In this document: positions 1 to 64,000 of the stretch, in pieces
Layout of the letters: each line of letters starts with the position of its first letter
How positions within the stretch are numbered: position 1 is the first letter of the stretch
DNA from: a virus
DNA: 64,000 bases
IMG/VR virus record: IMGVR_UViG_3300031521_000012
Location: 1 to 64,000 of that record
Reading direction: 5' to 3' (one strand)
Program-made: the position numbers and the translations under genes
Notes under the pieces: generated by a model
The model's input: only the letters and a program-made list of their open reading frames with translations
Told to the model about the DNA's origin: nothing
Databases searched by the model: none

Positions 1-184
1 TAATTTTTTTATATTTGTGATTTTAAGTATGTTATGTGGTGTATGGGAATTAATAATATCCGATCATCAGTACCAGCCATTAATAATAACCAATGACAAT
101 TATTTTAGTAACCGATATAAATTTTTTTAGAAAAAAAAATAATGCATTTGTAAATTCGTCACGTAGCACCCCGGGCTCTGGACA

Positions 185-227
185 GGGGGCAGGGGGGGCA
201 TATGAGGGGGGAGGGATACGTAGGGGG
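185..227 (+). other. G-rich tract, G-quadruplex-capable
   Basis: Five G-runs (G5, G7, G6, G3, G5) within 43 nt in an AT-rich genome. Confidence 0.6.
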
Positions 228-228
228 C

Positions 229-357
229 ATACATATGTAAGTACATTAGATATTACACTACTACTCTTATTATAGTAATACATATGTAAGTACATTAGAT
301 ATTACACTACTACTCTTATTATAACAATACATATGTAAATAGCTTAGATATTATATA
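229..357. repeat. 49-bp-period tandem repeat (2 near-perfect copies and 1 degenerate)
   Basis: ATACATATGTAAGTACATTAGATATTACACTACTACTCTTATTATA at 229 and 278; degenerate start at 327. Confidence 0.9.
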
Positions 358-540
358 ACATATGGTATTATAGTTATACATATGTTGTTGTTATTAATAT
401 GATAGAATTATAGTTAGTGTGAATATAGATATGTTATATTAATAGTTAATTGTATTAATATATTTGTCTTAATCATTAACTAATTGTTATAACAACTAAC
501 AATATTCAGTAGTTAATAGTAGACTATTAATAACAGTTAG

Positions 541-665
541 GCTATAATTTAATGACTTGTATTGAACTATTATTATGAATTGATATATTGATACCATTAT
601 TACTATTGCATTCGTTAAAACGCATTAAAATGAATAATTGGTTTTATATAGAATGATTACTAATA
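541..665. repeat. Degenerate ~125-bp direct repeat, copy 1 (copy 2 at ~2381-2505)
   Basis: Identical core TTAAAACGCATTAAAATGAATAATTG at 615-640 and 2455-2480 with similar flanks. Confidence 0.75.
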
Positions 666-670
666 AAGCA

Positions 671-702
671 ATAAGGGAATAACTAATTAGCTACTCCCTT
701 AT
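671..702 (-). terminator. Hairpin terminator after helicase gene
   Basis: ATAAGGGA...TCCCTTAT inverted repeat just past the stop at 727. Confidence 0.5.
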
Positions 703-726
703 TTAGAATCATTACAGATTAGTTAC

Positions 727-2217
727 TTATTGTTTGCCATAAACAAAATCAGTAACGAATGATAATTTATGTTTGGCACGTGTGAAACAAACATACATTA
801 AGTTATATTCCTGTTCAGCCGTCCATGCAATTTTCATTGCTCTTTTTAACAATAATTTCTCTTCACAAATAATATATACATTGTTACTTTCTAATCCCTT
901 GGACTTGTGAATAGTAGATAAACAAATTCCAGTTCGTTCGTTATCTTTAAATATGCTATCAATACGATTAATCACTGCATCACTTGTGACTATTCCATTA
1001 GCAATCAACTCAATAGCTTCAATTTTGTCACTCATTGAACTATATGTACTATTTTCCTTAGCTTCGGCAAAGGTGCAATTAGTTTTTGAAACTATTTTAC
1101 AAGCTAACTTATAAAGTTCAGCATTCAATTTTTTCAAAACATCATCAATATTTCTCCTATTGGTTTTTTTGATCATATTGATAAGGTTTAAACCAATATC
1201 TTTGCCCTTTACATATGCTTTTGTCCCTTGTGCAATATATTGCATACATAGAGTTACTAATGGTGCGGTAACTCTACAAAGTATCATATCACCATCACAA
1301 ATATCTTTTACCTTTGCTTCTCTATCAATTAAGCCATTAGAGCAATTTTCTCTTGCTTCAATTTGTGGAACAATTGTTTTGGCAAGTTCAATAATTGCAA
1401 TATCACAACGGTAACAAACCGACAACGGTAATACTACTGTATTGGGTAATGATTTTAGTATGTTAAATGACTCAATATCAGCACCTGCGAAGCCATAAAT
1501 AGCTTGGCGTGGATCGCCTACTGCTATAAATCTACCATCAATTGATAAACATGATAAGAATAATTCTCTTTGACAAGCGTTAAGATCTTGACACTCATCG
1601 ATTAAGACAAAATTATACTTTGGCATACGTAATTTTTTAACTACTGGCATATAAATCATATCAGTAAAGTCAATAATGTTTGTTTCAGATAGCCCCCATG
1701 CAACTATTTTCATAACTTGCTCACACTCATTGTCTAAGATATTAATTTCATACTTTTCAGCAATTTTCTCTATATCTAATATATTGTTACATAGTGTAAC
1801 TCTATATAAATCAACAAGTTTGTTAATATTTGATCGGTAGTCGTTAATTTCTGATTCATCTAATTGATTTTCAGGTTTTAACGTACCATATTTGATACCA
1901 TTATTAACATAACTTTTGTATTTATTCATATCTAATTTAGAGCGAAAAGTACCCATAACAGCACCAGCACCGAGTGAATGTAAAGTCTTGACTGTTATGT
2001 TATTAACCTGACCAATTTTAATTATTAATTCCTCTACAATTGCTTTATTAAAAGCTAAAAATAGTACCTGACTTGTTGAGGGAATTAATTTAATAGCGTT
2101 AACAATTGTTGTGCTTTTACCTGACCCGGCAACTGCATCAATAACGGCATTACCTTTGCCATTACTTGTAAAATCGTAAACTGCTGACTGATAAATGTTT
2201 GGAATTAAATTTGCCAT
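727..2217 (-). CDS. UvrD/Rep-like superfamily 1 DNA helicase
   Basis: AVAGSGKST (Walker A), LIDECQD, GDPRQAIYGF, TIHKSKGLE, YVCFTRAK. Confidence 0.9.
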   Translation of the reverse strand: MANLIPNIYQSAVYDFTSNGKGNAVIDAVAGSGKSTTIVNAIKLIPSTSQVLFLAFNKAIVEELIIKIGQVNNITVKTLHSLGAGAVMGTFRSKLDMNKYKSYVNNGIKYGTLKPENQLDESEINDYRSNINKLVDLYRVTLCNNILDIEKIAEKYEINILDNECEQVMKIVAWGLSETNIIDFTDMIYMPVVKKLRMPKYNFVLIDECQDLNACQRELFLSCLSIDGRFIAVGDPRQAIYGFAGADIESFNILKSLPNTVVLPLSVCYRCDIAIIELAKTIVPQIEARENCSNGLIDREAKVKDICDGDMILCRVTAPLVTLCMQYIAQGTKAYVKGKDIGLNLINMIKKTNRRNIDDVLKKLNAELYKLACKIVSKTNCTFAEAKENSTYSSMSDKIEAIELIANGIVTSDAVINRIDSIFKDNERTGICLSTIHKSKGLESNNVYIICEEKLLLKRAMKIAWTAEQEYNLMYVCFTRAKHKLSFVTDFVYGKQ

Positions 2218-2259
2218 TTGTTGTAAGTTTTAAAGGTTAATTAATTACTTTGTTGGTGG

Positions 2260-2267
2260 CAAAGATA
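2260..2267 (-). promoter_or_regulatory. Bacteroidota housekeeping-type -7 element TATCTTTG
   Basis: TAnnTTTG about 43 nt upstream of helicase start. Confidence 0.6.
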
Positions 2268-2380
2268 ATACATTTTTTAATTAAAAATACATTTAAGTAA
2301 AAATAAATATTTAGTAATATAACTACTTTACAACAATTAATAATAGGGTAACTATCATTAACTGGCTATTATTTGATTTA

Positions 2381-2505
2381 AGCTATAAATCATTAGTTGT
2401 ATTGAGTTATTATAATAAAGTAATATCAATATGCTATAAAGATATAAAACTGCCTTAAAACGCATTAAAATGAATAATTGATCTTATCTGGAATGATTCT
2501 AAATG
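2381..2505. repeat. Degenerate ~125-bp direct repeat, copy 2
   Basis: Shares the 26-bp identical core and flanks with 541-665. Confidence 0.75.
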
Positions 2506-2519
2506 TAGTGTATAAACAA

Positions 2520-2553
2520 AAAAAAGAGTTACTATGTTTAGTAACTCTTTTTT
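2520..2553 (-). terminator. Intrinsic terminator
   Basis: AAAAAAGAGTTACT-loop-AGTAACTCTTTTTT. Confidence 0.75.
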
Positions 2554-2569
2554 TCAGTCAGGTAGTATA

Positions 2570-3166
2570 TTATTGCAATACTATTTTTTCGCCTGCTATA
2601 TTCACTCCCGATAATTGATCTGGTGAAACAACAAAATTACGGAATTTTGAAGTTGAAAAATCAAAGTATTTTTTGACTGCATTCTGGCAAAGTGTTAATG
2701 GTGAACTATTTACAGTTTTATATTCACCTTTGACCAACACTTGTTTTGATACCGATAAGGCATATATATATAGTTGTTGTGTTGCAATACCATAACGTAT
2801 TGAGTTAGTGATATTTATGTAGGCTTCGGCTTGTGCTTTACTTTGAACTGATTTTGTTTCAGGATTCATATTTTTAATAAAGCTATCTGTTAATTTCTTA
2901 ATTGCTTGAATAACAAGTTCATATGGAAAACCAGTAGAAGTTACAATTGCTTCAATATCTTTCAAAGTAGCTGACTGTAAGGCTTTTAAGTCTTTTTCGA
3001 CTGCATTACCATAATTGAAATTTGCAATAACTACATGATTGGAAACCTCACCGGTTGAGGAACTTACATAGTTTTTAATACCAACAAAAGAACTGCCATT
3101 AAGATTTGCGAACATTGCAATAATCAATTTGATCATTTTTGCAACTTGTTTTGTCATTTTTGTCAT
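2570..3166 (-). CDS. Hypothetical protein (198 aa), probable immediate-early
   Basis: Clean ORF with host-type promoter and terminator. Confidence 0.8.
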   Translation of the reverse strand: MTKMTKQVAKMIKLIIAMFANLNGSSFVGIKNYVSSSTGEVSNHVVIANFNYGNAVEKDLKALQSATLKDIEAIVTSTGFPYELVIQAIKKLTDSFIKNMNPETKSVQSKAQAEAYINITNSIRYGIATQQLYIYALSVSKQVLVKGEYKTVNSSPLTLCQNAVKKYFDFSTSKFRNFVVSPDQLSGVNIAGEKIVLQ

Positions 3167-3215
3167 AACGTTAAGATTTTAAGTGTGGTTAAATTGTTTG
3201 TTTGTAATCATGCTA

Positions 3216-3223
3216 CAAAGATA
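3216..3223 (-). promoter_or_regulatory. Bacteroidota housekeeping-type -7 element TATCTTTG
   Basis: TAnnTTTG 50 nt upstream of the 3166 start. Confidence 0.6.
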
Positions 3224-3386
3224 GGCTAATAAATATCATTAATTACATAGTGATAGATTATTTTAACATTTATTAACATTTGTTAACATATTAGAATCAT
3301 TCTAAACAAGGGAATGATCGTAACTTGCTGGCTGGTATGAAGTTAACTGTTATTGCTACATAAAGGTAATTATTATCATGTGTGTA

Positions 3387-3424
3387 ATACGTGTGCATAC
3401 GCATACATACACACGTGTACGCAT
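3387..3424. other. 38-nt perfect alternating purine-pyrimidine tract
   Basis: ATACGTGTGCATACGCATACATACACACGTGTACGCAT. Confidence 0.7.
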
Positions 3425-3477
3425 CACACGTACATGAGTGCAGGCATATGTACGTTCATTGCATATGATTACATTCG

Positions 3478-3651
3478 CTTATTTATATACAGTCCAGATA
3501 ACAATAACATAACGGTTATTTATATACAGTCTAAGTAAGGTTAGCATATCGTTATTTATATTCAGTCTAAGTAAGCATTGTATATGTTTGATTATTTATA
3601 ACCAGTTTAAATAAAGTTAGTATACTGTTATTTATATTTAATCTAAATTAG
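3478..3651. repeat. Array of five 19-bp quasi-palindromic boxes, period 36-40 bp
   Basis: ATTTATAtwCAGTCTAArT-like units at 3481, 3518, 3554, 3594, 3630. Confidence 0.8.
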
Positions 3652-3945
3652 TATTGAATATAAACAACTCTATTGTTTAGATACAATTATATTACTATTA
3701 TCACTACTATATTAATAAGGAATGATATTACAATAGTCATTCAATATTTGCAGCTACATTACAAATTTGTACTCAATCTACATATTTTTGGCACTCGAAT
3801 TGAGCAATAAATCACAAATAGCAATGTACTGACTTGACAATGTACGGTATATTACTACATTGTACGACTCCGTATCCCCGTAACTCACTGGCTATCTGGA
3901 GGATGAAAAAAGTTACAAAATAATTGAAAATAATTCATCAAACAC

Positions 3946-3976
3946 TTGCATAACTTATTTTATTGTTGTAGATTTG
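3946..3976 (+). promoter_or_regulatory. Bacteroidota housekeeping-type promoter of the sigma gene
   Basis: TTG at 3946 and TAGATTTG at 3969-3976 (-33/-7 pattern). Confidence 0.65.
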
Positions 3977-4016
3977 TAGAATAAAGAACGACCACTAACC
4001 TTTAAAACTTACAACA

Positions 4017-4580
4017 ATGGAAACCAACAAAACAAGTTTAAATATTACTGATGTTTATAACAAGTACTATTCAGAAATTTTGTACTTAGTTACAATGAAA
4101 GTTAGAAAAGTTGAACTTGCTGAAGATTTAACTTCAGATGTTTTTATTAGAGCTTATAATCACTTGGCTAGTTTTGATAGCAACAAGTGTACTATAAAGA
4201 GCTGGTTAATTGCAATATCAAATAACGCAATTATTGATTATTACAGGTTATCACAAACCAAAACAAATATCAATTTCAGTGACTTGGCAAAGGTTAATAG
4301 CGAAAATGAAGTAATTAGTTTTGATAGCGTATCGGATTACAAAACTGATAACCTTATTAATGCTAAGGAATTTAATCACAAAATAGATGCTATCTTTAAT
4401 AGCATGAAACCAAACTACCAAAAAGTTGCTGAACTATACTTTAAAAAAGATATGAGTTACAATGATATTGCAGCAATTTGTGAAATTCCTTTAGGTAGTG
4501 TTAAGGGAATGATTAACAGGTGCAAAGTATTGTTACAAAGTAATTTACAAGCTGAAAAAGCTGAATATGGCATAAAATAA
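4017..4580 (+). CDS. ECF-type (sigma-70 group 4) RNA polymerase sigma factor
   Basis: 187 aa; region 2 AEDLTSDVFIRAY...KSWLIAISNNAIIDYYR; region 4 MSYNDIAAICEIPLGSVKGMINR. Confidence 0.93.
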   Translation: METNKTSLNITDVYNKYYSEILYLVTMKVRKVELAEDLTSDVFIRAYNHLASFDSNKCTIKSWLIAISNNAIIDYYRLSQTKTNINFSDLAKVNSENEVISFDSVSDYKTDNLINAKEFNHKIDAIFNSMKPNYQKVAELYFKKDMSYNDIAAICEIPLGSVKGMINRCKVLLQSNLQAEKAEYGIK

Positions 4581-4587
4581 GAAATAG

Positions 4588-4624
4588 AAAAGTACCTTGT
4601 GAATATAGCAAGGTACTTTTTTTT
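4588..4624 (+). terminator. Intrinsic terminator after sigma gene
   Basis: AAAAGTACCTTG-loop-CAAGGTACTTTTTTTT. Confidence 0.85.
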
Positions 4625-4632
4625 ACTATTGT

Positions 4633-4663
4633 TGTAACTTTTTACAGTTGTTAACCGTATTAT
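4633..4663 (+). promoter_or_regulatory. ECF-type phage promoter
   Basis: TGTAAC-N17-CGTATTAT; followed within ~50 nt by a terminator. Confidence 0.7.
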
Positions 4664-4709
4664 GAGTGTTCATTTTTATATTTAAGTTTAATATTATTAT
4701 TTATCACTT

Positions 4710-4740
4710 AAAAGCTATCTGTTATTCAGGTAGCTTTTTT
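4710..4740 (+). terminator. Intrinsic terminator
   Basis: AAAAGCTATCTG-TTATT-CAGGTAGCTTTTTT. Confidence 0.7.
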
Positions 4741-4773
4741 GTTTTATATAATGTTCATTTTTTATTTAAAAAC

Positions 4774-4803
4774 TGTAACTTTTTGCCTTGTCAAACGTAT
4801 TAT
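4774..4803 (+). promoter_or_regulatory. ECF-type phage promoter
   Basis: TGTAAC-N16-CGTATTAT. Confidence 0.85.
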
Positions 4804-4844
4804 AGATATAACCACTTATTATAAACCACTTAAAACATAATATC

Positions 4845-5114
4845 ATGAGCACAGTTAAGAGCAATGTACCAGTAGTAGTAAGACCTTTGTACACAATAGC
4901 AACTGAAATTCGAAAAGATTGGAGATCGAAAATGTATTTTGGTGCTGTTCCATATATCAATGCAATGTTATCATTGGATAAGCTAACTGATTATTATGGT
5001 AGTGATAGTGCCAGAACAATTGTTATTTATTTTTTGGCTAATGCTCAAACATGGAAAGGTGACAAGGCACGTACCATCAAAGCTGAATTAAATTCAATGC
5101 TGAAAAAACGCTAA
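4845..5114 (+). CDS. Small phage protein of unknown function
   Basis: ORF directly behind promoter; YFGAVPY and YFLANAQTWKG resemble a recurrent small phage family. Confidence 0.8.
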   Translation: MSTVKSNVPVVVRPLYTIATEIRKDWRSKMYFGAVPYINAMLSLDKLTDYYGSDSARTIVIYFLANAQTWKGDKARTIKAELNSMLKKR

Positions 5115-5188
5115 TAATCTGGTCAATGTACGTTGCACTGGTATATCATTGGTGCAATGTACATATAATCTATAAAATACAATGTACT

Positions 5189-5434
5189 ATGAGCACAATG
5201 CAAACATTTTATTTTAATACAGGTGTTAAGCCAGATATGAATACATATAGGCACAAAGATATAAGAATATCAAATGGTACAATAGAAATTCCAATTAATT
5301 GTGAGAATGTTCCTGATGGTGCAAAATTGGAATTTCTATGTGATGATCCTAATCTGTTTATAAATCAAGATTATATTGTTCGTAAAGCATTTAACACTAA
5401 AATGCATTCTCAATATGCATACTTTAAATTATAA
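5189..5434 (+). CDS. Hypothetical protein
   Basis: ORF 5126-5434, likely start MSTMQ at 5189. Confidence 0.65.
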   Translation: MSTMQTFYFNTGVKPDMNTYRHKDIRISNGTIEIPINCENVPDGAKLEFLCDDPNLFINQDYIVRKAFNTKMHSQYAYFKL

Positions 5435-5476
5435 TAACCAATGTACTTATATTAATTAAAAATAAAGCCTATCATT

Positions 5477-5507
5477 TGTAACATTTGATAGGCTTTATAC
5501 GTATTAT
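5477..5507 (+). promoter_or_regulatory. ECF-type phage promoter, -35 in hairpin loop
   Basis: AAAGCCTATCA-tttgtaacatt-TGATAGGCTTT then CGTATTAT. Confidence 0.85.
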
Positions 5508-5534
5508 GTATATAACCACTTAACACAATGTACT

Positions 5535-5888
5535 ATGAACAAGGTAGGAGAAATTATCAATGTACAAGAAATAACCAAAGGTTGTCGCCAGATGGATTTG
5601 ACTGACCTAATGTACGTCTTAAGAAACAATATAAGCCGTTTCTGGTCTTGGGGTAGTCATGCCTTTAGAATTGATCGTAAAGGTAATGTACGCATGTTTA
5701 GAATGGCTGTAAATGGTCGTTTTCATAGTGGTCATGTTTATATATTTCTCAATGGCTTGGACTTGTTTGATGTTTATCTTACTTCAAGTAGAGGCACTAT
5801 TAAACGCATTCAAACAGATTTGTATAATGATATGCTAACTGATTGGATTGATATTGCAGTAGAAAAGATAGGTACATATAAACACTAA
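5535..5888 (+). CDS. Hypothetical protein
   Basis: ORF directly behind promoter. Confidence 0.8.
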   Translation: MNKVGEIINVQEITKGCRQMDLTDLMYVLRNNISRFWSWGSHAFRIDRKGNVRMFRMAVNGRFHSGHVYIFLNGLDLFDVYLTSSRGTIKRIQTDLYNDMLTDWIDIAVEKIGTYKH

Positions 5889-5900
5889 ACACAATGTACA

Positions 5901-6086
5901 ATGAAAGTTAATACAACAATAAATTATAAATTTACATTCTTTAGTCGTGTTCAAAATGATAGTAAAGTTATTGAATGCAAAAGTACTAAGAGTGCCTATC
6001 AAATAGCATATAGTGTATATAAAAAAGCAAGAAAACTTTATCCATCAATATGCTTTGAGGGCATTAAAACCGAAATTATTGAATGA
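5901..6086 (+). CDS. Hypothetical protein
   Basis: Co-oriented small ORF. Confidence 0.6.
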   Translation: MKVNTTINYKFTFFSRVQNDSKVIECKSTKSAYQIAYSVYKKARKLYPSICFEGIKTEIIE

Positions 6087-6159
6087 CCATTCATTGTATC
6101 AATGAATGATTAGACAAATGAGAAGTACAAAGGTTTAATCGAATGATAAAATAAATATC

Positions 6160-6348
6160 ATGAATAAGAAATATAAATTACCACGTAAAAGAAAAAAGGT
6201 ATACATCAAAAAAGATTGGACTGGCTATTATATTAGTGCTTCACTTTCATCTGATGAGTATAAAAGAAAAGTGAATTATAAATTCCCAAAGGTCTATGAT
6301 TTTAACCTTAAAACAGGTGTTATATCAAACATTAAATCATATTGGTAG
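6160..6348 (+). CDS. Hypothetical basic protein
   Basis: Co-oriented small ORF, KLPRKRKK. Confidence 0.6.
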   Translation: MNKKYKLPRKRKKVYIKKDWTGYYISASLSSDEYKRKVNYKFPKVYDFNLKTGVISNIKSYW

Positions 6349-6375
6349 TTTTTAATTAAAAATAGTTATATCTTT

Positions 6376-6405
6376 TGTAACTTTTTGCCTTGTCAAACGT
6401 ATTAT
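6376..6405 (+). promoter_or_regulatory. ECF-type phage promoter
   Basis: TGTAAC-N16-CGTATTAT. Confidence 0.85.
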
Positions 6406-6432
6406 ATGTATAACCACTTAATTAATTCAGTC

Positions 6433-6747
6433 ATGAGCAAGTTAACATACAGTCAGATCGTAAAGCTACAAAAAGCCAATGGCTATGATCAAATACAAGC
6501 TAATATCAATTCAGGTTTAGCTTGGAAGCTAGAAGGTTCATATGGTAGAGCAGCAATGAATTTATTAGTGTCAGGTGCTTGTATGCTACCAAAGGTAGTA
6601 AGAATTGATGCTTATGGTAATAGAGTACCTGCAAGAGATATGCTTAAAGCAGGCACACAAGGCACGTTTCAAAACAGTCAGGACTTTTGGCAGAAAGTGT
6701 ATGAAGGTGAAGTAATATTAAATTTTGATAATGATGATAATGAATAA
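6433..6747 (+). CDS. Hypothetical protein
   Basis: Start moved to ATG 6433 because the track start lies inside the promoter. Confidence 0.8.
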   Translation: MSKLTYSQIVKLQKANGYDQIQANINSGLAWKLEGSYGRAAMNLLVSGACMLPKVVRIDAYGNRVPARDMLKAGTQGTFQNSQDFWQKVYEGEVILNFDNDDNE

Positions 6748-6756
6748 CTAATAATT

Positions 6757-6834
6757 GTTAAGTAGTGTTCATAGGGTAAGAACACCATCGAAAGAGATGG
6801 AGGTACTTTGGTTCGATTCCAAAGCTTAACACTA
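6757..6834 (+). ncRNA. tRNA-like RNA with non-canonical anticodon arm
   Basis: GTTAAG/CTTAAC acceptor, GTGTTC/GAACAC D-arm with GG, TTTGG-TTCGATT-CCAAA T-arm; CCATC-GAAAGA-GATGG 6-nt loop; ends ACTA. Confidence 0.6.
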
Positions 6835-6925
6835 ATAAAATACTTTGTTGTAAGTTTGGGGTAATGTTCCGCTTAATCAGATCGGCATTACCCCTGTTTT
6901 TTTATTTAAAAATAGTTACTATTTT

Positions 6926-6956
6926 TGTAACATTTGATGGTAGTTAAACGTATTAT
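6926..6956 (+). promoter_or_regulatory. ECF-type phage promoter
   Basis: TGTAAC-N17-CGTATTAT; drives non-coding unit A. Confidence 0.85.
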
Positions 6957-6960
6957 AGAT

Positions 6961-7037
6961 ATACAGCGGAGCTACACTAGGGGTAACAGTAATCCATACC
7001 TGCAATAGAGTGTAAGTTTATATTCAATCTAAATAAG
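6961..7037 (+). ncRNA. Conserved non-coding unit A (candidate sRNA or origin transcript plus 19-bp box)
   Basis: ATACAGCGGAGCTACACTAGGGGTAACAGTAATCCATACCTGCAATAGAGTGTAAG; similar copies at 14877 and 19025. Confidence 0.6.
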
Positions 7038-7097
7038 ATACGTATATTAGCGACCATTAATTATTTTTAATTAAAATAACATTTTTTATTTAAAACT

Positions 7098-7127
7098 TGT
7101 AACTTTTTGCCTTGTCAAACGTATTAT
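7098..7127 (+). promoter_or_regulatory. ECF-type phage promoter
   Basis: TGTAAC-N16-CGTATTAT. Confidence 0.85.
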
Positions 7128-7167
7128 AGATATAACCACTTAATATTAACCATTAAAACTTAAGATC

Positions 7168-8055
7168 ATGAGAACCAAGAAAATTAAAACAGGTGCAATT
7201 GAATGCGAAATGAAAGATTTGTTTTTTCCTGTTGAATTGCGTGATGAACTTATGCCCTCTAATAAAGAGTATAGCAAAAGAGTTATTGGCTTAATTAATG
7301 GAGCAGACTTTTTGCTTAACCAGTGTAGTGATGTTTATACCTTGGTAAAAAACATTGATATCTTTCCAAAGATCGAAGATGCTTTAAATGCAGCAGGAAT
7401 CGAATTTTCAGTATCTTACAGGCATATTAATCATGTTCGTTTCTATGCAGACTATAAAATTACTGACAGTCGTTATGCTTACACTATGCAAGGTACTGAT
7501 GATATGATTTGTCCAATGATATCAGTTCATCACAGCTACAATGGCTTAACCAAGTACAAAATTATCTTTGGCTATTTCAGACTTGTTTGTTCCAATGGCT
7601 TAACAATTCCAGTTGCTGAAATGGCACAATTCAATTTGGTTATTGTTGGTAAGCATACTGACAGCATTGAAGGTTCATTCAAAAAGCTTGAAAGCATGTT
7701 ACAATACTTTGTTACTGATGCTGAATATATACTCAATAGCATAACAACAAAGTACGAAGCTTTAAATCAAAAGGTTGTGGCTCAAGCTAATTTTAAAACC
7801 AGACTTGAAGAGGTTTTGGAAGCTTCAAAAATCACAATGGTAGATAACAACAAGTTCAATACTCTTAACGATATCACAATGAGAATCGAAGAGGAAGCAA
7901 ACAACAGTCGTTTAGGCTACAATGGCAAAGTAACTGACTTTCTTATCTACAATGGTATAAATCAATACCTGAACGATGATAACCGTAATATCGTTACTCC
8001 TGAACTCCGTATGGAAAAAGATGCTAAGGTATTAGAATATATGTTAGCAAACTAA
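7168..8055 (+). CDS. DUF932-like protein
   Basis: HSYNG...FRLVCSNGL...KHT motif pattern, 295 aa. Confidence 0.7.
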   Translation: MRTKKIKTGAIECEMKDLFFPVELRDELMPSNKEYSKRVIGLINGADFLLNQCSDVYTLVKNIDIFPKIEDALNAAGIEFSVSYRHINHVRFYADYKITDSRYAYTMQGTDDMICPMISVHHSYNGLTKYKIIFGYFRLVCSNGLTIPVAEMAQFNLVIVGKHTDSIEGSFKKLESMLQYFVTDAEYILNSITTKYEALNQKVVAQANFKTRLEEVLEASKITMVDNNKFNTLNDITMRIEEEANNSRLGYNGKVTDFLIYNGINQYLNDDNRNIVTPELRMEKDAKVLEYMLAN

Positions 8056-8059
8056 AAGT

Positions 8060-8107
8060 AATAAGGGAGTGATAACCAATGTACACTATCACTCCCTTAT
8101 TGTTTTT
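8060..8107 (+). terminator. Intrinsic terminator with CAATGTAC in loop
   Basis: AATAAGGGAGTGATA-accaatgtacac-TATCACTCCCTTATT-gttttt. Confidence 0.8.
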
Positions 8108-8130
8108 AATTAAAAATAGTTACTATATTT

Positions 8131-8161
8131 TGTAACAAAAGCCTATCGTTAAACGTATTAT
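8131..8161 (+). promoter_or_regulatory. ECF-type phage promoter
   Basis: TGTAAC-N17-CGTATTAT. Confidence 0.85.
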
Positions 8162-8188
8162 AAGTATAACCACTTAAAACATTCAGTC

Positions 8189-8743
8189 ATGTTAAAAACA
8201 GTATTTACAGTCGATGAAAGAAACAAAGTTTATGAACTTTCTTTGGTTCACTATAAAAAACGTTTAGTAAAAGGAAACCAATTTGGAATATGCTTTTCAA
8301 TATTGAAAGTACTTGAATATTTATATCCTAATGAATGTTCAGATCGTAATCATTTTAATTGTGATGAATTATCTTTGTTTCCCGAAATCTACAAACATAA
8401 GTCAAAACATAATAGAGACTATTGGTATAGTATTAAAACTAAATATGGTATTGCTAAAAGAATAGCAATCTTCGACCAAGCTATTAAAGAAACTGAACAA
8501 ACTGTTGTAATATTCAGAGCTGAAAGGTCAGGTCAATATAAAATGAGTATCTATGCTTTGTTTCCTTATGTAGCTTATACAGATAAGCTATGTAGTTGTT
8601 ATGCACACGTAGGACAGCATTCTGGAGCTAACTATGACTATTGTATTAAAAACAGTGTTCCTGCCTTACCAGAAGAGTATAGCGACCTGAAAGCTGAACT
8701 TGAAAGTATTGGTTATAACCTGAAAATCCAAAAAAGAAAATAA
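8189..8743 (+). CDS. Fusion: family-A paralogue domain plus second small phage domain
   Basis: N-half FGIC...FPEIYKHK...YWY...KRIAIFDQAIKETE; C-half CYAHVGQHS...ELESIGY. Confidence 0.8.
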   Translation: MLKTVFTVDERNKVYELSLVHYKKRLVKGNQFGICFSILKVLEYLYPNECSDRNHFNCDELSLFPEIYKHKSKHNRDYWYSIKTKYGIAKRIAIFDQAIKETEQTVVIFRAERSGQYKMSIYALFPYVAYTDKLCSCYAHVGQHSGANYDYCIKNSVPALPEEYSDLKAELESIGYNLKIQKRK

Positions 8744-8746
8744 TTT

Positions 8747-8777
8747 TGTAACATATTGGGTGCAATGTACGTTATAT
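8747..8777 (+). promoter_or_regulatory. ECF-type phage promoter (variant -10)
   Basis: TGTAAC-N17-CGTTATAT. Confidence 0.65.
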
Positions 8778-8803
8778 ATATTGCACCCTTAATATATAAA
8801 GCT

Positions 8804-9058
8804 ATGAGCAAAACAATTAGGCATTCAGCAATACCAAGAAACAGGCATAAAAATAAAAAGAATAGATCAACCGATAAGTTCTTTGGTTATCGTGATGGCT
8901 ATACTGATGGTATGAGTAATCCCAAAAAGGGCATTGACTTTGTTAACTATGGCTATCCAAGTGATTATGATTTTAGAACCAAAGCTGAAATCATGCAGAA
9001 AGATGAAGCTAACGACCTGAAAGATATTTTAAATGAATTGATTGAAAGTGAATGTTAA
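8804..9058 (+). CDS. Hypothetical protein
   Basis: Likely start MSKTIRH downstream of promoter. Confidence 0.7.
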   Translation: MSKTIRHSAIPRNRHKNKKNRSTDKFFGYRDGYTDGMSNPKKGIDFVNYGYPSDYDFRTKAEIMQKDEANDLKDILNELIESEC

Positions 9059-9084
9059 CATATTTTAATTAAAAACATAAAGCT

Positions 9085-9429
9085 ATGACAAAAACAGGTA
9101 AGTTCACTAAGAAAGAAAAATATAAAATATATTGTACTGCATTAGCAATGTACAAAGCAAATTCCAATAAAGTATATTGGTCTTCATGGGGATTATGCGA
9201 AGCTATTGAACGAGCATTGAAGTCTATATATGGATATTCATACTTTGTGCAATATTCACCTTATTATCATGATATGATTGAGTTTTATCCTGAAATTGCT
9301 AAGCATAAGCCATTAAATAATTATAAGGATGGTTCATATTGGTTTGAAGTCAATTGTGAAGATGGTTATGATAAAAGAGTGACAATTCTTGAGCAGGCTA
9401 TTGAGAAAACTAAGCCAGTAGAGAAGTAA
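9085..9429 (+). CDS. Family-A paralogue
   Basis: WGLC...YPEIAKHKP...YWF...KRVTILEQAIEKTK. Confidence 0.85.
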   Translation: MTKTGKFTKKEKYKIYCTALAMYKANSNKVYWSSWGLCEAIERALKSIYGYSYFVQYSPYYHDMIEFYPEIAKHKPLNNYKDGSYWFEVNCEDGYDKRVTILEQAIEKTKPVEK

Positions 9430-9478
9430 TATTTTAATTAAAAACAGTTAATTATTTTTGAAATAAACCCTATCATTT

Positions 9479-9509
9479 TGTAACATTTGATAGGGTTTAT
9501 CCGTATTAT
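9479..9509 (+). promoter_or_regulatory. ECF-type phage promoter, -35 in hairpin loop
   Basis: AAACCCTATCA-ttttgtaacatt-TGATAGGGTTT then CGTATTAT. Confidence 0.85.
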
Positions 9510-9536
9510 AAGTATAACCACTTAACACAATGTACT

Positions 9537-9809
9537 ATGACAATGTTTAGCCACAATCCCGACAAGTTAATTTACACAGGTAAGAGTAAAGTTAAAAGAT
9601 ACCAATGTACGTTCATACGTTCAGGCAGACGTGATTTAGAAACAGTAACTATTGATCAGATGGATAAGGTTCAAGCACGTAGCCAGTGTGCCAAGGAATT
9701 TGGGAGGCTGGATTACTTTAATGCAGTTGATATACATGAACCAATTAAAATTGAAACTGATATTAAAGATGGCTATGGAAACATAGTTAAGGTAGGTGAC
9801 AAAATTTAA
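9537..9809 (+). CDS. Hypothetical protein
   Basis: ORF behind promoter. Confidence 0.75.
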   Translation: MTMFSHNPDKLIYTGKSKVKRYQCTFIRSGRRDLETVTIDQMDKVQARSQCAKEFGRLDYFNAVDIHEPIKIETDIKDGYGNIVKVGDKI

Positions 9810-9813
9810 TAAT

Positions 9814-10188
9814 ATGAAAAAGAGTAGAGTCATTGCTAACTATGGTATTGAGAGAAACAAAAAGCCATTAGCAAATATCATATACACTATTGAGGTTGTT
9901 TCACCTACTCAATTAAAACCAAGTACTGACTTGTCTAAGCTAGAAGAGTTTAAGTTCAAAGATTTGGGCTACATAACAATAACAAGTGAATATGAAGGTA
10001 AGGAAGAGAGTCGTGCTTGGAATGGATTTAGAACACCAAAGTATATTCAAACCTTATTAGGCGAAAAGCAATGGTCTAAATTTTGTCAGGGTAAAAGAAA
10101 GTTTGTTATTCAGCGTAGGTATGATGGTAAAAACATTAAACTTGTTAAGCAACAAATATTTAATCAAATATTAAATGATAACTTGTAA
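9814..10188 (+). CDS. Hypothetical protein
   Basis: ORF 9796-10188, likely ATG 9814. Confidence 0.75.
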   Translation: MKKSRVIANYGIERNKKPLANIIYTIEVVSPTQLKPSTDLSKLEEFKFKDLGYITITSEYEGKEESRAWNGFRTPKYIQTLLGEKQWSKFCQGKRKFVIQRRYDGKNIKLVKQQIFNQILNDNL

Positions 10189-10214
10189 CCTTTTCTACTT
10201 AAGAAACGTATTAT
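10184..10214 (+). promoter_or_regulatory. ECF-type phage promoter
   Basis: TGTAAC-N17-CGTATTAT overlapping upstream stop. Confidence 0.85.
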
Positions 10215-10240
10215 AGGTATAACCACTTAATCATAAAGCT

Positions 10241-10663
10241 ATGGAAAATAACATTAAACTAACCTTAGTTAAAACAGTTAACTATGATTTAAATCCATTC
10301 GGAAAGTTCTTAATTAAAGATATTGCATTTGATAAGAGAGCAACCAATGCTAATCCCAAAACGTTGTTATTCAACGTAATAACTTTCGATGAAAGAGCTG
10401 GTATGCCATATGATGAAGACCAGTATAATATGATAGTCAAGTACATGAAAAAGAATAAGACTGACATATTAGTAAGTAGAGATACTTACAATACAAATAC
10501 CTACTATACTCTTATGGGTAAAAATCTTGTTGAGATCACACATCCCAAACTTCGCATATATCAAAACTTTATTGAGAGTCATTTCTTAAAAGATGCACCA
10601 ATTGATGAAGCTTGGCAAAAGTTTGATGCTTGGTATAAAGCCAGTAAGTATGTCATTTTTTAA
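10241..10663 (+). CDS. Hypothetical protein
   Basis: ORF behind promoter. Confidence 0.8.
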   Translation: MENNIKLTLVKTVNYDLNPFGKFLIKDIAFDKRATNANPKTLLFNVITFDERAGMPYDEDQYNMIVKYMKKNKTDILVSRDTYNTNTYYTLMGKNLVEITHPKLRIYQNFIESHFLKDAPIDEAWQKFDAWYKASKYVIF

Positions 10664-10705
10664 TTAAAAACAGTTGTAATTAATTATAATTTAAACCCTA
10701 TCATT

Positions 10706-10736
10706 TGTAACATTTGATAGGGTTTAAACGTATTAT
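10706..10736 (+). promoter_or_regulatory. ECF-type phage promoter, -35 in hairpin loop
   Basis: TTAAACCCTATCA-tttgtaacatt-TGATAGGGTTTAA then CGTATTAT. Confidence 0.85.
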
Positions 10737-10763
10737 AGATATAACCACTTAAAACCTATTGTC

Positions 10764-11102
10764 ATGACAAAGAAAGAATTTAAAGAACTTGCAAGTGTAC
10801 ATATGTACGGCAAAAGAAGTAATGGCATGATAGCTATTTACTATGACTGGAAACAAGGTGAAATAGATGGTAATATTTTTGTTGGCTTTAAGTATGCTAT
10901 CTTCACAAGGCAGGGAAACATAACACAAGTTAAATTATTAAAGTTATTCTATGAATTGATTTTTGAGGTTAGCGAAGTTGATTTGCCATACTATGTAACA
11001 TTTGTAAAAGTAAGCGATATTAACAGATTTAAAGTTCCTATCACAAGTAACGGTTTAAATCATTTAGATAATATATATAATGAAGCTGAAAATCATTACT
11101 AA
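10764..11102 (+). CDS. Hypothetical protein
   Basis: ORF behind promoter. Confidence 0.8.
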   Translation: MTKKEFKELASVHMYGKRSNGMIAIYYDWKQGEIDGNIFVGFKYAIFTRQGNITQVKLLKLFYELIFEVSEVDLPYYVTFVKVSDINRFKVPITSNGLNHLDNIYNEAENHY

Positions 11103-11126
11103 TAATTAAAAATAAACCCTATCATT

Positions 11127-11157
11127 TGTAACATTTGATAGGGTTTAAACGTATTAT
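11127..11157 (+). promoter_or_regulatory. ECF-type phage promoter, -35 in hairpin loop
   Basis: AAACCCTATCA-tttgtaacatt-TGATAGGGTTT then CGTATTAT. Confidence 0.85.
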
Positions 11158-11185
11158 AAGTATAACCACTTAAAACCATAAAGCT

Positions 11186-11401
11186 ATGAAGACTTATTAT
11201 TATGACCTGCATGTTTTTTTCAGTAGAAATGATGGCTATTCAATTCCAATTGCACTTGAAAGCATTGATGAATTGTCCGAATATGAAGTAATTGAACTTG
11301 CAATTGAAATGGATTTATTTCAGGAAGATGGTGACCAAAATCAAGTCGATTATGTATTGAATATTGATGAAGTTGAATATAACCAAATGAAGGGAATTTA
11401 A
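11186..11401 (+). CDS. Small acidic protein
   Basis: ORF behind promoter, D/E-rich. Confidence 0.8.
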   Translation: MKTYYYDLHVFFSRNDGYSIPIALESIDELSEYEVIELAIEMDLFQEDGDQNQVDYVLNIDEVEYNQMKGI

Positions 11402-11423
11402 TCTAAAAATAAAGCCTACTATT

Positions 11424-11454
11424 TGTAACATTTAGTAGGCTTTATCCGTATAAT
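11424..11454 (+). promoter_or_regulatory. ECF-type phage promoter, -35 in hairpin loop
   Basis: AAAGCCTACTA-tttgtaacatt-TAGTAGGCTTT then CGTATAAT. Confidence 0.85.
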
Positions 11455-11482
11455 ATGTATAACCACTTAAAACCATAAAACT

Positions 11483-11755
11483 ATGTTCCTCGATGATCAA
11501 ATTATTCAGACAGTAAAAGAACTGACTAGCAAAAGAGAGTCAGCAGCAATCATCAAAGCAAATGTATTTAATACTTGCATTGATAAGTTACAGGCAGATC
11601 AAACCGTATTGGGTTTTGAGAAAGCATTACACAGGGTAAATTCATACTTTGATGTTGCAGCTAATAAGCTAAGCAAGCAAAACAATACTTGCATCAAAGT
11701 AGGTCAGTTCAATGCATTCGTTAATTCAACATTGAAAATTGCTAAATATTTATAA
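11483..11755 (+). CDS. Hypothetical protein
   Basis: ORF behind promoter. Confidence 0.8.
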   Translation: MFLDDQIIQTVKELTSKRESAAIIKANVFNTCIDKLQADQTVLGFEKALHRVNSYFDVAANKLSKQNNTCIKVGQFNAFVNSTLKIAKYL

Positions 11756-11792
11756 GCTATGACAAATCATTTTTAATTAAAAACTGTAAGCT

Positions 11793-11978
11793 ATGTATGA
11801 AATAATTGAAATTACTCATAAGAACTGGTATAATCTTACCAATCAATTGAATGCAAAGTCAGGTATTGAAGTCATTCAAGTATTGGAAACTGTAACACGT
11901 TATGGTCAATATCCTGAAGACCCAAAACACTATGAGTCACAAGTTTTAGTTAAAAACATTCTCACTGATATTGGATAA
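11793..11978 (+). CDS. Hypothetical protein
   Basis: Co-oriented small ORF. Confidence 0.65.
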   Translation: MYEIIEITHKNWYNLTNQLNAKSGIEVIQVLETVTRYGQYPEDPKHYESQVLVKNILTDIG

Positions 11979-12005
11979 ACTATTTTAAAAATAAACCCTA
12001 CTAAT

Positions 12006-12036
12006 TGTAACTTTTAGTAGGGTTTAAACGTATTAT
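12006..12036 (+). promoter_or_regulatory. ECF-type phage promoter, -35 in hairpin loop
   Basis: AAACCCTACTAA-ttgtaactt-TTAGTAGGGTTT then CGTATTAT. Confidence 0.85.
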
Positions 12037-12063
12037 AGATATAACCACTTAACACTTAAAATC

Positions 12064-13293
12064 ATGTTGGAAACAGGAATAGTCCATTTCTCAATAGGTG
12101 AGGAGTTTGGAATAAGAATAATGGAAATTGCTCAAGAACATTTAATCTATGGAAACAATCCTATCAAAGCATTAAGAACCATTACTGACAGTCTTATGGG
12201 TTGTCCAGATGATCTGGCACTCAGAATTTTAAAAGGTGATATGGTTTTACCTGTTGATGTTGATACGCAAGAAGTTATTTGTCAAGATCGTATTCCAGTT
12301 GTTCATGATCAATATCCTAAAATTGATGTATTGTATTATGCTCAATCCAATGCAGGTGTTATTGAAGATCATACGCATGATTTTATTGAGTCGTTTAATA
12401 TTTTGCAAAACAGAATTAGATATAATTCTTATAAGTTCAGTTTTAGTTTTGATATCAATTCAATACTGAAATATTGCTCAGGTGATGATAGTGGAATATT
12501 AGATGAACTTGAATACGATGCAGAGGTTAATGGTATTGGTGCATTGGTTAAGTGTGCAAAGATATTCATTGAAAAGGGAATGAAAACCATATCCATATTG
12601 GATTGGATGATCAAAAATTGGGGACATGACAAAAATTTCATGGATGATAATAAGCCATTTATTGAAAACATGTGCGTTAATGAAGATGAATATTTGGTAT
12701 TGTATAATAGAAAACTAATGTCCGATTGTATTATGCAGGTCGTACAAGCATTGCAAACAACTGTTGATGGTTCATTTAAAGTTGATGATATTGATGAAGA
12801 CAATAGCTTGCAAAACTATATTGATGCTTCACTGGAAATCAATAAGGTATTGTCCACTGAAATTCAACCTGTTAACATATTAGATAAATACAGCGCAGGT
12901 TGGTTAAGTCCCGAAGGTGATTTTTATGCTTTGAACGGTGAAATTGCAAATATGCTTCACAATCAAATTGCAGATGCTTTACAGGAAAAAGGAATTGTAC
13001 CTAGTGATGAAATATTAGATAATCATTCCAAAGATGCATGGCTTGAACAACAAGGTTGGGTAAAAATACATGGAGATAATGTACAGTTCGGTGGTTGCTT
13101 GAATAGTCAAATTGGTTTAATCAATGTTGATATAACCAATGTACAAGCAAGGCTAATATATGAATATGGGCAAATAGCTTGTAATGGTGTATTATCAATG
13201 GGCTGGAAACGTGAACGCATTTCAGCGGTGAAGTTTCAAATGTTATATGAAGCAAACATACCGTTTTTAAATAAAACATATTTTGAGTTTTAG
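12064..13293 (+). CDS. Hypothetical protein (409 aa)
   Basis: Long ORF; C-terminal GWLSPEGDFY...H...GWVKI module. Confidence 0.85.
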   Translation: MLETGIVHFSIGEEFGIRIMEIAQEHLIYGNNPIKALRTITDSLMGCPDDLALRILKGDMVLPVDVDTQEVICQDRIPVVHDQYPKIDVLYYAQSNAGVIEDHTHDFIESFNILQNRIRYNSYKFSFSFDINSILKYCSGDDSGILDELEYDAEVNGIGALVKCAKIFIEKGMKTISILDWMIKNWGHDKNFMDDNKPFIENMCVNEDEYLVLYNRKLMSDCIMQVVQALQTTVDGSFKVDDIDEDNSLQNYIDASLEINKVLSTEIQPVNILDKYSAGWLSPEGDFYALNGEIANMLHNQIADALQEKGIVPSDEILDNHSKDAWLEQQGWVKIHGDNVQFGGCLNSQIGLINVDITNVQARLIYEYGQIACNGVLSMGWKRERISAVKFQMLYEANIPFLNKTYFEF

Positions 13294-13326
13294 TGGTTAT
13301 AAACTTTAAATAAAAAAGCCAGTCAT

Positions 13327-13357
13327 TGTAACATTTGACTGGCTTTAAACGTATAAT
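13327..13357 (+). promoter_or_regulatory. ECF-type phage promoter, -35 in hairpin loop
   Basis: AAAGCCAGTCA-ttgtaacatt-TGACTGGCTTT then CGTATAAT. Confidence 0.85.
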
Positions 13358-13380
13358 AGATATACTAATAACATAAAGCA

Positions 13381-13776
13381 ATGGAAGATACTTTAATCAC
13401 ACTAAAAACATTTCATTCAGCTAAGGAAAAGGGTTTCAGTAATATCAAAACCTTTTACGATAGAGTAAAGAAAAGCTATTGTGATGCAAGAGGTGAGCCA
13501 ACAAATGAAACTTATTTCCGTGCTGAACTTGTGACTGAAGAGGTTATTCCTACTCAATCACTTTTGGCTAAATGGCTACGTGAAGTACATTTAATTTATA
13601 TTAGTGTTATCATATCCGATACTGATGATTATATTAATGAACCACGTTATAAGGTTGAAGTAAGAATGAGAAGAGGTGATATGCTTAAAATGTTTAAAAC
13701 AACCTATATGTTTTTAAAGTATGATGATGCTTTAGAAACGGGTTTACAAGAAGCATTAAAATTGATAAAGTTATAA
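13381..13776 (+). CDS. Hypothetical phage protein
   Basis: PTQSLLAKWLREVH...ALETGLQEALKLI. Confidence 0.8.
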   Translation: MEDTLITLKTFHSAKEKGFSNIKTFYDRVKKSYCDARGEPTNETYFRAELVTEEVIPTQSLLAKWLREVHLIYISVIISDTDDYINEPRYKVEVRMRRGDMLKMFKTTYMFLKYDDALETGLQEALKLIKL

Positions 13777-13796
13777 CATTTTTAATTAAAAATTGT

Positions 13797-14000
13797 ATGT
13801 CAAAAATTATATTAGACGTTACTGATTGTAACGTCAGAGAGTTATCAATAGTTCATGATGCTTTAAAATCATTAAATAAAGCAGTAGCAAGCATGAAAGT
13901 GTTTAGTGATACATTTGTGTCGGTAAGCAAAGATAATGCAGCAGAAGCAGCTAAAATGAACGATATTGATACTAATGCTATATGTGAACATTTCTTTTAG
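13797..14000 (+). CDS. Hypothetical protein
   Basis: Co-oriented small ORF. Confidence 0.65.
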   Translation: MSKIILDVTDCNVRELSIVHDALKSLNKAVASMKVFSDTFVSVSKDNAAEAAKMNDIDTNAICEHFF

Positions 14001-14068
14001 GCTTAAGTGGTTTTAAGTTTTAATTAAAAATTGCATGGCTATATTGGTCATGCTTTTTTGTTATTATT

Positions 14069-14098
14069 TGTAACTTTTAACCAAGTCAAACGTATTAT
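14069..14098 (+). promoter_or_regulatory. ECF-type phage promoter
   Basis: TGTAAC-N16-CGTATTAT. Confidence 0.85.
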
Positions 14099-14126
14099 AG
14101 ATATAACCACTTAAAATCTAAACACA

Positions 14127-14356
14127 ATGGCAACTAAAAAAATTAAAACAAACAGAGCAGTTCTTAATTCAATGATTAAAGAACTGAATGATTTTGAATT
14201 AGCAATCCTCAGAGAGAGAGAATTATGACTTCAGCAACCAATGTTGTTGCATCCAAAGAACAACTGATGGTATCAATGAAAGATCATTTCATTTCACCTA
14301 TGCTTTATGTAGGCACAATGGAAAGAGTTTTGAAACTTGTTAAGTTTGATGATTAA
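14127..14356 (+). pseudogene. 75-aa gene interrupted by a frameshift in an (AG)5 tract
   Basis: Removing one AG at 14211-14220 joins MATKKIK...LRER to IMTSAT...VKFDD*. Confidence 0.7.
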
Positions 14357-14376
14357 CAGTTTTTAATTAAAAAGCT

Positions 14377-14502
14377 ATGAAACTGTATATCCAAAAGTTC
14401 ATCAAGAAATATCATATTGCATTATACATACTAAAGATAGTTCTTGTAATGTCAGCAATGACTTATTACCTATCACATGTAACAGTAACAGCTAAATTCT
14501 AA
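14377..14502 (+). CDS. Small membrane peptide (41 aa)
   Basis: MKLYIQK...IALYILKIVLVMSAMTYYL; AAAGCT-ATG leader like neighbours. Confidence 0.55.
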   Translation: MKLYIQKFIKKYHIALYILKIVLVMSAMTYYLSHVTVTAKF

Positions 14503-14506
14503 AGCT

Positions 14507-14650
14507 ATGAAAAAGTTCATTGTCAAACATAAAGCTATCATATTTATATCAATAGTTATTATCATTGGAGTATCAGCATTTTTATACTTTCATGGAGTGC
14601 CTGTTGATAGTGCAGAAAAGTTCACTTGGGATAACCTGTTGAACGGTTAA
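14507..14650 (+). CDS. Small membrane peptide (47 aa)
   Basis: MKKFIVKHKAIIFISIVIIIGVSAFLYF; AAAGCT-ATG leader. Confidence 0.55.
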   Translation: MKKFIVKHKAIIFISIVIIIGVSAFLYFHGVPVDSAEKFTWDNLLNG

Positions 14651-14841
14651 GAATGAGTATTAACATATGTTATAAACCAGCCTAAAGAAAGCATAGTATG
14701 GACAGAGCGCCCCCGAAGTAATTACTTCTAAATATAATAACAAATGTTATAAGACAAATTTTAAAAAGCAATGGTTATGGTGACCCATTGCTTTTTTTAA
14801 TTAAAAACAGTTGATTATTAATTAAAAAAGTTTATACTTTT

Positions 14842-14872
14842 TGTAACATTTAACCCTACTTAAACGTATTAT
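14842..14872 (+). promoter_or_regulatory. ECF-type phage promoter
   Basis: TGTAAC-N17-CGTATTAT; drives non-coding unit B. Confidence 0.85.
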
Positions 14873-14876
14873 ATGT

Positions 14877-14953
14877 ATACAGCGGAGTTACACTAGGGGT
14901 ATCGGTAATCCACTCCTGCAATAGAGTGTAAGTTTAGAATGATTCTAAATTAG
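14877..14953 (+). ncRNA. Conserved non-coding unit B
   Basis: ATACAGCGGAGTTACACTAGGGGTATCGGTAATCCACTCCTGCAATAGAGTGTAAG then TTTAGAATGATTCTAAAT. Confidence 0.6.
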
Positions 14954-15068
14954 CAATATTTGTAACATGTTTACAAAATAGTGATCACATATTACTATTA
15001 ATGACTATCTTTGCAAAGATAATGGGTAATAAAACTACTTAAAATATTATCAATTAATTGTGATAATC

Positions 15069-15098
15069 TGTAACCTTTTGCCTTGTCAAACGTATTAT
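15069..15098 (+). promoter_or_regulatory. ECF-type phage promoter
   Basis: TGTAAC-N16-CGTATTAT. Confidence 0.85.
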
Positions 15099-15120
15099 AG
15101 ATATAACCAAAACTTTTATT

Positions 15121-15918
15121 ATGAACTTCACAACAATTGGAAAAGCCACAAAGGAAACAAAGTTATCTTATTTAGGTGGAATTAATATTTCGGCAAAGAT
15201 AATTAAGAACATGAAAGTTAGTGATAACTATACATATCTTATCTACCTTGCACCTGCTAATCAAAGTGGTTACAACGTTTGCAGTCATTCTACTCCTGAA
15301 TGTCGTTTAGGTTGCTTGTCAACAAGTGGTCGGGCTGGTATGGATATTACTTGCGGTGCAAATATTATCAAAAATGCTCGAATAGCCAAAACAAAATTGT
15401 TTTTTGAACAACCTACTTTCTTTATGGATTGGTTAATTGCTGACTTAATTAAGTTTGAAAAGAAAGCTATCAAAGATGGTTTTGCATTTTCAGTAAGACT
15501 TAATGGAACTTCGGATATTGATTGGGCAAATGTTTTGCACAATGGTAAGAATATCTTTGATACTTTTCCACACGTGACTTTTTATGATTATAGTAAACGA
15601 TTTGAAAAGTTTATTGATACTCCAAAAAATTATCACTTAACATACTCCTATACTGGTCGTAATTGGGACAATGCAAATGTACTACTTCAACAAGGTAAGA
15701 ATGTAGCAGTTGTATTTAATGTAGGTAAAAAAGAAGAGTTACCTGCAACGTTTAGAGGTTATGAAGTTATAAACGGTGATTTAACCGACTACCGGGTTAC
15801 AGACGGTTCAGGTGTTATTGTTGGTTTACGTTTCAAACATATTCAAAATAAAGAGGTTGAAAAAAGAATAATTAACAGTTGTTTTGTAGTTCAGCCTAAT
15901 GATATTGATTGTAAATAA
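15121..15918 (+). CDS. GP88-like phage protein (Cys cluster)
   Basis: NVCSHSTPECRLGCL..SGR, VRLNGTSDI, FYDYSK, NGDLTDYR. Confidence 0.7.
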   Translation: MNFTTIGKATKETKLSYLGGINISAKIIKNMKVSDNYTYLIYLAPANQSGYNVCSHSTPECRLGCLSTSGRAGMDITCGANIIKNARIAKTKLFFEQPTFFMDWLIADLIKFEKKAIKDGFAFSVRLNGTSDIDWANVLHNGKNIFDTFPHVTFYDYSKRFEKFIDTPKNYHLTYSYTGRNWDNANVLLQQGKNVAVVFNVGKKEELPATFRGYEVINGDLTDYRVTDGSGVIVGLRFKHIQNKEVEKRIINSCFVVQPNDIDCK

Positions 15919-15929
15919 TTCTTTGCTCA

Positions 15930-15975
15930 AATTAGAATTGACTAGTATTTATCTTAGTATTAGTCAATTCTAATT
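15930..15975 (+). promoter_or_regulatory. 15-bp perfect inverted repeat with GTATTTAT (candidate late promoter) in loop
   Basis: AATTAGAATTGACTA-gtatttatcttagtat-TAGTCAATTCTAATT, 11 nt before HNH start. Confidence 0.5.
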
Positions 15976-15986
15976 AAAATAATATT

Positions 15987-16547
15987 ATGAATGAAATTTG
16001 GAAACCAATTGAAGATTACCTAGGCTACTATGAAGTATCTAATTATGGTAATGTACGTAGCTTAAAGAGAAAATTTGCTAATGGTCGAATATTAAAACCT
16101 GCAACAAACAAATATGGATATTTACAAGTAGGTTTATGTTTTGAAAGTAAACTGAGTAGCTATACGGTTCATTCCTTAGTTGCAAAAGCATTTATACCTA
16201 ATCCAGAAAATAGACCTACTGTTAATCACAAAGATGGAATTAAATCAAATTGTCACTACTTAAATCTTGAATGGGCTACTAAATCTGAACAAGCAATACA
16301 TTCATTAAGAACAGGCTTGAGAGTAATGCCTGAAAATTGGAAAGGTAAATTTGGTTCTAAGCATGGAGCAAGTAAATATGTTATTAAGCTATCAATGTAC
16401 GATGAATATATTTGTGAATATGGCTCAATGATTGAAGCTGCAAATATCAATAATATTGATGCTGGTCAAATAACAAATGTATGTAAAGGAAATAAAAAAA
16501 CAGCAGGTGGATTTAAATGGAAATATAAAGCAATTGTTGTAACATAA
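15987..16547 (+). CDS. NUMOD4-HNH homing endonuclease with C-terminal NUMOD1-like domain
   Basis: EIWKPI...YEVSNYGNVRS, VNHKDGIKSNC..NLEW, CKGNKKTAGGFKWKY. Confidence 0.9.
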   Translation: MNEIWKPIEDYLGYYEVSNYGNVRSLKRKFANGRILKPATNKYGYLQVGLCFESKLSSYTVHSLVAKAFIPNPENRPTVNHKDGIKSNCHYLNLEWATKSEQAIHSLRTGLRVMPENWKGKFGSKHGASKYVIKLSMYDEYICEYGSMIEAANINNIDAGQITNVCKGNKKTAGGFKWKYKAIVVT

Positions 16548-16568
16548 TACCACCAATGTACGTATAAT
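16538..16568 (+). promoter_or_regulatory. ECF-type phage promoter
   Basis: TGTAAC-N17-CGTATAAT. Confidence 0.8.
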
Positions 16569-16631
16569 AGTTATATGCAATTAAGCAATGTACAACTTTT
16601 AATTAAAAACAATCATTAAAACATAACCACA

Positions 16632-16871
16632 ATGGATATTCAAATTAATTACAGCGGTTGGTTAATAATACCAGAAGAAGATTTAAAAATTATGAAGATC
16701 AATGAGAAGCATGAATTTGTTGACGTTGATACTACTGATATGACAACAATCGAAATTGTTGGTATGTTAAATGATGGCAAAGCAATGCTTAAATCATTCA
16801 ATGACACATTGATGAATTCAAGTGATTATAATAATGATACAATCACATTTGATGTTGAAGAGCCATTTTAA
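16632..16871 (+). CDS. Small acidic protein
   Basis: ORF behind promoter. Confidence 0.75.
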   Translation: MDIQINYSGWLIIPEEDLKIMKINEKHEFVDVDTTDMTTIEIVGMLNDGKAMLKSFNDTLMNSSDYNNDTITFDVEEPF

Positions 16872-16873
16872 TC

Positions 16874-16904
16874 TGTAACTTATTACCCTACTTATACGTA
16901 TTAT
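16874..16904 (+). promoter_or_regulatory. ECF-type phage promoter
   Basis: TGTAAC-N17-CGTATTAT. Confidence 0.85.
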
Positions 16905-16958
16905 ATGTATAAGCAATGTACAACTAATCAATTAACCACAATACTAATACTAAACACA

Positions 16959-17402
16959 ATGGGAAACGTTAAAGCAAATCTCCGTCAACAATACATTGAT
17001 AACATAATGTCAACAAAATTCAAAGATGATGATGGCTATGTCGATGATAACCTAACATACTTACAATCATTAACACTTGATGAATTGGAGCTATTGTCGA
17101 ATGAATGTGATAGCTATGAAGATAATGAAGATGATGATGAAGCAACACATGTTGTTGTGCCTGAATTCATTCGAGAAATTGATTTTAAGCTATTGAGAGA
17201 GCAGAAAGCATTGTTGCTTAAGATAATTAATATTTGTCAAGGTGCAAATGATTTAACCAGTTCTGAAATTGCTACACTGGTTAAGGCAGAAGAGCTTGAT
17301 GGCATTGTACACTTGCTTGATGCTTTACAAGACTATTGTACGGATGAACTTGGCATTGATGAAATTGAAGTGTTTGGTGATCTTAACGATGAAGGAGAAT
17401 AA
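16959..17402 (+). CDS. Acidic hypothetical protein
   Basis: Likely start MGNVK at 16959; strongly D/E-rich. Confidence 0.75.
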   Translation: MGNVKANLRQQYIDNIMSTKFKDDDGYVDDNLTYLQSLTLDELELLSNECDSYEDNEDDDEATHVVVPEFIREIDFKLLREQKALLLKIINICQGANDLTSSEIATLVKAEELDGIVHLLDALQDYCTDELGIDEIEVFGDLNDEGE

Positions 17403-17696
17403 GTGATGAAAATAATTAAAGAAGTAATTATCGTAGCATTTTGTATGTATCACTACAATACTGGCAGTGCTAATAATGGTATACGTGATGTAGAAATTCA
17501 AATGCCTATTGAAAAAATGGATAAGGCATTACAAACTAAAAGAATTATTGATCGTGCATATGAAGCAACTCAAAAAGAGCAATATGATTCATACGCTTAT
17601 TATATTGGCAATCAAATGCTAGAAGCTAGAATGCTTCAAGGCTATATTTCATCCGAAGCAAGTGTTTATGTGGTTACTACTAAGAAAGTAATATAG
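17403..17696 (+). CDS. Hypothetical protein
   Basis: Abutting co-oriented ORF. Confidence 0.7.
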   Translation: MMKIIKEVIIVAFCMYHYNTGSANNGIRDVEIQMPIEKMDKALQTKRIIDRAYEATQKEQYDSYAYYIGNQMLEARMLQGYISSEASVYVVTTKKVI

Positions 17697-17719
17697 TCAT
17701 TGTACAACTACCATTAATC

Positions 17720-17758
17720 AATCCTCCGTATTTATGTCATATATAAGTACGGAGGATT
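17720..17758 (+). promoter_or_regulatory. Inverted repeat containing GTATTTAT before GNAT gene
   Basis: AATCCTCCGTA...TACGGAGGATT ending 6 nt before ATG. Confidence 0.5.
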
Positions 17759-17764
17759 TTTGCT

Positions 17765-18121
17765 ATGGAACTAAACCAGAATGTACTCGATGAATACGTT
17801 TCTTATTTAAAAAAGAAATATACCAACAAAATATTGGAACTTAGATTAGACCATTGTACGGATGAATATGGAGAATATATTTATCTTAAATGTATTATCA
17901 TTAAACTATCTCAACAATCTAAGGGATATGGCTCAGCCATAATGTATGACTTAGTTAAGCTTGCTGATGACTGCAATGTACGCATAGTATTAGTAGTAAC
18001 TAATATGTTCGGCTCAGACTTGACACGCTTATATGGCTTCTATCGCAAGCATGGGTTTATTGGTAAAGATAATAGCGATGTTATGTTTTACATTCCAGTA
18101 ACGGTAATAGCATATAAATAA
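17765..18121 (+). CDS. GNAT-family acetyltransferase
   Basis: QQSKGYGS acetyl-CoA motif and RLYGFYRKHGF. Confidence 0.75.
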   Translation: MELNQNVLDEYVSYLKKKYTNKILELRLDHCTDEYGEYIYLKCIIIKLSQQSKGYGSAIMYDLVKLADDCNVRIVLVVTNMFGSDLTRLYGFYRKHGFIGKDNSDVMFYIPVTVIAYK

Positions 18122-18137
18122 AATAAATCACTATTTT

Positions 18138-18167
18138 TGTAACCTTTTGCCTTCTCAAACGTATTAT
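18138..18167 (+). promoter_or_regulatory. ECF-type phage promoter
   Basis: TGTAAC-N16-CGTATTAT; precedes structured non-coding region. Confidence 0.85.
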
Positions 18168-18174
18168 AGATATA

Positions 18175-18535
18175 ACACATCAGCTGCTAATTACAGTATG
18201 TGGGAGTACTTGAAGATATGCATCTCCGTACCGTAAAGCGGTTAGAGGGATGCGACTTCAGGGAAGACAACGGATGTAGCTTCAGGGAAGCAAAAATATT
18301 GAAGAAACAAAATCCAACTGTAAGTTGAAAAACGTAATGATGATTCCGACCTACCTTACTAGCTAAGAGTAAACCTGCATGAATCTTATAGTTTCAATGG
18401 TTAACAGCAATGGTTATTCAGGGGCATACCTCATGCCGTAAGAGGACTGAATAGGTGAACAGAGTGCTACGTTTGAGTAGTTGTTTATTCAGCTAATAAC
18501 TTATACGCAGCGAAAGAAGTAGCACACTGTTTATT
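18175..18535 (+). ncRNA. Candidate ~360-nt structured ncRNA
   Basis: No ORF, raised GC, multiple helices (TTACAGT/ACTGTAA, TATTCAG/CTGAATA, GTGCTAC/GTAGCAC), own promoter. Confidence 0.6.
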
Positions 18536-18560
18536 ATAAACAATTTTTAATTAAAAAGTT

Positions 18561-18842
18561 ATGGACAAGCCAATTATAATTAACCATCAACAAATTTCTT
18601 ATTGTGAAGCAACAGGACTAATCTATGTTGGGGAAGTCCCATTCACAAAAGAAATGCTTGAAAAATTTCAAAACTTGATTGAATATTCTTGTGAAGGTAA
18701 AAATCAGTTCATGTTTAGAATTCAAGTATTGGATGTTATTAATTATGGATGTGCTTCTATTGATGTAGAAATGCTTGATGCAATTCAACAATACGTTAAA
18801 GAAAATAATTTAACTGTAGCGTCAGATAAAGATTTTAAATAA
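18561..18842 (+). CDS. Hypothetical protein
   Basis: Co-oriented ORF followed by terminator. Confidence 0.75.
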   Translation: MDKPIIINHQQISYCEATGLIYVGEVPFTKEMLEKFQNLIEYSCEGKNQFMFRIQVLDVINYGCASIDVEMLDAIQQYVKENNLTVASDKDFK

Positions 18843-18874
18843 GATTATATTGCCTGCTTTGTGTTTCTTTCCAA

Positions 18875-18914
18875 TATCCCGTTGCTTGTGGTTAGGCAAC
18901 GGGATTCCTTTTTT
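18875..18914 (+). terminator. Intrinsic terminator
   Basis: ATCCCGTTGCTT-gtggtt-AGGCAACGGGAT then T-run. Confidence 0.75.
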
Positions 18915-18989
18915 AATTAAAAACTGATATATCGATCATTATATTGCTATTTGTATTGATATATCAGTTGTTATTTAATTTACAATCTC

Positions 18990-19020
18990 TGTAACATTTA
19001 CCCCTACTTAAACGTATAAT
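18990..19020 (+). promoter_or_regulatory. ECF-type phage promoter
   Basis: TGTAAC-N17-CGTATAAT; drives non-coding unit C. Confidence 0.85.
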
Positions 19021-19024
19021 ACAT

Positions 19025-19101
19025 ATACAGCAGAGTTACACTAGGGGTATCAGTAATCCATACCTGCCCGATAGTCAAAGTTTATATTCAGTCTAAATAA
19101 G
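19025..19101 (+). ncRNA. Conserved non-coding unit C
   Basis: ATACAGCAGAGTTACACTAGGGGTATCAGTAATCCATACCTGC...GTTTATATTCAGTCTAAATAAG. Confidence 0.6.
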
Positions 19102-19193
19102 ATAATACATAATTACAACTAAAGACGTTTTTAATTAAAAATACTTTAACTTTCGATTATGCAACTATTATTAAATAAAAATCTTTCGAGTTG

Positions 19194-19223
19194 TGTAACA
19201 TTTTGGCTTCTCAAACGTATTAT
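19194..19223 (+). promoter_or_regulatory. ECF-type phage promoter
   Basis: TGTAAC-N16-CGTATTAT. Confidence 0.85.
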
Positions 19224-19265
19224 AGATATAACATAAAGCTATTAACCATACAAAACTATTGACTT

Positions 19266-21584
19266 ATGAAAATCAACATTACTGAATTATCTGATAAAAA
19301 TATTGTCAGTACAACTAATTCAACTAAAATGCGTTTATCTGAAAATGCAGCATCTATGGTATTTCAGCTATTCACAAAAAATGTTTACTCTAACCCTATT
19401 GGAACTGTTGTACGTGAAATTACTTCAAATTGTTTTGACAGTCATATTGAGGCAAATGTTAATTCACCAGTTATAATTAGAAAAAATGTCGATGATCAAA
19501 CAGGTGAACTATCAATATCATTTATTGACTTTGGAGTTGGTATGTCTCCTGACAGGGTAAATAATATCTATGGGGTGTATTTTGAAAGTACTAAACGCTT
19601 GGATAACAACCAGATAGGGGGATTTGGTATTGGGGCGAAAACCGGGCTAGCATACAAACGTTCTACTGGTCAAGGTGATAGCGAATATGACAATAGCTTC
19701 TATGTTGTTACCATCTTTGATAATGTAAAGTATTACTACTGCATGTACGAAGGTGCTGACAGTCCAATCATTTCATTGCTACATGAAGAACCAACAACTG
19801 AACGTAATGGCACAGAAGTTCGCATACCTGTACTTGCAAGGGATGTGGATAAGTTTACTAAAGAAATGGTAAAACAATTGTACTATTTTGAAAACATAAT
19901 CTTTGAGGGATTTGGCGATACCAACAATAGATATGATAACGGTAATCTTTTATCAAATACATATCAAATTGTTAGAGGTAAAAGTTTCTTATATAGAGGA
20001 AATGATTATAATGAAAATATGCACATATGTTTAGGCAGAGTTGCATATCCAATTGATTATGGTGTATTGGGATTGTACGGTAACGATTATAAACTTCCAA
20101 TTGCTTTAAGATTAGAAGTTGGTGATGTTAACGTAACAGTTTCACGTGAAGCAATTGATTATAGCGAAAGCACAATTAAGATGCTGAAAGCTAAACTCGA
20201 AGATGCTAAGAATGAAATTATTGAGCTATTGAATGTACAATATTCAAATACTTGTTCATTAAGGGATTACTTCGATCTTAAAAATGACTTTGGTAAAGTT
20301 GTGTTTGCTAATGGTGTATCATTGTACGTTGGTAACTTAATCAAACATGATAAAATCAAATTAACAAACTTTGCATACGGTGATTTAAAAATTCCATCTG
20401 AAAGTAGAATGTTCGAGTACTTCTTTAAGTCAAAAACTTATGGTAAAACAAATCGTTGGGATAAAAACTTCTCTGGTGGCTATAATGATTTAGTCAAATG
20501 CAATAATGTACTATATGTTGATGGCGACTTTAATCGTAAACTGATTAAACAAGCATATCTTAAAAGTCTACATGGTAGTTATCATATTGTTACCAAAGAA
20601 AACATTTTTAATGATGTTGAACTTGGAAGTAATCTACGTCAACTCTTTGGCATTCAAACTGCTAGCAGCTTGCAAGACCCACAAGTTCAGATGGTATTAC
20701 AAATGCAGGATGAATACTTTGATATTGTTAAAGAATTGGCAACTGATTATGAATCTGTTGATGTTCCACAAAGTTTTGTTGATGGCAGAAAACGCAATCG
20801 TGCTAAAGCAGATGTTGATATGTTAAAGACTGTTATTCCACTTACCTTAGTTTTTGGTAATAATAGGAATAATAAATTCTCTGTAACATTGGGAGATTTG
20901 TTTAAGAGCAATGTACAAGTGTTCTATGGTACACAGGAAGATGAAGAAGTATTTAGACAGTCATGCAAATTGTTTGAGATATTATTCAATAAAGAACAAA
21001 TTGTTAATTCATACAATGGTAGAAATGAACGTGTGAAGTTCTTTAACTATAACAAACATCCAACTGCAAAAGAAAAGACAAGCGGTTCAGATAAGGGCAT
21101 AATGATTATCCAAATTGCAAAGAATAATGTTAAGTACATGAAATATTGCAAAAATGCTTCTCATGTTAATGACTTCAATTTGAAAATGTTATATCGTAAA
21201 GAAGATTATGTTAAAAAATGTTTTCAAAACAGAGAAGTTGCTGAATGGTATTACAATCTACGTGACTTCTATAAAGACAGTAATTTCGGTGTATTAAGTC
21301 CTGTATGGGCTGCTAAGTTGAAAAGGATAGCTGACTATGCAATTGCAATAAACAAGGCTTATGATCAAGATATGTTCCGTGAAAAGTCATTGCTTGCTAA
21401 GTTCTTTGATCTATCTGATACTAAATCATCATTGGATGAATTAATGATGAAAAAAGAAATCAAAGATGTTGAATTTATGATCGAAGCTAACTTAAATGTG
21501 ACTAAATACCTTCGCTTACCAAATGATATTGATAAAGCTGATCCTGAACATATTGCATTGCTAAAGAAGCTATTGATTTTTTAA
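19266..21584 (+). CDS. rIIA: RIIA-like protein (N-terminal GHKL ATPase)
   Basis: VYSNPIGTVVREITSNCFDSH, DFGVGMS, STKR...IGGFGIGAK, SREAIDY; adjacent to rIIB-like gene. Confidence 0.85.
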   Translation: MKINITELSDKNIVSTTNSTKMRLSENAASMVFQLFTKNVYSNPIGTVVREITSNCFDSHIEANVNSPVIIRKNVDDQTGELSISFIDFGVGMSPDRVNNIYGVYFESTKRLDNNQIGGFGIGAKTGLAYKRSTGQGDSEYDNSFYVVTIFDNVKYYYCMYEGADSPIISLLHEEPTTERNGTEVRIPVLARDVDKFTKEMVKQLYYFENIIFEGFGDTNNRYDNGNLLSNTYQIVRGKSFLYRGNDYNENMHICLGRVAYPIDYGVLGLYGNDYKLPIALRLEVGDVNVTVSREAIDYSESTIKMLKAKLEDAKNEIIELLNVQYSNTCSLRDYFDLKNDFGKVVFANGVSLYVGNLIKHDKIKLTNFAYGDLKIPSESRMFEYFFKSKTYGKTNRWDKNFSGGYNDLVKCNNVLYVDGDFNRKLIKQAYLKSLHGSYHIVTKENIFNDVELGSNLRQLFGIQTASSLQDPQVQMVLQMQDEYFDIVKELATDYESVDVPQSFVDGRKRNRAKADVDMLKTVIPLTLVFGNNRNNKFSVTLGDLFKSNVQVFYGTQEDEEVFRQSCKLFEILFNKEQIVNSYNGRNERVKFFNYNKHPTAKEKTSGSDKGIMIIQIAKNNVKYMKYCKNASHVNDFNLKMLYRKEDYVKKCFQNREVAEWYYNLRDFYKDSNFGVLSPVWAAKLKRIADYAIAINKAYDQDMFREKSLLAKFFDLSDTKSSLDELMMKKEIKDVEFMIEANLNVTKYLRLPNDIDKADPEHIALLKKLLIF

Positions 21585-21645
21585 ATAAAAACTGTTGATG
21601 GTAGAGTAAAAATAATACTTTACCATCAACTTAATTCATATTTTT

Positions 21646-21676
21646 TGTAACATTTGCCTATACTTAAACGTATAAT
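21646..21676 (+). promoter_or_regulatory. ECF-type phage promoter
   Basis: TGTAAC-N17-CGTATAAT. Confidence 0.85.
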
Positions 21677-21729
21677 AGATATAGGGAATACAAACCAACA
21701 ATTATTAATCATTTTTAAATATTATTATT

Positions 21730-22959
21730 ATGTCAGCAAACATTCAAGGTGTTAAAATCGGTAATACTGTGAATTTGAGTATTAACGGAAAATTACACAA
21801 AAAGAATTGCAGCTCACCAGAAGAAGCCAAAGAATTATTCAAATTGGTATTAGCAGCCAAAGAAAATCCATCCGATGCTAACATTAAAGCAATCAGACTT
21901 TTCTTAAATGAAAAAACACGTGTTGCTATGATGGCAGGTCTGGAATGTGATAGCGAAACAGGAGAAGTATTTCTCGCAGGTTTCAGCACTCCAATTCCAC
22001 AAACATTGGTAGACGTTATTAAAGAGTATTTTGAAAACAATTATCCTATGGATGCAATTGTGAACTTCTGGAAGCTCTTAATGATCAATCCCGACAAAAG
22101 AGTACGTACATCACTCTTTGACTTCATCACTACACATGACTTCGTATTGACTGACAGAGGCTATATGCTTGTCTATAAGGCAGTATATCTCAAAGAAGTT
22201 GCTAAGGTTGAGCCAGTGAAAAAAGAATCTGATGTTTTCACTGATGCAATTACTACACTCTACAATAAAATCAAAGGTTGGAAATGTGCACCAAAGAACT
22301 ATGTTGTTTATCGTACAGCAGATGGTGAATACAGAGCAACTGAATACAAAACAGTTCAGGAATTGAAATGGACTAAAGCCAATCCAAATGCTGAAATCTT
22401 AGGTAAACTTGGTGAACTTTACACTGCATTGGTGGTTGAAGAAAACCTTGTCGATGAAGTTGAACCAGTTGAACCAGAAGTTGTTTACACTGATATGCGC
22501 ACACGCAAAATGGATATCCGTATTGGCGAAGTAGTTGTCATGGATAGAAAAGATTGTGACAGTGACCCTGCAATTGATTGCTCATACGGTTTACATTGCG
22601 GTGCAACAAAGTACGTTGAAAACTTTAGAGGTCACAATGGCATTGTACTTGCTTGCCTTGTTAACCCTGCCAATGTTGTTGCTGTTCCACGCTACGATCA
22701 TTCAAAAATGAGAGTAAGTGAATACTTTCCTGTTGGTGTTTGTAACATCATAAATGATGGTCGTATCGAAATTATTGAACAGGCATATACTGAAAATGAT
22801 TATGCTGATATCGAATACGAAGAACTCGAAAAACAGATTGTATTAATTCAGGCAGAAGAATTACCAATCGCCACAGCTAAGAAAGCTGAAAAAGAATCAC
22901 GCCCAATGTCCGAATTGTTATTGATGATCAAAGATCGAATGATCAATTTGGAAGATTAA
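21730..22959 (+). CDS. rIIB: RIIB-like protein
   Basis: NFWKLLMINP, LFDFI, YKAV, CSYGLH, VNPANVVAVP.YD.SKMRVSEY. Confidence 0.85.
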   Translation: MSANIQGVKIGNTVNLSINGKLHKKNCSSPEEAKELFKLVLAAKENPSDANIKAIRLFLNEKTRVAMMAGLECDSETGEVFLAGFSTPIPQTLVDVIKEYFENNYPMDAIVNFWKLLMINPDKRVRTSLFDFITTHDFVLTDRGYMLVYKAVYLKEVAKVEPVKKESDVFTDAITTLYNKIKGWKCAPKNYVVYRTADGEYRATEYKTVQELKWTKANPNAEILGKLGELYTALVVEENLVDEVEPVEPEVVYTDMRTRKMDIRIGEVVVMDRKDCDSDPAIDCSYGLHCGATKYVENFRGHNGIVLACLVNPANVVAVPRYDHSKMRVSEYFPVGVCNIINDGRIEIIEQAYTENDYADIEYEELEKQIVLIQAEELPIATAKKAEKESRPMSELLLMIKDRMINLED

Positions 22960-22982
22960 TTGTTGTTATCTCTCTATTGTTA

Positions 22983-23020
22983 AATCCCTTGTATATACCA
23001 ATGTACAAGGGATTTGTTTT
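22983..23020 (+). terminator. Intrinsic terminator
   Basis: AAATCCCTTGTA...TACAAGGGATTT-gtttt. Confidence 0.75.
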
Positions 23021-23072
23021 ATGGTAATGTACGATATATCACAGCATTTAGTGATAAATATATTATGTTTTC

Positions 23073-23103
23073 TGTAACATTTAGTGGTAGTTATACGTAT
23101 AAT
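23073..23103 (+). promoter_or_regulatory. ECF-type phage promoter
   Basis: TGTAAC-N17-CGTATAAT. Confidence 0.85.
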
Positions 23104-23128
23104 ATATATAACCTAATGAATAAGCACA

Positions 23129-23374
23129 ATGACAAAAGTAACGTTACAAGCAGATATTTGGGAAATCAGTCGCTACACATACGAAATTGATGTTGACGAT
23201 AGTAAATCTAAAGAAGAACAAGCAGTCGAAGCTATTGAAAAGTTCAAGGCTTTCAAAAATGAAAATTGTTCATATCCATTACAAAAAGAACCAATTGGCG
23301 GTGTTCTCTGTATCGATAGAGAATCTAACATGTCAGAAGGTAATGTTGAGGGAATCTATTGTAATATTGACTAA
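23129..23374 (+). CDS. Hypothetical protein
   Basis: ORF behind promoter. Confidence 0.75.
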   Translation: MTKVTLQADIWEISRYTYEIDVDDSKSKEEQAVEAIEKFKAFKNENCSYPLQKEPIGGVLCIDRESNMSEGNVEGIYCNID

Positions 23375-23386
23375 CAACTATAACCA

Positions 23387-23674
23387 ATGGCAGCAGAAGT
23401 TAAAACAGCTCAAGACCTGAGAAACATTCATGAACGTCTTAAGAACGATATGATACGATTTGAGGCATACTTAGATCAAAGACTCTTTGTATTGTGTAAA
23501 GCTTATCCTGATGCTCTTATAACTAATACAAAGAGCGTAAAACAAAAAGCTGCAAATCTCAACAGTCTTGATCGAATAGCCATATATGATATCGATAGAA
23601 AAATAAGATTTATTGAAGCAATTGAAGCTTACATCTTATCTCAACAGAAATACGTCCAAGGTAAACTTTTTTAA
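23387..23674 (+). CDS. Hypothetical protein
   Basis: Co-oriented ORF. Confidence 0.75.
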   Translation: MAAEVKTAQDLRNIHERLKNDMIRFEAYLDQRLFVLCKAYPDALITNTKSVKQKAANLNSLDRIAIYDIDRKIRFIEAIEAYILSQQKYVQGKLF

Positions 23675-23684
23675 TTAAAACATT

Positions 23685-24056
23685 ATGAAACTACATATCG
23701 AGATCAGTAAAGAAAAGAGATTGGAAATTAAACAAAACCTTAAAAAGTTCATGCTGATGTCTGGCAAATACGTATGTATTATTTTATCAGCTGAATTTAC
23801 AGAAGAAGAAGTTAAAGGTACTTGGTTTAATAGAAGCACAAAGAAAATCTTTCTTACTGAAATGACTATTTGTGCTTACAATCCAATTGCTAAGTGCAGT
23901 GGTACTTTTTCAGAAGAAAGCTCATTCGAAGATTTTGTATTATACACTAGTTTTTATAATGGACGGCAAAAATGGGATGACTTAAAAGAAATGTTAAAAG
24001 TATTCGGTGTTGAGTTAGTTCCAATCAAAACAATAATTGGTTCATCAGAAGAGTAA
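23685..24056 (+). CDS. Hypothetical protein
   Basis: Co-oriented ORF. Confidence 0.75.
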   Translation: MKLHIEISKEKRLEIKQNLKKFMLMSGKYVCIILSAEFTEEEVKGTWFNRSTKKIFLTEMTICAYNPIAKCSGTFSEESSFEDFVLYTSFYNGRQKWDDLKEMLKVFGVELVPIKTIIGSSEE

Positions 24057-24106
24057 CATATTTTAATTAAAAACTATAATTAATAATTACTAACTCACAA
24101 TTACCA

Positions 24107-24325
24107 ATGTACAGGATATCTACAGTTAAAAGAAAATACTCTTCCACACCTATAGTAAAAGTAAGTACGGATGCTCAAGGTAAAGAACAAGAAGAAATGG
24201 TTATCATCTGCACTGGTAAGAAAGCAGAGGGAGATATATTAGCTCAAAAAATTGTTGAATTGTTGAATAATTCAGATCGTTTTAAAGCTTCATTGGAAAA
24301 TGAAAGAGCTAGTAACTTAAAATAA
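24107..24325 (+). CDS. Hypothetical protein
   Basis: Co-oriented ORF. Confidence 0.7.
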   Translation: MYRISTVKRKYSSTPIVKVSTDAQGKEQEEMVIICTGKKAEGDILAQKIVELLNNSDRFKASLENERASNLK

Positions 24326-24387
24326 TTTGATTTATTATTACATAATTAAAATTATTTATTATATCTTTACCTAAAATTTAATATCAC

Positions 24388-24876
24388 ATGTCAAAACCAA
24401 AATTAGTATATGTTATAGGCGATGCCACACAACCAATTGGTGATGGTAAAAAGGTTATTGCTCACATTTCCAATGACTTAGGAGGATGGGGCAGCGGTTT
24501 TGTTCTGGCACTCTCTAAGCGTTGGAAAGAACCAGAGCAAGCATATCGCTCATTACGTAATCAAATAAGTGCTTATAGTCTTGGTAAGATTCAATTAGTG
24601 CCTGTCACTGATGATATCATTGTGGCTAATATGATTGCGCAGCATGGGACAATTAATCACCGTTCAGATGATGATGTTAAGAATAATGTTTCTCCAATTC
24701 GTTACGGTGCTGTAAGAGCATGCTTAGCTGAAGTAAATGACTATGCATATAAAAACCATTGTACGCTCCACATGCCTCGCATTGGTGCAGGATTAGCAGG
24801 CGGAGATTGGTCAATCATTGAGGGTATTATCAAAGAGGTAATGTCCGTGGATGTTTACATATATGATCTTAAGTAA
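24388..24876 (+). CDS. Macrodomain protein (TARG1/DarG/Poa1-like class)
   Basis: GDAT..IAHISNDLGGWGSGF...VANMIAQ...MPRIGAGLAGGDW. Confidence 0.9.
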   Translation: MSKPKLVYVIGDATQPIGDGKKVIAHISNDLGGWGSGFVLALSKRWKEPEQAYRSLRNQISAYSLGKIQLVPVTDDIIVANMIAQHGTINHRSDDDVKNNVSPIRYGAVRACLAEVNDYAYKNHCTLHMPRIGAGLAGGDWSIIEGIIKEVMSVDVYIYDLK

Positions 24877-24900
24877 CTATTAATTTTAATTAAAAACTGT

Positions 24901-25206
24901 ATGTTAGAAAATAATTCATCTGGAAATAATCCTAGTGTTGTACAGGCTAATGTGAAACTGAAATTATTAAAGTCAAGACTATCACATAAAATTGATAAAG
25001 CAATTGAGCTTGGTATTGGATTTCGAAAATATATTAATCAATCTGGTACTATTAAAAAAGAAGATGGTATTATACAAATCTTTGATGACTGCACTGATGA
25101 ATATTTTGAACGTCTATTAGACGATGAAATATTGAAAGCGCATAAAAAGATATATCATGAAACAACATTCTTAAGACTCTTAAAAGAAAAAAATATTCTA
25201 AAATAA
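24901..25206 (+). CDS. Hypothetical protein
   Basis: Co-oriented ORF. Confidence 0.7.
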   Translation: MLENNSSGNNPSVVQANVKLKLLKSRLSHKIDKAIELGIGFRKYINQSGTIKKEDGIIQIFDDCTDEYFERLLDDEILKAHKKIYHETTFLRLLKEKNILK

Positions 25207-25213
25207 AAACTGT

Positions 25214-25489
25214 ATGAGTAGAAATTTATTATATCAGGATGGTAGAATAACTATTTACCAAGGCATCGATGTTGCCGTTGGAATGTTCATTCAAATGTTC
25301 GACAGTGAACTTACTGAAGAGACTCCTGAAGGTGAGGGATTAGTTCTGGACTACTCAGAAGCATTTGGATGTGAAATTAATCGAACTGGCTTCTCAAGTA
25401 AAACTCATACCTTAGATCAAATACTGGCTGAGTATATAACAGAATGTACAGGTGAATATGTACAGGTGATAAAAATATGTAAGAACTAA
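25214..25489 (+). CDS. Hypothetical protein
   Basis: Co-oriented ORF. Confidence 0.75.
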   Translation: MSRNLLYQDGRITIYQGIDVAVGMFIQMFDSELTEETPEGEGLVLDYSEAFGCEINRTGFSSKTHTLDQILAEYITECTGEYVQVIKICKN

Positions 25490-25615
25490 CTGAGCTTAAT
25501 TACTAAGCTCATATTATTAATTAATAACTAATCTCTAACGCCTATGTATACAGTTTGATAATAAATCATTGTTACCATTTTCTAACTAAAAATTATATTA
25601 TTATAACTACTACCA

Positions 25616-26044
25616 ATGATTGAAGAATTGAATACCCCAACAAAGTTCATTGAAATAGATTTTAATCTTCCAGCTAATAAAAAAGAACTATTCGAAGCTG
25701 AAGATCAAATCACCAAATTAAGAATCGAACTCGATCTGATATACTATGAAAATACTATTAATGATAATACTCACAATTATTATTTCGAAGAGATTGTACG
25801 TGTATTAGATTATGTAGGAAGTCTATCTAAACCAGCATTTGAAATATGCCGAGAAATTGAAGACTTGTACTTCCTAAAGTTCAAACACTCTCCTGCTCTA
25901 GCTAAAAAATTGTGGCAAGAGCATTATGAAAACATTCATAGACCTTACAACCTATTAAAGAATCGTTGCTATAGAATGTTGGATACCCTAGATGATTTCT
26001 ATATAAAGAAATTTGATAAAAATCCTCCTAACTGGAAAATCTAA
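25616..26044 (+). CDS. Hypothetical protein
   Basis: Co-oriented ORF. Confidence 0.75.
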   Translation: MIEELNTPTKFIEIDFNLPANKKELFEAEDQITKLRIELDLIYYENTINDNTHNYYFEEIVRVLDYVGSLSKPAFEICREIEDLYFLKFKHSPALAKKLWQEHYENIHRPYNLLKNRCYRMLDTLDDFYIKKFDKNPPNWKI

Positions 26045-26173
26045 TTACCAATGTACGAACAAAAGTATTATCACATACCCAACATATAGAACAATACTTT
26101 TAATTAAAAATTGTGATCATCACACATCTATTTCTAACTAATAACTTATTATTAATCATTAAATCATTTTTCA

Positions 26174-26503
26174 ATGCTTGAAGCAATTTTCACTTTCATC
26201 GTAAGTGCTGTCGTAATAGCACTCGTCTTAGGATTCGCCATCCTTTATTCTGCTTTCTCTTGGGGACTTGTAGCTTACAAGTTCTGGTACTGGTTTCTAT
26301 TACCAGTATTCCCATCTATGCCACACATCAATTACTGGCAAGCTATGGGATTATTTCTCTTCATCGGTCTATTCAATACTCACGTACCTCAAGTACTGAA
26401 AAAAGAGTATACCGATACTAAAGTTAACGCCATTGCTCAATACATCGCTCCTTGGCTTACACTACTCGCTGGCTATGTCGTGCTACAAGTAATAGGCTAC
26501 TAA
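26174..26503 (+). CDS. Multi-pass membrane protein
   Basis: About three hydrophobic segments. Confidence 0.8.
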   Translation: MLEAIFTFIVSAVVIALVLGFAILYSAFSWGLVAYKFWYWFLLPVFPSMPHINYWQAMGLFLFIGLFNTHVPQVLKKEYTDTKVNAIAQYIAPWLTLLAGYVVLQVIGY

Positions 26504-26520
26504 CAATCACTACTGGTTAA

Positions 26521-26556
26521 CAAAAATGCCTTCGCTAACAAGCGAAGGCATTTTTG
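26521..26556. terminator. Strong, possibly bidirectional terminator ending the rightward block
   Basis: CAAAAATGCCTTCGCT-AACA-AGCGAAGGCATTTTTG perfect 16-bp stem. Confidence 0.85.
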
Positions 26557-26940
26557 TTTGTGGCAATTAGTTACCACACCTAATGTACGGATGATATATT
26601 ATACGACTACCTATTGTACATAATATAATAATTGGTTAGCTAATAATAATTATTATATCACGTAGATGATATGCAGCAAGCTGATGCATGAGCATCATTA
26701 TTTATCACCGATTATAAAATTTTATAAAACAGGCTTTGGCTAAAATATTTTTCGTACAGAAGTTTCACATGTAGGGGCTACTAATGGTAATAATTATAGA
26801 ATGTACAGAGAATGATTATTACTTACTCATGTTATAATATATAGAATGTACACAGGGTAATAAATTATAGAATGTACAGCAATGAGCTATGAATAACCTA
26901 TCAATACTGATTAAATCATATTACCATTAGTGATTATTTC

Positions 26941-35958: not shown

Positions 35959-36369
35959 TTATTTTTTTATCGTTTGAATTGGGTCGAATGCACCTTTTTC
36001 GTACTGGTCGATACAACTTCTATTCGGTAAATATAATGGACATTTATGTTCGATACATTTCCCAATGCATTCATAATATATTTTTAACTTTTCTGCTCTT
36101 TTTTCATTTTCAATTGCCAGATCATCCAATGCACGTTTGATATTTTCGGTTTCAATATCCATTAAAATATCTTCTTCGGCTTGTTGAAATCCCATAGCTT
36201 CACGTTCCTCTTGTTCAGCTATTCCAATCCAAACATCGATTTCCTCTTGTTCTGCTTCTTGTTCGGCTAACCATTGAAAATATCTTTCTTCGGCTAGTTT
36301 TACTTCTTCTTTGAATTCTTCATCAGACATGCCGAATGGCTGATAATAAGGGATATAAGGCTCTTCCAT
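35959..36369 (-). CDS. Acidic helical protein
   Basis: E-rich ORF. Confidence 0.75.
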   Translation of the reverse strand: MEEPYIPYYQPFGMSDEEFKEEVKLAEERYFQWLAEQEAEQEEIDVWIGIAEQEEREAMGFQQAEEDILMDIETENIKRALDDLAIENEKRAEKLKIYYECIGKCIEHKCPLYLPNRSCIDQYEKGAFDPIQTIKK

Positions 36370-36378
36370 TGTATTATA

Positions 36379-36585
36379 TTATTGAGAGAGAACTGTAATT
36401 GTTGTTTTTACTATTGGTGTGGAATAGTCCAGAATTGCATCACATATACTGCATTTATACACAATATGATTTGTTTTGTCTTTCTTATTTACATAGCCAC
36501 CAACATAAACCAATGCCACGTGAATGCTTCTAGGAGCATCTTTTTGTTCATCGTCATATCTGTGTTTACATTTAACTTTTTTCAT
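36379..36585 (-). CDS. Small Cys/His protein
   Basis: CKH...CSIC. Confidence 0.65.
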   Translation of the reverse strand: MKKVKCKHRYDDEQKDAPRSIHVALVYVGGYVNKKDKTNHIVYKCSICDAILDYSTPIVKTTITVLSQ

Positions 36586-36591
36586 GATATA

Positions 36592-36882
36592 CTATTTTAG
36601 TTCTCTTCTTAATTCAGTGATGATCGTATATTTATTTTCATATTGAAGTTTTGTATGCTTTATATGATTTTCATTATATCTATGTAAAACATCTACAACA
36701 TCCTTTTTACATAAGATTGCAATATCTTTACCATCTGAATGAAATAATTCATATTCGTTTTTGCATTTCTTTTTGAAATAACACTTAAGACCATAGCTTG
36801 GAATAAATTCCACTTCCAATTCGGTTAATGGTTTATCTAATACATGCATTATTTCTTTTATATGTTCTGCTGTTAGTATCAT
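36592..36882 (-). CDS. Hypothetical protein
   Basis: Co-oriented ORF. Confidence 0.7.
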   Translation of the reverse strand: MILTAEHIKEIMHVLDKPLTELEVEFIPSYGLKCYFKKKCKNEYELFHSDGKDIAILCKKDVVDVLHRYNENHIKHTKLQYENKYTIITELRRELK

Positions 36883-36892
36883 AATATTATAT

Positions 36893-37186
36893 TTAGTTTA
36901 ATGATATATTATATTTTTCCTTATATGTTAAAAGTCCAGCATGTTTGTAATGCAATAATGCTTCAGGTGGATAATCATGGGTAATGTTTTCTTGTGAAGA
37001 AAGTGGAATACACTCAACATTATGATCGTTATAGTTAACAACCATCAACGGAAACTCTGGATTTGATTTTAGAAATACAATTTCAAATATATCGAAATCA
37101 TCAGTTGTTGTATGCCTGATAGTATATTGCCATTTGCATTTGCGTAGGTCATTAGTATTAAATTTATTGCTCTTATATATCATCAT
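36893..37186 (-). CDS. Hypothetical protein
   Basis: Co-oriented ORF. Confidence 0.7.
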   Translation of the reverse strand: MMIYKSNKFNTNDLRKCKWQYTIRHTTTDDFDIFEIVFLKSNPEFPLMVVNYNDHNVECIPLSSQENITHDYPPEALLHYKHAGLLTYKEKYNISLN

Positions 37187-37463
37187 TTTCTTCTATTAAA
37201 TAATTATCAATCACGTGCTTATAATACTTCTTTTCGCAAAACCTAACAGCTTTTTTAACCGTAGTAAATACTTTTTTATCGACAGCCATTATGCCCTGAT
37301 ATGGTATAAGCTGATATACTTGTAGCAAATCGTTACCAAGAATACCAAAAAACACTTTGGTTTTATATTTAGGAGTATAGGCATAATATGCAAATCTTTC
37401 ACCTGCAAATTGATCTTTTCTCCAAACTAAAGGTCTGACCTTATATGATTTACCATTCTTCAT
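37173..37463 (-). CDS. Hypothetical protein
   Basis: Co-oriented ORF. Confidence 0.7.
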   Translation of the reverse strand: MKNGKSYKVRPLVWRKDQFAGERFAYYAYTPKYKTKVFFGILGNDLLQVYQLIPYQGIMAVDKKVFTTVKKAVRFCEKKYYKHVIDNYLIEENDDI

Positions 37464-37788
37464 ACGTCAGTTCATTTAGTTTTATATCTTCAAGTATCAT
37501 TAAGAATTTAGCTAAGGTTTCTTTTTCTAACGTGCAGTTAGTAGTAGAGCACATAGCTAATGTTGGTATCTCAGGCATTACAATATAAGTCTGCTTCATT
37601 TTAATAACAGGATACATATATTCTGCAGATTCAATACTATCCTTCGTTATATCTACGTATATTTGATTTTCAAATTGTTTTTCGACTTCCCTGCGAATTA
37701 TGCGTAGTTCAGGATAGAATATGACATTACTATTGGTAATTCTACTCCAATTTAATAAAACCTGTGCAGCATTAATTGTTTCAATCAT
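37450..37788 (-). CDS. Hypothetical protein
   Basis: Co-oriented ORF. Confidence 0.7.
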   Translation of the reverse strand: MIETINAAQVLLNWSRITNSNVIFYPELRIIRREVEKQFENQIYVDITKDSIESAEYMYPVIKMKQTYIVMPEIPTLAMCSTTNCTLEKETLAKFLMILEDIKLNELTYEEW

Positions 37789-37816
37789 CGTTGTTTTTAT
37801 TTAAAAAGTAATCATG

Positions 37817-38281
37817 TTATATTTCTTCAACAATCCAATCACTTATGCTAGTTTCTCCCATAACTTGACCACGTGAATATTGGCAATCTACATATACTAT
37901 TTTATCTTTTGTTAGCTTATGTATAATACTGTTATTTTCACAATAAACTATAAATGTAGCATAGTTACTTCTTATTGCAGAAGATAATCCATGCACAGTA
38001 GTTTGGTATATTTTACCTCTTTTACTTAAGTTACTTCCATGATATTTATGTGGTTGATAATACATTCCAGTTGGAACATGCTTTAGTTTATATGGATTCA
38101 TAGTGTGATAATTGACTGATATATATATATGAAAAGAAATATGATACATAAATGATAGATATATGATTATCATCATGATAACACAAATGATTTTTTTGAT
38201 TAATGTTTTACTGTTCATGTATAATGAGTAAAACATAAACTCAAAAATGTATAAAAATATTAAGTCGAATATTACACTCAT
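37817..38281 (-). CDS. Hypothetical protein (hydrophobic N-terminus; may start at internal MNPYK)
   Basis: YKLKHVPTGMYYQP...SNLSKRGKIY. Confidence 0.65.
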   Translation of the reverse strand: MSVIFDLIFLYIFEFMFYSLYMNSKTLIKKIICVIMMIIIYLSFMYHISFHIYISVNYHTMNPYKLKHVPTGMYYQPHKYHGSNLSKRGKIYQTTVHGLSSAIRSNYATFIVYCENNSIIHKLTKDKIVYVDCQYSRGQVMGETSISDWIVEEI

Positions 38282-38284
38282 GTT

Positions 38285-38725
38285 TTATTTTTTGTCAAAA
38301 ATTTCACTCCAACAGTATCCCATAACGCATCCAATACCCCATGAAATATAATTAGGTGCTGTAAAAAAATGATCTAGTGCAATCATAACTGCTGTGCATG
38401 CTGCCCAATACAGTCCGTTGATGATAAATTTTTTCATAGAGTTGTTATTTTTAATTAATCTAATATGTTTGATGTCTTGATATTCCTCAGAAATAAGAAT
38501 AAAATTTATTGTTTCTTCTTCAATGAGAAATTCTTTAAGATCAGTTTTACAATAAGAACGATATGATTCTTGAGTTAAGGGATTATAGCATCTATAGCCA
38601 TGTGCATAGGTTTTAATAGCATAAATAAGATCGCTTTTTCCAGTAAATTCCAGCCTATTATTTATATTAATAGAATTAATAAGATGGTCAAGAGTGCATT
38701 TTATTAGCTTAATTTTATTTTTCAC
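38285..38725 (-). CDS. Hypothetical protein with hydrophobic C-terminus
   Basis: Co-oriented ORF. Confidence 0.65.
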   Translation of the reverse strand: MKNKIKLIKCTLDHLINSININNRLEFTGKSDLIYAIKTYAHGYRCYNPLTQESYRSYCKTDLKEFLIEEETINFILISEEYQDIKHIRLIKNNNSMKKFIINGLYWAACTAVMIALDHFFTAPNYISWGIGCVMGYCWSEIFDKK

Positions 38726-38727
38726 GG

Positions 38728-38979
38728 TTATTTTGTTATTTCGATTTCTTCCTTAGTTTCAGTTATGAGAGTATAGATGGTATGGCGATCATTTTTATAC
38801 AAATGTAATATCAAATCATCAATTTTATAATGAAACATAGTTTTGGCATTTACATGCTCAACAGTATAATCATCCCAATTTTTTCTTATAACCTCAATAA
38901 AGCCAGAGTTTTGACACTCAAGCCTTGTGTTTTTAGTAATACTACTAATCACTTGCGATACACTAAGTCTGCTTTTCAT
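38728..38979 (-). CDS. Hypothetical protein
   Basis: Co-oriented ORF. Confidence 0.7.
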   Translation of the reverse strand: MKSRLSVSQVISSITKNTRLECQNSGFIEVIRKNWDDYTVEHVNAKTMFHYKIDDLILHLYKNDRHTIYTLITETKEEIEITK

Positions 38980-39209
38980 GATGTTTTATTATTAAACCAA
39001 TCCCTAATAGTATCGAGTACATCATAAGACATATTAAATATATTCTGTGCAGCATCAGCACCTTTGTTCCCCCAAATAATCCACGATAACGGCATTATAA
39101 CAATCAACGAAACAAAATACGCTGTCGTCACTGTCAAATATACTATAGTGAATACGACTTGTATTAGTCGCAATATAATATTGAAAATAAACTTACCTAC
39201 TGTATTCAT
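38976..39209 (-). CDS. Small membrane protein
   Basis: Long hydrophobic segment. Confidence 0.7.
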   Translation of the reverse strand: MNTVGKFIFNIILRLIQVVFTIVYLTVTTAYFVSLIVIMPLSWIIWGNKGADAAQNIFNMSYDVLDTIRDWFNNKTS

Positions 39210-39591
39210 TGTGCCATTTTATAAATTCAACAACTGCTTCCCAACAAGCATCAATTAATGTATCTGCTTGATGTAGCGAAAAACCATTTAAACTTACCAT
39301 TATTTGTCCTGTTTCATCATTTAGCATTCCAAAGGAACGTGGATATGAATGCTCAACATAGACAATTCCATCACCAACTTTTATCCTGCAAATCTTTTCA
39401 ACTACTGCCATTAATCCATTCCAATCTTTATGAAAGTATAGTTGATCTTCATCACAACCATTTACATTATCGATTTCACATTCTTGCCATAGAGTTTCTA
39501 TATTGCCATTAAGTTTAAATGGTAATAGCTTTGCTCCCATGTATATAGCGATAAGTTTATTTCCTTCGAGTACTTCTACAAGTGCTTTCAT
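39193..39591 (-). CDS. Family-B paralogue
   Basis: GNKLIAIYMG...FHKDWNGLMAVVEKI...WEAVVEFIKWHN. Confidence 0.8.
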   Translation of the reverse strand: MKALVEVLEGNKLIAIYMGAKLLPFKLNGNIETLWQECEIDNVNGCDEDQLYFHKDWNGLMAVVEKICRIKVGDGIVYVEHSYPRSFGMLNDETGQIMVSLNGFSLHQADTLIDACWEAVVEFIKWHNEYSR

Positions 39592-39595
39592 AATA

Positions 39596-39997
39596 CTATG
39601 GATTTGATCGACCTATGTTTTTGTTATACCAGTTGATATATTTAACAACAGCTTTCCATACTGCTTCAATTTTAGACTCTGATGAACTACTGACAAATGC
39701 GCCACCAATATAATCAACAGAAGCTCTATTTGGATAGAATATAACAAACCATTTATAAATAATATCAACCTTATTTACCTTAATAATTATGCTCATTGGA
39801 ACTTTGCTCTCGTCTTCAATCTTATTAACAACAAGCATTAACCAATCCCATGAACGATCATACATTAATTGATTGGGTTCAAATATTAATCCCGATTCAT
39901 CATCAAGCATATATCTTCCATACATGGTTTTTTTTGCACCAATGTAAATGGCAATTAGCTCGTTGCCGATTGTAATTTCTTCTGGTTCTTGCATCAC
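39596..39997 (-). CDS. Family-B paralogue
   Basis: GNELIAIYIG...SWDWLMLVVNKIE...WKAVVKYINWYN. Confidence 0.8.
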   Translation of the reverse strand: MMQEPEEITIGNELIAIYIGAKKTMYGRYMLDDESGLIFEPNQLMYDRSWDWLMLVVNKIEDESKVPMSIIIKVNKVDIIYKWFVIFYPNRASVDYIGGAFVSSSSESKIEAVWKAVVKYINWYNKNIGRSNP

Positions 39998-40383
39998 TTA
40001 TATTTTTTGATGATATCAATAAGTTTTTTTAAAATATTCAAATCGACTTTATCTCTTTGCTGAATTTCATATAGCTTATTGATTTGTGATTCTTTTAACC
40101 ATCCCAAATTCTTTTGTGCCATAAGACCAGTTAAAAAGCCATGATCGCTACTATTAGCTGTTAACTTAAGTTGTTTACGAATCATGGTGAATATGCCATG
40201 CATACGACCTTCTGGTGCTCTTTCGCATTCAGGCGTATCTTTTACATAGATCAATACCTTGCAAACTAAAGGATCACTCAATGCACGATTTAATGATGTT
40301 GGAATATCAATTCTTGAAATGTTAGTATCTGCGACATACTCCCATAGCTTATCTTTAGGTATTATTTTTTTTATCCGTATCAT
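39994..40383 (-). CDS. Hypothetical protein
   Basis: ORF behind promoter. Confidence 0.75.
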   Translation of the reverse strand: MIRIKKIIPKDKLWEYVADTNISRIDIPTSLNRALSDPLVCKVLIYVKDTPECERAPEGRMHGIFTMIRKQLKLTANSSDHGFLTGLMAQKNLGWLKESQINKLYEIQQRDKVDLNILKKLIDIIKKYK

Positions 40384-40408
40384 TTGATAATTATTAGTGT
40401 TAATATCT

Positions 40409-40439
40409 ATTATACGTATGAGAGTATGAAAAGGTTACA
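40409..40439 (-). promoter_or_regulatory. ECF-type phage promoter
   Basis: TGTAAC-N17-CGTATAAT on minus strand. Confidence 0.85.
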
Positions 40440-40450
40440 AATCATCACTT

Positions 40451-40909
40451 TTATTTTTTGATTTTATATTCAATTTTATCAAAAAATAAAAGTGATCTAT
40501 TGATGAACCTACGGTGTTTAATCAATTTGTTTTGTTCTGATCGAGATTCATCATTTAGAATTTTATATGTACGTTCTGCTTCAAAATGATCAGGATAGAT
40601 TTGCAATTCCCATTCATTTATTTCATCTTCGACAGTATCTACTTCCCTAGCCAATAAAAACATAATATATTTATGCACCTTTTGACCGATGATATTCTGG
40701 CAATTATCAATTTCAGTAATTAGTAATTGATACACAGCGATTTTATCTTCAATCTTAGCAAGATCAGCTTGTAATAGGGTATAGTTTTCATCATCACAGC
40801 TATAGCCACTTCGATTAAAAGCATTGATTAGTGTACTCGATTTAAATCCTAACGCAGTTATCTTCTCATGAATCAAATCCTTTAGTAAGTCAACATATAT
40901 TCTATCCAT
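40451..40909 (-). CDS. Hypothetical helical protein
   Basis: Co-oriented ORF. Confidence 0.75.
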   Translation of the reverse strand: MDRIYVDLLKDLIHEKITALGFKSSTLINAFNRSGYSCDDENYTLLQADLAKIEDKIAVYQLLITEIDNCQNIIGQKVHKYIMFLLAREVDTVEDEINEWELQIYPDHFEAERTYKILNDESRSEQNKLIKHRRFINRSLLFFDKIEYKIKK

Positions 40910-40911
40910 GA

Positions 40912-41142
40912 TTAATCTTGTTTAAATGTTAATATAATACCGATGCCCGCTTCGATCTCAAAAACACAGTCATTGCCACGATAGCCTCTGTAAACAGTAA
41001 TCTGGCTATTGGTTGATATTTGCTTCTTTTCTTCATTAATTGTATCAACTTGTGTTGGGGAATTTTTATATTCTGGATTAGTAATATAATAATTCATATT
41101 TCTATCTTTACCTACTTGAATTGATGTTATAATATTTGCCAT
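40912..41142 (-). CDS. Hypothetical protein
   Basis: Co-oriented ORF. Confidence 0.7.
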   Translation of the reverse strand: MANIITSIQVGKDRNMNYYITNPEYKNSPTQVDTINEEKKQISTNSQITVYRGYRGNDCVFEIEAGIGIILTFKQD

Positions 41143-41145
41143 AGC

Positions 41146-41883
41146 TTATTTATTATACACTTTATTATACCATTCAACCACCAAGACCACCATTTTCCAA
41201 ACACATTCGATTTTAGTTAAGTCAGAATCAAAAATATTACTATTAACTAAATCACCAGATACTCTTAGTTTGCTATGACTTTTATAATAGATTGCTTCAT
41301 AAAACAATGATGAATCATCTTCATTCTTATAATTTGCATATACATGGCTTTCAGTTATATGAAATCCAGCACAGTCAGGTAGATTTTCAAGTTTTTGAAC
41401 AATAGGCATTAACCATTCCCATGTATTGTGATAAATAAATTCGTTTGGTTCAAATATACCACAACCATCTTGCATGTAATATCCTTGTGGATATGCTTCT
41501 GGTGCATCATTAATAAATTCCCATCCATCAAATAATGCAATAAGTTCGTTTCCTCTTAAAATTTCTTCTGATGTTAGCGCCATTTTTTTATATGTTTGAG
41601 TATTATAGCTTTCAATATAATTCACAACTTGTGTCCAAGTGTACCGAATATTTACTTCTAACACACCTTCTTTGATTTCGCTGATTGAAATACCAGAAAC
41701 AGGCATTTCATTAAGAATTTTCTTAACAACAGGCATTAGCCAATTCCATTCAGCATGGTATTTAGCCCACGTTTTAATTGGTTCACACCTTTCGGAACTT
41801 GTTTCAACGTTAACTTCATCACCGTTTTTATAACCCATAAATTTGGCAATTAATTCGTTACCTATATAGATATTCGTTATCAT
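41146..41883 (-). CDS. Family-B double-domain protein
   Basis: Two GNELIA...YH..W.WLMP.V.K repeats. Confidence 0.8.
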   Translation of the reverse strand: MITNIYIGNELIAKFMGYKNGDEVNVETSSERCEPIKTWAKYHAEWNWLMPVVKKILNEMPVSGISISEIKEGVLEVNIRYTWTQVVNYIESYNTQTYKKMALTSEEILRGNELIALFDGWEFINDAPEAYPQGYYMQDGCGIFEPNEFIYHNTWEWLMPIVQKLENLPDCAGFHITESHVYANYKNEDDSSLFYEAIYYKSHSKLRVSGDLVNSNIFDSDLTKIECVWKMVVLVVEWYNKVYNK

Positions 41884-42131
41884 TTGCTTTCCCTTTCTCC
41901 ATCAATAAATGCTTGTTGTGTAGCCCGACTAAACTTAATCAGGTCTTCGAGTGTTAGATCATAATAACCTCTCACATATAATTCAATTGCACCAATCATA
42001 TCCGATAATTCACATATGGTTAGTATTTTATCTCCTTGCTCAATAGCATCCAACAATTCCAAATATTCTTCGGTTATTTTAGATACTTCACCTATTTTGC
42101 CTTTAGGAATTTTATTTTTATGATATGCCAT
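41880..42131 (-). CDS. MazG-like (all-alpha NTP pyrophosphatase) small protein
   Basis: KITEEYLELLDA...ELSDMIGAI; likely start MAYHK. Confidence 0.65.
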   Translation of the reverse strand: MAYHKNKIPKGKIGEVSKITEEYLELLDAIEQGDKILTICELSDMIGAIELYVRGYYDLTLEDLIKFSRATQQAFIDGERESK

Positions 42132-42132
42132 A

Positions 42133-42381
42133 TTATTCTTTCTTTTTAAATAATGCAATCAATTCCTGCTGTTTTTCATTAGTCATGAACCTATCAATAT
42201 CAGCTTCAATTTTTTTATAAATTCCTTCCCCATAATTTCCCAACGGACACCAATCAGGAATTGGAACTTCTTCTACTATTGGGTCAGTCTTATGTACAAT
42301 TAATTTATGACACATACGACATTCAACATTAATTTCATATTGACGTGGTAATATAGAAGCAATTGCTTCCATATGGGGCAT
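42133..42381 (-). CDS. Hypothetical protein
   Basis: CRMC...IPDWCPL. Confidence 0.65.
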   Translation of the reverse strand: MPHMEAIASILPRQYEINVECRMCHKLIVHKTDPIVEEVPIPDWCPLGNYGEGIYKKIEADIDRFMTNEKQQELIALFKKKE

Positions 42382-42422
42382 TCATTACAGCTATCAATTT
42401 TTATTATCTTTGTCATAATATT

Positions 42423-42980
42423 TTATTTTATCAATCCTAATTCAATTCCGTTGATGGTGCTGGAAAATCTTGGTTCAGCACAGCCAGTACCATAAATCCA
42501 ATGAAGAAAGCTTGTTCGTCTTATTCCATAGCTTCCTAACTCAATATTATTTACTTTAATATCGAATTGCTGATTACCAGTGCATTCAATATAGCAGTCA
42601 GGTAATCTACCACGAAAGAAGAACATCGCAGTATCAACTAATTTAGTTAATTCACTACCAGTTACATCATCAGTTATGATAAGTTCGTTCTTCATGAAGT
42701 ATTTCGTATGCGTTTCATCAAATTCTTCAAACCTAAAACATGGTGTGATTGTTTGATACTTGCCTTTAGTTAAAAAACATTTAAGATATTGATAGAGAAA
42801 CGACTGCTCGCCTGATGCAACCAAACACTTATCATTATGCTTTAACTGCATGTTAATTCTGTCTTTGGGCTTGGTGATATCATCAATAGCTTTACTGACA
42901 GTCCACGGTGTTTCAATACGTGTGAAGCCACATGCTTCGTAGTACTTAACTGATTCATCCAATATTTTATAATCGATCAT
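42423..42980 (-). CDS. Stand-alone class II aminoacyl-tRNA-synthetase-like catalytic domain
   Basis: Motif 1 GFTRIETP, LVASGEQ, motif 2 CFRFE...YFMKNE, motif 3 ELGSYG...GTGCAEPR; no anticodon-binding domain. Confidence 0.75.
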   Translation of the reverse strand: MIDYKILDESVKYYEACGFTRIETPWTVSKAIDDITKPKDRINMQLKHNDKCLVASGEQSFLYQYLKCFLTKGKYQTITPCFRFEEFDETHTKYFMKNELIITDDVTGSELTKLVDTAMFFFRGRLPDCYIECTGNQQFDIKVNNIELGSYGIRRTSFLHWIYGTGCAEPRFSSTINGIELGLIK

Positions 42981-43195
42981 CGGTTTTTATTTAGAAATTT
43001 CTATTGTAAATGTTTTCATATGTAATTATTTTAAATGTTTAGGTTTTCTAAAAATTAGATAGAATGGAAATAAAACCCATGCTATAATATAGCCTAGAAG
43101 GGTACATAGCATAACCAAAATGAATATTGGTATTACGATGAAAGCTCTAGCTATTAATAATAATATTTCTGTTTTTTGTAAACTATTTTTCATTT

Positions 43196-43639
43196 TTATA
43201 TAAATTTTTCGTTACAAATACTACATATGTAAGTCATGTCGTTATCACTTCCACATAAAATCATTGCTGATCTACCATCAGGAAGTATATGATTACAACT
43301 ATTTACAACAGGTACTTTGGGATTTGCGTTTAAGAACGTATTAAGCTCTTTCATATCAAATTCACTTAATTTACCAAATACACAAACACCATCCCCATCA
43401 AAGTATCTATCAATAACAGTAATGGTATAATTTTTAAACATATCGATTAATGCTTTATTGTTTTTTTCCTTAGTGGCAAAAATTTGAATATATTTAAGCC
43501 AAAATGGATTATACACTAAAGTAATCTTATCGTTAGCCATTAAATGTAATGCAAACTTAATATCGATATTGATAATAATATCACCATGTGCTGTATTAAT
43601 AATTAAATCAGCAGATGTTTTTCCATAGAATTTCTTCAT
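43196..43639 (-). CDS. Hypothetical protein with C-terminal Cys/His knuckle
   Basis: CNH...CSIC. Confidence 0.7.
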   Translation of the reverse strand: MKKFYGKTSADLIINTAHGDIIINIDIKFALHLMANDKITLVYNPFWLKYIQIFATKEKNNKALIDMFKNYTITVIDRYFDGDGVCVFGKLSEFDMKELNTFLNANPKVPVVNSCNHILPDGRSAMILCGSDNDMTYICSICNEKFI

Positions 43640-43641
43640 GA

Positions 43642-43968
43642 TTATAATATTGTAGTTGTTTTCACTTGTTTATTAAAAATTAATTGATCATATCCAATCT
43701 TAATTGAAATATCCTTTTCGCAGTCTTCAATATTTTCATACTTAGTACTAGTAAACGTACTCCAAAAGTTATCATATTTTCTTTCAACTAAATATCGAAG
43801 TGTTCCATCATTTAGTTCCTGTCGTATAATTCTGTAAACATGCAACTTGCTTTCATATGTTTTAAAAGTGGGTTCTACTACTTCTGGTATTGATGCATGT
43901 TTACATAGACGATTAAGTAATGCCCATTTTTGACGTTCAACATCGAGCAAGTTTTTAAATATCCCCAT
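43642..43968 (-). CDS. Family-C paralogue
   Basis: YRIIRQELNDG...VKTTTIL. Confidence 0.8.
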   Translation of the reverse strand: MGIFKNLLDVERQKWALLNRLCKHASIPEVVEPTFKTYESKLHVYRIIRQELNDGTLRYLVERKYDNFWSTFTSTKYENIEDCEKDISIKIGYDQLIFNKQVKTTTIL

Positions 43969-43970
43969 GA

Positions 43971-44297
43971 TTATAATATCGTTTTTGTTTTAATCAAAGT
44001 TTGAAATATTTGCATATCGCTTTTAACGTATTCTTCGATCTTTTCTTCGGCATCCTCAAACGTGTTTAATTTAAGTTCACTGCCAGCTTTATTAGCCAGT
44101 GTGTTCCAACCTTCAGTAGCTTCTTTCTCTGTTTCAAGTGGGACTACTTTTTTAAATTCAATACAGTAGTGAACAACGCCATTATTTAATTCATATTTCG
44201 CAACACGATAGTTATGTAATGGAGATATATAACGTTTAAATCCCGACTTCTTTTCCTTCTTTGTGGGAAATGATTCACCTTCTAAATGTAATAGCAT
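43971..44297 (-). CDS. Family-C paralogue
   Basis: YRVAKYELNNG...IKTKTIL. Confidence 0.8.
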   Translation of the reverse strand: MLLHLEGESFPTKKEKKSGFKRYISPLHNYRVAKYELNNGVVHYCIEFKKVVPLETEKEATEGWNTLANKAGSELKLNTFEDAEEKIEEYVKSDMQIFQTLIKTKTIL

Positions 44298-44311
44298 AAT
44301 ATTATGTTTAA

Positions 44312-44584
44312 TTATAATATCTCAACACTTTTAACATCACGTGGGTCGTATTTTAGCGACTTGGCGTAATATTCAACTTCTTTAGCAATTTCTTCGTTGA
44401 TGAATTCTAATGCTAACTTTTTAGTTGGGTATTCAGTCACCAACATACGCCATGAATTTTTATGTGGCTTATCGGAAGACGTTATGTATTCAATACGAAA
44501 GATCAGATTGCCTGTATTGAATACGATTTTAACTATTCGATATTGCGTTGATGGACTTTGATAAATGGTGTAGCTTGATTTCAT
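44312..44584 (-). CDS. Family-C paralogue
   Basis: YQSP..YRIVK...VKSVEIL. Confidence 0.75.
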   Translation of the reverse strand: MKSSYTIYQSPSTQYRIVKIVFNTGNLIFRIEYITSSDKPHKNSWRMLVTEYPTKKLALEFINEEIAKEVEYYAKSLKYDPRDVKSVEIL

Positions 44585-44586
44585 TG

Positions 44587-44889
44587 TTATAGTATTGTTG
44601 TTTTTTTTAATTTCATTCCGTGCATTTGATCGTCAGATTTAATCAATTTGGCTATAAGTTTTTCGGTATCGCCAAATGCTGAAAAATCCAAATTTAGAAT
44701 ATTGCTATCGTCCATAACAGGTCTCCAATTGTTTTCGAATTCATCAGCAGCATTACGCTTTTCAATAGTATAAAATATTCTACCATTATTTAGCTCATGC
44801 TTTAAAATGCGATAATTATTTAATATGCTATGATAAATGGTGTAATTTCCATTTGGATTATCATCGATTATTTTATCTTTCTTGCTCAT
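44587..44889 (-). CDS. Family-C paralogue
   Basis: YRILKHELNNG...LKKTTIL. Confidence 0.8.
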   Translation of the reverse strand: MSKKDKIIDDNPNGNYTIYHSILNNYRILKHELNNGRIFYTIEKRNAADEFENNWRPVMDDSNILNLDFSAFGDTEKLIAKLIKSDDQMHGMKLKKTTIL

Positions 44890-45227
44890 TATAATATTTC
44901 TTTTTTGATTATTTTCTTTTGTTCGTCTTTAATATGTCGTTCTAAATCAGATTGAATATGCTCGTCAATACAGGCTATAGCTTGCTCAAATGTTTCAAAA
45001 CCAGCATCAGAGCCAATTCTATATTCATATGTTCTCCAAAGTCCATTAACATCTTTATGCCCCAAATAATACTCTTCAGCCTGAGCATGTAGATGTTGAA
45101 CCTCAAACTCCGAAGTATTATTAGCTCTTGTGGTTTTAACTATTCTATAAATGCAAGTAGGACTTCTGTAAACAGTAAAGCCATATTTATCATCATTTGT
45201 CATATCACTCCCATTTATATATTTCAT
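44889..45227 (-). CDS. Family-C paralogue
   Basis: YRSP..YRIVK...IKKEIL. Confidence 0.75.
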   Translation of the reverse strand: MKYINGSDMTNDDKYGFTVYRSPTCIYRIVKTTRANNTSEFEVQHLHAQAEEYYLGHKDVNGLWRTYEYRIGSDAGFETFEQAIACIDEHIQSDLERHIKDEQKKIIKKEIL

Positions 45228-45660
45228 TTATATCATTCAAAACTTGGTTGCCACCGAATCTACCAATCATAACTTCTGCATCATTAGAAACAATTACGTT
45301 TTCACATATAATATCTCCACCATATATTTTAGAGTTGCCTGATACATTTACATTATTGAAAACTCTAGCTTCATCATATATCATTGCAGTTCCATGAACT
45401 TTAGCATTGCCAGATACTCTACTCTCTCCAAATACCCTTGCTTTACCGAATATAACTGCGTTACCAAAGACTATTGCATTGCCGAATACTTGTGCCTCAT
45501 TTGCCACCCAAGCCTCGTCTAAGAGGTTTAATTCGCTTTGAATCCAACCACCCTTATGACCTGCTTTTCCCCATTTGCAATCAACAATTAATTCAATACG
45601 AAATACTTTAACTCCGTAGTCATTAATTTTAAATTCATCGGTGAGTTTATAGATATTCAT
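45205..45660 (-). CDS. Hexapeptide-repeat (left-handed beta-helix) protein
   Basis: GGWIQSE.NL then repeated (V/I)xG(N/E)A(R/K/I) hexapeptides. Confidence 0.8.
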   Translation of the reverse strand: MNIYKLTDEFKINDYGVKVFRIELIVDCKWGKAGHKGGWIQSELNLLDEAWVANEAQVFGNAIVFGNAVIFGKARVFGESRVSGNAKVHGTAMIYDEARVFNNVNVSGNSKIYGGDIICENVIVSNDAEVMIGRFGGNQVLNDINEIYKWE

Positions 45661-45678
45661 TCTAATATAGTTTCATTA

Positions 45679-45882
45679 TTAAATTGATTGAATATGGAAT
45701 GAAGACCACTTCTCCCTTATTATAAACCCCCCCCAACTACCGCTACGAGTGATTTCGAATACAATGCCTAAGTCATTAATTTCCAGTATTTTTCCAACTG
45801 CTCCATAAGAATCTGGATTTACAATTACAACTGTTATGCCTACACAAAAATATTCACTTGTCATAATTTCCTCGTTTTTCAT
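45679..45882 (-). CDS. Small protein containing a G8 tract, possibly frameshifted
   Basis: C8 at 45727-45734 on plus strand; alternative frame reads VYNKGEVVFIPYSINLIMKLY*. Confidence 0.55.
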   Translation of the reverse strand: MKNEEIMTSEYFCVGITVVIVNPDSYGAVGKILEINDLGIVFEITRSGSWGGFIIREKWSSFHIQSI

Positions 45883-46150
45883 TCATTAATATCTTACAGG
45901 TTCTTTTCTTCTTAGTGATTATATCTGCTAGAAATTCTTTAGCACTATTAACACTACCGTTTTTAATGTAATCTGGATAAACTTTTTCTTCGAAAACAAT
46001 TAATTGTTTCTTCCACCATTCACCATTTTCGGTATTAAGTACTGATATACCAGCATCATCAGGAATTACATTTCCTTCGCTGTCATTACGTACATCAGCG
46101 TAATTAGTAGCTATCCATCTGGCGAATAAAAGCATTTTAACTTGTTCCAT
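45854..46150 (-). CDS. Hypothetical protein
   Basis: Co-oriented ORF. Confidence 0.7.
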   Translation of the reverse strand: MEQVKMLLFARWIATNYADVRNDSEGNVIPDDAGISVLNTENGEWWKKQLIVFEEKVYPDYIKNGSVNSAKEFLADIITKKKRTCKILMNEKRGNYDK

Positions 46151-46333
46151 GGAGATTATTTATTTTGTAATTACAGCAACAGTTAAGCTACGACCAATTG
46201 TAGTCCAAGTATCATCACACATAATGACGATCATGCCTATTACAGTTATTGTCAATGCTAATGTAAATGCAGCCCAAACAATTAATCCTATTAAACCACA
46301 AATTCTTCTCATGCTATTATTTATCTTTTATTT

Positions 46334-46364
46334 ATAATACGTAAAAGTATAGCAAAAGGTTACA
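46334..46364 (-). promoter_or_regulatory. ECF-type phage promoter
   Basis: TGTAAC-N17-CGTATTAT on minus strand. Confidence 0.85.
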
Positions 46365-46521
46365 ACTTACAAGAGTTTTTTATAATAAAAAATCCCGACT
46401 AGTGATAATCGGGAGTTAATAATATCATAAGAATTGTTTTTAATTAAGAAATGCTACTTAAATGATCTGATTCGAAGAATCCATAAAACATATGAACTTT
46501 TCAATAATTCGCTCTCTGCGG

Positions 46522-47977
46522 TTACACATCAACTAGAGTCTTGGATGGTTCAGTTTTAAATTCTAACATCCGTTTGTTGCGATCTAATAATAACGATCTA
46601 ATTACTAAGTAATTAGTGTTTAATTTAATCTCATTATCATTAAATCTGTTTTTGATATTCATTGCTGAATTATAATGAACATTTACACCCTTGTCACACG
46701 AAGGACAATGAAATATGTTACTGGTGCTTCTTTTTCCTAAGAAATATCCGCAGTTTGAACATATTTGTGATGTATATGCTGCATTAATATGTTTAATGGC
46801 TATATTGTATTGAAAGGATTTAAATTCAATTCTCTCTTGCAGATATCCCTTCATCCAATTATTTAATTTATGTTTTGCTTGTTTGTTTTTATATTTTGAT
46901 TTGATATTCTTTGTTAAGTCTTCAACAATCAATACTGTTGGTTTTTCATTTAAAATAAATTGATTTAAAGAATTATTAAGTAATGATTTTATCTCTTCTT
47001 TAATTTTTCTTTTTTTATTGTTAATTTTCTTTGAGCCTAAATTATTTATTTTAATTTTATTTATTAATTTGCTATTGTTATTTTTTAACCAATTCTTTAA
47101 TATATGATCTAATTTTACCTCTATTTTTCTCTTGTTTAACTACGACATCAGTATATTTATTATAAATAATATTAACTTTATCACCGTAAATATTACCATT
47201 AGATGTAGCAATTACATTTTCATAATTTTTATCAATTCCAATTATATTATTCAACTCATTACTATTCACTAATTGTTTTGTTTTAACATCAATTGGTGAA
47301 TGAATTTCAATTGAATTGTTTGATTTATTAATAAATATTTTTAATGTTGTGGTGAATATCAGATTTGTATTTGTTTTAAGCTTAATTCTATTTCTTTTGC
47401 ATAGTGATTGAATTCCAATATAATTGTCCTTATAATCATAAGTACCCGAGTCTATTGTGAAAATATTCTTCTTTTGCGTATATGAAATAGTATTTTTATG
47501 TTTTCTAATAAGTCTACAAATTAATTTATTTAGCTTATTAATATTACATTTATTAATATTTTTAAACATATTGGGGACATCATAAGATTTATGATTTAAT
47601 ATTGAATAAAGCAAATTGTCTTTAGATTTTAACACATAAAAAACATAATGTTTTTCATTATCATTAAGTTCATTTCTTTTATTAATATCTTTCTTTACAT
47701 CATTAACAACATTTGACCAATTAGCTTTAATATTACATATAGATAAATCTAGTGCTGTTCTCCAATGCCTTGTTGGCATATCAAATTTAACTTTATTTCT
47801 AACTAGTTCGTTACGAATTAGTTTTCTATGTTCATAGATTAAATTCAATGATTTAATACCCGAATATTGTGAATAAAATTTATTCTTAACCGAATTAAAT
47901 CTTACTGATAATTCGGTTAATTCTCGTATGTCTTCTTTAGAAATATTATAACAATACTGTTTAATTGTCTTCTTCAT
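46522..47977 (-). pseudogene. tnpB: TnpB-like (IS200/IS605/IS607) RNA-guided nuclease gene split by a 1-nt frameshift
   Basis: RuvC-I IIGIDKN, RuvC-II LIVEDL, AAYTSQICSNC...CPSC zinc finger, RuvC-III VHYNSAMNI; one extra A in A6 (47081-47086) splits a ~485-aa ORF; no tnpA nearby. Confidence 0.8.
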
Positions 47978-47980
47978 GAT

Positions 47981-49168
47981 TTAAATATTAAATAGGTGAT
48001 CTCCGAAGCTAGGAAGCATATCATTGCTTGCATCATTTGTATCTTCATCGCCAATCATAAAATCTTCTTCGTTCATTCCATTTGGTTTAGCGCTTATACT
48101 TTTATTGGAAAAGACAAAATAATCTGTTTTATCTCCTTGCGGAAGTATTACGCCATCATAACCTAAGTCACGTAATTGCCCCAAGCCATATTTTTCATAT
48201 TCATTCCAACCAGCAGGTTTATTGATTGTGATGTATCTGGTCATAATATACTTATTACCATGTCCGCCATGCTCACTATTCTTAATGCTGTCAATACTAT
48301 CAGTAAACCAAATAATGCCTTGTGTGCTTCTATTTAAGCTAAATTTACCAAACTTATCATTAGTTCCATGATAAACTTTATATGTTGTTTCATTCATGAA
48401 TGATTGTATTTCTTCGTCAATTGCATCGGTAGCTTGATTGGAATAAGCAACAGGTATTTTATCATCTTTTGTCATACCCGTTATATTTTGAACAGTATTG
48501 AATATAGCACGATAGGTCTCAATGGTAGGATTTTCAAATTTTTTCTTCTGATAAATCTGATAGCCTTCACCTTGAAATTTTAATAATGCATGTGGGTTTA
48601 ATACTACAAGTTCTTGTTCTGATGCCCAATTATCCCATTCGCCTATCTTAACTGCATCAATCTTTCTTAACCATAAATCAACTAAAACATCTTCTATTTC
48701 ATTAGCATCCTCTACATTAGGCATTTTTTCTACAGTAGCACCCTTACGTAATAAAACTGGATAAACCATTCCAAATCGACTCATTCCAGTGAAATTACTG
48801 GCTTCATTTTTACTTTTCGATAAACTAATGCTATGATACTGCTCACCATATCCACCACCGCCTTCGCTGCCCTTTTTAACAAAATTAAAGCCTGCTTGTA
48901 ACCCTTTGCTAACACCGCCACCACTTCCATGCCAATAGATATTATCCATTAATTCTTCTGGACTACTGAATCGTTTTATCTCTTTATAAGCCAAACGTGT
49001 TATTACTGTAAACAAATCTGATTGTGTTGAAAATGACGAAACACCCTTAATCCTTCTAATGATCTTATCTAATGTAAGTTCCCCACGATGATTTGGATAG
49101 TAGTAATGATAGATTTCTTCACCTAGAAAGGATTGGATTTCTTCATTTATAATTTTAATTAAGCTCAT
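47981..49168 (-). CDS. Protein with two putative ADP-ribosyltransferase-fold domains
   Basis: YWHGS...SLS...EQELVV and VYHGT...IWFTDS...GYDGVI; repeated EEIQSF motif; GTATTTAT upstream. Confidence 0.5.
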   Translation of the reverse strand: MSLIKIINEEIQSFLGEEIYHYYYPNHRGELTLDKIIRRIKGVSSFSTQSDLFTVITRLAYKEIKRFSSPEELMDNIYWHGSGGGVSKGLQAGFNFVKKGSEGGGGYGEQYHSISLSKSKNEASNFTGMSRFGMVYPVLLRKGATVEKMPNVEDANEIEDVLVDLWLRKIDAVKIGEWDNWASEQELVVLNPHALLKFQGEGYQIYQKKKFENPTIETYRAIFNTVQNITGMTKDDKIPVAYSNQATDAIDEEIQSFMNETTYKVYHGTNDKFGKFSLNRSTQGIIWFTDSIDSIKNSEHGGHGNKYIMTRYITINKPAGWNEYEKYGLGQLRDLGYDGVILPQGDKTDYFVFSNKSISAKPNGMNEEDFMIGDEDTNDASNDMLPSFGDHLFNI

Positions 49169-49198
49169 TTATACCTTTTAGGATAAATACTTAAGATA

Positions 49199-49423
49199 TT
49201 ACAAAATCGTCACTTTAACTATCTTTTCGGTTGCACCTGTACGTGGGTTAATAACAAATAATCGTTCTGTTTTAACCTTTTTATTATAATGGCTTGAAAT
49301 AGCAGTGATATCTTTATCATGCTTATGAGTATAGAAAAACATACCAGCTTTCATTGTTGTTAATGCAATGCTTTCAATGCTTGTTTTTTGTTTACTATTT
49401 TTTAACATTATTACATTTTCCAT
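49199..49423 (-). CDS. Hypothetical protein
   Basis: Likely start MENVIML at 49423. Confidence 0.7.
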   Translation of the reverse strand: MENVIMLKNSKQKTSIESIALTTMKAGMFFYTHKHDKDITAISSHYNKKVKTERLFVINPRTGATEKIVKVTIL

Positions 49424-49424
49424 T

Positions 49425-49712
49425 TTATTTTGTTTTTTTATGAAATTTGCAAATCTTAACACATGATCTGCAAAAAAGTTCTGGATTGGCACATGTATTA
49501 TCAATTGCGTGTTCGCAGTTTTCCCTTGTCTTATCTTCCTCAACAACAAATGCCTCAATCTCATTAATGTCATTGACATCAAGCATTAATATTTCTTTCA
49601 ATAGCTCGTCAATAACAACTTGTTTTTCTTCGTTGTTATTATAGAATATATCCACAACTACCTGAACAACTATTCTTTCGTGATGCCTTGGTAATAAATT
49701 TGCGTTTAACAT
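49425..49712 (-). CDS. Hypothetical protein, Cys-rich C-terminus
   Basis: Co-oriented ORF. Confidence 0.65.
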   Translation of the reverse strand: MLNANLLPRHHERIVVQVVVDIFYNNNEEKQVVIDELLKEILMLDVNDINEIEAFVVEEDKTRENCEHAIDNTCANPELFCRSCVKICKFHKKTK

Positions 49713-49912
49713 AGTTAATAGTTTTAATTATTACAATTGCATTTATATGTTGCCAATAGCCAAAATCTTTTCTTTCTGTTTACGCATTGACCATTATGTG
49801 ATTCGGCAAGAGTGATAGCATTATGAAGATATCTCATTTTGTTTAAGATTTCTTCACGTGATAGTCCTTCTGGATTGCAAGTACAAATATTTTTCATGTT
49901 GTTTTAGCTTTA

Positions 49913-51157
49913 TTAATTTAATGTTGTTTGTAATACTTGCAGACATGTTCTTATTGGCGTACCTAATAATGGCTCAACACTTGAATAACTAACTCCGAAG
50001 TCTTTCGATAATGTGTGATATGCATCACTCATATTAGTATCAATTGATTTTAACTCTATGGCTGTTTTTTCAGTAAGTGACGAATATAACGTCTGCAAAG
50101 AATAGAAAGCATAATCAGTATCTACACCATCAGTATTATTAACAAGCTTATCTACAATATAATCAAAATATTCTTCATACGATAAGTCCTTTGTAGTTTT
50201 AAAATATTGTTTATGAATTTTGTTAAGAAGCTTAACACGATTAATATGCTCTGGTTTTGATTTTAGTTCGCCAACAGTCATATTCTTTTTTTCATCTTCA
50301 GTTAAAAAAGTTGCATCAGGATTTCTTGCTCTCCATTTAGCATTTGATTCTTCAGCATTTTTCTTTTGCAATGCTTTCAAATCTTTTAATGATTGAACTT
50401 CCTCTTTAATAGCATTGATTCTAGCTTCGAGATCACATTCTGAATCTGTTAGTGCGAGATTTTTAAACCCTTGCTTAATGATCTTGCCAAAATCAGACCA
50501 TTTTAACATATTTTCACCATCAGAACATTCATAATCATATGCTTCCTCAATAGAGAGTATCATCCACAACAGTTCACATCTTTTATTTGAATCTGTTATA
50601 ATATCATAAAAATGTGATTGACTAAAACTATCCTCATTATTTAAATCTTCGCTAACATAAGCATGTAAACCATCTTCGCCAACAAAATCATCATAATAGT
50701 AAAAATTTAAAGCAACTAAATCAAGTTTCAATGCTTTAATGATATTATCACGTTCACTACTAATACTAATTATTAATGGAAAGATATTCTCGTTACGATC
50801 ATAATAAGCTTCATCAAAATTAGCCATGAAATTACGACCAATAGTTCCATCAGGGAGTGTTCCATTTTTTAATAGTGATAATGCTTTTGCTTTGTCACTA
50901 TCGTTTTTTGCAATATAAAGATATCCGCAATAATCATTGTGGGTATATGAACCATAATCGCCTTCACTAACAGTTTTAGATGAATCAGATAAAACATAAA
51001 TCAAATTACAATCACCATCCAAATAAAAGACTTCAATTGTAGAATGATATGTTCTTTCTTGATACTGCCTAGCACCATCTGTTGATGAAACATTGGTAGT
51101 GTTCGATTGATGTGAATCTTCGTAGAGTGTTGTTTTAAACTTTATTAAATTGCTCAT
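49913..51157 (-). CDS. Hypothetical protein (414 aa, acidic)
   Basis: Long ORF, no recognised motif. Confidence 0.85.
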   Translation of the reverse strand: MSNLIKFKTTLYEDSHQSNTTNVSSTDGARQYQERTYHSTIEVFYLDGDCNLIYVLSDSSKTVSEGDYGSYTHNDYCGYLYIAKNDSDKAKALSLLKNGTLPDGTIGRNFMANFDEAYYDRNENIFPLIISISSERDNIIKALKLDLVALNFYYYDDFVGEDGLHAYVSEDLNNEDSFSQSHFYDIITDSNKRCELLWMILSIEEAYDYECSDGENMLKWSDFGKIIKQGFKNLALTDSECDLEARINAIKEEVQSLKDLKALQKKNAEESNAKWRARNPDATFLTEDEKKNMTVGELKSKPEHINRVKLLNKIHKQYFKTTKDLSYEEYFDYIVDKLVNNTDGVDTDYAFYSLQTLYSSLTEKTAIELKSIDTNMSDAYHTLSKDFGVSYSSVEPLLGTPIRTCLQVLQTTLN

Positions 51158-51168
51158 TTTATGTTATT

Positions 51169-51447
51169 TTAATAATCAATATCGTTTTCATCTTCATTAT
51201 AATCTTCTTCTAAAGAAGGATATTTAGTTTTATCATTCCTTAGTGAAAACCATGGGTCTTGAAACATGACTTTTACATTATTTTTTTTGAAATCAATTCG
51301 ATACTCATGCTTTTCGCCCTGTATAGTGCCTTGTGATAGATTAATTGATATGATCTTTTCATCAATCTTAGACTCAAACAAGTTCATCATTGCCACAACG
51401 TTACGTTTTGATTGCAACGGTGTTTTTCGATTAGGTAATGGCTTCAT
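51169..51447 (-). CDS. Hypothetical protein
   Basis: Co-oriented ORF. Confidence 0.7.
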   Translation of the reverse strand: MKPLPNRKTPLQSKRNVVAMMNLFESKIDEKIISINLSQGTIQGEKHEYRIDFKKNNVKVMFQDPWFSLRNDKTKYPSLEEDYNEDENDIDY

Positions 51448-51644
51448 AGTATAATGGTTAAATCATCTTTTATTATCACATAATAAACATTCCATGCAGC
51501 TATCTTTGGCTTTCCGACATCGCAACCAAATGTGAGTTTACAATATTCCTTTAGTTTCTTCCGTTTATCTGAGATAGCAATCCTATTCCAGCCATCCCGA
51601 AAACCATTTGGGGCATGTGTTACTCTATATAAAATGTAGCTCAT
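51444..51644 (-). CDS. Small protein, paralogue of upstream 49-aa ORF
   Basis: MSYILY...YCKLTFGCDVGKPK. Confidence 0.75.
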   Translation of the reverse strand: MSYILYRVTHAPNGFRDGWNRIAISDKRKKLKEYCKLTFGCDVGKPKIAAWNVYYVIIKDDLTIIL

Positions 51645-51645
51645 G

Positions 51646-51795
51646 TTATACTATAGCTAAATTAGTTGTTCTGATTAGATAATGCTTATCCCAAGTAAAG
51701 ACTTTTGGTTTGCCAATATCACACCCAAAGGTAAGTTTACAATAATCACGATAACCGTTTCCATCAGGCTTAACGCTATATAATATGTAATTCAT
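51646..51795 (-). CDS. 49-aa paralogue with internal in-frame deletion
   Basis: MNYILYSVKPDGNGYRDYCKLTFGCDIGKPK...; behind promoter. Confidence 0.7.
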   Translation of the reverse strand: MNYILYSVKPDGNGYRDYCKLTFGCDIGKPKVFTWDKHYLIRTTNLAIV

Positions 51796-51819
51796 AATTC
51801 TTAGTTTTATGTTATATCT

Positions 51820-51850
51820 ATTATACGTATGAACCGTATGAAATGTTACA
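51820..51850 (-). promoter_or_regulatory. ECF-type phage promoter
   Basis: TGTAAC-N17-CGTATAAT on minus strand. Confidence 0.85.
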
Positions 51851-51886
51851 AAAAATCACCATTATTTTCATAGTGGTGATTTTTTA

Positions 51887-52087
51887 TTAGAAAATTCTTA
51901 ATAGCCATGTATAGGCTTTAGGACTGATGCGATATATAATATTGCTACATTGACTTAACCAAACGTTATGCCAAGAACCAACATTGCACATATTGCAATC
52001 TTCTTTATGACTTTGATGCGCACTACAGATTGAGTACCATCGTTTCCGCCAAAAGAATTTACCACTATCGGCTTTATTGTTTTCCAT
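51887..52087 (-). CDS. Small Cys/His protein
   Basis: CSAH...CNMC. Confidence 0.7.
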   Translation of the reverse strand: MENNKADSGKFFWRKRWYSICSAHQSHKEDCNMCNVGSWHNVWLSQCSNIIYRISPKAYTWLLRIF

Positions 52088-52412
52088 TAGGAACTACTCC
52101 ATTTATGATAGCCTTGAAGATGGTTGTATTCAATCTTACGAACTCTGGTGAGTATGATGCTTGTGAGAATTGTTCCTTATACTCTTTTGTATAATCTCTA
52201 ATCCAAACTTCTTCATCGATGATGAAGATGAAGTCACCGACATTACAACATGCTGTTTTTTCAGGACAATTGTATAATGGAGTTTTCAACTCTGAAATCA
52301 AAACATAGGTTTCAATACCTAATCTGTTTTCCTCAACGGTTTTAAATCGCTTGATGTAATTACTTATTTTATTTAGAATTGCATTATCAAATTCTTTTTT
52401 CTTGACTACCAT
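52074..52412 (-). CDS. Hypothetical protein
   Basis: ORF behind promoter. Confidence 0.75.
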   Translation of the reverse strand: MVVKKKEFDNAILNKISNYIKRFKTVEENRLGIETYVLISELKTPLYNCPEKTACCNVGDFIFIIDEEVWIRDYTKEYKEQFSQASYSPEFVRLNTTIFKAIINGVVPNGKQ

Positions 52413-52448
52413 CGGTAATTGTTGTTAGGTGAATAAATTGTTGTATCT

Positions 52449-52479
52449 ATTATACGTATATGTAGGTATAAATGTTACA
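52449..52479 (-). promoter_or_regulatory. ECF-type phage promoter
   Basis: TGTAAC-N17-CGTATAAT on minus strand. Confidence 0.85.
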
Positions 52480-52482
52480 AAA

Positions 52483-52674
52483 TTACAGAAAATTTTCGAT
52501 AAACCAACGTAATGGCTTATGCTTTAGGCATTCAGGTGTACTGGCAATCATCTGAACTAAGATAAGTTCTTCTAAGCTAGCACCTGTTTCGCTATCAATA
52601 TCCGAATCCATTACATGAAATAGTTGTTGCGGAATATCTTCATTGATAAATATATCGAATTCTTCTTCTGTCAT
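52483..52674 (-). CDS. Small acidic protein
   Basis: Co-oriented ORF. Confidence 0.65.
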   Translation of the reverse strand: MTEEEFDIFINEDIPQQLFHVMDSDIDSETGASLEELILVQMIASTPECLKHKPLRWFIENFL

Positions 52675-53054
52675 TTGCTTGGTTCTTTATCGTTGCCTAA
52701 ACGAAAGCCAGTGAGTAATGTTTTATATCTTTCATAATAAAACTTAACAATTGGCATGTTATTCACGTAATCAGTGTTTTTATCATAGATATTATTAATA
52801 CACCTATTCGATTTTATAATAACATCTGAAGTATCTTTTACTCCTTTAATTGTATCCTCATTATATTTTTCGACTGAATCAGGAACAATTAATTTAGCCA
52901 TACTATCGAATTTAAGATGAAATATGCTATCATACGATTTTTTGGATAAGCGTATATCGCTAATCAATATGATAGATTTTTCAGATGCACTGTTGATATC
53001 AAAATAAAGAACACCTGCGATAACAATTATGATAATAATCAATATTGTTTTCAT
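52671..53054 (-). CDS. Protein with N-terminal membrane anchor or signal
   Basis: MKTILIIIIIVIAGVLYF. Confidence 0.75.
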   Translation of the reverse strand: MKTILIIIIIVIAGVLYFDINSASEKSIILISDIRLSKKSYDSIFHLKFDSMAKLIVPDSVEKYNEDTIKGVKDTSDVIIKSNRCINNIYDKNTDYVNNMPIVKFYYERYKTLLTGFRLGNDKEPSK

Positions 53055-53076
53055 GATAATTAAACTTTAAATTATT

Positions 53077-53499
53077 CTATCTATTGAACCAAATTATGGT
53101 ATCGAAATTCGGTCTGATTGCATTATTCTTCACATCAGAAGGATAAATTTCAATATCAGTTTCTTGATTTTCAATTACATATCTACCGAAACCATCATAA
53201 TCAATAAAACCACCATCTTTAACACATTCAATAAAATTCTCAAGTGACATTACATCACCATATTCGCTTAAAGGTCTTAGAGTATACGGCATAATCATTT
53301 TTCTTTGCTGCATTAATTTGCGCATTGCATCGTTTTCTGGTTTCATGTGTAGTCGAAATTCCTCCCATGATTCATGAAATTCTTTCCAAGTGGAATTAGA
53401 TTTATACATGTTATGTGTTTTATTCCATGTAGTTTCTTTTTCCTCAATTATATCTTCAATTTTTTCAATTTCTAAATCAATTTCTTCTATTCTGGTCAT
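53077..53499 (-). CDS. Hypothetical phage protein
   Basis: F.ECV..GGFIDYDGFG...IIWFNR. Confidence 0.8.
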   Translation of the reverse strand: MTRIEEIDLEIEKIEDIIEEKETTWNKTHNMYKSNSTWKEFHESWEEFRLHMKPENDAMRKLMQQRKMIMPYTLRPLSEYGDVMSLENFIECVKDGGFIDYDGFGRYVIENQETDIEIYPSDVKNNAIRPNFDTIIWFNR

Positions 53500-53512
53500 A
53501 CTATTTTAAATT

Positions 53513-53842
53513 AAAAAAGGTCGCTTGATAATGGGTCGTATAGTTAATGACAAAACCAACGCCAAGGTCAAAGACTCTTCTCGCAACAAAGGCAAGGACA
53601 AAATTAAAGTCTGGTTTTGCGACTAATGATCATTAAGAGCGCAATGCTCTTATTGTAACTTAGAACGCAGCGTAGTCGTTTTATAAAAACCCTACAAAAA
53701 ACTTTAAAAATGCGAGAAGACGGTTTACCATTTAAGTTTGTTAACTGAAAGTTAGTTCATAAAATATGTGTAAACCCATTACCAAGCATAGAGAACTGTA
53801 GACTAGGCTTGTGCTTCGTCTACAATTCACCCTTTAATATCG
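53513..53842 (-). ncRNA. Candidate ~320-nt multi-helix ncRNA downstream of 314-aa gene
   Basis: 14-bp closing helix with minus-strand G-U, 10-bp inner helix, further hairpins; ends in U-run. Confidence 0.65.
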
Positions 53843-54787
53843 TTATTCTACTGAGAGAATTTTCATGAATTCATCAACGGTTGACTGAAAACGTGCATCA
53901 ACGTTGATACGCAATGCTGCAACCTGCTGAATCTTAGCCTGACGTTCCTTTTCGAAGTCAGCCTGAATGCTTTTCATTTTCTGCTGTACTTCTTGCATTG
54001 CAGTTTGCCATGCCGATTGCAATAGATTATTAGCAGCTTCTGCTTCGTGTTGAGCATCTGCATTGATCTTTGCAATACGTGCATTTTCTTCTGTGGTTAA
54101 GTTCTTAACCTTAGCCTTGAAGTAATTAACACGCTGTTCGTAACCACGATGAAGTGTAGCAAGTTCTTCGTGTAATTTAAGTAGCTGATCAGCTGTGTGA
54201 TGCACAGTAATTTCTACTGGTGATTTCATCCCATCAGTAATTGTCATCCATTCGATTGCTGGAAGCGATGGCAATTGAATTCTTAGATTGTCTAAGGTCG
54301 AACCTTGATGAATGAACTGTCCGATATGCGAAGCAAATGCTTCTGCTTCAAGATATTCATTTAGCTCTGCAAGTGAGAGTTGTTCCCAACCATAGCTTTC
54401 ATTAACTTCTGAAAGCATATTCAACAGCGGACTGATTGTTTTAGGTCGTTCAGGCAATTCCACTGTTGAAGTATCAGCTGTTGCTGTTTTCCATTCCTTA
54501 AGCAAACTGTCTTTTGCTTTGATGTTCTCCATCAGGAATGCCTGACAAGCATGAAGCTTTGCCTTAGTTCCGAGCAATTCAACCACATTGGTAGGCATTG
54601 GCTTGCCTACATGAATGACATGAGATTTTACACCACCAACCCCATCGTTGATATTAACTGACTTGGAGTAGTTGTTAACTCCTGATAATTCATTTTCAAT
54701 TTCTCTTGCTCTTTGATTGCAAAGATTGGAAATTGATTGAGCTTGTGATAAGCTTAATCCTGTTGCGCTAAGCGAGTTCTTCTTCAT
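53843..54787 (-). CDS. Coiled-coil-rich hypothetical protein (314 aa)
   Basis: A/E/Q-rich helical sequence; GLSLSQAQSISNLCNQ N-terminus. Confidence 0.85.
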   Translation of the reverse strand: MKKNSLSATGLSLSQAQSISNLCNQRAREIENELSGVNNYSKSVNINDGVGGVKSHVIHVGKPMPTNVVELLGTKAKLHACQAFLMENIKAKDSLLKEWKTATADTSTVELPERPKTISPLLNMLSEVNESYGWEQLSLAELNEYLEAEAFASHIGQFIHQGSTLDNLRIQLPSLPAIEWMTITDGMKSPVEITVHHTADQLLKLHEELATLHRGYEQRVNYFKAKVKNLTTEENARIAKINADAQHEAEAANNLLQSAWQTAMQEVQQKMKSIQADFEKERQAKIQQVAALRINVDARFQSTVDEFMKILSVE

Positions 54788-54809
54788 AACTGGTAAATAT
54801 TAAATATTT

Positions 54810-55157
54810 TTAAACGTTGTTTTTGATTCGTGTACTTTTCTTAAATGTGAAATTGTCATCGAATGATTCACTATAAGCTGCATGATCGAACTCTACATCC
54901 CATCCTTGCTTACGATAAATATCTTCAAAATCCAATAGCTTCTTATCGTATAAATTTCTTTCAATCCCCTTTCTCATGTGTGGGTCAACAGTAGCCAAAT
55001 ATCTACTAACAACTTCTTTTAGTTTAAAATTAGCTGATGTGCCATTCCAACGTTCAACAATTAGTTCGTTGACTGCTTGAATAATTCCATCTGGAATTAG
55101 TTTGCTCTTTTCAGATGCAACATCATTAGGACTTATCGGCTGGATTTTCTCTGACAT
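54810..55157 (-). CDS. Hypothetical phage protein
   Basis: PISP...IP..IIQAVNELI...LDFEDIYRKQGW.V.FD. Confidence 0.8.
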   Translation of the reverse strand: MSEKIQPISPNDVASEKSKLIPDGIIQAVNELIVERWNGTSANFKLKEVVSRYLATVDPHMRKGIERNLYDKKLLDFEDIYRKQGWDVEFDHAAYSESFDDNFTFKKSTRIKNNV

Positions 55158-55193
55158 ATGATTATTATTGTTTAATGATTACTCATTACTTCT

Positions 55194-55224
55194 ATTATAC
55201 GTTTGAACCTATGAAAATGTTACA
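55194..55224 (-). promoter_or_regulatory. ECF-type phage promoter
   Basis: TGTAAC-N17-CGTATAAT on minus strand. Confidence 0.85.
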
Positions 55225-55241
55225 AAAATATGAAAATATTT

Positions 55242-55727
55242 TTAATTTTTATTCCACTTAAAGAAATCACCTAGAATTCCCATCATTGTTGATTGCATAT
55301 CAGGTGTGCTAAATTCCACACCAACACTTTTCTTATCGAGATCAACAACATATGAAATTAGTTCATCCCTTTCAGGTGTGCTGAATAACATGATGATAAT
55401 ATCTTGCTTTTCATCGCATTCCGATGTACGCATTTCACCGCTTGTAAGCTTTTTAGCTGTTTCGCTATTGGAATCAACCTTTGCGCCATATGCTTCGGTG
55501 ATTAACCCTGCTGCTAAACAATTGTTTTTAATGCAGTAATCTCTAATGGTTTCAGTTAAAGCTATTTTATTAGTCCTGTCACCCATAAAATCAGGTGGTA
55601 GCTGAACGATTATTGGTTTCTCACCAGTGTAAAAGAATACGACTGGTACTAGATAACCACAAGTCTTGAAGTTATCAATCATTGCATCTTTCATTGCTTC
55701 TTTGAAAATATTGACCTTGCTTTCCAT
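55242..55727 (-). CDS. Hypothetical protein
   Basis: Co-oriented ORF. Confidence 0.8.
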   Translation of the reverse strand: MESKVNIFKEAMKDAMIDNFKTCGYLVPVVFFYTGEKPIIVQLPPDFMGDRTNKIALTETIRDYCIKNNCLAAGLITEAYGAKVDSNSETAKKLTSGEMRTSECDEKQDIIIMLFSTPERDELISYVVDLDKKSVGVEFSTPDMQSTMMGILGDFFKWNKN

Positions 55728-55729
55728 GA

Positions 55730-56275
55730 TTATACCACATTAAGTGTAACTGTTTTGGTAACTGTCATTGTTGCAATAGGCTGAATTTCATCGGGCTTAA
55801 TCATAGCAGTAAAACCACCTGATTGATAAAAATCAACTTCCTGACCATTAGCATCGTACTTGCCGTCCTTTAGCCTTTTACAAAAAACATGATGCCCACT
55901 AAAAGAATAGTCACCACTACCACCCCCATCATATTTAGTGTCTAACACGACAAATGCGCCTGCTTCAACTATGAATTCTTCAGTAGCACTAGGGCTTGCA
56001 ACCACACTATCAATAAAGTAATTAACAGTATCTAATGATACATCATACCCTAGATTAGACTTGAATGCTAAGACAATATCTGATGCTACATTCGTCTTTT
56101 CTTTAGTAATATCAATGCTTGTTTTGATTGTAATACCAACAACAATACCCGACTTAGCTAATTTAGTACTAAGTTTTCTATTATCATAGATAAACTTTGA
56201 TGGAAGTTCTGTGTAAACATCCATTCCATCTTGTAGTAAAATTACATCACCTACCTTTAATATTTTATGGCTCAT
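55730..56275 (-). CDS. Hypothetical phage protein
   Basis: DGGGSGD...GHHVFC...FYQSGGF. Confidence 0.8.
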   Translation of the reverse strand: MSHKILKVGDVILLQDGMDVYTELPSKFIYDNRKLSTKLAKSGIVVGITIKTSIDITKEKTNVASDIVLAFKSNLGYDVSLDTVNYFIDSVVASPSATEEFIVEAGAFVVLDTKYDGGGSGDYSFSGHHVFCKRLKDGKYDANGQEVDFYQSGGFTAMIKPDEIQPIATMTVTKTVTLNVV

Positions 56276-56298
56276 GTTCTTTAGATTATGTTATATTC

Positions 56299-56329
56299 AT
56301 TATACGTATGAACCTATACAAAAGTTACA
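56299..56329 (-). promoter_or_regulatory. ECF-type phage promoter
   Basis: TGTAAC-N17-CGTATAAT on minus strand. Confidence 0.85.
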
Positions 56330-56333
56330 AAAT

Positions 56334-56669
56334 TTAATAATTTAATATTATTTTTACATAATAATAATGAAAGTCACCCTTAATATCAAATATATCAGCT
56401 ACTTGTGATTCAATCTCAATTTTATCAATTGAATCTATTTCAGGCACAATAATAGGATTGCTTGAGTTAATAACATCTAATACCCTTCCGATAATAAAAA
56501 AGTTAGCATTGGTATTATATTGAATACATGAAAGGCTACTTAGTGAATCAACATTTAAGTACTTAGCAAAGACTGTATCAAAATCTTCATCGGGATGATA
56601 TGCTTTCCAGTTTTCATGCCACTTGTAAGAAACAAGTATTCCGTATATAAAATATTGGTCGTTTATCAT
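56334..56669 (-). CDS. Hypothetical protein
   Basis: Co-oriented ORF. Confidence 0.7.
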   Translation of the reverse strand: MINDQYFIYGILVSYKWHENWKAYHPDEDFDTVFAKYLNVDSLSSLSCIQYNTNANFFIIGRVLDVINSSNPIIVPEIDSIDKIEIESQVADIFDIKGDFHYYYVKIILNY

Positions 56670-57568
56670 GGCTTGAATATTACTCCTATCATAAAATTAT
56701 CGATTATTGCAATATTCTTATCATTAGTAATAAATCCAATCTTGTTTAAATGATCGAATAATTCGTAATCCCAATCGCATTCAGTTAGCTGATCGAAAAA
56801 ATGTAGATATCCTCTGTTATTTTCATCAACGATTCCCCAATAGCTATCGTTTTTATTTTTATCGGTCATTATATTAAGGGTGAAGAACATATAACCACCA
56901 TGATTTAATGCACGATATGCTTGTTCAAAATATTCAAACCTATCTTTTTGAGAACAATGCTGCAATACATTAACACAATATACGACATCAAAATATCCTT
57001 CATCCAATAGATAATCAGGAATTCCACTTTTTTCAATTTCAATAAAATTTGAATACTCTTTCAAACATTCTGGTATAATATAATCAATTCCAACATAATC
57101 GTAAGTATCTTTTATTTCACAGAATAAATTTCCATATCCATATCCTATTTCTAATAGCTTTAATTTTTCATTAACAACCTTATTAGATGTTAAATTATCT
57201 AACAATGATATAAGACCCAAATCTTTAGCCATTTTTAATGTGGATTCATTAACTTCTCTTATATTTTTGCAATAATTACCCGATACACTTAACAATGGGA
57301 AATGTTTTCTGCATTCTACCCAAAAATCTTTATTGTTAATATTATTAGGGTGAAATCTTTCAACAGCTTCTTTTTTAACAATTGATTGGTGATTACCATT
57401 ATTAAATAATTTATCACTAATTACTAGGTTTTCCTCATGAAATGTAGTAACTCTTATTGTTGGTTTCAATGAAATGCCCGCCACCTTTTTTCTAAGATAA
57501 TATTCGTTTCGTCTTAACGTAGCGAACCTAATGGCTTTAATTACATCAGTATATGTTTTCATAATCAC
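56666..57568 (-). CDS. Class I SAM-dependent methyltransferase
   Basis: LLEIGYGYG, YVGID, FDVVYCVNVLQH, ALNHGG. Confidence 0.85.
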   Translation of the reverse strand: MIMKTYTDVIKAIRFATLRRNEYYLRKKVAGISLKPTIRVTTFHEENLVISDKLFNNGNHQSIVKKEAVERFHPNNINNKDFWVECRKHFPLLSVSGNYCKNIREVNESTLKMAKDLGLISLLDNLTSNKVVNEKLKLLEIGYGYGNLFCEIKDTYDYVGIDYIIPECLKEYSNFIEIEKSGIPDYLLDEGYFDVVYCVNVLQHCSQKDRFEYFEQAYRALNHGGYMFFTLNIMTDKNKNDSYWGIVDENNRGYLHFFDQLTECDWDYELFDHLNKIGFITNDKNIAIIDNFMIGVIFKP

Positions 57569-57569
57569 T

Positions 57570-57863
57570 TTATTTTGAATCCATTATGATATTAATTAAG
57601 GCATTGGCTATTGCTTCAATATTATCTTCCTTAAATTTTTCACCCTCTGGTGATATATTCCAAAACATAAATCCTTCTTGCTTTTCAATAACCTCCATTT
57701 TTTCAATTTCAGCTAATGCAGTATCAATATCATCTTTATATGAAACAATAATTGTTGCACCTATCTGAATCACGCCATATTCATCCTTAAATAAATACCC
57801 TAATAATTCCATAGGTAGGTTAGCATAGAATTTAGCCTTATAGTAAATTTCTTTTGCAGTCAT
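57570..57863 (-). CDS. Hypothetical protein
   Basis: Co-oriented ORF. Confidence 0.7.
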   Translation of the reverse strand: MTAKEIYYKAKFYANLPMELLGYLFKDEYGVIQIGATIIVSYKDDIDTALAEIEKMEVIEKQEGFMFWNISPEGEKFKEDNIEAIANALINIIMDSK

Positions 57864-57866
57864 AGC

Positions 57867-58307
57867 TTAATAAATTAGTTTATATGCAATATACATTAAT
57901 ACCAAATGTAATGTGTTATCAGTTAAAGCGTATGTATACGCTTTAAATCCGCCCTCTAGTGCATCATTCAAATTAATTTCGGGTTTATCATCAGGCATAA
58001 AATTTAGCTTATTGTTTTTATACCAATCATTTTTAGTTAAGAAATCTTTTAATCCACTGCCTTTGATATGGTGCATATAAGTCTCACCAAGTGAGTACTT
58101 ATCGATAAAAAAGTGTGACAAAAATACGACAATTATCCATATAAAATCAAAGTTTCCCATGAATAAGCATACTGCAAATGTATATAACATACAATGAATA
58201 ATGCATGCAATATATCCCTCAAGACTATTCTTGGTCTTATTGTGTGCCATGTAGTCTGTTTGGAAGAGGTAATCACCCACCAAATGCCCTAAAAATAACT
58301 CAAACAT
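57867..58307 (-). CDS. DUF3307-like membrane protein
   Basis: HLVGDYLFQT...H...SHFFID...DNTLH. Confidence 0.8.
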   Translation of the reverse strand: MFELFLGHLVGDYLFQTDYMAHNKTKNSLEGYIACIIHCMLYTFAVCLFMGNFDFIWIIVVFLSHFFIDKYSLGETYMHHIKGSGLKDFLTKNDWYKNNKLNFMPDDKPEINLNDALEGGFKAYTYALTDNTLHLVLMYIAYKLIY

Positions 58308-58318
58308 AATGATTGTTT

Positions 58319-58708
58319 TTAAATATGTTTACAAATCGATTTTAATTCTTCCCATGTAGGTTTTGTGCCTTTAGGTACGAAAAATTCAGTATATTCTTCG
58401 TCATATTCATCAGTTAAATAAGGCTTGCCATCTACTAGTTTAAGATACATGCCATCAAATGGTGCACCATCAGTAATAAAATGACCAATGCTTGAAGAAC
58501 AAGAAAGAAATGGATTAAACTCAGCAAGTTCTTTTATCCAGAATTCAGTCATATCAAACCAATCCCTAACAAAATTTCCAGAATAAAATGTTTTTGATTC
58601 TTGTCTTTCAGAAGTGCCTTTTATGAAGAAAAGTGAAATTTCTACACCTTTATAGTTCAAATCTTTTTTTCTGCTGAATTCTTCGTAGTTAATTCTAACG
58701 ACTGCCAT
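58319..58708 (-). CDS. Hypothetical protein
   Basis: ORF behind promoter. Confidence 0.75.
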   Translation of the reverse strand: MAVVRINYEEFSRKKDLNYKGVEISLFFIKGTSERQESKTFYSGNFVRDWFDMTEFWIKELAEFNPFLSCSSSIGHFITDGAPFDGMYLKLVDGKPYLTDEYDEEYTEFFVPKGTKPTWEELKSICKHI

Positions 58709-58722
58709 AATAGTTTTTTATT

Positions 58723-58753
58723 ATTATACGTATAACAACAACTATTTGTTACA
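58723..58753 (-). promoter_or_regulatory. ECF-type phage promoter
   Basis: TGTAAC-N17-CGTATAAT overlapping the end of the upstream gene. Confidence 0.8.
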
Positions 58754-59032
58754 AATTTCTGGTAATAATTTTTCCAATGAATCTTCATAAGAAAATACAA
58801 TATTCATTCTTTCGACTTCATTTGATTTAATTGCTGCATCAAAGTTAGCTTGCGTTGTTCTACCAAATTCTTCACTCTTGCCGAAGAAATATATTGTATT
58901 GGTTTTTCTATCAACATAGAACCTACCACCACCACTGACATTATTTTCTTTTCTTGGGTCAATCAGTTTATAATGATAATCAACATTGCCCATGAGTAAT
59001 ACGCCATGATTTATTAAAAATTTAGCTGCCAT
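58742..59032 (-). CDS. Hypothetical protein
   Basis: H...GGGRF...FGKSEEFG. Confidence 0.75.
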   Translation of the reverse strand: MAAKFLINHGVLLMGNVDYHYKLIDPRKENNVSGGGRFYVDRKTNTIYFFGKSEEFGRTTQANFDAAIKSNEVERMNIVFSYEDSLEKLLPEICNK

Positions 59033-59036
59033 TATG

Positions 59037-59678
59037 TTATTTTTTTAAATTATTATAAATTTCAATTTCATTATCAAGCATTACCATTCTTAGTTCAGCA
59101 GTATCAACACCAAAAAAATAATCAGGATTTATTGTCTTACCTTCTTCTTGATCACCAAGCATAATAACAATGCCCTTTTTAGTCGATTTCACAATTTCCC
59201 TTATGAAAGCAAAATTATCATCAAATGAATATGACCTAACAGAAATTCCCATTATGTTTTTCGGTTTATTGATCTCAACAATGGGTAATTCATTTAAAAA
59301 CATATCTGTTTTTTGATCAATAGGCAGCATTATATTATATTTAGGGTTAATTGTATCTGTATCAATATCATACGTAAATGTTGGGTGAAATATGAAACGA
59401 ATCTTAGTAATAGGAATATTATTATCTAACAATAAATTTCTGTTTTTAAGTATCAACTCTTTTTGATATGGTGTTAATTCTTTATCACCTATTTGGTGCT
59501 CTCTATACACATGCATAACTTCTTGTTGCTGTTTATACATGGCTTCTATTTCAGTAGCGTTTATGTTTATTTTTTTCGAGAAAATTTTAGCCCATATAAA
59601 TTCAACGAATTTATTAACAGACCTGTAAAGTGCTAAGCAAATTACAATAATAACGAGTAATATGATCATTGAATCCAT
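59037..59678 (-). CDS. Membrane-anchored hypothetical protein
   Basis: N-terminal TM segment. Confidence 0.8.
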   Translation of the reverse strand: MDSMIILLVIIVICLALYRSVNKFVEFIWAKIFSKKININATEIEAMYKQQQEVMHVYREHQIGDKELTPYQKELILKNRNLLLDNNIPITKIRFIFHPTFTYDIDTDTINPKYNIMLPIDQKTDMFLNELPIVEINKPKNIMGISVRSYSFDDNFAFIREIVKSTKKGIVIMLGDQEEGKTINPDYFFGVDTAELRMVMLDNEIEIYNNLKK

Positions 59679-59883
59679 GATGATTAGTTTTTAATTAATA
59701 ATACTTTTTAACTCTGGTTTTCTTACTGAAGCGTCTTTTTCTTGTAATTACTTTACGAATATCGAAACAAATATCCAATATTATGATAAATAAAACAATC
59801 ATAACCATTATGAATATAACCAATGTCATTGATTTATATATTATTGATAACATTAATACTGTTTCCATTATGCTTTTTTCTTA

Positions 59884-59914
59884 TTAATACGTATGAGAAG
59901 CCCAAAAGGTTACA
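59884..59914 (-). promoter_or_regulatory. ECF-type phage promoter
   Basis: TGTAAC-N17-CGTATTAA on minus strand. Confidence 0.8.
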
Positions 59915-59916
59915 AA

Positions 59917-60201
59917 TTATTTTTTTAAATAAACAATAAAATTTATTCCACCAGATGTTATTGAATAAATTCCCATTAATTGCGTACAGAATTCTTCTTC
60001 AATTCGATGGCATACTTCACCAAATTCTCTATCTTGATCGATGCTACTATTAAGATGCATGCTGATAGCATCACGCATGCATTTTACAGACCAAAAATCA
60101 TTATGTTCATACGCCATTTCAGACCAACCATCAGGAATTAAACCTCTTAGAATTTTTATGTTTCTAAATTCACCTAGCAGTGTAGAATCAATACTTTTCA
60201 T
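59917..60201 (-). CDS. Hypothetical protein
   Basis: Co-oriented ORF. Confidence 0.7.
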   Translation of the reverse strand: MKSIDSTLLGEFRNIKILRGLIPDGWSEMAYEHNDFWSVKCMRDAISMHLNSSIDQDREFGEVCHRIEEEFCTQLMGIYSITSGGINFIVYLKK

Positions 60202-60758
60202 TATATTAAAGTTTTATATTCTTCCGCTAATGCGCAATACATAACATTTGTGGTATCATCAATATCAATGGTACTACGGTATGCTGACATATCATATGGT
60301 ATACCACTTAAGGCATATGCATCATCAATATCAAAAAATTTCACGTTTTTATTCTTATTGAAGATTTCAACCAGTTCACAAAACCCAATTCTCAATAGCA
60401 TTTCTTCTCTTGAAATTTCATTTACATTATGAATAGGCATTGCAGGTACTGGCGACCAGTGAGTTACTTTCACCCAATTTCGTTTACTATCTTGAAAAGA
60501 TTTACAGCCCATGTTCCAATAACAGAACTCAATGGATTTGTATATCTGACTTTCACCATTTCTACGACCACCCAATGTATTTTTAAAATCTTCCTTAGTT
60601 AATTTTCTTTCAACAACACATAGATAACTTCCGCAATAATCGCCTTTGCTTCCAGAACCATCAAAAGGAAGATAATCCTTCATTGAAATCCATTTTTGTT
60701 TTGATTCAACGTTTAGTACTCTTACATTCATTGAATCATCATATACTTCTTCTTTCAT
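60201..60758 (-). CDS. DUF551-like phage protein
   Basis: KWISMKDYLP...VTHWSPVP. Confidence 0.6.
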   Translation of the reverse strand: MKEEVYDDSMNVRVLNVESKQKWISMKDYLPFDGSGSKGDYCGSYLCVVERKLTKEDFKNTLGGRRNGESQIYKSIEFCYWNMGCKSFQDSKRNWVKVTHWSPVPAMPIHNVNEISREEMLLRIGFCELVEIFNKNKNVKFFDIDDAYALSGIPYDMSAYRSTIDIDDTTNVMYCALAEEYKTLI

Positions 60759-60759
60759 G

Positions 60760-61278
60760 TTAGATTATTCTGTTTAATAATTGTAAATTACCACTATTAA
60801 GGCTATTAATTCTTTCAAACCTACTAAGATACATATCAAGTTCTTCAATAAAACCTTGTGGTTCACATGATAAAGCTTTAGGCAAATTATCTACTTCATC
60901 TTCACCCCCACATTCAAACTTTAATAGTTTTTCTTCAATAGACATTGTTAAGTCATGGTGTTCATCAAGCAATTTCTTTAACTTAAATAATCTATTTAAA
61001 AGTGCTGGTGTTGGGTCAGGGACTACAATGCATTCAATCTGAGGTAATCTCCATGCTTCATTTTTTGATTGTTCATAATCGAGCCAATCAGTTTCATCTA
61101 TACAATAATTAGATTTAAATTCTAATATTTTTTTTTCAAGATTTATACTATCACCAATACTTTCCAAGCGTGATATTTCAACAAGTCTTTCCGTTTCACG
61201 TTTATCAAAAACTCTTGATAAATCGCTTAATGAATCTTTTGATAATGTTTGGATTAATAAGTCTGCTCTTTTGTTCAT
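60760..61278 (-). CDS. Hypothetical helical protein
   Basis: Co-oriented ORF. Confidence 0.75.
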   Translation of the reverse strand: MNKRADLLIQTLSKDSLSDLSRVFDKRETERLVEISRLESIGDSINLEKKILEFKSNYCIDETDWLDYEQSKNEAWRLPQIECIVVPDPTPALLNRLFKLKKLLDEHHDLTMSIEEKLLKFECGGEDEVDNLPKALSCEPQGFIEELDMYLSRFERINSLNSGNLQLLNRII

Positions 61279-61299
61279 ATGTATTATTATTTAATATTA

Positions 61300-61530
61300 T
61301 TATTTTTTATTTCTAAATATTGGTCTGTTTGAATATGAATTAATTGAATCAAAGTCATCATCATATAATTTCTGTCTTTTTTCCATTTTATCACAAGCAC
61401 TTTTAAAACTATTACTTGCTTCAACATCAGCATTCTCTTTTAGAAAAATATAACTGCTTTCGATTTGAGCTAATCTGCTGCTACGTGATAAAAGTATTTC
61501 ATAATATTCGTTTGAGATATTCATATACAC
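61300..61530 (-). CDS. Hypothetical protein
   Basis: Co-oriented ORF. Confidence 0.65.
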   Translation of the reverse strand: MYMNISNEYYEILLSRSSRLAQIESSYIFLKENADVEASNSFKSACDKMEKRQKLYDDDFDSINSYSNRPIFRNKK

Positions 61531-61532
61531 TA

Positions 61533-62024
61533 TTATTTATTTCTTATTTTATCACGAACTTCCATCAATGCTTTACCCAACAGGTTTAGACCTTTCCAGT
61601 TAGCTTCATCTAAACACTTTTCATTGGTATAGTGCAATCCAATTCCCCATATAACATCATAAGGAGAAGCTTCAACCAAAACTTTATTTTCTGATTCTAA
61701 TAAAACTCTCTTTAACATATGATTTTGATTGAACTTTTCGAATACTATACTAACCATAATATCATATGAAACTTCTGACCAAGCATCAGCATCAAAGTTC
61801 TTAACTAATCTACCTAATGCTTTAGCTTCTGACGGTTCTGGAGTTCTTACAATTCTTTCAGCCATTTCCATATCGTGAAAGTAAATTGCTTTTTCCCACA
61901 TGAAGCATTGTTCTGAATTATAAAAGGTAATACCTTTATATCTGAATCTACACATGCTTGAATACCAATTGGAAAATTCACCATTCCAAAAGAATATATG
62001 TGTCGGAGTTTCTAATTCGTGCAT
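61533..62024 (-). CDS. NADAR (YbiA/DUF1768) family protein
   Basis: FSNWY, SEQCFMWEKA, AKALGRLVKNFD, LVEASPYDVIWGIG, GLNLLGKALMEVR. Confidence 0.92.
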   Translation of the reverse strand: MHELETPTHIFFWNGEFSNWYSSMCRFRYKGITFYNSEQCFMWEKAIYFHDMEMAERIVRTPEPSEAKALGRLVKNFDADAWSEVSYDIMVSIVFEKFNQNHMLKRVLLESENKVLVEASPYDVIWGIGLHYTNEKCLDEANWKGLNLLGKALMEVRDKIRNK

Positions 62025-62025
62025 G

Positions 62026-63531
62026 TTAATCTAATTTAGTTGTTAATACAGTACATGATTTTTCTGGTCGTGAGAATGCAACATACCTTAGTTTATTGCG
62101 TTCAACTATATTTTGATTATCATTCATATCATTTTCCATGCACATAACGTGTTGGTAAGTAGAGCCTTGTGATTTATGAACGGTTAGAAAATATCCATAG
62201 TCAATATCTTTAACAATAACATCACCTGAGCTACGATATAATCCACTATGATATTTATTAATATTAACCATTAATAGATTACATCGTCTAAATTCATAAT
62301 ATTTTTTCCATTTTCGTTTATCATCCTTACCCATGTCACGAAAGAAGTCATGCATTTGAGCATACAGATGTAGGTTTTCGTGATCGTTACTATCAATTAT
62401 GAAAACATCATCAAATTTAAACTTACCATGTGCAAGCTCTTCTCTTAACTTAACATGATAGCCATTAATACCATAGGAATTTTCTTCGAGTTTAGATTTA
62501 TCAACAACCCTATAATCAGCAGAATTTTCAATAATATTATAAATTTGCCTTTCATTGGTTACTGTTCGATATCCCATTAAGACATCATTAAGCTCAATTA
62601 TATCCGTAGTATGTTCGAAAAGTTCATCACGAATAACTTTATTGGCTGACATAACTGTATCGTTTTTCCATGCCAACCCTCTTACGAAATCAGTATCTTT
62701 TTTAAATTCATCAGTGGAGAATTTTTCCAATATTAACTTACGAAATTCTCGTTTATCAATAGTAAATTGAATGCCCTCACCTAAATCATTTATATTTGTT
62801 ATTCGATTATATCCACCATCATATGAATTTAAATTGTTTCTAAGCGCATCATAAATTGGCATTAATGGATTACTGTTACACTGTCTTTCAACTTTGGTTA
62901 AGTAATGAACGATAATATCCTTGTCAGTGAAAACACAACTCATAACTTCCTGAACTGGAGGAAGTTGTGCCGAATCACCAACAAATAATATCTTTGTTTT
63001 ACTACCGCTAATAATTTCTTTTAGCAACTCATATAGCTTACGAGGAAGCATCGATGCTTCATCAATAATTACTAGATTATAATCTGTAATTTTTTGTGGC
63101 GCAATTGGCTGAAACTCAGGAGAATTCGGATTAAAATTTTCAATAGAGCAATCAGGGCGAAGTCCAAGTAATGAATGCATAGTTTTCCCTTCTCTTCCAG
63201 TTACATTCGAAACTATTTTTTTTGCCTTATGCGTTGGTGCTGAGACGATTACACCACGATGATAGTTATCTAATATTTTTTTTACGATAGTTGACTTCCC
63301 GGTTCCTGCGTACCCTGCAATTGTAAAAAAGTTTTTATCACTATTAAGCCATTGTTTAGTTTTATTAACACCTGTAAACTGATCATCGTTTAATGTAATT
63401 AATTTACCTGTTGGTAATAATAATTGACTATCAGCCACAGGTGTTGTTGCAACATATTTCTCTTTAAAAACATTATCTAAATCGAAATTATCAAAGATGT
63501 TGTCAAAATCATTCGGCATATTTTTTTCCAT
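62026..63531 (-). CDS. Dda/RecD-like superfamily 1B DNA helicase
   Basis: GYAGTGKST, APTHKA, IIDEASM, GDSAQLPPV, TVHKSQGSTY, YVAFSR. Confidence 0.9.
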   Translation of the reverse strand: MEKNMPNDFDNIFDNFDLDNVFKEKYVATTPVADSQLLLPTGKLITLNDDQFTGVNKTKQWLNSDKNFFTIAGYAGTGKSTIVKKILDNYHRGVIVSAPTHKAKKIVSNVTGREGKTMHSLLGLRPDCSIENFNPNSPEFQPIAPQKITDYNLVIIDEASMLPRKLYELLKEIISGSKTKILFVGDSAQLPPVQEVMSCVFTDKDIIVHYLTKVERQCNSNPLMPIYDALRNNLNSYDGGYNRITNINDLGEGIQFTIDKREFRKLILEKFSTDEFKKDTDFVRGLAWKNDTVMSANKVIRDELFEHTTDIIELNDVLMGYRTVTNERQIYNIIENSADYRVVDKSKLEENSYGINGYHVKLREELAHGKFKFDDVFIIDSNDHENLHLYAQMHDFFRDMGKDDKRKWKKYYEFRRCNLLMVNINKYHSGLYRSSGDVIVKDIDYGYFLTVHKSQGSTYQHVMCMENDMNDNQNIVERNKLRYVAFSRPEKSCTVLTTKLD

Positions 63532-63537
63532 TATTTT

Positions 63538-63825
63538 TTATTTTCTACGAATTTCCCAATATTTTGATTTTCCAGCACCATGAAATTCATAAATATAATC
63601 ATCACCGCATGCTTTAAATTCATAAACCTTCCTGTAATCAAAATTATTTTCATTTTTCTTTAGCCAATTCCAAACTTCATAACAATGAAATTCTTGATAT
63701 AGCTGTTCGCTATACGTTGGTTGTGGCTTTTGATTGATGATTGTTAGAGTAATACCACCAAAAAATATTACAATAACCAATATTAACATCGTTAATAAAC
63801 ATCCTGCTTCTGATTTATCACTCAT
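63538..63825 (-). CDS. Membrane-anchored hypothetical protein
   Basis: N-terminal TM segment. Confidence 0.7.
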   Translation of the reverse strand: MSDKSEAGCLLTMLILVIVIFFGGITLTIINQKPQPTYSEQLYQEFHCYEVWNWLKKNENNFDYRKVYEFKACGDDYIYEFHGAGKSKYWEIRRK

Positions 63826-64000
63826 AGTTTATACTAGCTGAATAGAAATTCATTGCTCTCATGATTGTTTCATTATGATTGAAAGCCCATTCATAATTCT
63901 TTTGCTTTGTTATGAAATCAAAATAGTCAACCCACTTTACCTGTGCTGTTTCATGACATACGAACTTCTCAATATCCAACGGAAACAATTGCATATCATT

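What the first reader, a model, noticed from the sequence alone, without database searches (positions are those of the whole stretch)
3946..59914. Phage-encoded ECF sigma factor with a visible 35-promoter regulon (host sigma -> phage ECF sigma cascade)
Seen: 35 copies of TGTAAC-N16/17-CGTATwAT (25 on + from 4633 to 23073, 10 on - from 34171 to 59914). All are co-oriented with the local genes and sit at gene junctions; the first lies just past the terminator of an ECF sigma gene (4017-4580). The sigma gene and the two leftward genes lack the motif and carry TAnnTTTG instead. Established: AAC/CGT is the hallmark -35/-10 pattern of ECF sigmas such as B. subtilis SigW/SigX, and TAnnTTTG is the Bacteroidota housekeeping -7 box. 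Inference: host RNAP first makes the phage ECF sigma, which then redirects RNAP to a dense regulon of mostly one- to three-gene units. No anti-sigma is evident.
Basis: partly seen in the sequence, partly recalled or inferred. Interest (0 to 1): 0.85.

Follow-up and report, generated by a model that had tools for sequence, protein, structure and literature searches.

The report
Jumbo-phage ECF sigma promoter regulon
A giant uncultured phage of Bacteroidota from peat carries dozens of near-identical ECF-type promoters behind its own ECF sigma gene; this is a known phage strategy on a large scale, but the host's own genes use the same promoter and the phage has a second sigma, so which sigma reads the array is not settled.

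Summary
TGTAAC-N16/17-CGTATWAT occurs 33 times exactly in the window (0.01 expected), plus one near-exact copy. The 168-kb contig holds 41 copies, all between 4.6 and 84.6 kb, intergenic and co-oriented with the next gene. Gene 4017-4580 is an ECF-type sigma. It has a Bacteroidota housekeeping-type promoter (TTG-N20-TAGATTTG) and a terminator just before the first motif copy.

Three things change the reading:
- A second ECF sigma lies outside the window, at 108.2-108.8 kb. A third promoter class (aGTATTTAT, no -35 box) sits in front of late genes.
- All three promoter classes and both sigmas are conserved in related 300-350-kb phages. In six of these the sigma1 orthologue heads the promoter array.
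- Flavobacteriia use the same motif in front of their own rpoD and Band-7 genes, so the phage promoter copies a host ECF class.

Best reading (about 0.6): host sigma-A makes sigma1, which drives the early/middle regulon. Sigma2 probably drives late genes.

This scan found the same system before on other phage DNA. It is a new member of a known kind (phiEco32 gp36, SPO1, T4 gp55). No transcript data exist.

The parts
3946..3976 (+). Host housekeeping-type promoter of sigma1 (TTG-N20-TAGATTTG, 41 nt before the ATG)
   Evidence: same box position in relatives
4017..4580 (+). sigma1, ECF-type sigma factor, 187 aa
   Evidence: best solved relative is B. subtilis SigW, E 1.7e-11
4586..4622 (+). Intrinsic terminator of sigma1 (15-bp stem plus T run)
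2260..2267 (-). TATCTTTG -7 box, 50 nt before the UvrD-like helicase gene 727-2217
3216..3223 (-). TATCTTTG -7 box, 57 nt before gene 2570-3166 (conserved divergent neighbour of sigma1)
4633..4663 (+). ECF-type promoter; short non-coding transcript ending at terminator 4710-4738
4774..4803 (+). ECF-type promoter for 4845-5114
   Evidence: orthologue in G002 also has it
5477..5507 (+). ECF-type promoter for 5535-5888; -35 box in the loop of a 13-bp hairpin
6376..6405 (+). ECF-type promoter for 6406-6747
6926..6956 (+). ECF-type promoter for a conserved ~80-nt non-coding segment
7098..7127 (+). ECF-type promoter for DUF932 gene 7168-8055
8131..8161 (+). ECF-type promoter for 8189-8743
9479..9509 (+). 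ECF-type promoter for 9537-9809; hairpin cassette
10184..10214 (+). ECF-type promoter for 10241-10663
10706..10736 (+). ECF-type promoter for 10764-11102; hairpin cassette
11127..11157 (+). ECF-type promoter for 11186-11401; hairpin cassette
11424..11454 (+). ECF-type promoter for 11483-11755; hairpin cassette
12006..12036 (+). ECF-type promoter for 12064-13293; hairpin cassette
13327..13357 (+). ECF-type promoter for 13381-13776; hairpin cassette
14069..14098 (+). ECF-type promoter; small ORFs or non-coding DNA downstream
14842..14872 (+). ECF-type promoter for a conserved ~80-nt non-coding segment
15069..15098 (+). ECF-type promoter for GP88-family gene 15121-15918
16538..16568 (+). ECF-type promoter for 16632-16871
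16874..16904 (+). ECF-type promoter for 16905-17402
18138..18167 (+). ECF-type promoter; 393 nt without an ORF downstream
18990..19020 (+). ECF-type promoter for a conserved ~80-nt non-coding segment
19194..19223 (+). ECF-type promoter for rIIA-like gene 19266-21584
21646..21676 (+). ECF-type promoter for rIIB-like gene 21730-22959
23073..23103 (+). ECF-type promoter; last of the + block, heads an operon running to about 27.4 kb
34171..34201 (-). ECF-type promoter; heads a ~6.6-kb operon of small genes (34147 down to 27518)
35445..35475 (-). ECF-type promoter for 35160-35420
40409..40439 (-). ECF-type promoter for 39994-40383
46334..46364 (-). ECF-type promoter for 45854-46150
51820..51850 (-). 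ECF-type promoter for 51646-51795
52449..52479 (-). ECF-type promoter for 52074-52412
55194..55224 (-). ECF-type promoter for 54810-55157
56299..56329 (-). ECF-type promoter for 55730-56275
58723..58753 (-). ECF-type promoter for 58319-58708
59884..59914 (-). Near-exact copy (ends TTAA) for 59695-59868
35907..35937 (-). Host housekeeping-type promoter (TTG-N20-TATCTTTG) for 35530-35886, inside the ECF-promoter region

Best explanation
The window is the left part of a 168-kb fragment of a jumbo phage of about 300-350 kb. The phage is T4-like, with rIIA/rIIB and no RNA polymerase of its own, and infects Bacteroidota. Its transcription runs in at least three tiers.

1. Host sigma-A holoenzyme reads a few TTG-N19-21-TAnnTTTG promoters. 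One of them makes sigma1 (4017-4580). Another, outside the window, makes the primase-sigma2 operon.
2. Sigma1 is an ECF-type sigma with no anti-sigma. It loads host core polymerase onto TGTAAC-N16/17-CGTATWAT promoters: 34 in the window and 41 on the contig. These promoters drive small early/middle units: many small ORFs, rIIA/rIIB, DNA ligase, homing endonucleases and several small non-coding transcripts. Seven units are compact cassettes in which the previous unit's hairpin holds the -35 box in its loop.
3. Late and virion genes use a -10-only motif, aGTATTTAT, most likely read by sigma2.

The ECF promoter is the same sequence that Flavobacteriia place before their own rpoD and Band-7 genes. 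Sigma1 therefore looks like a phage-owned, unregulated counterpart of a host SigW-like ECF sigma.

Shown: the motifs, their placement, their conservation, and the identities of the sigmas. Inferred: which sigma reads which class, and the timing.
For: Motif statistics and placement:
- 33 exact copies against 0.01 expected.
- 42 of 43 loose-pattern sites are intergenic and co-oriented.
- The motif is all-or-none: 40 perfect copies and only about 4 intergenic copies with 1-2 mismatches.

ECF hallmarks: AAC, a T-tract beside the -35 box, and CGTA, as in B. subtilis SigW (tGAAACnTTTt...CGTA; PMC5758882). SigW is also sigma1's best solved relative.

Conservation in relatives:
- Related genomes hold 17-62 copies each, against 0-2 for the reversed control.
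- The promoter class is kept at orthologous genes between G000 and G002: ECF-ECF 9 of 14, late-late 11 of 14.
- The sigma1 orthologue heads a + strand array of 7-19 sites starting just after its stop in six distinct phages.

Why sigma1 rather than sigma2:
- Sigma1 keeps the canonical ECF recognition helix P-x-G/N-x-V-K-x-x-I-x-R and a nearly constant linker. Sigma2 has a non-canonical helix and a linker of very variable length, which fits a -10-only promoter.
- Degenerate motif copies lie upstream of sigma1 in 4 of 7 genomes but upstream of the primase-sigma2 operon in only 1 of 13.
- The host ECFs nearest to the phage sigmas are much closer to sigma1 (E 1e-14 to 1e-25 for the four full-length ones) than to sigma2 (E 1e-5 to 1e-12).

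Host-type promoters:
- The host-type promoter before sigma1 is kept in relatives.
- A conserved host-type promoter lies before the primase-sigma2 operon in 11 of 14 loci.

No multisubunit RNA polymerase was found in four genomes of the clade, three of them at least 91% complete.
Against: - There are no transcript data. No RNA run holds this DNA.
- Both sigmas and both phage-private motif classes occur in every complete relative, so co-occurrence cannot separate sigma1 from sigma2.
- The exact motif is a host promoter class: it lies before rpoD in 5 of 5 Flavobacteriia and before Band-7 genes. A host ECF sigma could read the phage promoters, alone or as well.
- G000 sigma1 has no motif copy upstream, so there is no autoregulation in this phage.
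- The recognition-helix and linker arguments are inference from ECF structures, not tests.
- The host is inferred from promoter type only.
Confidence: 0.6

Rival explanations
1. A host ECF sigma reads the array. This would be the sigma that reads the identical TGTAAC-N16/17-CGTATAA promoters before host rpoD and Band-7 genes. The phage sigmas would then have other targets, or only reinforce the host sigma.
For: - The exact motif lies 27-58 nt before the RpoD-family gene in 5 of 5 Flavobacteriia, and in 13 of 120 loci from the collection scan. It also lies before HflK/Band-7 genes.
- This matches the SM6 sigma-ECF class of F. psychrophilum (PMC9723704).
- 41 of the 80 listed bacterial hits are Bacteroidota.
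Against: - Host ECF sigmas are normally held by anti-sigmas and induced only under stress. A phage that depends on one for 40-70 promoters would be hostage to the host's state.
- Every complete relative keeps a sigma1 orthologue exactly at the head of the array.
- The host genomes hold only a handful of such sites, no more than the reversed control at 11 specified bases.
Confidence: 0.13
2. Sigma2 (108.2-108.8 kb, outside the window) reads the TGTAAC class. Sigma1 then reads the aGTATTTAT class or something else.
For: - Sigma2 is also ECF-type: TIGR02937 70.4 bits.
- It is made from a conserved host-type promoter, so it would be available early.
- It co-occurs with the motif in all complete genomes.
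- The two -10 elements share a GTAT core.
Against: - Sigma2 has a non-canonical region 4 helix, and its linker length varies widely among orthologues. That fits poorly with a rigid 16/17 spacer.
- It sits among replication genes, far from the array.
- The host ECFs nearest to the phage sigmas resemble sigma1 far more than sigma2.
- Sigma1's best solved relative is SigW, which reads AAC...CGTA.
Confidence: 0.12
3. The repeats are not promoters. They would be a mobile or structural repeat: a terminator cassette, a binding site for a regulator, or a recombination site.
For: - Seven copies are embedded in perfect 11-14-bp hairpins.
- Several spacers are identical between copies, which suggests duplication.
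Against: - Only the two boxes and their spacing are conserved. Spacers differ across the 41 copies and across phages.
- Orientation and distance to the ATG are strict.
- The same boxes precede orthologous genes in phages whose proteins are 40-60% identical.
- The same boxes also precede host rpoD.
Confidence: 0.04

Closest known systems
Coliphage phiEco32 gp36 (and the sigma of Salmonella phage 7-11) with their middle/late promoters
   Same: A phage-encoded small sigma-70-family protein is made from a host-type early promoter. It then redirects host core polymerase to a phage-wide set of near-identical promoters (PMC12276001; PMC8948821).
   Different: - phiEco32 promoters centre on a -10-like AATGTA, and gp36 needs the co-factor gp79. 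No gp79-like partner was found here.
- The promoter here is a textbook bipartite ECF promoter in 40-70 copies.
- The host is Bacteroidota and there are two sigmas.
- Sequence relatedness to gp36 was not tested.
B. subtilis SigW (ECF01) and its promoters
   Same: SigW is the best solved-structure relative of sigma1 (5wuq, E 1.7e-11). Its promoter, tGAAACnTTTt-spacer-CGTA, shares the AAC, the T-tract and the CGTA with the phage motif (PMC5758882).
   Different: - SigW is cellular, held by the anti-sigma RsiW, and autoregulated.
- Sigma1 is viral, has no anti-sigma, and has no motif copy upstream in this phage.
- NCBIfam SigW scores are far below the equivalog cut-off (65 against 209 bits).
Flavobacterium psychrophilum SM6 (sigma-ECF) promoter class
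   Same: SM6 is a host promoter class with a CGT box at -10 that drives Band-7 proteins and an ECF/anti-sigma pair (PMC9723704). Here the exact phage motif was found before Band-7/HflK genes and before rpoD in Flavobacteriia.
   Different: The host has a handful of such sites; the phage has 41 or more on half a genome. The sigma that reads SM6 in the host has not been identified.
Bacillus phage SPO1 (gp28, gp33/34) and T4 gp55 late transcription
   Same: A temporal cascade in which phage sigmas replace the host sigma. The late class here is -10-only, like T4's TATAAATA read by gp55 (established knowledge; PMC13401047 abstract; PMC7824862).
   Different: - Both sigmas here are ECF-type.
- Both appear to be made from host-type promoters, so the scheme is not a strict relay.
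- No gp55 or gp33 homology was shown.

Membership tests
ECF (group 4) sigma factors: sigma1, 4017-4580 | Only sigma-2 and sigma-4 domains; no regions 1.1 or 3 | tested here: met
   187 aa. Pfam Sigma70_r2 residues 14-77 (46.8 bits) and r4_2 residues 122-168 (23.9 bits on the protein, 26.4 in the six-frame search). TIGR02937 covers residues 13-176 at 75.5 bits against a cut-off of 42.9.
ECF (group 4) sigma factors: sigma1, 4017-4580 | Cognate promoter with AAC at -35 and CGT at -10 | tested here: inconclusive
   Such a promoter class is present in 41 copies next to the gene. The link between this protein and this motif rests on synteny in six phages and on sequence arguments. It was not tested by assay.
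ECF (group 4) sigma factors: sigma1, 4017-4580 | Co-transcribed anti-sigma factor (common, not universal) | tested here: not met
   The gene ends at its own terminator. The neighbours have no anti-sigma domain in Pfam or PHROGs.
ECF (group 4) sigma factors: sigma1, 4017-4580 | Positive autoregulation from its own promoter type (common) | tested here: inconclusive
   G000 has no copy upstream; the best candidate has 4 mismatches. Four of the 7 sigma1 genes examined have a copy with 2 or fewer mismatches, against 19% of random windows.
SigW equivalog (NF007223 / TIGR02948) | Score above the curated equivalog cut-off | tested here: not met
   65.0 bits against 209, and 54.2 against 243. Sigma1 is SigW-like, not SigW.
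Bacteroidota housekeeping promoter (TTG / TAnnTTTG) before sigma1 | -7 box TAnnTTTG with a TTG 19-21 nt upstream, at a conserved position | tested here: met
   TTG-N20-TAGATTTG at 3946-3976. Exact or one-mismatch boxes lie 47-50 nt before the ATG in 5 of the 7 sigma1 genes examined. The class is conserved before the primase-sigma2 operon in 11 of 14 loci. The start site itself was not mapped.
phiEco32 gp36-type phage sigma system | Sequence homology to gp36 and a gp79-like co-factor | not tested
   Only functional resemblance is claimed. Both phage sigmas fall in the broad phrog_1740 'RNA polymerase sigma factor' family.

The most novel reading that the evidence does not exclude
Sigma1 is a captured, anti-sigma-free copy of a conserved SigW-like host ECF sigma whose natural targets include the host's own rpoD. 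By making it, the phage fires 40-70 private promoters and at the same time switches on the host's ECF stress regulon, including more housekeeping sigma for its own host-type promoters. A second, divergent ECF sigma with a degenerate region 4 has become a -10-only late sigma, a functional analogue of T4 gp55 that arose inside the ECF family.
Probability: 0.3. Interest if true: 0.65.

Novelty: new member of a known kind. Interest (0 to 1): 0.45.

Why it matters
This clade of uncultured Bacteroidota jumbo phages is widespread in peat, lakes and other samples. Its whole transcription programme can be read from sequence: three promoter classes and two private sigmas.

If the assignments hold, the clade gives a clean, very stringent sigma/promoter pair for Bacteroidota, where genetic tools are scarce. 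It also gives a case of a virus copying a host stress-sigma regulon.

The idea itself, a phage sigma redirecting the host polymerase, is classical. This scan has met the same system on other phage DNA before.

Tried and rejected
- RNA evidence: no RNA holder is listed for 4001-14000, so no reads were laid.
- Near-DNA search in annotated phages: no match.
- Protein search of sigma1 and sigma2 in annotated phages: only distant (<33%) hits, to crAss-like 'sigma-W' genes and a few others.
- Single-protein search for sigma1 in IMG/VR found nothing. An alignment of orthologues was needed.
- Co-occurrence as a way to separate sigma1 from sigma2 failed, because all complete relatives have both.
- Spacer length (17 dominant in G000, 16 in G002) showed no clean link to sigma1 linker length.
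- Looking for the host ECF that reads the motif through autoregulation:
  - The best host homologues of sigma1 have no motif upstream.
  - Only three ECF genes among 120 loci carry the exact motif.
  - At one mismatch or fewer, two of the 30 ECF loci examined (L430, L441) carry a copy upstream of the sigma gene.
  - The host reader stays unidentified.
- tRNA and Rfam scans of the window: nothing.
- The conserved divergent neighbour 2570-3166: no family and no usable atlas match.
- The bare TAnnTTTG count is not enriched.
- Multisubunit RNA polymerase in the clade: none found.

Full report
WHAT IS THERE

The window is the first 64 kb of a 167,971-bp linear IMG/VR virus contig with 30.7% G+C. 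CheckV rates it about 51% complete.

TGTAAC-N16/17-CGTATWAT matches exactly 33 times, against 0.01 expected. Twenty-four matches are on the + strand (4633-23103) and nine on the - strand (34171-58753). A 34th copy at 59884-59914(-) differs only in its last base.

On the whole contig there are 41 copies, all between 4.6 and 84.6 kb and none in the remaining 83 kb. The motif is all-or-none: 40 perfect copies against about four intergenic copies with one or two mismatches.

With the looser GTAAC-N16/17-CGTAT, 42 of 43 sites are intergenic and co-oriented with the next gene, although only 9.5% of the contig is non-coding. The ATG usually follows 14-42 nt after the motif. A T-tract follows the -35 box. 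In the + block a conserved leader, aGATATAACCACTTAA, follows the -10 box.

THE SIGMA GENE

Gene 4017-4580 encodes a 187-aa ECF-type sigma: Sigma70_r2, r4_2, and TIGR02937 at 75.5 bits against a cut-off of 42.9. Its best solved relative is B. subtilis SigW.

It is preceded by TTG-N20-TAGATTTG at 3946-3976. This is the Bacteroidota housekeeping promoter type (PMC9723704). The gene ends at a strong terminator, 4586-4622, ten bases before the first motif copy. No anti-sigma domain is detectable nearby.

A second ECF-type sigma, sigma2, lies at 108,180-108,800(-) behind a primase-like gene. It has 206 aa and scores 70.4 bits on TIGR02937.

A third motif, aGTATTTAT(a)..AAA, sits 20-27 nt before the ATG of 21 genes. 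Eighteen of them lie in the 92-161 kb part, and the motif has no conserved -35 box. That part holds the lysozyme, the giant polyvalent protein and other late genes (earlier notes e1-5644438).

A few host-type promoters (TTG-N19-21-TAnnTTTG) lie before sigma1, the primase-sigma2 operon, a neighbouring 527-aa gene and a few others.

RELATIVES

Sigma2 led to 28 IMG/VR loci in contigs of up to 349 kb. Each complete genome has exactly one sigma1-group gene (30-48% identical to each other) and one sigma2-group gene (47-70% identical).

GTAAC-N16/17-CGTAT occurs 41, 62, 31, 17 and 39 times in five of these genomes, against 0-2 for the reversed control. In the complete 322-kb genome G002 the ECF-type sites fill 120-276 kb. 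The late motif fills the complementary part.

Between G000 and G002, orthologous genes whose proteins are 30-75% identical keep their promoter class: ECF-ECF 9 of 14, late-late 11 of 14, host-host 3. There is one ECF/late swap, at a mobile GIY-YIG gene.

In six distinct phages the sigma1 orthologue sits at the head of a + strand array of 7-19 sites that begins right after its stop. None has a + strand site in the 10 kb upstream, except L066 with one.

The primase-sigma2 operon has a conserved host-type promoter, TTG-N19-21-TATATTTG, in 11 of 14 loci. An exact or one-mismatch -7 box lies 47-50 nt before the ATG in 5 of the 7 sigma1 genes examined, G000 included.

No multisubunit RNA polymerase was found in four genomes of the clade. 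The clade therefore uses the host enzyme, as described for 'group 2' jumbo phages (PMC7824862).

WHICH SIGMA READS THE ARRAY?

Co-occurrence cannot tell, because both sigmas are core genes of the clade. The arguments for sigma1 are indirect:
- Position. It heads the array in every relative.
- Promoter type. The motif is the SigW type (AAC, T-tract, CGTA; PMC5758882), and SigW is sigma1's closest solved relative.
- Protein features. Sigma1 orthologues keep the canonical ECF region 4 helix and a nearly constant linker, which suits a rigid bipartite promoter. Sigma2 orthologues have a different, strongly conserved helix and a low-complexity linker of very variable length, which suits a -10-only promoter.
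- Possible autoregulation. Degenerate copies of the motif lie upstream of sigma1 in 4 of 7 genomes, against 19% of random windows. The same is true for only 1 of 13 primase-sigma2 upstream regions.

THE HOST USES THE SAME PROMOTER

A scan of bacterial genomes for the exact motif returned 120 loci, and 41 of the 80 listed are Bacteroidota.

Clustering the downstream ORFs gave three groups:
- 13 Flavobacteriia loci have the motif about 27 nt before a 287-aa protein.
- 6 Flavobacterium loci have it before a 301-aa membrane protein.
- 3 loci have it before an ECF sigma gene.

The 287-aa protein is the RpoD-family housekeeping sigma (304 bits). A neighbouring family of about 325-aa proteins that also carries the motif is HflK/Band-7-like. 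In five Flavobacteriia genomes examined whole, all five carry the motif before rpoD, and several carry it before Band-7 genes. This matches the SM6 sigma-ECF class of F. psychrophilum.

The phage promoter is therefore a copy of a host ECF promoter class. This strengthens the rival that a host ECF sigma reads the array.

It also gave one more test. Each of the five genomes has a single stand-out homologue of the sigma1 profile, at 83-101 bits against 59-76 for the next best. This homologue is SigW-like (118 bits). The four whose proteins were recovered full-length are far closer to the sigma1 group (E 1e-14 to 1e-25) than to sigma2 (E 1e-5 to 1e-12).

The two ECF genes that carry the exact motif upstream (L285, L366) have their best hit in the sigma1 group, although G000's own sigma1 scores below sigma2 for L366 and not at all for L285. 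Whichever host sigma reads the class, the sigma1 group is on balance the nearer phage homologue. The host reader itself was not identified.

VERDICT

The sites are real ECF-type promoters (about 0.93). They define the early/middle regulon of a three-tier programme that is conserved across a clade of Bacteroidota jumbo phages.

Sigma1 is the most likely reader (about 0.6). A host ECF sigma acting alone (about 0.13) and sigma2 (about 0.12) are the live rivals. Nothing has been shown at the RNA level, and no RNA run holds this DNA.

The principle is classical: phiEco32 gp36, SPO1, and T4 gp55. This scan has already met the same system on other phage DNA. The class is 'new member of a known kind' and the interest moderate.

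Noticed in passing
window 3822-26056, + strand: The octamer CAATGTAC occurs 25 times, all on the + strand and all inside the sigma1-adjacent + block (2.8 expected). Its internal ATG is the start of three ORFs (5126, 8765, 24107) and lies 7 nt before three others. In G002, 10 of 13 copies lie on the + strand in the orthologous block. It may be an RNA-level signal, such as a translational operator or an RNase site in early mRNAs.
   Followed up: partly
window 5455-5500, 9457-9502, 10684-10729, 11105-11150, 11402-11447, 11984-12029, 13305-13350: Seven promoters are fused to perfect 11-14-bp hairpins whose loop is the -35 box TGTAAC. The stems differ between copies by compensatory changes. These are terminator-promoter cassettes reminiscent of T4 PeSL elements.
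   Followed up: partly
window 6957-7040, 14873-14956, 19021-19104: Three copies of a conserved ~80-nt non-coding segment, each directly behind an ECF-type promoter and followed by another promoter. This is a candidate small-RNA family. There is no Rfam match and only weak structure support.
   Followed up: partly
window 4664-4738: The first ECF-type promoter drives a ~75-nt ORF-less transcript that ends at a terminator. A similar promoter-small RNA-terminator unit lies just upstream of the sigma1 orthologue in L066.
   Followed up: no
window 3380-3460 and 3479-3648: In the 850-bp divergent region next to sigma1 there is an alternating purine-pyrimidine tract, followed by 4.6 copies of a 36-nt iteron-like repeat (TTATTTATATACAGTCTAAATAAG...). 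A related word recurs in the three small-RNA candidates. This may be an origin or a regulator-binding array.
   Followed up: no
window 2570-3166 (-): A 198-aa protein of unknown family is transcribed divergently from sigma1. It is 65% identical and syntenic in G002, so better conserved than sigma1 itself (42%). It could be a partner of the sigma switch.
   Followed up: partly
G000:C1 92-161 kb (outside the window); also window 47981-49168: The late motif aGTATTTAT lies 22 nt before the ART-PolyVal ADP-ribosyltransferase gene, inside the early region. This placement is conserved in G002, which suggests a virion-packaged enzyme like T4 Alt.
   Followed up: no
Flavobacteriia loci L394, L396, L402, L405, L408: The housekeeping sigma gene (rpoD family, 287 aa) of five Flavobacteriia has an ECF-type TGTAAC-N16/17-CGTATAA promoter 27-58 nt before its ATG. 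This is a conserved host circuit that I did not find described in the papers read.
   Followed up: partly
window 15987-16547; L158:15456-16361; L158:4627-6747: Mobile elements lie inside the regulon: an HNH/NUMOD4 endonuclease, a GIY-YIG/NUMOD1 endonuclease, and an RNA-ligase-like gene interrupted by an intein with a LAGLIDADG domain. A TnpB/Cas12f-like gene lies at L159:16983-18356.
   Followed up: no

What the first reader, a model, noticed from the sequence alone, without database searches (positions are those of the whole stretch)
5464..13346. Promoters whose -35 box sits in the loop of a covarying hairpin
Seen: seven ECF-type promoters have an 11-13-bp inverted repeat framing TGTAAC, with the right arm filling the -35/-10 spacer. 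The arms change while pairing is kept: AAAGCCTATCA/TGATAGGCTTT (5464), AAACCCTATCA/TGATAGGGTTT (~9465, 10694, 11114), AAAGCCTACTA/TAGTAGGCTTT (11411), AAACCCTACTAA/TTAGTAGGGTTT (~11994), AAAGCCAGTCA/TGACTGGCTTT (13315). These compensatory changes indicate selection on structure. Inference: either a compact fused terminator-promoter module that stops read-through exactly where it re-initiates, or a DNA cruciform that presents or hides the -35 element depending on supercoiling (loosely analogous to N4 hairpin promoters).
Basis: partly seen in the sequence, partly recalled or inferred. Interest (0 to 1): 0.8.

Follow-up and report, generated by a model that had tools for sequence, protein, structure and literature searches.

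The report
Terminator-like hairpins wrapped around phage promoters
Seven promoters of an uncultured giant phage sit inside perfect, covarying hairpins that most likely end the preceding transcript where the next one starts, a compact stop-and-restart design already known from T4-like phages and here built on a different (ECF sigma) promoter.

Summary
Seven of about 42 TGTAAC-N16/17-CGTATWAT promoters in this 168-kb phage record have a perfect 11-14-bp inverted repeat. It encloses the -35 box, and its right arm lies in the spacer. All 66 pair cells are paired, and 5 of 11 pairs change on both sides.

The promoter is ECF-type. A phage ECF sigma gene (4017-4580) heads the array, as it does in at least three of five related giant phages.

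These look like RNA hairpins at the 3' ends of the preceding genes, that is leaky intrinsic terminators fused with the next promoter.

- Each follows a co-oriented stop codon by 22-49 nt.
- They occupy the place that separate terminator-plus-promoter pairs occupy elsewhere.
- Four relatives have 15 more such hairpins with unrelated stems in three registers, each followed by T4-T7.
- Those stems show G·T but no A·C mismatches.

The weak points are a T-run of only three, loops of 9-12 nt and no RNA data.

The cruciform and N4-like idea is not supported, because 35 promoters lack the hairpin and relatives put the -35 in the stem.

This is a variant of the published PeSL cassettes. This scan has noted the design many times on other DNA. 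Interest is modest.

The parts
4017..4580 (+). Phage ECF-type sigma factor gene (187 aa) at the head of the promoter array
   Evidence: It carries Sigma70_r2 and Sigma70_r4_2 and scores above the cut-off for TIGR02937 sigma70-ECF. Homologues are present in all five related phages searched, and in G001, G003 and G004 they sit directly ahead of the promoter array.
5464..5507 (+). Module 1: hairpin 5464-5496 (AAAGCCTATCA / TGATAGGCTTT), -35 TGTAAC at 5477-5482 in the loop, -10 CGTATTAT at 5500-5507
   Evidence: The upstream ORF stop at 5434 lies 42 nt before TGTAAC, and the next ORF starts at 5535.
9465..9509 (+). Module 2: hairpin 9465-9498 (AAACCCTATCA / TGATAGGGTTT, 12-nt loop), -35 at 9479-9484, -10 at 9502-9509
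   Evidence: The upstream ORF ends at 9429 and the next ORF starts at 9537.
10693..10736 (+). Module 3: hairpin 10693-10725 (AAACCCTATCA / TGATAGGGTTT), -35 at 10706-10711, -10 at 10729-10736
   Evidence: The upstream ORF ends at 10663 and the next ORF starts at 10764.
11114..11157 (+). Module 4: hairpin 11114-11146 (same arms as module 3), -35 at 11127-11132, -10 at 11150-11157
   Evidence: The upstream ORF ends at 11102 and the next ORF starts at 11186.
11411..11454 (+). Module 5: hairpin 11411-11443 (AAAGCCTACTA / TAGTAGGCTTT), -35 at 11424-11429, -10 CGTATAAT at 11447-11454
   Evidence: The upstream ORF ends at 11401 and the next ORF starts at 11483.
11993..12036 (+). Module 6: hairpin 11993-12025 (AAACCCTACTAA / TTAGTAGGGTTT, 9-nt loop), -35 at 12006-12011, -10 at 12029-12036
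   Evidence: The upstream ORF ends at 11978 and the 409-aa ORF starts at 12064. The orthologous junction in L127 has a separate terminator abutting the promoter.
13315..13357 (+). Module 7: hairpin 13315-13346 (AAAGCCAGTCA / TGACTGGCTTT, 10-nt loop), -35 at 13327-13332, -10 CGTATAAT at 13350-13357
   Evidence: The upstream 409-aa ORF ends at 13293 and the next ORF starts at 13381.
4586..4662 (+). Comparison case: stand-alone intrinsic terminator (4586-4622, 15-bp stem, T8) lying 11 nt ahead of a promoter (TGTAAC at 4633)
14033..14098 (+). Comparison case: stand-alone terminator (14033-14053, 9-bp stem, T6) lying 16 nt ahead of a promoter (TGTAAC at 14069). It closes the transcription unit opened by module 7.

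Best explanation
The seven inverted repeats are most likely RNA hairpins made when transcription from the preceding promoter reads through the end of the preceding gene. They would act as compact, probably leaky, intrinsic terminators or attenuators, and at the least as hairpins that protect the 3' end. They have been packed into the next promoter.

The 5' arm replaces the sequence just upstream of the -35 box. The box forms the tip of the hairpin, where UGUAACA can add two pairs and a UAA triloop. The 3' arm and a short T-run fill the variable middle of the spacer.

The promoter itself is read as ordinary duplex DNA, most probably by host RNA polymerase carrying the phage ECF sigma factor encoded at 4017-4580, and it does not need the hairpin. 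The result is a row of insulated single- or two-gene cassettes with 81-107-nt junctions instead of 126-264 nt.

Shown: the hairpins, their covariation, their position, and the same design in relatives. Inferred: that the structure acts in RNA, that it terminates, and which sigma factor reads the promoter.
For: 1. Structure under selection. The stems are perfect: 100% of cells are paired, 5 of 11 pairs change on both sides, and 0 of 500 shuffles match. Z-scores are -3.8 to -5.5.

2. Position. All seven lie 22-49 nt after the stop of a co-oriented ORF and 25-30 nt ahead of the next ATG. From 10.7 to 14.1 kb every transcription unit is bounded by such a module, and the last unit is closed by a classical terminator plus promoter (14033-14098).

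3. Compact terminator-promoter pairs elsewhere in the same phage. Classical terminators end 2-16 nt before, or run 2 nt into, TGTAAC at promoters 4633, 14069, 35475, 51850 and 80447.

4. The hairpin is not needed for the promoter. Thirty-five of 42 copies have none.

5. Relatives. Four giant-phage records with the same promoter carry 15 further hairpins that overlap the promoter. A homologous sigma gene sits directly ahead of the promoter array in three of them and close to its far end in the fourth. The stems are unrelated in sequence (CCCC/GGGG, CCATG/CATGG, TTGCCCTG/CAGGGCAA) and fall in three registers. Each of the eleven whose right arm lies in the spacer has a run of 4-7 T there, whereas 7-24% of hairpin-free promoters in their genomes have a run of 4 or more. 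In the window's own phage, T3 is present in 7 of 7 hairpin promoters against 6% of the others.

6. Strand asymmetry. In the strong stems of relatives, an unbiased single-mismatch search finds 4 G·T and 0 A·C. There is also a G·T in each of the four hairpins whose 3' arm is the -35 box. This fits folding of the sense RNA rather than a two-stranded cruciform.

7. Twenty-one of 22 hairpin promoters across the five genomes follow a co-oriented ORF; the exception lies at a contig end.

8. Orthologous junction. Upstream of the homologue of the 409-aa gene, contig L127 (71% amino-acid identity) has a classical terminator (8-bp stem, 4-nt loop, T5) abutting TGTAAC, at the spot where this phage has module 6.

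9. Precedent. PeSL stem-loops inside or overlapping promoters terminated transcription in lacZ fusion assays (PMC2839356).
Against: - The tail after the G/C core is only TTTAWMCG (3-4 T of 8), against 6-8 T in the phage's stand-alone terminators. Termination, if any, is probably partial.
- Loops are 9-12 nt, larger than in typical terminators.
- The seven stems are perfect Watson-Crick, so by themselves they cannot tell RNA folding from DNA folding. The G·T argument comes only from relatives, and several of those copies are paralogues.
- On the opposite strand the hairpins are followed by a better T-run (TTTATTTTT or T6). That run comes from the A-rich element shared with hairpin-free promoters.
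- No transcript 3' ends could be examined.
- Half-arm-like sequences in the spacers of promoters 8131 and 14842 are not explained by this reading.
Confidence: 0.6

Rival explanations
1. The hairpin forms in the read-through RNA but does not terminate transcription. It only blocks 3'-to-5' exonucleases, or marks a processing site, so that the upstream mRNA keeps a stable end.
For: The position, covariation and sense-strand G·T evidence are the same as for termination. The short T-run (T3) and large loops fit a stabiliser better than an efficient terminator.
Against: In relatives the overlapping hairpins are each followed by T4-T7, which a pure stabiliser does not need. A stabiliser also gives no reason to squeeze the hairpin into the promoter so that it ends just ahead of the -10 box.
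Confidence: 0.15
2. The palindromes matter mainly as DNA. They would be recombination-prone repeats that shuffle gene cassettes, as proposed for PeSLs. Their perfect symmetry would be kept by hairpin-templated repair or gene conversion rather than by selection for a transcriptional function.
For: A module of about 75-85 bp is conserved (79% mean column identity) and flanks unrelated small ORFs; only one paralogous pair was found among 30 ORFs. Modules 3 and 4 have identical hairpins. The inner stem plus loop is one contiguous stretch that a single conversion could replace. All four combinations of the G/C and TATC/TACT variants occur. Junctions differ between relatives. PeSL-mediated mini-circles are documented (PMC2839356).
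Against: This does not explain the T-run that accompanies the hairpins in all five genomes. It does not explain the G·T-only mismatches. It does not explain why 35 equally repeated promoters have no palindrome. No recombination event could be shown, because no close relative was found.
Confidence: 0.1
3. The two arms are half-sites of an operator for a dimeric DNA-binding protein that sits over the -35 box and spacer and switches these seven early promoters off or on.
For: The arm centres are 22 bp apart, about two helical turns. The outer parts AAASCC and GGSTTT are conserved. Single arm-like sequences occur in the spacers of promoters 8131 and 14842.
Against: Half-sites read independently by a protein should drift independently. 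Here five positions change on both arms together and no cell is unpaired. Relatives have hairpins of unrelated sequence at the same place. The half-site is not enriched elsewhere in the genome.
Confidence: 0.07
4. The inverted repeat extrudes as a DNA cruciform under negative supercoiling and so hides or presents the -35 box. This would be a supercoil-sensitive promoter loosely like the N4 early promoters.
For: Each strand folds as DNA at about -11 kcal/mol with z-scores of -5 to -6.5, and the centre is AT-rich. The seven stems are perfect on both strands.
Against: ECF sigma region 4 reads duplex DNA (established knowledge). Thirty-five of 42 copies of the promoter have no repeat. The unpaired centre of 9-12 nt disfavours extrusion (established knowledge). 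In relatives the -35 box is in the loop, in the 5' arm or forms the 3' arm. Relatives tolerate G·T, which would be A·C on the other strand.
Confidence: 0.05

Closest known systems
PeSL (promoter-early stem-loop) cassettes of T4-type phages RB49/phi1, T4/PST and KVP40/nt-1 (Arbiol et al. 2010, PMC2839356; Comeau et al. 2014, PMC4122927)
   Same: Both are repeated intergenic modules between small ORFans, made of an AT-rich stretch, a promoter and a stem-loop. The published stem-loop position classes include 'overlapping the -35 box' and 'between -35 and -10'. The nt-1 stems read A3-4 G3 ... C3 T3-4, much like AAASCC...GGSTTT here. The proposed role is to terminate upstream transcription and restart.
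   Different: The promoter here is ECF-type (TGTAAC-N17-CGTATWAT) and is probably read by a phage-encoded ECF sigma factor, not by host sigma-70 or MotA. No Shine-Dalgarno sequence is present. The phage is an uncultured giant phage, probably of Bacteroidota, and is not shown to be T4-type. All seven copies use one register, with the whole -35 box in the loop. Terminator activity and recombination are untested.
Classical intrinsic (Rho-independent) terminators, including the phage's own at 4586-4622 and 14033-14053
   Same: A stable G/C-containing hairpin directly after a co-oriented gene, followed by T residues.
   Different: Only three consecutive T, against 6-8 in the phage's own terminators. 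Loops are 9-12 nt. The element doubles as promoter sequence.
Hairpin early promoters of coliphage N4, read by the virion RNA polymerase (from established knowledge, not checked here)
   Same: A promoter element lies in a hairpin.
   Different: In N4 the small hairpin (5-7-bp stem, 3-nt loop) is itself the recognition element, and every early promoter has it. Here the stems are 11-14 bp, the loops 9-12 nt, and 35 of 42 promoters have no hairpin.
ECF (group 4) sigma promoters, e.g. Bacillus subtilis sigma-W TGAAAC-N16-CGTA (from memory) and motif SM6 of Flavobacterium psychrophilum (PMC9723704)
   Same: A -35 box ending in AAC, a 16-17-nt spacer and a CGT box at -10. [quoted passage not shown]
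   Different: This concerns the promoter class only and says nothing about hairpins. The SM6 -35 sequence could not be read from the text.

Membership tests
PeSL cassettes of T4-type phages | Repeated intergenic module between co-oriented small ORF(an)s | tested here: met
   All seven lie in 81-107-nt gaps between + strand ORFs. The flanking ORFs are unrelated to each other and have no Pfam family.
PeSL cassettes of T4-type phages | Stem-loop inside or overlapping the promoter (published classes include overlap with the -35 box) | tested here: met
   The class definition is in PMC2839356.
PeSL cassettes of T4-type phages | [quoted passage not shown] | tested here: met
   TTAATTAAAAATAAA-type tracts precede the hairpin promoters and several hairpin-free promoters.
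PeSL cassettes of T4-type phages | Sigma-70-like early promoter (or Mot-box middle promoter) read with host sigma-70 | tested here: not met
   The motif is TGTAAC-N16/17-CGTATWAT. Read as sigma-70 hexamers, TGTAAC and TATWAT are 18-19 nt apart. A phage ECF sigma gene is adjacent.
PeSL cassettes of T4-type phages | Stem-loop terminates or attenuates upstream transcription | not testable with these tools
   No RNA data were available. Only indirect support exists.
PeSL cassettes of T4-type phages | Modules mediate insertion, deletion or exchange of cassettes between close relatives | tested here: inconclusive
   No close relative was found. Two distant homologous junctions differ in layout, but no breakpoint could be placed.
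PeSL cassettes of T4-type phages | The carrier is a T4-type myovirus | tested here: inconclusive
   rIIA, rIIB and Dda-like helicases are present. rIIA is under 32% identical to that of any isolated phage. No gp23-type capsid was found in the half-complete record, and the control for that search was uninformative.
Intrinsic terminator | Stable G/C-containing hairpin just downstream of a co-oriented gene | tested here: met
   There are 4-5 G-C pairs in 11-14 bp, with energies of -16.7 to -18.9 kcal/mol. The distance from stop codon to TGTAAC is 22-49 nt.
Intrinsic terminator | U-rich tract (about 5 or more of 8) directly after the stem | tested here: not met
   The tail is TTTAWMCG, 3-4 T of 8. 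The simple terminator scan did not list them. Relatives do meet this feature, with T4-T7.
Intrinsic terminator | Small loop (3-8 nt) | tested here: not met
   Loops are 9-12 nt. RNAfold adds two pairs and a UAA triloop inside in four of the seven.
N4-type hairpin promoter | The hairpin is the recognition element, so all promoters of the class carry it | tested here: not met
   Thirty-five of 42 promoters with the same boxes have no hairpin.
ECF sigma-dependent promoter | -35 box with AAC, -10 box with CGT, 16-17-nt spacer, upstream of genes in the right orientation | tested here: met
   There are 41-42 copies, all oriented with the downstream gene. The ATG follows the -10 box by about 15-65 nt.
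ECF sigma-dependent promoter | A cognate two-domain (sigma2 + sigma4) sigma factor is available | tested here: met
   ORF 4017-4580 scores above the cut-off for TIGR02937. Homologues are present in all five related phages that carry the motif, and in G001, G003 and G004 they sit directly ahead of the array.
ECF sigma-dependent promoter | Mapped transcription start and dependence on that sigma factor | not testable with these tools
   No expression data are available.

The most novel reading that the evidence does not exclude
Placing the terminator inside the promoter may not be mere packing. It could be a device for coupled termination and re-initiation, in which core polymerase released from the RNA at the T-run already sits on the next promoter and is recaptured there by the phage ECF sigma factor (polymerase recycling). 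Alternatively, the palindrome could also work as a supercoil- or transcription-sensitive DNA switch on the -35 box.
Probability: 0.07. Interest if true: 0.7.

Novelty: new variant of a known kind. Interest (0 to 1): 0.3.

Why it matters
The finding shows that the stop-and-restart cassette design described for T4-like coliphages and vibriophages also occurs in a distant group of uncultured giant phages that run their early and middle genes from their own ECF-type promoters. It also shows that the hairpin can be laid over the -35 box in three different registers.

This helps in three practical ways. It aids annotation of transcription units in such phages. It supplies natural examples of very compact insulated expression cassettes of about 45 nt for terminator plus promoter. 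It offers a clean test system for how much U-tract a terminator needs when space is limited by a -10 box.

It is not a new principle.

Tried and rejected
- **Close relatives for orthologous covariation.** Megablast of 5000-14000 against isolated phages found nothing. Protein-pattern scans of viral contigs with the sigma factor and with the 409-aa protein found nothing. A metagenome scan gave only two short, distant contigs.
- **T4-type membership.** rIIA is only distantly related to any isolated phage, and no gp23 match was found. I therefore do not call the phage T4-like.
- **Rfam.** Nothing relevant lies in 4-24 kb. The only hit, ncr1015 at 4545-4624, is below the gathering score and spans the end of the sigma gene and the terminator hairpin after it.
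- **Operator idea.** A genome-wide search for the half-site found it essentially only in the hairpins, plus two promoter spacers.
- **Paralogy of flanking genes as the source of the repeats.** Only one weak paralogous pair was found.
- **Sigma-70 reading of the promoter.** I rejected this because the hexamer spacing would be 18-20 nt and because the CGT box is invariant.

Full report
**What the DNA is**

The window is the first 64 kb of a 167,971-bp IMG/VR virus record. CheckV rates it 51% complete and its G+C content is 30.7%. Genes are not preceded by Shine-Dalgarno sequences.

The record encodes rIIA, rIIB and two Dda-like helicases. rIIA is under 32% identical to that of any isolated phage, and no gp23-type capsid was found in the held half. 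I therefore treat it as an uncultured giant phage, probably of a Bacteroidota host, and not as a demonstrated T4-type phage.

**The promoter**

The motif TGTAAC-N16/17-CGTATWA occurs 41 times in the record, all between 4.6 and 84.6 kb. Each copy is oriented with the downstream gene, whose ATG follows the -10 box by about 15-65 nt. The geometry is that of ECF sigma promoters: AAC at -35, CGT at -10 and a 16-17-nt spacer.

Directly upstream of the first copy lies a 187-aa two-domain sigma factor gene (4017-4580). It carries Sigma70_r2 and r4_2 and scores above the cut-off for TIGR02937. A second ECF-like sigma gene lies at 108180-108800.

Five other IMG/VR records with the same promoter have 22-50 copies each, against 0-1 for the reversed control pattern. 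All five carry a homologue of this sigma factor. In G001, G003 and G004 it sits directly ahead of the promoter-dense array. In G002 it lies at the other end of the record from the array, which is close only if the record is circularly permuted.

The sigma gene itself is preceded by TTG-N20-TAGATTTG (3946-3976). This resembles the Bacteroidota primary-sigma consensus as I recall it, and the link is an inference. 'ECF-type promoter' is therefore a fair description. Which sigma factor reads it is inferred.

**The observation**

Exactly seven promoters, all on the + strand between 5.4 and 13.4 kb, carry a perfect inverted repeat that encloses the -35 box.

- RNA folding gives -16.7 to -18.9 kcal/mol for these seven. 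Every other promoter is weaker than -5.5 kcal/mol.
- Z-scores in the context of the upstream 3' region are -3.8 to -5.5.
- When upstream halves are swapped among promoters, a mean of 0.29 (maximum 2) reach -14 kcal/mol, against 7 observed.
- On the hairpin alignment, 66 of 66 cells pair. Six pairs never vary, five change on both sides (G-C/C-G, U-A/A-U, A-U/G-C, U-A/C-G, C-G/U-A) and none changes on one side only.
- No shuffle of 500 reaches the covariation score. Sliding the partner by one column drops pairing to 47-53%.

One caveat applies. The inner stem plus loop is one contiguous stretch of about 21 nt, so a single conversion event can swap it. The number of independent events is therefore smaller than the number of changed cells.

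**Anatomy**

Each hairpin starts about 8-35 nt after the stop codon of a co-oriented ORF. The next ORF starts 25-30 nt after the -10 box. The flanking ORFs are unrelated to each other and have no known family.

The right arm occupies spacer positions 4-14. These are the variable middle of the spacer in hairpin-free promoters, whereas the first 3-4 nt ([ACT]TTT) and the last 3 nt are conserved in most copies.

After the G/C core come TTT and then A-W-M-CGTAT. UGUAACA at the tip can form two extra pairs around a UAA triloop.

From 10.7 to 14.1 kb every transcription unit starts at such a promoter and ends at the next hairpin. The last unit ends at a classical terminator (14033-14053, T6) that lies 16 nt ahead of the next promoter. 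Elsewhere in the phage, classical terminators end 2-16 nt before TGTAAC at promoters 4633, 14069, 35475 and 80447, and run 2 nt into it at 51850. Tight terminator-promoter junctions are therefore the rule in this genome, and the seven hairpins occupy the same positional slot.

**Related phages**

I assembled four related records from fetched stretches. G001 to G004 contain 15 further strong hairpins that overlap the same promoter, with stems unrelated in sequence to those here. They fall in three registers:

- the whole -35 box lies in the loop (G001 106379, G003 276031);
- TGTA(A) of the box lies in the 5' arm and pairs with TACA in the spacer, leaving a 3-5-nt loop (G001 100047, G002 323374, G003 272055 and 288146);
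- the box itself forms the 3' arm, as in GGTTGCA-GAAA-TGTAACC followed by T6 (G003 272533 and three copies in G004).

'The -35 box in the loop' is therefore not the conserved feature. What is conserved is a stable hairpin that ends in a T-run before the -10 box.

- The eleven relatives whose right arm lies in the spacer have T-runs of 4-7 there. Only 7-24% of hairpin-free promoters in their genomes have a run of 4 or more.
- In the window's phage, all seven hairpin promoters have T3, against 6% of the others.
- A search that allowed any single internal mismatch found 4 G·T and 0 A·C in the strong stems.
- The four hairpins of the third register each hold a further G·T.
- Twenty-one of 22 hairpin promoters follow a co-oriented ORF; the exception lies at a contig end.

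At the junction upstream of the homologue of the 409-aa gene, a metagenome contig with 71% amino-acid identity has a classical terminator (8-bp stem, 4-nt loop, T5) abutting TGTAAC. A 45%-identical contig has the promoter alone. The two layouts therefore replace each other at one and the same junction.

**Interpretation**

The evidence points to a structure that acts in the sense read-through RNA at the end of the preceding gene. That means an intrinsic terminator or attenuator, or at least a 3'-end hairpin, overlapped with the next promoter.

Its weak points for this phage are these:

- the T-run is short (3-4 T of 8, against 6-8 in the phage's stand-alone terminators);
- the loops are 9-12 nt;
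- the seven stems are perfect, so they do not themselves distinguish RNA from DNA;
- the opposite strand has a better T-run, though this is a by-product of the A-rich upstream element shared with hairpin-free promoters;
- no RNA data are available.

I therefore expect partial termination and give the reading 0.6.

The cruciform and N4-like alternative is not supported. Thirty-five of 42 promoters work without any repeat, the box sits in the stem in relatives, and G·T pairs would be A·C on the other strand.

A protein operator is unlikely, given strictly compensatory changes and unrelated stems in relatives. Arm-like sequences in the spacers of promoters 8131 and 14842 remain unexplained.

**Comparison with known systems**

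The closest described system is the PeSL cassette of T4-type phages. [quoted passage not shown] Five position classes were published, including overlap with the -35 box and placement between the boxes. Terminator activity was shown with lacZ fusions, and a role in cassette shuffling was proposed (PMC2839356; PMC4122927).

The elements here work like PeSLs but fail one defining feature, because the promoter is ECF-type and not sigma-70-like. The carrier is also not shown to be T4-type. I therefore class them as a new variant of a known kind.

This scan has already noted the same design many times on other DNA, including with ECF-type promoters. I reached the PeSL comparison before reading those notes, and they agree with it.

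Noticed in passing
window 6926-7100, 14842-15072, 18990-19197 (+): Three paralogous ORF-free units, each behind a TGTAAC promoter, share a conserved transcript start of about 80 nt (ACAGCGGAGYTACACTAGGGGTA...). They have no Rfam or tRNA match. They are a candidate small RNA family in three copies. Another reader of this window noted them as well.
   Followed up: partly
window 4633-4745 (+): A promoter (TGTAAC at 4633) is followed after about 50 nt by a classical terminator (4710-4738, T6) with no credible ORF between them. This is a candidate tiny RNA unit directly behind the sigma gene.
   Followed up: no
window 3946-3976 (+): TTG-N20-TAGATTTG lies about 40 nt ahead of the sigma gene's ATG and resembles the Bacteroidota primary-sigma promoter consensus. 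This suggests a cascade from host sigma to phage ECF sigma to the TGTAAC promoters.
   Followed up: no
window 8131-8160 and 14842-14871 (+): Promoters without a hairpin carry the left-arm sequence (AAAGCCTATC and AACCCTACT) in direct orientation inside the spacer, where the hairpin promoters carry its complement. These may be remnants of rearranged modules, or the spacer may tolerate either strand.
   Followed up: partly
window 6364-6386 (+): At promoter 6376 the -35 box may itself form the 3' arm of a weak hairpin (AGTTATA-TCTTT-TGTAACT with one G·T) followed by T5. This is the same register that is strong in relatives G003 and G004.
   Followed up: partly
window 35478-35510 and 51847-51890 (- strand); G000 80449-80485: Classical terminators whose T-run runs directly into the T-rich stretch ahead of TGTAAC. 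They end 2-3 nt before the box, or 2 nt inside it.
   Followed up: partly
G000 108180-108800 (-), outside the window: A second ECF-like sigma gene (206 aa) lies among the later genes. It may serve a different promoter class.
   Followed up: no
G002 (IMGVR_UViG_3300037424_001372) 35-62 and 324588-324615: The same hairpin promoter occurs at both ends of the 324.7-kb record, which suggests a terminal repeat or a circularly permuted assembly.
   Followed up: no

What the first reader, a model, noticed from the sequence alone, without database searches (positions are those of the whole stretch)
18138..18535. Promoter-driven ~360-nt structured ncRNA candidate
Seen: an ECF-type promoter followed by 360 ORF-free nt of higher GC than the background. 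Helices include TTACAGT/ACTGTAA (18191/18317) enclosing GCATC..ACCG-TAAAG-CGGT..GATGC and two identical CTTCAGGGAAG mini-hairpins (18256, 18280). TATTCAG/CTGAATA (18415/18447) encloses GGCAT/ATGCC with an alternative or pseudoknot CCTC/GAGG pair, and AACAG-A-GTGCTAC pairs with GTAGCAC-A-CTGTT (18458/18519). Inference: a large phage ncRNA or structured leader; the duplicated hairpin suggests a protein-titrating sponge.
Basis: partly seen in the sequence, partly recalled or inferred. Interest (0 to 1): 0.7.

Follow-up and report, generated by a model that had tools for sequence, protein, structure and literature searches.

The report
Conserved pseudoknotted ncRNA of huge phages
The ORF-free stretch is a real non-coding RNA gene: its last 240 bases belong to a previously undescribed, single-copy structured RNA family shared by a clade of huge environmental phages, and its function is still unknown.

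Summary
The promoter is one of more than 40 copies of a phage promoter, TGTAAC-N16-CGTATWAT.

The 3' two-thirds (18296-18540) is a member of a conserved RNA family. I found it in about 25 related phage contigs, once per genome in five phage records (covariance model E 1e-7 to 1e-13). No Rfam family matches, and I found no prior description in the indexed literature.

Covariation supports three elements:
- Helix P1 (18415-21/18447-53): 99% paired, 6 of 7 pairs with double changes.
- Hairpin P2 plus the CCTC/GAGG pairing, which is a true H-type pseudoknot. Both are present in all 16 short-form members, with 14 different P2 sequences.
- The terminal hairpin, which is the unit's terminator.

A long-range helix, CCAACUG x CAG-CAA-UGG, is also likely.

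The 5' third, with the duplicated CTTCAGGGAAG, is specific to this phage. Relatives carry a tRNA, an aberrant tRNA-like element or a 46-aa ORF at that position. So the sponge idea has no comparative support, and the TTACAGT/ACTGTAA helix competes with the conserved long-range helix.

Most likely it is a stable, trans-acting RNA with a compact pseudoknot platform. In this phage it also serves as the 5' leader of ORF 18561. The closest analogue, by position only, is T4 rnaC/rnaD.

The parts
18138..18167 (+). Phage early promoter TGTAAC-N16-CGTATTAT (ECF-type -35/-10). The start site is inferred at about 18173-18176.
   Evidence: 7 matches in the window against 0.33 expected. More than 40 copies in the genome, each 14-53 nt before an ATG. 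The first 39 nt recur at 85-97% identity. The window encodes a 187-aa sigma factor with only regions 2 and 4, at 4017-4580. The start site was not measured.
18174..18295 (+). Lineage-specific 5' domain. It contains a very stable hairpin (18209-18262) and two CTTCAGGGAAG copies (18256, 18280). It occupies the slot where relatives carry a tRNA, a tRNA-like element or a small ORF.
   Evidence: z -4.0 for 18186-18328 and z -5.1 for 18205-18270, with 0 of 200 shuffles as stable. No homologue was found anywhere. At the same place L054 has a 46-aa ORF and L053 has unrelated sequence. L073, L089, L103 and L107 have tRNA-like genes.
18296..18313 (+). Conserved purine-rich lead-in AUAUUGAAGAAACAAAAU (family consensus UAUUUAAGAARCGAAAYG).
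   Evidence: It aligns to relatives. In tRNA-bearing relatives the last 8-9 nt (CGAGAAAYG) link the tRNA 3' end to CCAACCG.
18314..18320 (+). H1 5' strand, CCAACUG (CCAACCG in the other relatives with this motif).
   Evidence: Present 51-172 nt upstream of the core in 23 of 25 tabulated members. RNAalifold pairs it with CGG-NAA-UGG.
18321..18402 (+). Variable central domain. It is short and weakly structured here; relatives have a larger conserved irregular helix.
   Evidence: z +0.8 for 18330-18412. The length between the H1 strands varies from 51 to 172 nt. The helix GCCACGUAGCAGAAUUC...GAACGUAUGCACCCAUGCCG of the long-form members is absent here.
18403..18415 (+). Most conserved stretch, AACAGCAAUGGUU. 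The H1 3' strand is CAG 18405-07 and UGG 18411-13, with CAA as an internal loop.
   Evidence: Invariant or near-invariant columns in A2. CUG/CAG here and in L054 against CCG/CGG elsewhere is a compensatory change. The 3-nt loop varies (CAA, UAA, AAA, CUC) while CGG and UGG stay fixed.
18415..18453 (+). Pseudoknot module. P1 is 18415-18421/18447-18453. P2 is 18423-18427/18433-18437. The pseudoknot pairs CCUC 18429-18432 with GAGG 18442-18445.
   Evidence: CM R1 scores it at 61 bits, E 7e-13. P1: 99.4% of cells paired, 6 of 7 pairs with double changes, 0 of 500 shuffles as good. P2 plus pseudoknot were found in all 16 short-form members; per-sequence shuffle p ran from below 0.001 to 0.044, combined p 2e-20. 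One population contig (L052) lacks exactly 18411-18455.
18455..18539 (+). Terminal long hairpin (18455-62/18527-34 and 18464-70/18519-25) followed by UUUAUUAU. It is the family's terminator position; here it is probably leaky.
   Evidence: z -3.1. L054 keeps it through GCAUCAC/GUGAUGC against GUGCUAC/GUAGCAC. Relatives have AAACCCCC...GGGGGUUUUU at the same place. The simple terminator scan does not call it, because its loop is 48 nt.
18561..18842 (+). 93-aa ORF with no known family and no TGTAAC promoter of its own. A canonical terminator follows at 18876-18905.
   Evidence: The gene after the RNA in L054 begins with a similar N-terminus, seen by eye. Other relatives have unrelated genes behind their own promoters.
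17765..18121 (+). Upstream 118-aa GNAT acetyltransferase. It is a frequent but not obligatory neighbour of the RNA.
   Evidence: Pfam gives weak GNAT hits, and homologues are 56-74% identical. GNAT is adjacent to the RNA in G002 and G004, 33 kb away in G001, and not found in G003 and G005, which still have the RNA.

Best explanation
The region is a non-coding RNA gene transcribed from one of the phage's own early promoters. The transcript, about 365 nt (about 18174 to 18538), has two parts.

(1) A 5' domain of about 120 nt found only in this phage. It fills a 'cargo slot' that holds a tRNA, an aberrant tRNA-like element or a small ORF in relatives.

(2) A conserved core of about 240 nt. A purine-rich lead-in and the long-range helix H1 (CCAACUG x CAG-CAA-UGG) close a variable central domain. 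Directly next to H1 sits helix P1. It encloses hairpin P2, whose loop pairs with the 3' linker to form an H-type pseudoknot. A long terminal hairpin with a U-rich tail ends the unit.

Shown here: the promoter motif, homology, single-copy conservation across a clade of huge phages, and covariation for P1, P2, the pseudoknot and the terminal stem.

Inferred: the core acts as a stable RNA in its own right. The H1/P1/pseudoknot junction would then be a compact binding platform for a phage or host protein or RNA. In tRNA-bearing relatives the core would be released from the upstream tRNA(-like) element by tRNA-processing nucleases. In this phage and in L054 the terminal hairpin has a weak U tract and no promoter follows it, so read-through probably also makes the RNA the 5' leader of ORF 18561.
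For: - Promoter. ECF-type sigma gene in the window.
- Homologues lie downstream of GNAT genes in unrelated metagenomes: nhmmer E 1.6e-18 to L054, weaker to L060.
- CM R1 finds exactly one significant copy in each of G000, G001, G002, G003 and G005, and in L010 and L018, which were fetched through rIIA rather than GNAT.
- P1: 99.4% paired, 30 cells with changes on both sides, 0 of 500 shuffles as good, and slid controls 12-60% paired.
- P2 plus pseudoknot: present in 16 of 16 short-form members, with different sequences in nearly every one.
- G-U pairs in P1 (for example CUGGAU in L054) only work on the + strand.
- H1: predicted independently by RNAalifold on 7 long-form members, with compensatory CUG/CAG in the window and L054.
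- Independent unit in relatives: a terminator and then a new TGTAAC promoter in L056, L060, L082 and L087. The downstream genes are not homologous.
- No frame is conserved; frames are full of mixed stop codons.
Against: - There is no expression data. No RNA run holds the sequence, so the start, the end and stability are all inferred.
- The conserved core is not unusually stable as a single sequence (z -0.5).
- H1 rests on essentially one clean compensatory event.
- One population contig (L052) lacks exactly the pseudoknot module. If that is not an assembly error, the module is not strictly essential.
- Three GNAT loci with enough downstream sequence have no RNA (L092, L095, L097).
- Nothing identifies a binding partner, so the 'platform' mechanism is inference from architecture alone.
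- In this phage the ORF that follows has no promoter, so a purely cis role cannot be excluded.
Confidence: 0.6

Rival explanations
1. It is a cis-acting 5' leader or attenuator. The RNA exists to control read-through or translation of ORF 18561, and the terminal hairpin is a regulated terminator.
For: ORF 18561 has no TGTAAC promoter. It starts 22 nt after the U-rich tail, and the first canonical terminator comes only at 18876-18905. L054 has the same layout, and its next gene begins with a similar N-terminus, seen by eye.
Against: In most relatives a strong terminator (GGGGGUUUUU) and a new promoter separate the RNA from the next gene, and that gene differs between relatives. What is conserved therefore follows the RNA, not a regulated gene. 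No Rfam leader or riboswitch model matches.
Confidence: 0.15
2. It is a 3' processing or stabilising module for the upstream cargo. [quoted passage not shown] In this phage it would be left over, with a different cargo.
For: A constant 8-9-nt spacer (CGAGAAAYG) links the tRNA 3' end to CCAACCG. The cargo varies while the core stays constant. There is precedent for tRNA-adjacent ribozymes in phages: the theta ribozymes (PMC10879173).
Against: The strand order P1-P2-PK-P2'-PK'-P1' is not the HDV-like nested double pseudoknot. The pseudoknot lies about 100 nt or more from the tRNA end, whereas theta ribozymes cleave within 5 nt of it. No ribozyme model of Rfam matches at E <= 1 in 17 relatives or E <= 10 in the window. 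Members without any tRNA keep the core (window, L054, L056, L067, L070, L091).
Confidence: 0.12
3. The 5' part encodes a small protein (the 12-codon ORF at ATG 18198 or the 42-codon GTG frame 18200-18328), and the conserved core is its 3' UTR.
For: ATG 18198 lies 30 nt after the -10 box, the normal distance for genes of this phage. L054 has a plausible 46-aa ORF in the same slot. JGI's gene caller called the 42-aa frame on one contig. The two CTTCAGGGAAG copies are 24 nt apart, so they are in frame.
Against: The ATG ORF stops after 12 codons. The longer frame needs a GTG start, and every large gene sampled here starts with ATG. The frame runs through a hairpin with z -5.1. It shows no similarity to the L054 peptide, seen by eye. 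Nine other contigs of the same phage have no gene called there.
Confidence: 0.08
4. It is a protein-titrating sponge that works through the duplicated CUUCAGGGAAG hairpins.
For: There are two identical 11-mers 24 nt apart. By my own estimate an exact 11-nt repeat within about 400 nt has a chance of roughly 0.02. From memory, CAGGGAAG resembles the CsrA-type GGA motif.
Against: Neither copy, nor the domain that holds them, occurs in any relative. In the MFE each CUUC pairs with a distal GAAG instead of forming the mini-hairpin. Two sites are few for a sponge.
Confidence: 0.05

Closest known systems
Phage T4 small stable RNAs rnaD and rnaC (species 2 and species 1 RNAs)
   Same: They are stable phage RNAs of unknown function, each about 120-140 nt. 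They sit directly downstream of a tRNA gene (tRNA-Arg) in the same orientation. That is the arrangement seen in many relatives of this RNA: tRNA(-like), a short spacer, then a structured RNA.
   Different: No detectable sequence or structure similarity. CM R1 gives no hit on them, nhmmer gives none, and local alignment scores no better than shuffles (160 of 300). The T4 RNAs end in tRNA-like CCA or T-arm features. This family ends in a terminator hairpin and has an enclosed H-type pseudoknot. The resemblance is in position only.
Theta (minimal HDV-like) ribozymes next to phage tRNAs (PMC10879173)
   Same: They are structured, pseudoknotted RNA elements immediately 3' of tRNA genes in phages that probably infect Bacteroidota.
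   Different: Theta ribozymes cleave within +/-5 nt of the tRNA end and have the HDV nested double pseudoknot. Here the pseudoknot is about 100 nt or more from the tRNA end, has a different strand order, and persists in members with no tRNA. No HDV model of Rfam matches.
T-box leader RNAs
   Same: Both are multi-domain RNAs with an H-type pseudoknot, a conserved UGGN element and a terminal terminator hairpin. The H1 pairing NCCA x UGGN looks like the T-box/tRNA acceptor-end contact. That resemblance is recalled from memory and is only a lead.
   Different: The Rfam T-box model gives no match. The order of elements differs. There is no specifier stem, and no conserved amino-acid-related gene downstream.
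Candidate structured RNAs catalogued from IMG/VR (PMC10690425)
   Same: It is the same kind of object: a covarying intergenic RNA motif in uncultured phage contigs.
   Different: I could not check whether this motif is among the 8,495 IMG/VR candidates, because no supplementary files are held. The main text mentions nothing like it.

Membership tests
Any Rfam 15 family | A covariance-model match at or near the gathering score | tested here: not met
   No gathering hit in the whole window. Nothing in 18138-18560 at E <= 10. Across 17 relatives only tRNA hits and chance-level matches, none on the conserved core.
New phage RNA family defined here (model R1) | AC(G/A)GCAAUGGUU followed by a 6-7-bp P1 and UAGRGAAAC | tested here: met
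   The window scores 61 bits, E 7e-13. 24 members score at E <= 2e-4.
New phage RNA family defined here (model R1) | A P2 hairpin inside P1 whose loop pairs with the 3' linker (short form) | tested here: met
   Window: GGCAU[ACCUC]AUGCC ... GAGG, p 0.009 against shuffles. All 16 short-form members have it.
New phage RNA family defined here (model R1) | An upstream CCAAC(C/U)G able to pair with C(G/A)G-NNN-UGG | tested here: met
   Window CCAACUG 18314 with CAG..UGG 18405-13. 22 of the 25 tabulated members form both halves of the helix; the L072 row is mis-registered, the L080 row uses the wrong CCAAC copy, and L010 has no CCAACNG within 300 nt.
New phage RNA family defined here (model R1) | A terminal long hairpin with a U run | tested here: met
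   Window 18455-18534 plus UUUAUUAU. The U tract is weaker than in most relatives.
ECF-type (group 4 sigma) promoter | A GTAAC-like -35 and a CGT-containing -10 at 16-nt spacing, repeated before many genes, with a cognate sigma present | tested here: met
   A sigma factor with only regions 2 and 4 lies at 4017-4580. Which sigma reads the promoter, and the start site, cannot be tested here.
tRNA / tmRNA | A cloverleaf or tRNA-like domain recognised by ARAGORN or by the Rfam tRNA/tmRNA models | tested here: not met
   ARAGORN finds none in the window, and there is no Rfam hit in the region. Relatives do have tRNA-like genes in the 5' slot. The tmRNA hit on L060 scores only 18.9 bits against a gathering score of 47.
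HDV-like theta ribozyme | A nested double pseudoknot with its cleavage site within 5 nt of a tRNA 3' end | tested here: not met
   The strand order differs, the distance is about 100 nt or more, and no HDV model matches. Self-cleavage itself cannot be tested here.
T-box leader | Stem I with a specifier, the T-box sequence, an antiterminator/terminator switch, and an amino-acid-related gene downstream | tested here: not met
   No Rfam T-box match. The downstream genes are unrelated ORFs of unknown function.
T4 rnaC/rnaD | Sequence or structure similarity to the T4 species 1 and 2 RNAs | tested here: not met
   Only the position after a tRNA is shared.
CsrB/RsmZ-type protein sponge | Many repeated GGA-loop hairpins, conserved among relatives | tested here: not met
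   There are only two copies, they are not conserved, and they do not form hairpins in the MFE.

The most novel reading that the evidence does not exclude
The conserved core may be a new class of tRNA-linked functional RNA: a riboregulator or ribozyme that reads or processes the aberrant tRNA-like element fused to its 5' side. Under this reading, the conserved NCCA x UGGN pairing of H1 next to the pseudoknot would mimic or compete with a tRNA acceptor end, as in T-box RNAs. The huge phages would use it to control or decoy host tRNA-directed enzymes, for example anticodon nucleases or processing RNases.
Probability: 0.1. Interest if true: 0.85.

Novelty: new variant of a known kind. Interest (0 to 1): 0.6.

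Why it matters
Huge phages with 50 or more tRNA genes are known only from metagenomes, and almost nothing is known about their RNA biology. This work defines a structured RNA family of about 230-320 nt. Covariation support is strong for its pseudoknot module. It has its own early promoter and terminator, and it occurs exactly once per genome across phages whose rIIA proteins are only 39-49% identical.

Conservation that deep implies a function. The family's frequent fusion to tRNA-like elements with unusable anticodon loops links it to the old, unsolved question of what tRNA-adjacent stable phage RNAs, such as T4 rnaC/rnaD, are for.

The compact P1/P2/pseudoknot module (about 40 nt) is small enough for direct structural and binding studies.

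There is also a practical lesson. The conserved part is not thermodynamically exceptional, while the eye-catching stable hairpins are the non-conserved part.

Tried and rejected
- BLAST of the region and of 20 kb around it against 50,697 phage records found no match.
- An exact-pattern scan for the duplicated hairpin in IMG/VR found none.
- Searches with the flanking small proteins in IMG/VR found no relatives. The 93-aa ORF matched only itself among 5.8 billion proteins.
- Five rIIA-anchored relatives searched with the raw DNA gave only AT-rich tail matches. The covariance model later found the RNA in them.
- Sequencing runs: no RNA holder is listed, and all holders are peat DNA metagenomes. 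Contigs laid from four runs showed no variants within 18138-18560. Nine of the ten population contigs are identical over the part of the region they cover; the tenth (L052) carries the 45-nt deletion. So the population offers no covariation.
- The pattern CCAACCG-N88-118-ACGGCAATGGTT hit more than 120 bacterial genomes and 17 viral contigs. My own estimate of the chance expectation, for 19 fixed bases and 31 spacings, is about 130 hits in the bacterial collection. The CM confirmed only 2 viral hits and no convincing bacterial one. I rejected a host origin or a universal RNA.
- Homology to T4 rnaC/rnaD was rejected.
- Y-RNA/Ro idea: there is no TROVE gene in five phage records and no YrlA-type Rfam hit.
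- An obligatory link between GNAT and the RNA was rejected.
- Recoded stop codons were rejected: the frames carry a mix of TAA, TAG and TGA.
- The MAFFT alignment A2 is out of structural register for P2 and the pseudoknot. I therefore tested those per sequence against shuffles instead of by column counts.
- The supplementary tables of PMC10690425 are not held.
- A literature search for the core 12-mer found only unrelated primers.

Full report
**What the window is.** The window is the first 64 kb of a 168-kb IMG/VR virus record. CheckV estimates it as 51% complete, so the phage genome is probably larger than 300 kb. Near-identical DNA occurs in many peat metagenomes. The genome is about 30% GC. 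Genes start at ATG without Shine-Dalgarno sequences. Most early genes are preceded by the same promoter, TGTAAC-N16-CGTATWAT. The window also encodes a 187-aa sigma factor made only of regions 2 and 4, which is the ECF architecture.

**Checking the observation.** The promoter at 18138-18167 is one of more than 40 copies. In nearly all other copies an ATG follows 14-53 nt after the -10 box. Here the first ATG (18198, +30) opens a 12-codon frame, and the next sizeable ORF is 393 nt away. The only longer frame is a GTG-start 42-codon ORF. GC is modestly raised. The whole transcript folds somewhat better than shuffles (z -2.25). That signal comes from the 5' hairpin domain (z -4.0 and -5.1) and from the terminal hairpin (z -3.1).

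**Finding relatives.** Nothing in Rfam matches. Direct DNA searches and the two flanking small proteins gave nothing in the phage or IMG/VR collections. The upstream 118-aa GNAT protein has homologues at 56-74% identity. Their contigs all show a 300-590-nt gap after the GNAT gene. nhmmer aligned the window's 3' part to these gaps (E 1.6e-18 to L054). A profile search with the GNAT alignment brought in 36 more loci.

I built a 72-position covariance model from 12 members. It finds 24 members at E <= 2e-4. It finds exactly one significant copy in each of five phage records (G000, G001, G002, G003, G005; E 1e-7 to 7e-13). These include loci fetched through rIIA rather than GNAT (L010, L018). The rIIA proteins of these phages are only 39-49% identical, so the RNA is deeply conserved.

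GNAT adjacency is common but not obligatory. GNAT lies 33 kb from the RNA in G001 and is not found in G003 and G005. Three GNAT loci have no RNA at all.

**Architecture of the family**, in order:
- A TGTAAC promoter.
- A variable 5' slot.
- A purine-rich lead-in, UUAAGAARCGAAAYG.
- CCAAC(C/U)G.
- A variable central domain of 51-172 nt.
- AC(G/A)GCAAUGGUU.
- Helix P1. In 16 'short' members it encloses a hairpin P2 whose loop pairs with the 3' linker. In 'long' members it encloses an insertion of about 100 nt.
- UAGRGAAAC.
- A long terminal hairpin with a U run, in many relatives followed at once by a new promoter for the next, non-homologous gene.

**Covariation.** P1 is paired in 99.4% of cells. 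Six of its seven pairs show changes on both sides, no shuffle out of 500 reaches the observed values, and slid controls drop to 12-60% paired. That alignment was fitted to the model, so it leans towards the structure.

P2 and the pseudoknot could not be counted by column, because their lengths vary. I therefore searched each sequence for a P2 hairpin plus loop-linker pairing and compared the score with 1000 shuffles of the same interior. All 16 members have both elements, and the P2 sequences differ in nearly every one. The pseudoknot pairs are CCUC/GAGG, UCGUC/GACGA, CUCU/AGAG, CCUU/AAGG, CUGUUA/UAACAG, GAGCA/UGCUC, UCACCU/AGGUGA, CCCU/AGGG and CGUC/GACG. The combined p is about 2e-20, although the sequences are related and not fully independent.

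The terminal stem covaries between the window and L054. RNAalifold on seven long-form members independently pairs GCCA-A-CCG with CGG-NAA-UGGU. The window and L054 carry CUG/CAG where the others have CCG/CGG. The three bases between CGG and UGG vary freely. I treat this helix, H1, as likely but not proven.

- TATTCAG/CTGAATA is P1.
- GGCAT/ATGCC is P2.
- CCTC/GAGG is a true pseudoknot, not an alternative fold.
- AACAGAGTGCTAC/GTAGCACACTGTT is the terminator-position hairpin.
- TTACAGT/ACTGTAA and everything inside it, including the two CTTCAGGGAAG copies, lie in the 5' slot and have no counterpart in any relative.

In that slot:
- L054 has a plausible 46-aa ORF.
- L053 has unrelated sequence.
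- L073, L089, L103 and L107 have tRNA-like genes with odd anticodons (AAU, AAU, AUG, AAA, all starting with A).
- L082 has a tRNA match by Rfam, and L087 has long tRNA-like elements seen by eye.
- L060 has a weak tmRNA-like element.

ACTGTAA overlaps the H1 strand, so that helix is at best a competing fold in this phage.

**Function.** The conserved unit follows the RNA itself, not any downstream gene. G-U pairs show that selection acts on the + strand RNA. No reading frame is conserved. I therefore read the core as a stand-alone structural RNA. H1, P1 with its pseudoknot, and the terminal stem meet at a purine-rich junction, which looks like a compact recognition platform. The partner is unknown.

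In tRNA-bearing relatives the constant 8-9-nt spacer suggests that tRNA-processing enzymes release the core. In the window and L054 the terminal hairpin has only UUUAUUAU, and no promoter follows it. The RNA probably doubles as the leader of ORF 18561 by read-through, with the first canonical terminator at 18876-18905.

One population contig lacks exactly 18411-18455, which is the pseudoknot module. If that deletion is real, it argues against strict essentiality.

**Comparison with known systems.** T4 rnaD and rnaC sit directly after tRNA-Arg and are the nearest analogue by position. Three tests found no similarity. Theta ribozymes, T-box RNAs, tmRNA, Y RNAs and Csr-type sponges each fail a defining feature (see the membership table). 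A pattern scan that seemed to hit many bacterial genomes was at chance level and was not confirmed by the model. I found no prior description. The unnamed candidate lists of PMC10690425 could not be checked.

**Verdict.** This is a real, conserved and apparently undescribed phage ncRNA. Its pseudoknot module is well supported, and its function is unknown.

Noticed in passing
L103:901-1278 (G001, a complete 364.7-kb phage, about 219.1-219.45 kb): Six copies of a 36-nt repeat, GTTGTAAACAACCACAAATTGAAAGGTACTTACAAC, recur with a 65-66-nt period, leaving spacers of about 30 nt. It is a CRISPR-like mini-array. It lies immediately upstream of tRNA-like genes and that phage's copy of the RNA.
   Followed up: partly
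L073:1020-1091, L089:1913-1987, L103:1328-1423, L107:1412-1486: The tRNA-like genes fused upstream of the RNA in relatives have anticodons that start with A (AAU, AAU, AUG, AAA). By eye, in the two I inspected (L073, L089) the anticodon loops are non-canonical (no U33, or a 5-nt loop). They look like non-decoding tRNA mimics.
   Followed up: partly
window 6926, 14842 and 18990 (+ strand): Three promoter copies are followed not by an ORF but by the same conserved sequence, ACAGCGGAGYTACACTAGGGGTAWCRGTAATCCAYWCC, and then by a second promoter before a large gene. Relatives also have a promoter, a gap and a second promoter before rIIA. This is a second, separate non-coding unit.
   Followed up: no
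window 18411-18455 versus L052: One contig of the same phage population (sample 3300030047) carries a clean 45-nt deletion that removes exactly the P1/P2/pseudoknot module. The other nine contigs are identical to the window over the part of the region they cover.
   Followed up: partly
G001 and G002 (whole records): The two complete relatives, 365 kb and 327 kb, carry 53 and 59 Rfam tRNA matches, mostly in large clusters. The RNA studied here lies outside those clusters. G000 has three tRNA matches at 70.7-72.9 kb, outside the window.
   Followed up: no
window 13776-15121: This stretch of about 1.3 kb has no ORF of 80 aa or more, although it holds two promoter copies (14069 and 14842). The first is followed by only a 33-codon ORF.
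   Followed up: no
window 18545-18557, 16592-16604, 18896-18908 and relatives: The palindrome TTTTAATTAAAA recurs right after terminators or right before start codons, in this phage and in relatives. Its role is unknown.
   Followed up: no
L054:3924-4748: In the closest relative that has the RNA, a LAGLIDADG homing-endonuclease gene sits between the RNA locus and rIIA. The window instead has an HNH/NUMOD4 endonuclease at 15987-16547.
   Followed up: no

What the first reader, a model, noticed from the sequence alone, without database searches (positions are those of the whole stretch)
53513..54787. Large structured RNA tightly coupled to a coiled-coil protein gene
Seen: the ORF-free 330 nt after the 314-aa gene can form a 14-bp closing helix (53774-53787 with 53523-53536). 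Its one DNA mismatch is a G-U pair only on the minus strand, the gene's strand. Also present: a 10-bp helix (53711-53720/53576-53585), CGACTA/TAGTCG (53620/53673), TAAGAGC/GCTCTTA (53634-53652), TGTAGAC/GTCTACA (53797-53824), a crossing AAAACCA/TGGTTTT pair (possible pseudoknot) and a terminal U-run. Two segments show a hexamer periodicity on minus (TTTGTC CTTGCC TTTGTT; TTTGAC CTTGGC GTTGGT TTTGTC). Inference: an undescribed protein-ncRNA module in which the periodic single-stranded segments may be repeated protein-binding sites or a template.
Basis: partly seen in the sequence, partly recalled or inferred. Interest (0 to 1): 0.75.

Follow-up and report, generated by a model that had tools for sequence, protein, structure and literature searches.

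The report
New phage RNA with partner protein
Right behind a conserved phage gene of unknown fold lies a real, folded RNA of about 320 bases that matches no described RNA family, shows evenly spaced UUG triplets on two single strands, and follows this gene in every related phage examined, so the two probably form an undescribed RNA-protein particle.

Summary
Window 53513-53831 (minus strand) encodes a ~320-nt structured RNA. Over 72 distinct relatives, 97.3% of cells in 40 modelled pairs are standard pairs (41-53% when slid), and all 40 pairs show compensatory changes. G-U outnumbers A-C 11:1, which puts the RNA on the gene's strand. Rfam 15 has no match. The RNA followed the 314-aa gene in all 80 protein-anchored viral loci, next to four distant homologues, and in a 98.6-kb GenBank phage, while flanking genes are conserved in only 3-6 of 80 loci. 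An RNA-first search found no copy without the gene.

Two unpaired tracts carry UUG at a strict 6-nt spacing, in a fixed 3 + 4 pattern. UUG is invariant at nucleotide level, so the tracts are not coding. The spacers are not hypervariable.

The protein has no Pfam, PDB or fold match and is modelled as a homodimer. Contigs from two metatranscriptome studies hold the RNA.

Best reading: a dedicated phage ribonucleoprotein with periodic docking sites. Its function is unknown. The closest analogies (VIPR, TRAP, TIGR-Tas) fail their membership tests.

This scan found the same module earlier on other phage DNA. I found no publication describing it.

The parts
53843..54787 (-). Partner protein gene, 314 aa (P0001). 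No known family or fold. Modelled as a symmetric homodimer.
   Evidence: ORF. No Pfam, PHROG or PADLOC match. AF2 pLDDT 88.5, pTM 0.80. No fold match. More than 2500 homologues and 791 clusters at 50% identity. Dimer model.
53832..53850 (-). A/T-rich box overlapping the stop codon, 3-7 nt upstream of the invariant GGU that opens the RNA. Relatives read TAAAATAAT-like; this window reads GATATTAAA. Candidate -10 or late-type promoter, or a processing site (inference).
   Evidence: Alignment of 54 upstream regions. The box is kept even where another ORF sits between the gene and the RNA. The sigma-70 scan finds no promoter here.
53513..53831 (-). The structured non-coding RNA, from the invariant GGU to the U-run.
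   Evidence: Contigs in RNA libraries at 53524-53729 and 53538-53817.
53793..53828 (-). P1 hairpin: 11-bp stem around a 14-nt loop (53804-53817, GAAGCACAAGCCUA) that contains a GC/GC mini-stem. The loop sequence is conserved in 54 of 72 relatives.
   Evidence: 10 of 11 pairs show compensatory change, 97.2% of cells paired. Loop conservation.
53774..53788 (-). P2, 5' strand of the 15-bp long-range closing helix.
   Evidence: 15 of 15 pairs show compensatory change, 98.2% paired over 72 sequences.
53522..53536 (-). P2, 3' strand.
53721..53773 (-). Variable region between P2 and P3. It holds an extra hairpin of varying length in many relatives and ends in the conserved ACCG just before P3.
53711..53720 (-). 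P3, 5' strand (10 bp).
   Evidence: 10 of 10 pairs show compensatory change, 97.3% paired. A variant in an RNA library carries two compensatory pair changes (53714/53582 and 53715/53581).
53576..53585 (-). P3, 3' strand. It lies between the two UUG tracts.
53672..53695 (-). P4 hairpin (GUAG/CUAC plus an inner GUUUU/AAAAC). Shortened in other clades.
   Evidence: 7 of 7 pairs show compensatory change, 98.4% paired.
53618..53669 (-). P5 arm: P5a (UGCG/CGCA), P5b (UAA/UUA), a conserved internal loop (GUUAC / GAUAA-like), and the variable tip hairpin UAAGAGC/GCUCUUA.
   Evidence: P5a 93% and P5b 99% paired, with compensatory changes. Conserved loop letters.
53605..53612 (-). Conserved unpaired AGACUU(A/U)R box just before tract A. 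Its UAG in relatives is in hexamer register.
53587..53604 (-). Tract A: three UUG triplets 6 nt apart (UUG-n-C-y units), unpaired, inside the P3 junction.
53539..53575 (-). Tract B: four UUG triplets 6 nt apart, followed by degenerate UUA/UAG units and an invariant CUAUA. Unpaired, between P3 and P2.
53513..53521 (-). 3' tail: ACC plus a U6 run directly after P2. Probable 3' end.
   Evidence: One clade has a separate GC-rich terminator hairpin further on.

Best explanation
Window 53513-53831 (minus strand) encodes a discrete RNA of about 320 nt. A 5' hairpin (P1) is followed by a domain closed by a 15-bp long-range helix (P2). Inside it, a second helix (P3) encloses two arms (P4, P5).

This scaffold holds two long single strands that carry UUG triplets exactly 6 nt apart. 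Three lie before the 3' strand of P3 and four after it, with degenerate units at the flanks.

The RNA works together with the 314-aa protein encoded just upstream, a helical protein of unknown fold that is modelled as a symmetric dimer. I propose that the two form a dedicated phage ribonucleoprotein in which the UUG units are periodic docking sites: the invariant triplet is read and the three spacer bases act as linkers. The two tracts may be served by the two halves of the dimer, or by further copies stacked along the strand.

Shown: the RNA structure, its strand, its conservation, its strict linkage to the gene, the nucleotide-level periodicity, and its presence in RNA libraries.
Inferred: direct binding of this protein to the tracts, the stoichiometry, and any cellular role. 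The module sits in an early-type block of small genes in a T4-like phage, which would fit host takeover or conflict between phages.
For: Structure:
- 13 close relatives: 96.4% of cells paired against 38-52% when slid; 35 of 41 pairs with compensatory change; 0 of 500 shuffles as high.
- 72 distinct sequences aligned by covariance model R1: 97.3% against 41-53%; 40 of 40 pairs compensatory; 0 of 500 shuffles (that alignment is fitted to the model).
- The top mutual-information pairs are these same helices.

Strand: G-U 6.8% against A-C 0.6% of paired cells.

New family: no Rfam match at gathering scores or at E up to 10.

Linkage:
- R1 hits at full length in all 80 protein-anchored loci, except two loci that end inside the RNA and give truncated hits.
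- Flanking genes are conserved in only 3-6 of those 80 loci.
- In the RNA-first pattern search, all 15 evaluable loci have the gene just upstream.
- Distant homologues also carry the RNA downstream, with E-values of 1e-10 to 1e-15.
- Order and strand are kept even where unrelated ORFs are inserted between gene and RNA.

Periodicity: the UUG spacing is 6 in 112 of 160 intervals, with a fixed 3 + 4 pattern.

Single-stranded tracts: the tract columns covary with nothing.

Dimer: score 0.45, best of 3 controls 0.00. The mark was reached by 20 of 30 proteins solved as pairs of one chain and 1 of 23 solved as single chains. These counts hold only roughly because my own alignment was used. The runs agree in at least 98% of contacts, and partner pLDDT is at least 85.

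RNA libraries: contigs from two studies hold 53524-53729 (100% identity) and 53538-53817 (about 96%). The latter carries two compensatory changes in P3.
Against: - No binding was measured or modelled between the protein and the RNA.
- The protein is mildly acidic overall (pI about 6) and has no recognisable RNA-binding domain.
- A dimer offers two or four equivalent sites, not seven or more. One protomer per hexamer would require further oligomerisation, which was not tested.
- The linkage could arise from shared transcription alone.
- Contigs in RNA libraries can contain DNA, so transcription is not proven.
- The spacing between tracts A and B is 18 nt in some phages and 19 in others, so one continuous register is not kept.
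Confidence: 0.55

Rival explanations
1. Decoy or sponge. The RNA titrates a host (or other phage) RNA-binding protein that reads U-U-G at 6-nt spacing, as CsrB/RsmZ titrate CsrA or as the trp leader wraps TRAP. The upstream gene is linked only because both are made from one transcription unit, or because it processes or stabilises the RNA.
For: - Periodic invariant triplets with loosely constrained spacers are what multi-subunit RNA binders read.
- The partner protein has no known RNA-binding domain and is acidic.
- The locus sits in an early-type block of small genes in a T4-like phage.
Against: - The gene-RNA pair is kept while every neighbour changes.
- The pair survives insertion of other ORFs.
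- An A/T-rich box that travels with the RNA suggests it need not depend on the gene's promoter. Pure co-transcription therefore explains the linkage poorly.
- No TRAP family gene is found in the 168 kb held, though the host is unknown.
Confidence: 0.17
2. Guide RNA with a gapped code. As in VIPR, the invariant triplets are held by the protein, and the variable spacer bases together specify a DNA or RNA target in a competing element or the host.
For: - VIPR shows that phage RNAs with alternating conserved and variable positions can guide a protein to DNA (bioRxiv 10.64898/2026.04.26.720920).
- Tract-B spacers change faster than stems among close relatives: 10.1% against 3.1%.
- The protein is modelled as a dimer and there are two tracts, loosely like the Tas dimer with dual-spacer tigRNA.
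Against: - The spacers are not hypervariable. Near-identical tracts are shared by several distinct phages, and tract-A spacers are more conserved than stems (2.3% close, 22.9% far, against 47.6% for stems).
- The repeat number is fixed, with one RNA per genome fragment and no array.
- There is no contiguous or gapped complement above chance in the phage's own 168 kb.
- The protein shows no RAMP or Nop signature.
Confidence: 0.12
3. RNA that acts on its own, either as a self-assembling RNA-only particle (as shown for GOLLD and ROOL) or as a ribozyme, with the protein as an accessory.
For: It is a large, ornate, phage-borne RNA of unknown function, like GOLLD and ROOL (bioRxiv 10.1101/2024.12.08.627333). 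It has many conserved unpaired positions.
Against: - It is shorter than ROOL or GOLLD and matches neither model.
- The strict pairing with one protein gene is not a feature of those RNAs.
- No known ribozyme motif was found.
Confidence: 0.08
4. Cis-acting element: a 3' UTR, terminator or leader that only controls the neighbouring genes.
For: It lies between two genes on the same strand and ends in a U-run. P1 is followed by a U-rich stretch in many relatives.
Against: - About 320 nt with five covarying helices and invariant periodic triplets is far beyond what a terminator needs.
- The downstream gene differs in nearly all relatives.
- The element keeps its own upstream box when displaced from the gene.
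Confidence: 0.04
5. The periodic tracts encode a small peptide, on either strand.
For: The window has a 31-codon antisense ORF (53531-53626, plus strand). About a third of relatives have a 14-25-codon Lys/Ser-rich antisense ORF.
Against: - An ATG-started ORF of 25 or more codons occurs in only 6 of 69 sequences antisense and 2 of 69 sense.
- The tract A to tract B distance shifts by 1 nt between phages.
- UUG is invariant at all three bases while neighbouring positions vary. In every frame this fixes a third codon position and frees first positions.
- The P3 strand inside the putative ORF covaries as RNA.
Confidence: 0.01

Closest known systems
VIPR systems (Vipr RAMP protein + vrRNA; bioRxiv 10.64898/2026.04.26.720920)
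   Same: Phage-borne pair of one protein gene and an adjacent non-coding RNA. The RNA's single strand alternates invariant and variable positions with a strict short period, next to a structured invariant part.
   Different: - The period is 6 (UUG + 3), not 5 (GGY + NN).
- There are 3 + 4 fixed units embedded in a ~320-nt nested scaffold, not 9-16 units in a ~100-nt RNA with a 3' tail.
- There is a single RNA, not an array.
- The spacers are not hypervariable.
- The protein is helical with no RAMP signature.
TRAP (MtrB) bound to the Bacillus trp leader
   Same: Triplets ending in G ((G/U)AG there; UUG, less often UAG or GUG, here), repeated with 2-3-nt unconstrained spacers on a single strand. 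This is the classic signature of an oligomeric protein reading one triplet per subunit.
   Different: - There is no TRAP-family protein here.
- The triplet differs.
- The repeats are split into two tracts by a helix strand and displayed on a large scaffold.
- It is a trans-acting phage RNA rather than a leader attenuator.
TIGR-Tas (Tas dimer + dual-spacer tigRNA)
   Same: Found in phages; a protein dimer; an RNA with two separate single-stranded functional segments.
   Different: No tandem array of about 36-nt units. No Nop-domain signature. The tracts have internal 6-nt periodicity with invariant UUG.
GOLLD (RF01998) and ROOL (RF03087) large phage or prophage RNAs
   Same: Large, elaborately folded, phage-associated RNAs first seen only by comparative genomics, with function unknown.
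   Different: No match to either model. This RNA is smaller. Unlike them, it is locked to one specific protein gene and carries periodic single-stranded tracts.
CsrB/RsmZ-type sponge RNAs
   Same: A structured RNA that displays many copies of a short motif to bind several copies of a protein.
   Different: Those motifs (GGA) sit in hairpin loops at irregular spacing, and the protein (CsrA) is encoded elsewhere. Here the motifs lie in phase on open strands, next to a dedicated gene.

Membership tests
VIPR | Partner protein is a RAMP (RRM core, G-loop, thumb) | tested here: inconclusive
   - No Pfam match at all for P0001.
- No PF03787 in the 168 kb held.
- The AF2 model runs helix, beta-hairpin, long helix, twice over, which is not the RRM order.
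- Fold searches list no RAMP, but an unlisted family is not excluded.
VIPR | vrRNA of about 100 nt with 9-16 tandem YNNGG units; GGY conserved, NN hypervariable | tested here: not met
   - The period is 6 with invariant UUG and a fixed 3 + 4 units.
- The RNA is about 320 nt with nested helices.
- Spacer divergence among close relatives is 2.3% (tract A) and 10.1% (tract B), against 3.1% in stems.
VIPR | Variable positions match natural targets under a fixed skip rule | tested here: inconclusive
   Skip 0-3 scans of the phage's own 168 kb give nothing above shuffled controls. Host and competitor genomes are not known.
TRAP / trp leader | TRAP (TrpBP, PF02081) ring protein | tested here: not met
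   P0001 has no PF02081 match. None is present in the genome fragment, and the control genome (B. subtilis) rings. The fragment is about half the genome and the host is unknown.
TRAP / trp leader | 9-11 (G/U)AG triplets with 2-3-nt spacers | tested here: not met
   The triplet is UUG (sometimes UAG or GUG), the spacers are exactly 3 nt, and there are 3 + 4 core units in two tracts.
TIGR-Tas | Tandem array of about 36-nt repeat/spacer units | tested here: not met
   Tandem Repeats Finder finds no such array in 53300-54000. There is one RNA copy in the genome fragment.
TIGR-Tas | Tas protein with a Nop domain | tested here: inconclusive
   No Pfam match. No Nop or Tas chain appears among the fold matches, which does not exclude the fold.
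Any Rfam 15 family (including GOLLD RF01998, ROOL RF03087, tmRNA, 6S, RNase P) | Match to the family's covariance model at its gathering score | tested here: not met
   No match in the whole window at gathering scores. At E up to 10 on 53400-53950, only a chance 13-bit snoRNA hit inside the protein gene. ARAGORN finds no tRNA or tmRNA.

The most novel reading that the evidence does not exclude
The pair is a new class of phage nucleic-acid-recognition machine, unrelated in descent to CRISPR, VIPR and TIGR-Tas. A protein dimer holds the invariant UUG of each hexamer on two displayed strands and presents the three intervening bases as a gapped reading head for a DNA or RNA target.
Probability: 0.12. 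Interest if true: 0.95.

Novelty: categorically new. Interest (0 to 1): 0.8.

Why it matters
A structured RNA of this size is rare to find undescribed, especially one conserved across hundreds of uncultured phages (from 98-kb gut phages to jumbo phages of more than 400 kb) and always paired with one protein of unknown fold.

Its strictly phased UUG tracts on an ornate scaffold point to a defined RNA-protein architecture with no solved precedent. Recent work on VIPR and TIGR-Tas shows that phage RNAs with odd repeat grammars can hide new principles of nucleic-acid recognition.

Even if this one is 'only' a sponge or a structural particle, it adds a new RNA family and a new protein family, and it gives a clear, testable pair for biochemistry and cryo-EM.

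It also corrects annotation. At least one GenBank phage record calls a protein-coding gene over this RNA.

Tried and rejected
Searches that found nothing:
- Known RNA families: no Rfam match at gathering scores or at loose E-values. No tRNA or tmRNA.
I modelled the P2-enclosed domain (R1) and counted P1 separately on A4.
- Targets: no contiguous complement (with or without G-U) and no gapped spacer match (skips 0-3) above shuffled controls in the phage's own 168 kb. This is inconclusive, because half the genome and the host are missing.
- Protein identity: Pfam, PHROGs, PADLOC, PDB sequence profile, Foldseek against PDB and BFVD, VIA-align wide, and the ESM Atlas by shape and by features gave only generic helical-bundle or coiled-coil noise, or uncharacterised phage proteins.
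- Cultured carriers: blastn and tblastn of P0001 and P0233 against 50,697 GenBank phage records found nothing. The distant P0269 found only two uncultured faecal phages.
- Bacterial genomes: the loose DNA pattern scan of genome contigs gave 120 rows, none with the RNA by profile search.
- No sigma-70 promoter or canonical hairpin terminator was found at the RNA's ends.

Readings rejected:
The MI scan gave no other pseudoknot. A possible GAC/GUC contact across P3 cannot be judged because both sides are nearly invariant.
- Coding: no conserved ORF on either strand.
- A tRNA after the RNA in L320 looked to me like a suppressor, but ARAGORN reads it as tRNA-Arg(TCT).

Not usable as evidence:
- Metatranscriptomes: the laid contigs cover only 53524-53817 and nothing on the flanking genes. 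Holes in contig data prove nothing, so this is not counted as evidence of a discrete or abundant RNA.
Full report
**Context**

The window is the first 64 kb of a 167,971-bp IMG/VR virus record that CheckV rates 51% complete. That suggests a jumbo phage of about 330 kb. It carries T4-type genes: rIIA, rIIB, a Dda-like helicase and a UvrD-like helicase. The finding lies in a long run of small minus-strand genes.

**The observation**

The 314-aa ORF (53843-54787, minus strand) is followed by 343 nt without an ORF.
- As RNA, this gap folds to -94 kcal/mol, against -68.3 +/- 5.4 for dinucleotide shuffles (z = -4.8). The opposite strand also folds well, so folding energy alone does not give the strand.
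- Rfam 15 has no match at gathering scores in the whole window, and nothing meaningful at E up to 10.
- ARAGORN finds no tRNA or tmRNA.

**Conservation**

The protein has more than 2500 homologues in metagenomes, on contigs up to 643 kb, and 791 clusters at 50% identity.

I fetched 80 viral loci anchored on the protein.
- Nearly all have a gap of about 280-550 nt behind the gene.
- A single-sequence nhmmer search with the window's 343 nt already finds full-length nucleotide similarity in about 45 of them, where protein identity is only 50-65%.
- In some loci the element sits 200-1600 nt further downstream, because unrelated ORFs are inserted. One of these is an RHS-repeat protein.

**Structure**

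On 13 close relatives (A4) I wrote a structure by hand: P1, a two-pair mini-stem in its loop, P2, P3 and P5b.
- 96.4% of cells are standard pairs, against 38-52% when the partner is slid by 1-3 columns.
- 35 of 41 pairs show a change on both sides.
- 0 of 500 shuffles reach the observed values.

I therefore built R1 for the P2-enclosed domain (285 positions, 40 pairs).
- R1 matches at full length in every one of the 80 loci, except two loci that end inside the RNA and give truncated hits, and in further loci (95 matches, E-values from 1e-16 to 1e-68 for whole hits).
- On the resulting 72 distinct sequences, 97.3% of cells pair (41-53% slid), all 40 pairs show compensatory change (732 cells), and 0 of 500 shuffles reach this.
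- That alignment is fitted to the model. As an independent check, my mutual-information ranking is led by the same pairs.
- G-U pairs make up 6.8% of paired cells and A-C 0.6%, so the RNA is read from the gene's strand.

Architecture in this window, 5' to 3' on the minus strand:

| Element | Coordinates | Notes |
|---|---|---|
| P1 hairpin | 53793-53828 | Loop GAAGCACAAGCCUA is conserved |
| P2 | 53774-53788 with 53522-53536 | Long-range closing helix |
| Variable stretch | 53721-53773 | |
| P3 | 53711-53720 with 53576-53585 | |
| P4 | 53672-53695 | |
| P5 | 53618-53669 | |
| AGACUU box | 53605-53612 | Conserved, unpaired |
| Tract A | 53587-53604 | |
| P3 3' strand | 53576-53585 | Lies between the tracts |
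| Tract B | 53539-53575 | Ends in invariant CUAUA |
| P2 3' strand, then ACC and U6 | to 53513 | |

**The periodic tracts**

- Across 29 sequences, UUG-to-UUG spacing is exactly 6 in 112 of 160 intervals. Most of the rest are 12, 18 or 19.
- The pattern is fixed: three UUG units in tract A and four in tract B, with degenerate UAG, UUA or UAU units in register at the flanks.
- The distance across the P3 strand is 18 or 19 nt, so the two tracts are not always in one register.
- In tract A the unit is UUG-n-C-y, and its spacers are conserved. In tract B the spacers drift about as fast as stem positions.
- Among close pairs, divergence is 2.3% (A spacers), 10.1% (B spacers), 3.1% (stems) and 7.3% (other unpaired positions). 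These are not hypervariable guide positions.
- The tracts covary with nothing.
- They are not coding. No ORF is conserved on either strand. All three bases of UUG are invariant while neighbouring positions vary, which is the opposite of codon-type constraint.

**Linkage to the gene**

- Each of the seven neighbouring genes of the window has a homologue in at most 6 of the 80 loci, whereas the gene-RNA pair is in all of them.
- A search starting from the RNA (a DNA pattern, then a profile) found 17 further viral loci with the whole RNA. All 15 that have enough flank carry the gene just upstream on the same strand.
- Three distant homologues (profile E-values 1e-29 to 1e-41) are each followed by the RNA, with E-values of 1e-11 to 1e-15. 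Their P2 and P3 sequences are entirely different and P4/P5 are reduced.
- A complete 98.6-kb faecal phage in GenBank (PQ006092.1) also has it (E = 2e-10), under a CDS annotated as hypothetical. The module is therefore not confined to jumbo phages.
- The genome fragment holds one copy of each partner.
- An A/T-rich TAAAATAAT-like box lies 3-7 nt before the invariant GGU in most relatives, including those with an inserted ORF. This may be a promoter or a processing site.

**The protein**

- There is no Pfam, PHROG or PADLOC family and no PDB relative by sequence profile.
- AlphaFold2 with 54 homologues gives a confident model: pLDDT 88.5, pTM 0.80. It runs helix, beta-hairpin, long helix, twice over, followed by C-terminal helices.
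- Foldseek against PDB gives nothing below E = 0.04. BFVD returns only an uncharacterised phage homologue. VIA-align gives Z of at most 8.1 to unrelated helical bundles. The Atlas returns only hypothetical viral clusters.
- The protein is mildly acidic, with a basic N-terminal third.
- A two-copy model supports a symmetric homodimer. The score is 0.45 and the best of 3 controls is 0.00. The mark was reached by 20 of 30 proteins solved as pairs of one chain and 1 of 23 solved as single chains; these counts hold only roughly with my own alignment. The runs agree in at least 98% of contacts, and partner pLDDT is at least 85.
- The invariant Ser/Asn/Gln face of helix 1 (residues 12-26) and the KAKVK stretch (224-228) are not among the confident interface residues. 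My inference is that they are candidate RNA-contact surfaces.

**Expression**

Two metatranscriptome runs from two studies (wetland 2024, freshwater 2025) hold part of the stretch.
- When laid, their contigs cover 53524-53729 at 100% identity and 53538-53817 at about 96%.
- The second variant differs at 53714, 53715, 53581 and 53582. These are the two partners of two adjacent P3 pairs: U-A becomes C-G, and C-G becomes U-A.
- Contigs from RNA libraries can include DNA, so this is compatible with transcription but does not prove it.

**Comparison with known systems**

- VIPR pairs a RAMP protein with ~100-nt RNAs made of 9-16 YNNGG units. The hypervariable NN bases read DNA by a gapped code.
- The logic (invariant and variable positions alternating in phase, next to a dedicated phage gene) resembles this case. 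Every defining feature that I could test differs: the period, the motif, the fixed count, the scaffold, the lack of hypervariable positions and the lack of any RAMP signature.
- TRAP with its trp leader is the best mechanistic analogy for reading triplets at fixed spacing, but no TRAP gene is present.
- TIGR-Tas shares only the dimer and the two segments.
- GOLLD and ROOL share only size and phage habitat.

**Verdict**

This is a real RNA family, not in Rfam and not found in the literature I could search. It is coupled to a new protein family. It most likely forms a phage ribonucleoprotein in which phased UUG units are docking sites. Its function is unknown.

Other agents of this scan reached the same module independently on other phage genomes. 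That is not independent evidence, but it shows the finding recurs.

Noticed in passing
L326:2445-2621 (PQ006092.1 88046-88222): GenBank annotates a 58-aa hypothetical protein exactly over the RNA homologue (R1 hit at L326:2449-2660, E = 2e-10). This is probably a miscalled CDS.
   Followed up: partly
L021:4014-5420; L064:3911-4180; L073:3911-4219; L070:3921-4454: In several relatives, unrelated ORFs are inserted between the partner gene and the RNA. One is a 468-aa RHS-repeat protein and the others have no family. Order and strand of the pair are kept.
   Followed up: partly
window 53531-53626 (+): A 31-codon Lys-rich antisense ORF lies over the tracts. Similar 14-25-codon K/S-rich antisense ORFs recur in roughly a third of relatives and are absent in the rest. 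They look like a by-product of the (NNN-CAA) complement of the UUG repeats.
   Followed up: yes
window 53832-53850 (-) and 54 relatives: A conserved A/T-rich TAAAATAAT-like box lies 3-7 nt upstream of the invariant GGU at the RNA's start. It resembles a -10 or T4-late-type element. The phage's real promoter types were not worked out.
   Followed up: partly
L320:4419-4491: A tRNA-Arg(TCT) gene sits 9 nt after the RNA homologue in a distant relative, and two more tRNA genes lie upstream of the partner gene.
   Followed up: no
window 47981-49168 (-): A 395-aa protein with an ADP-ribosyltransferase (ART-PolyVal) domain lies a few kb downstream in the same gene block. A methyltransferase-domain protein is at 56666-57568.
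   Followed up: no
L323:1616-2959: In one distant relative, the partner gene directly follows a PIF1/Dda-type helicase and an RNase H gene. In the window, a Dda-like helicase lies about 7 kb upstream on the same strand. This is a loose link to the replication/early region.
   Followed up: no
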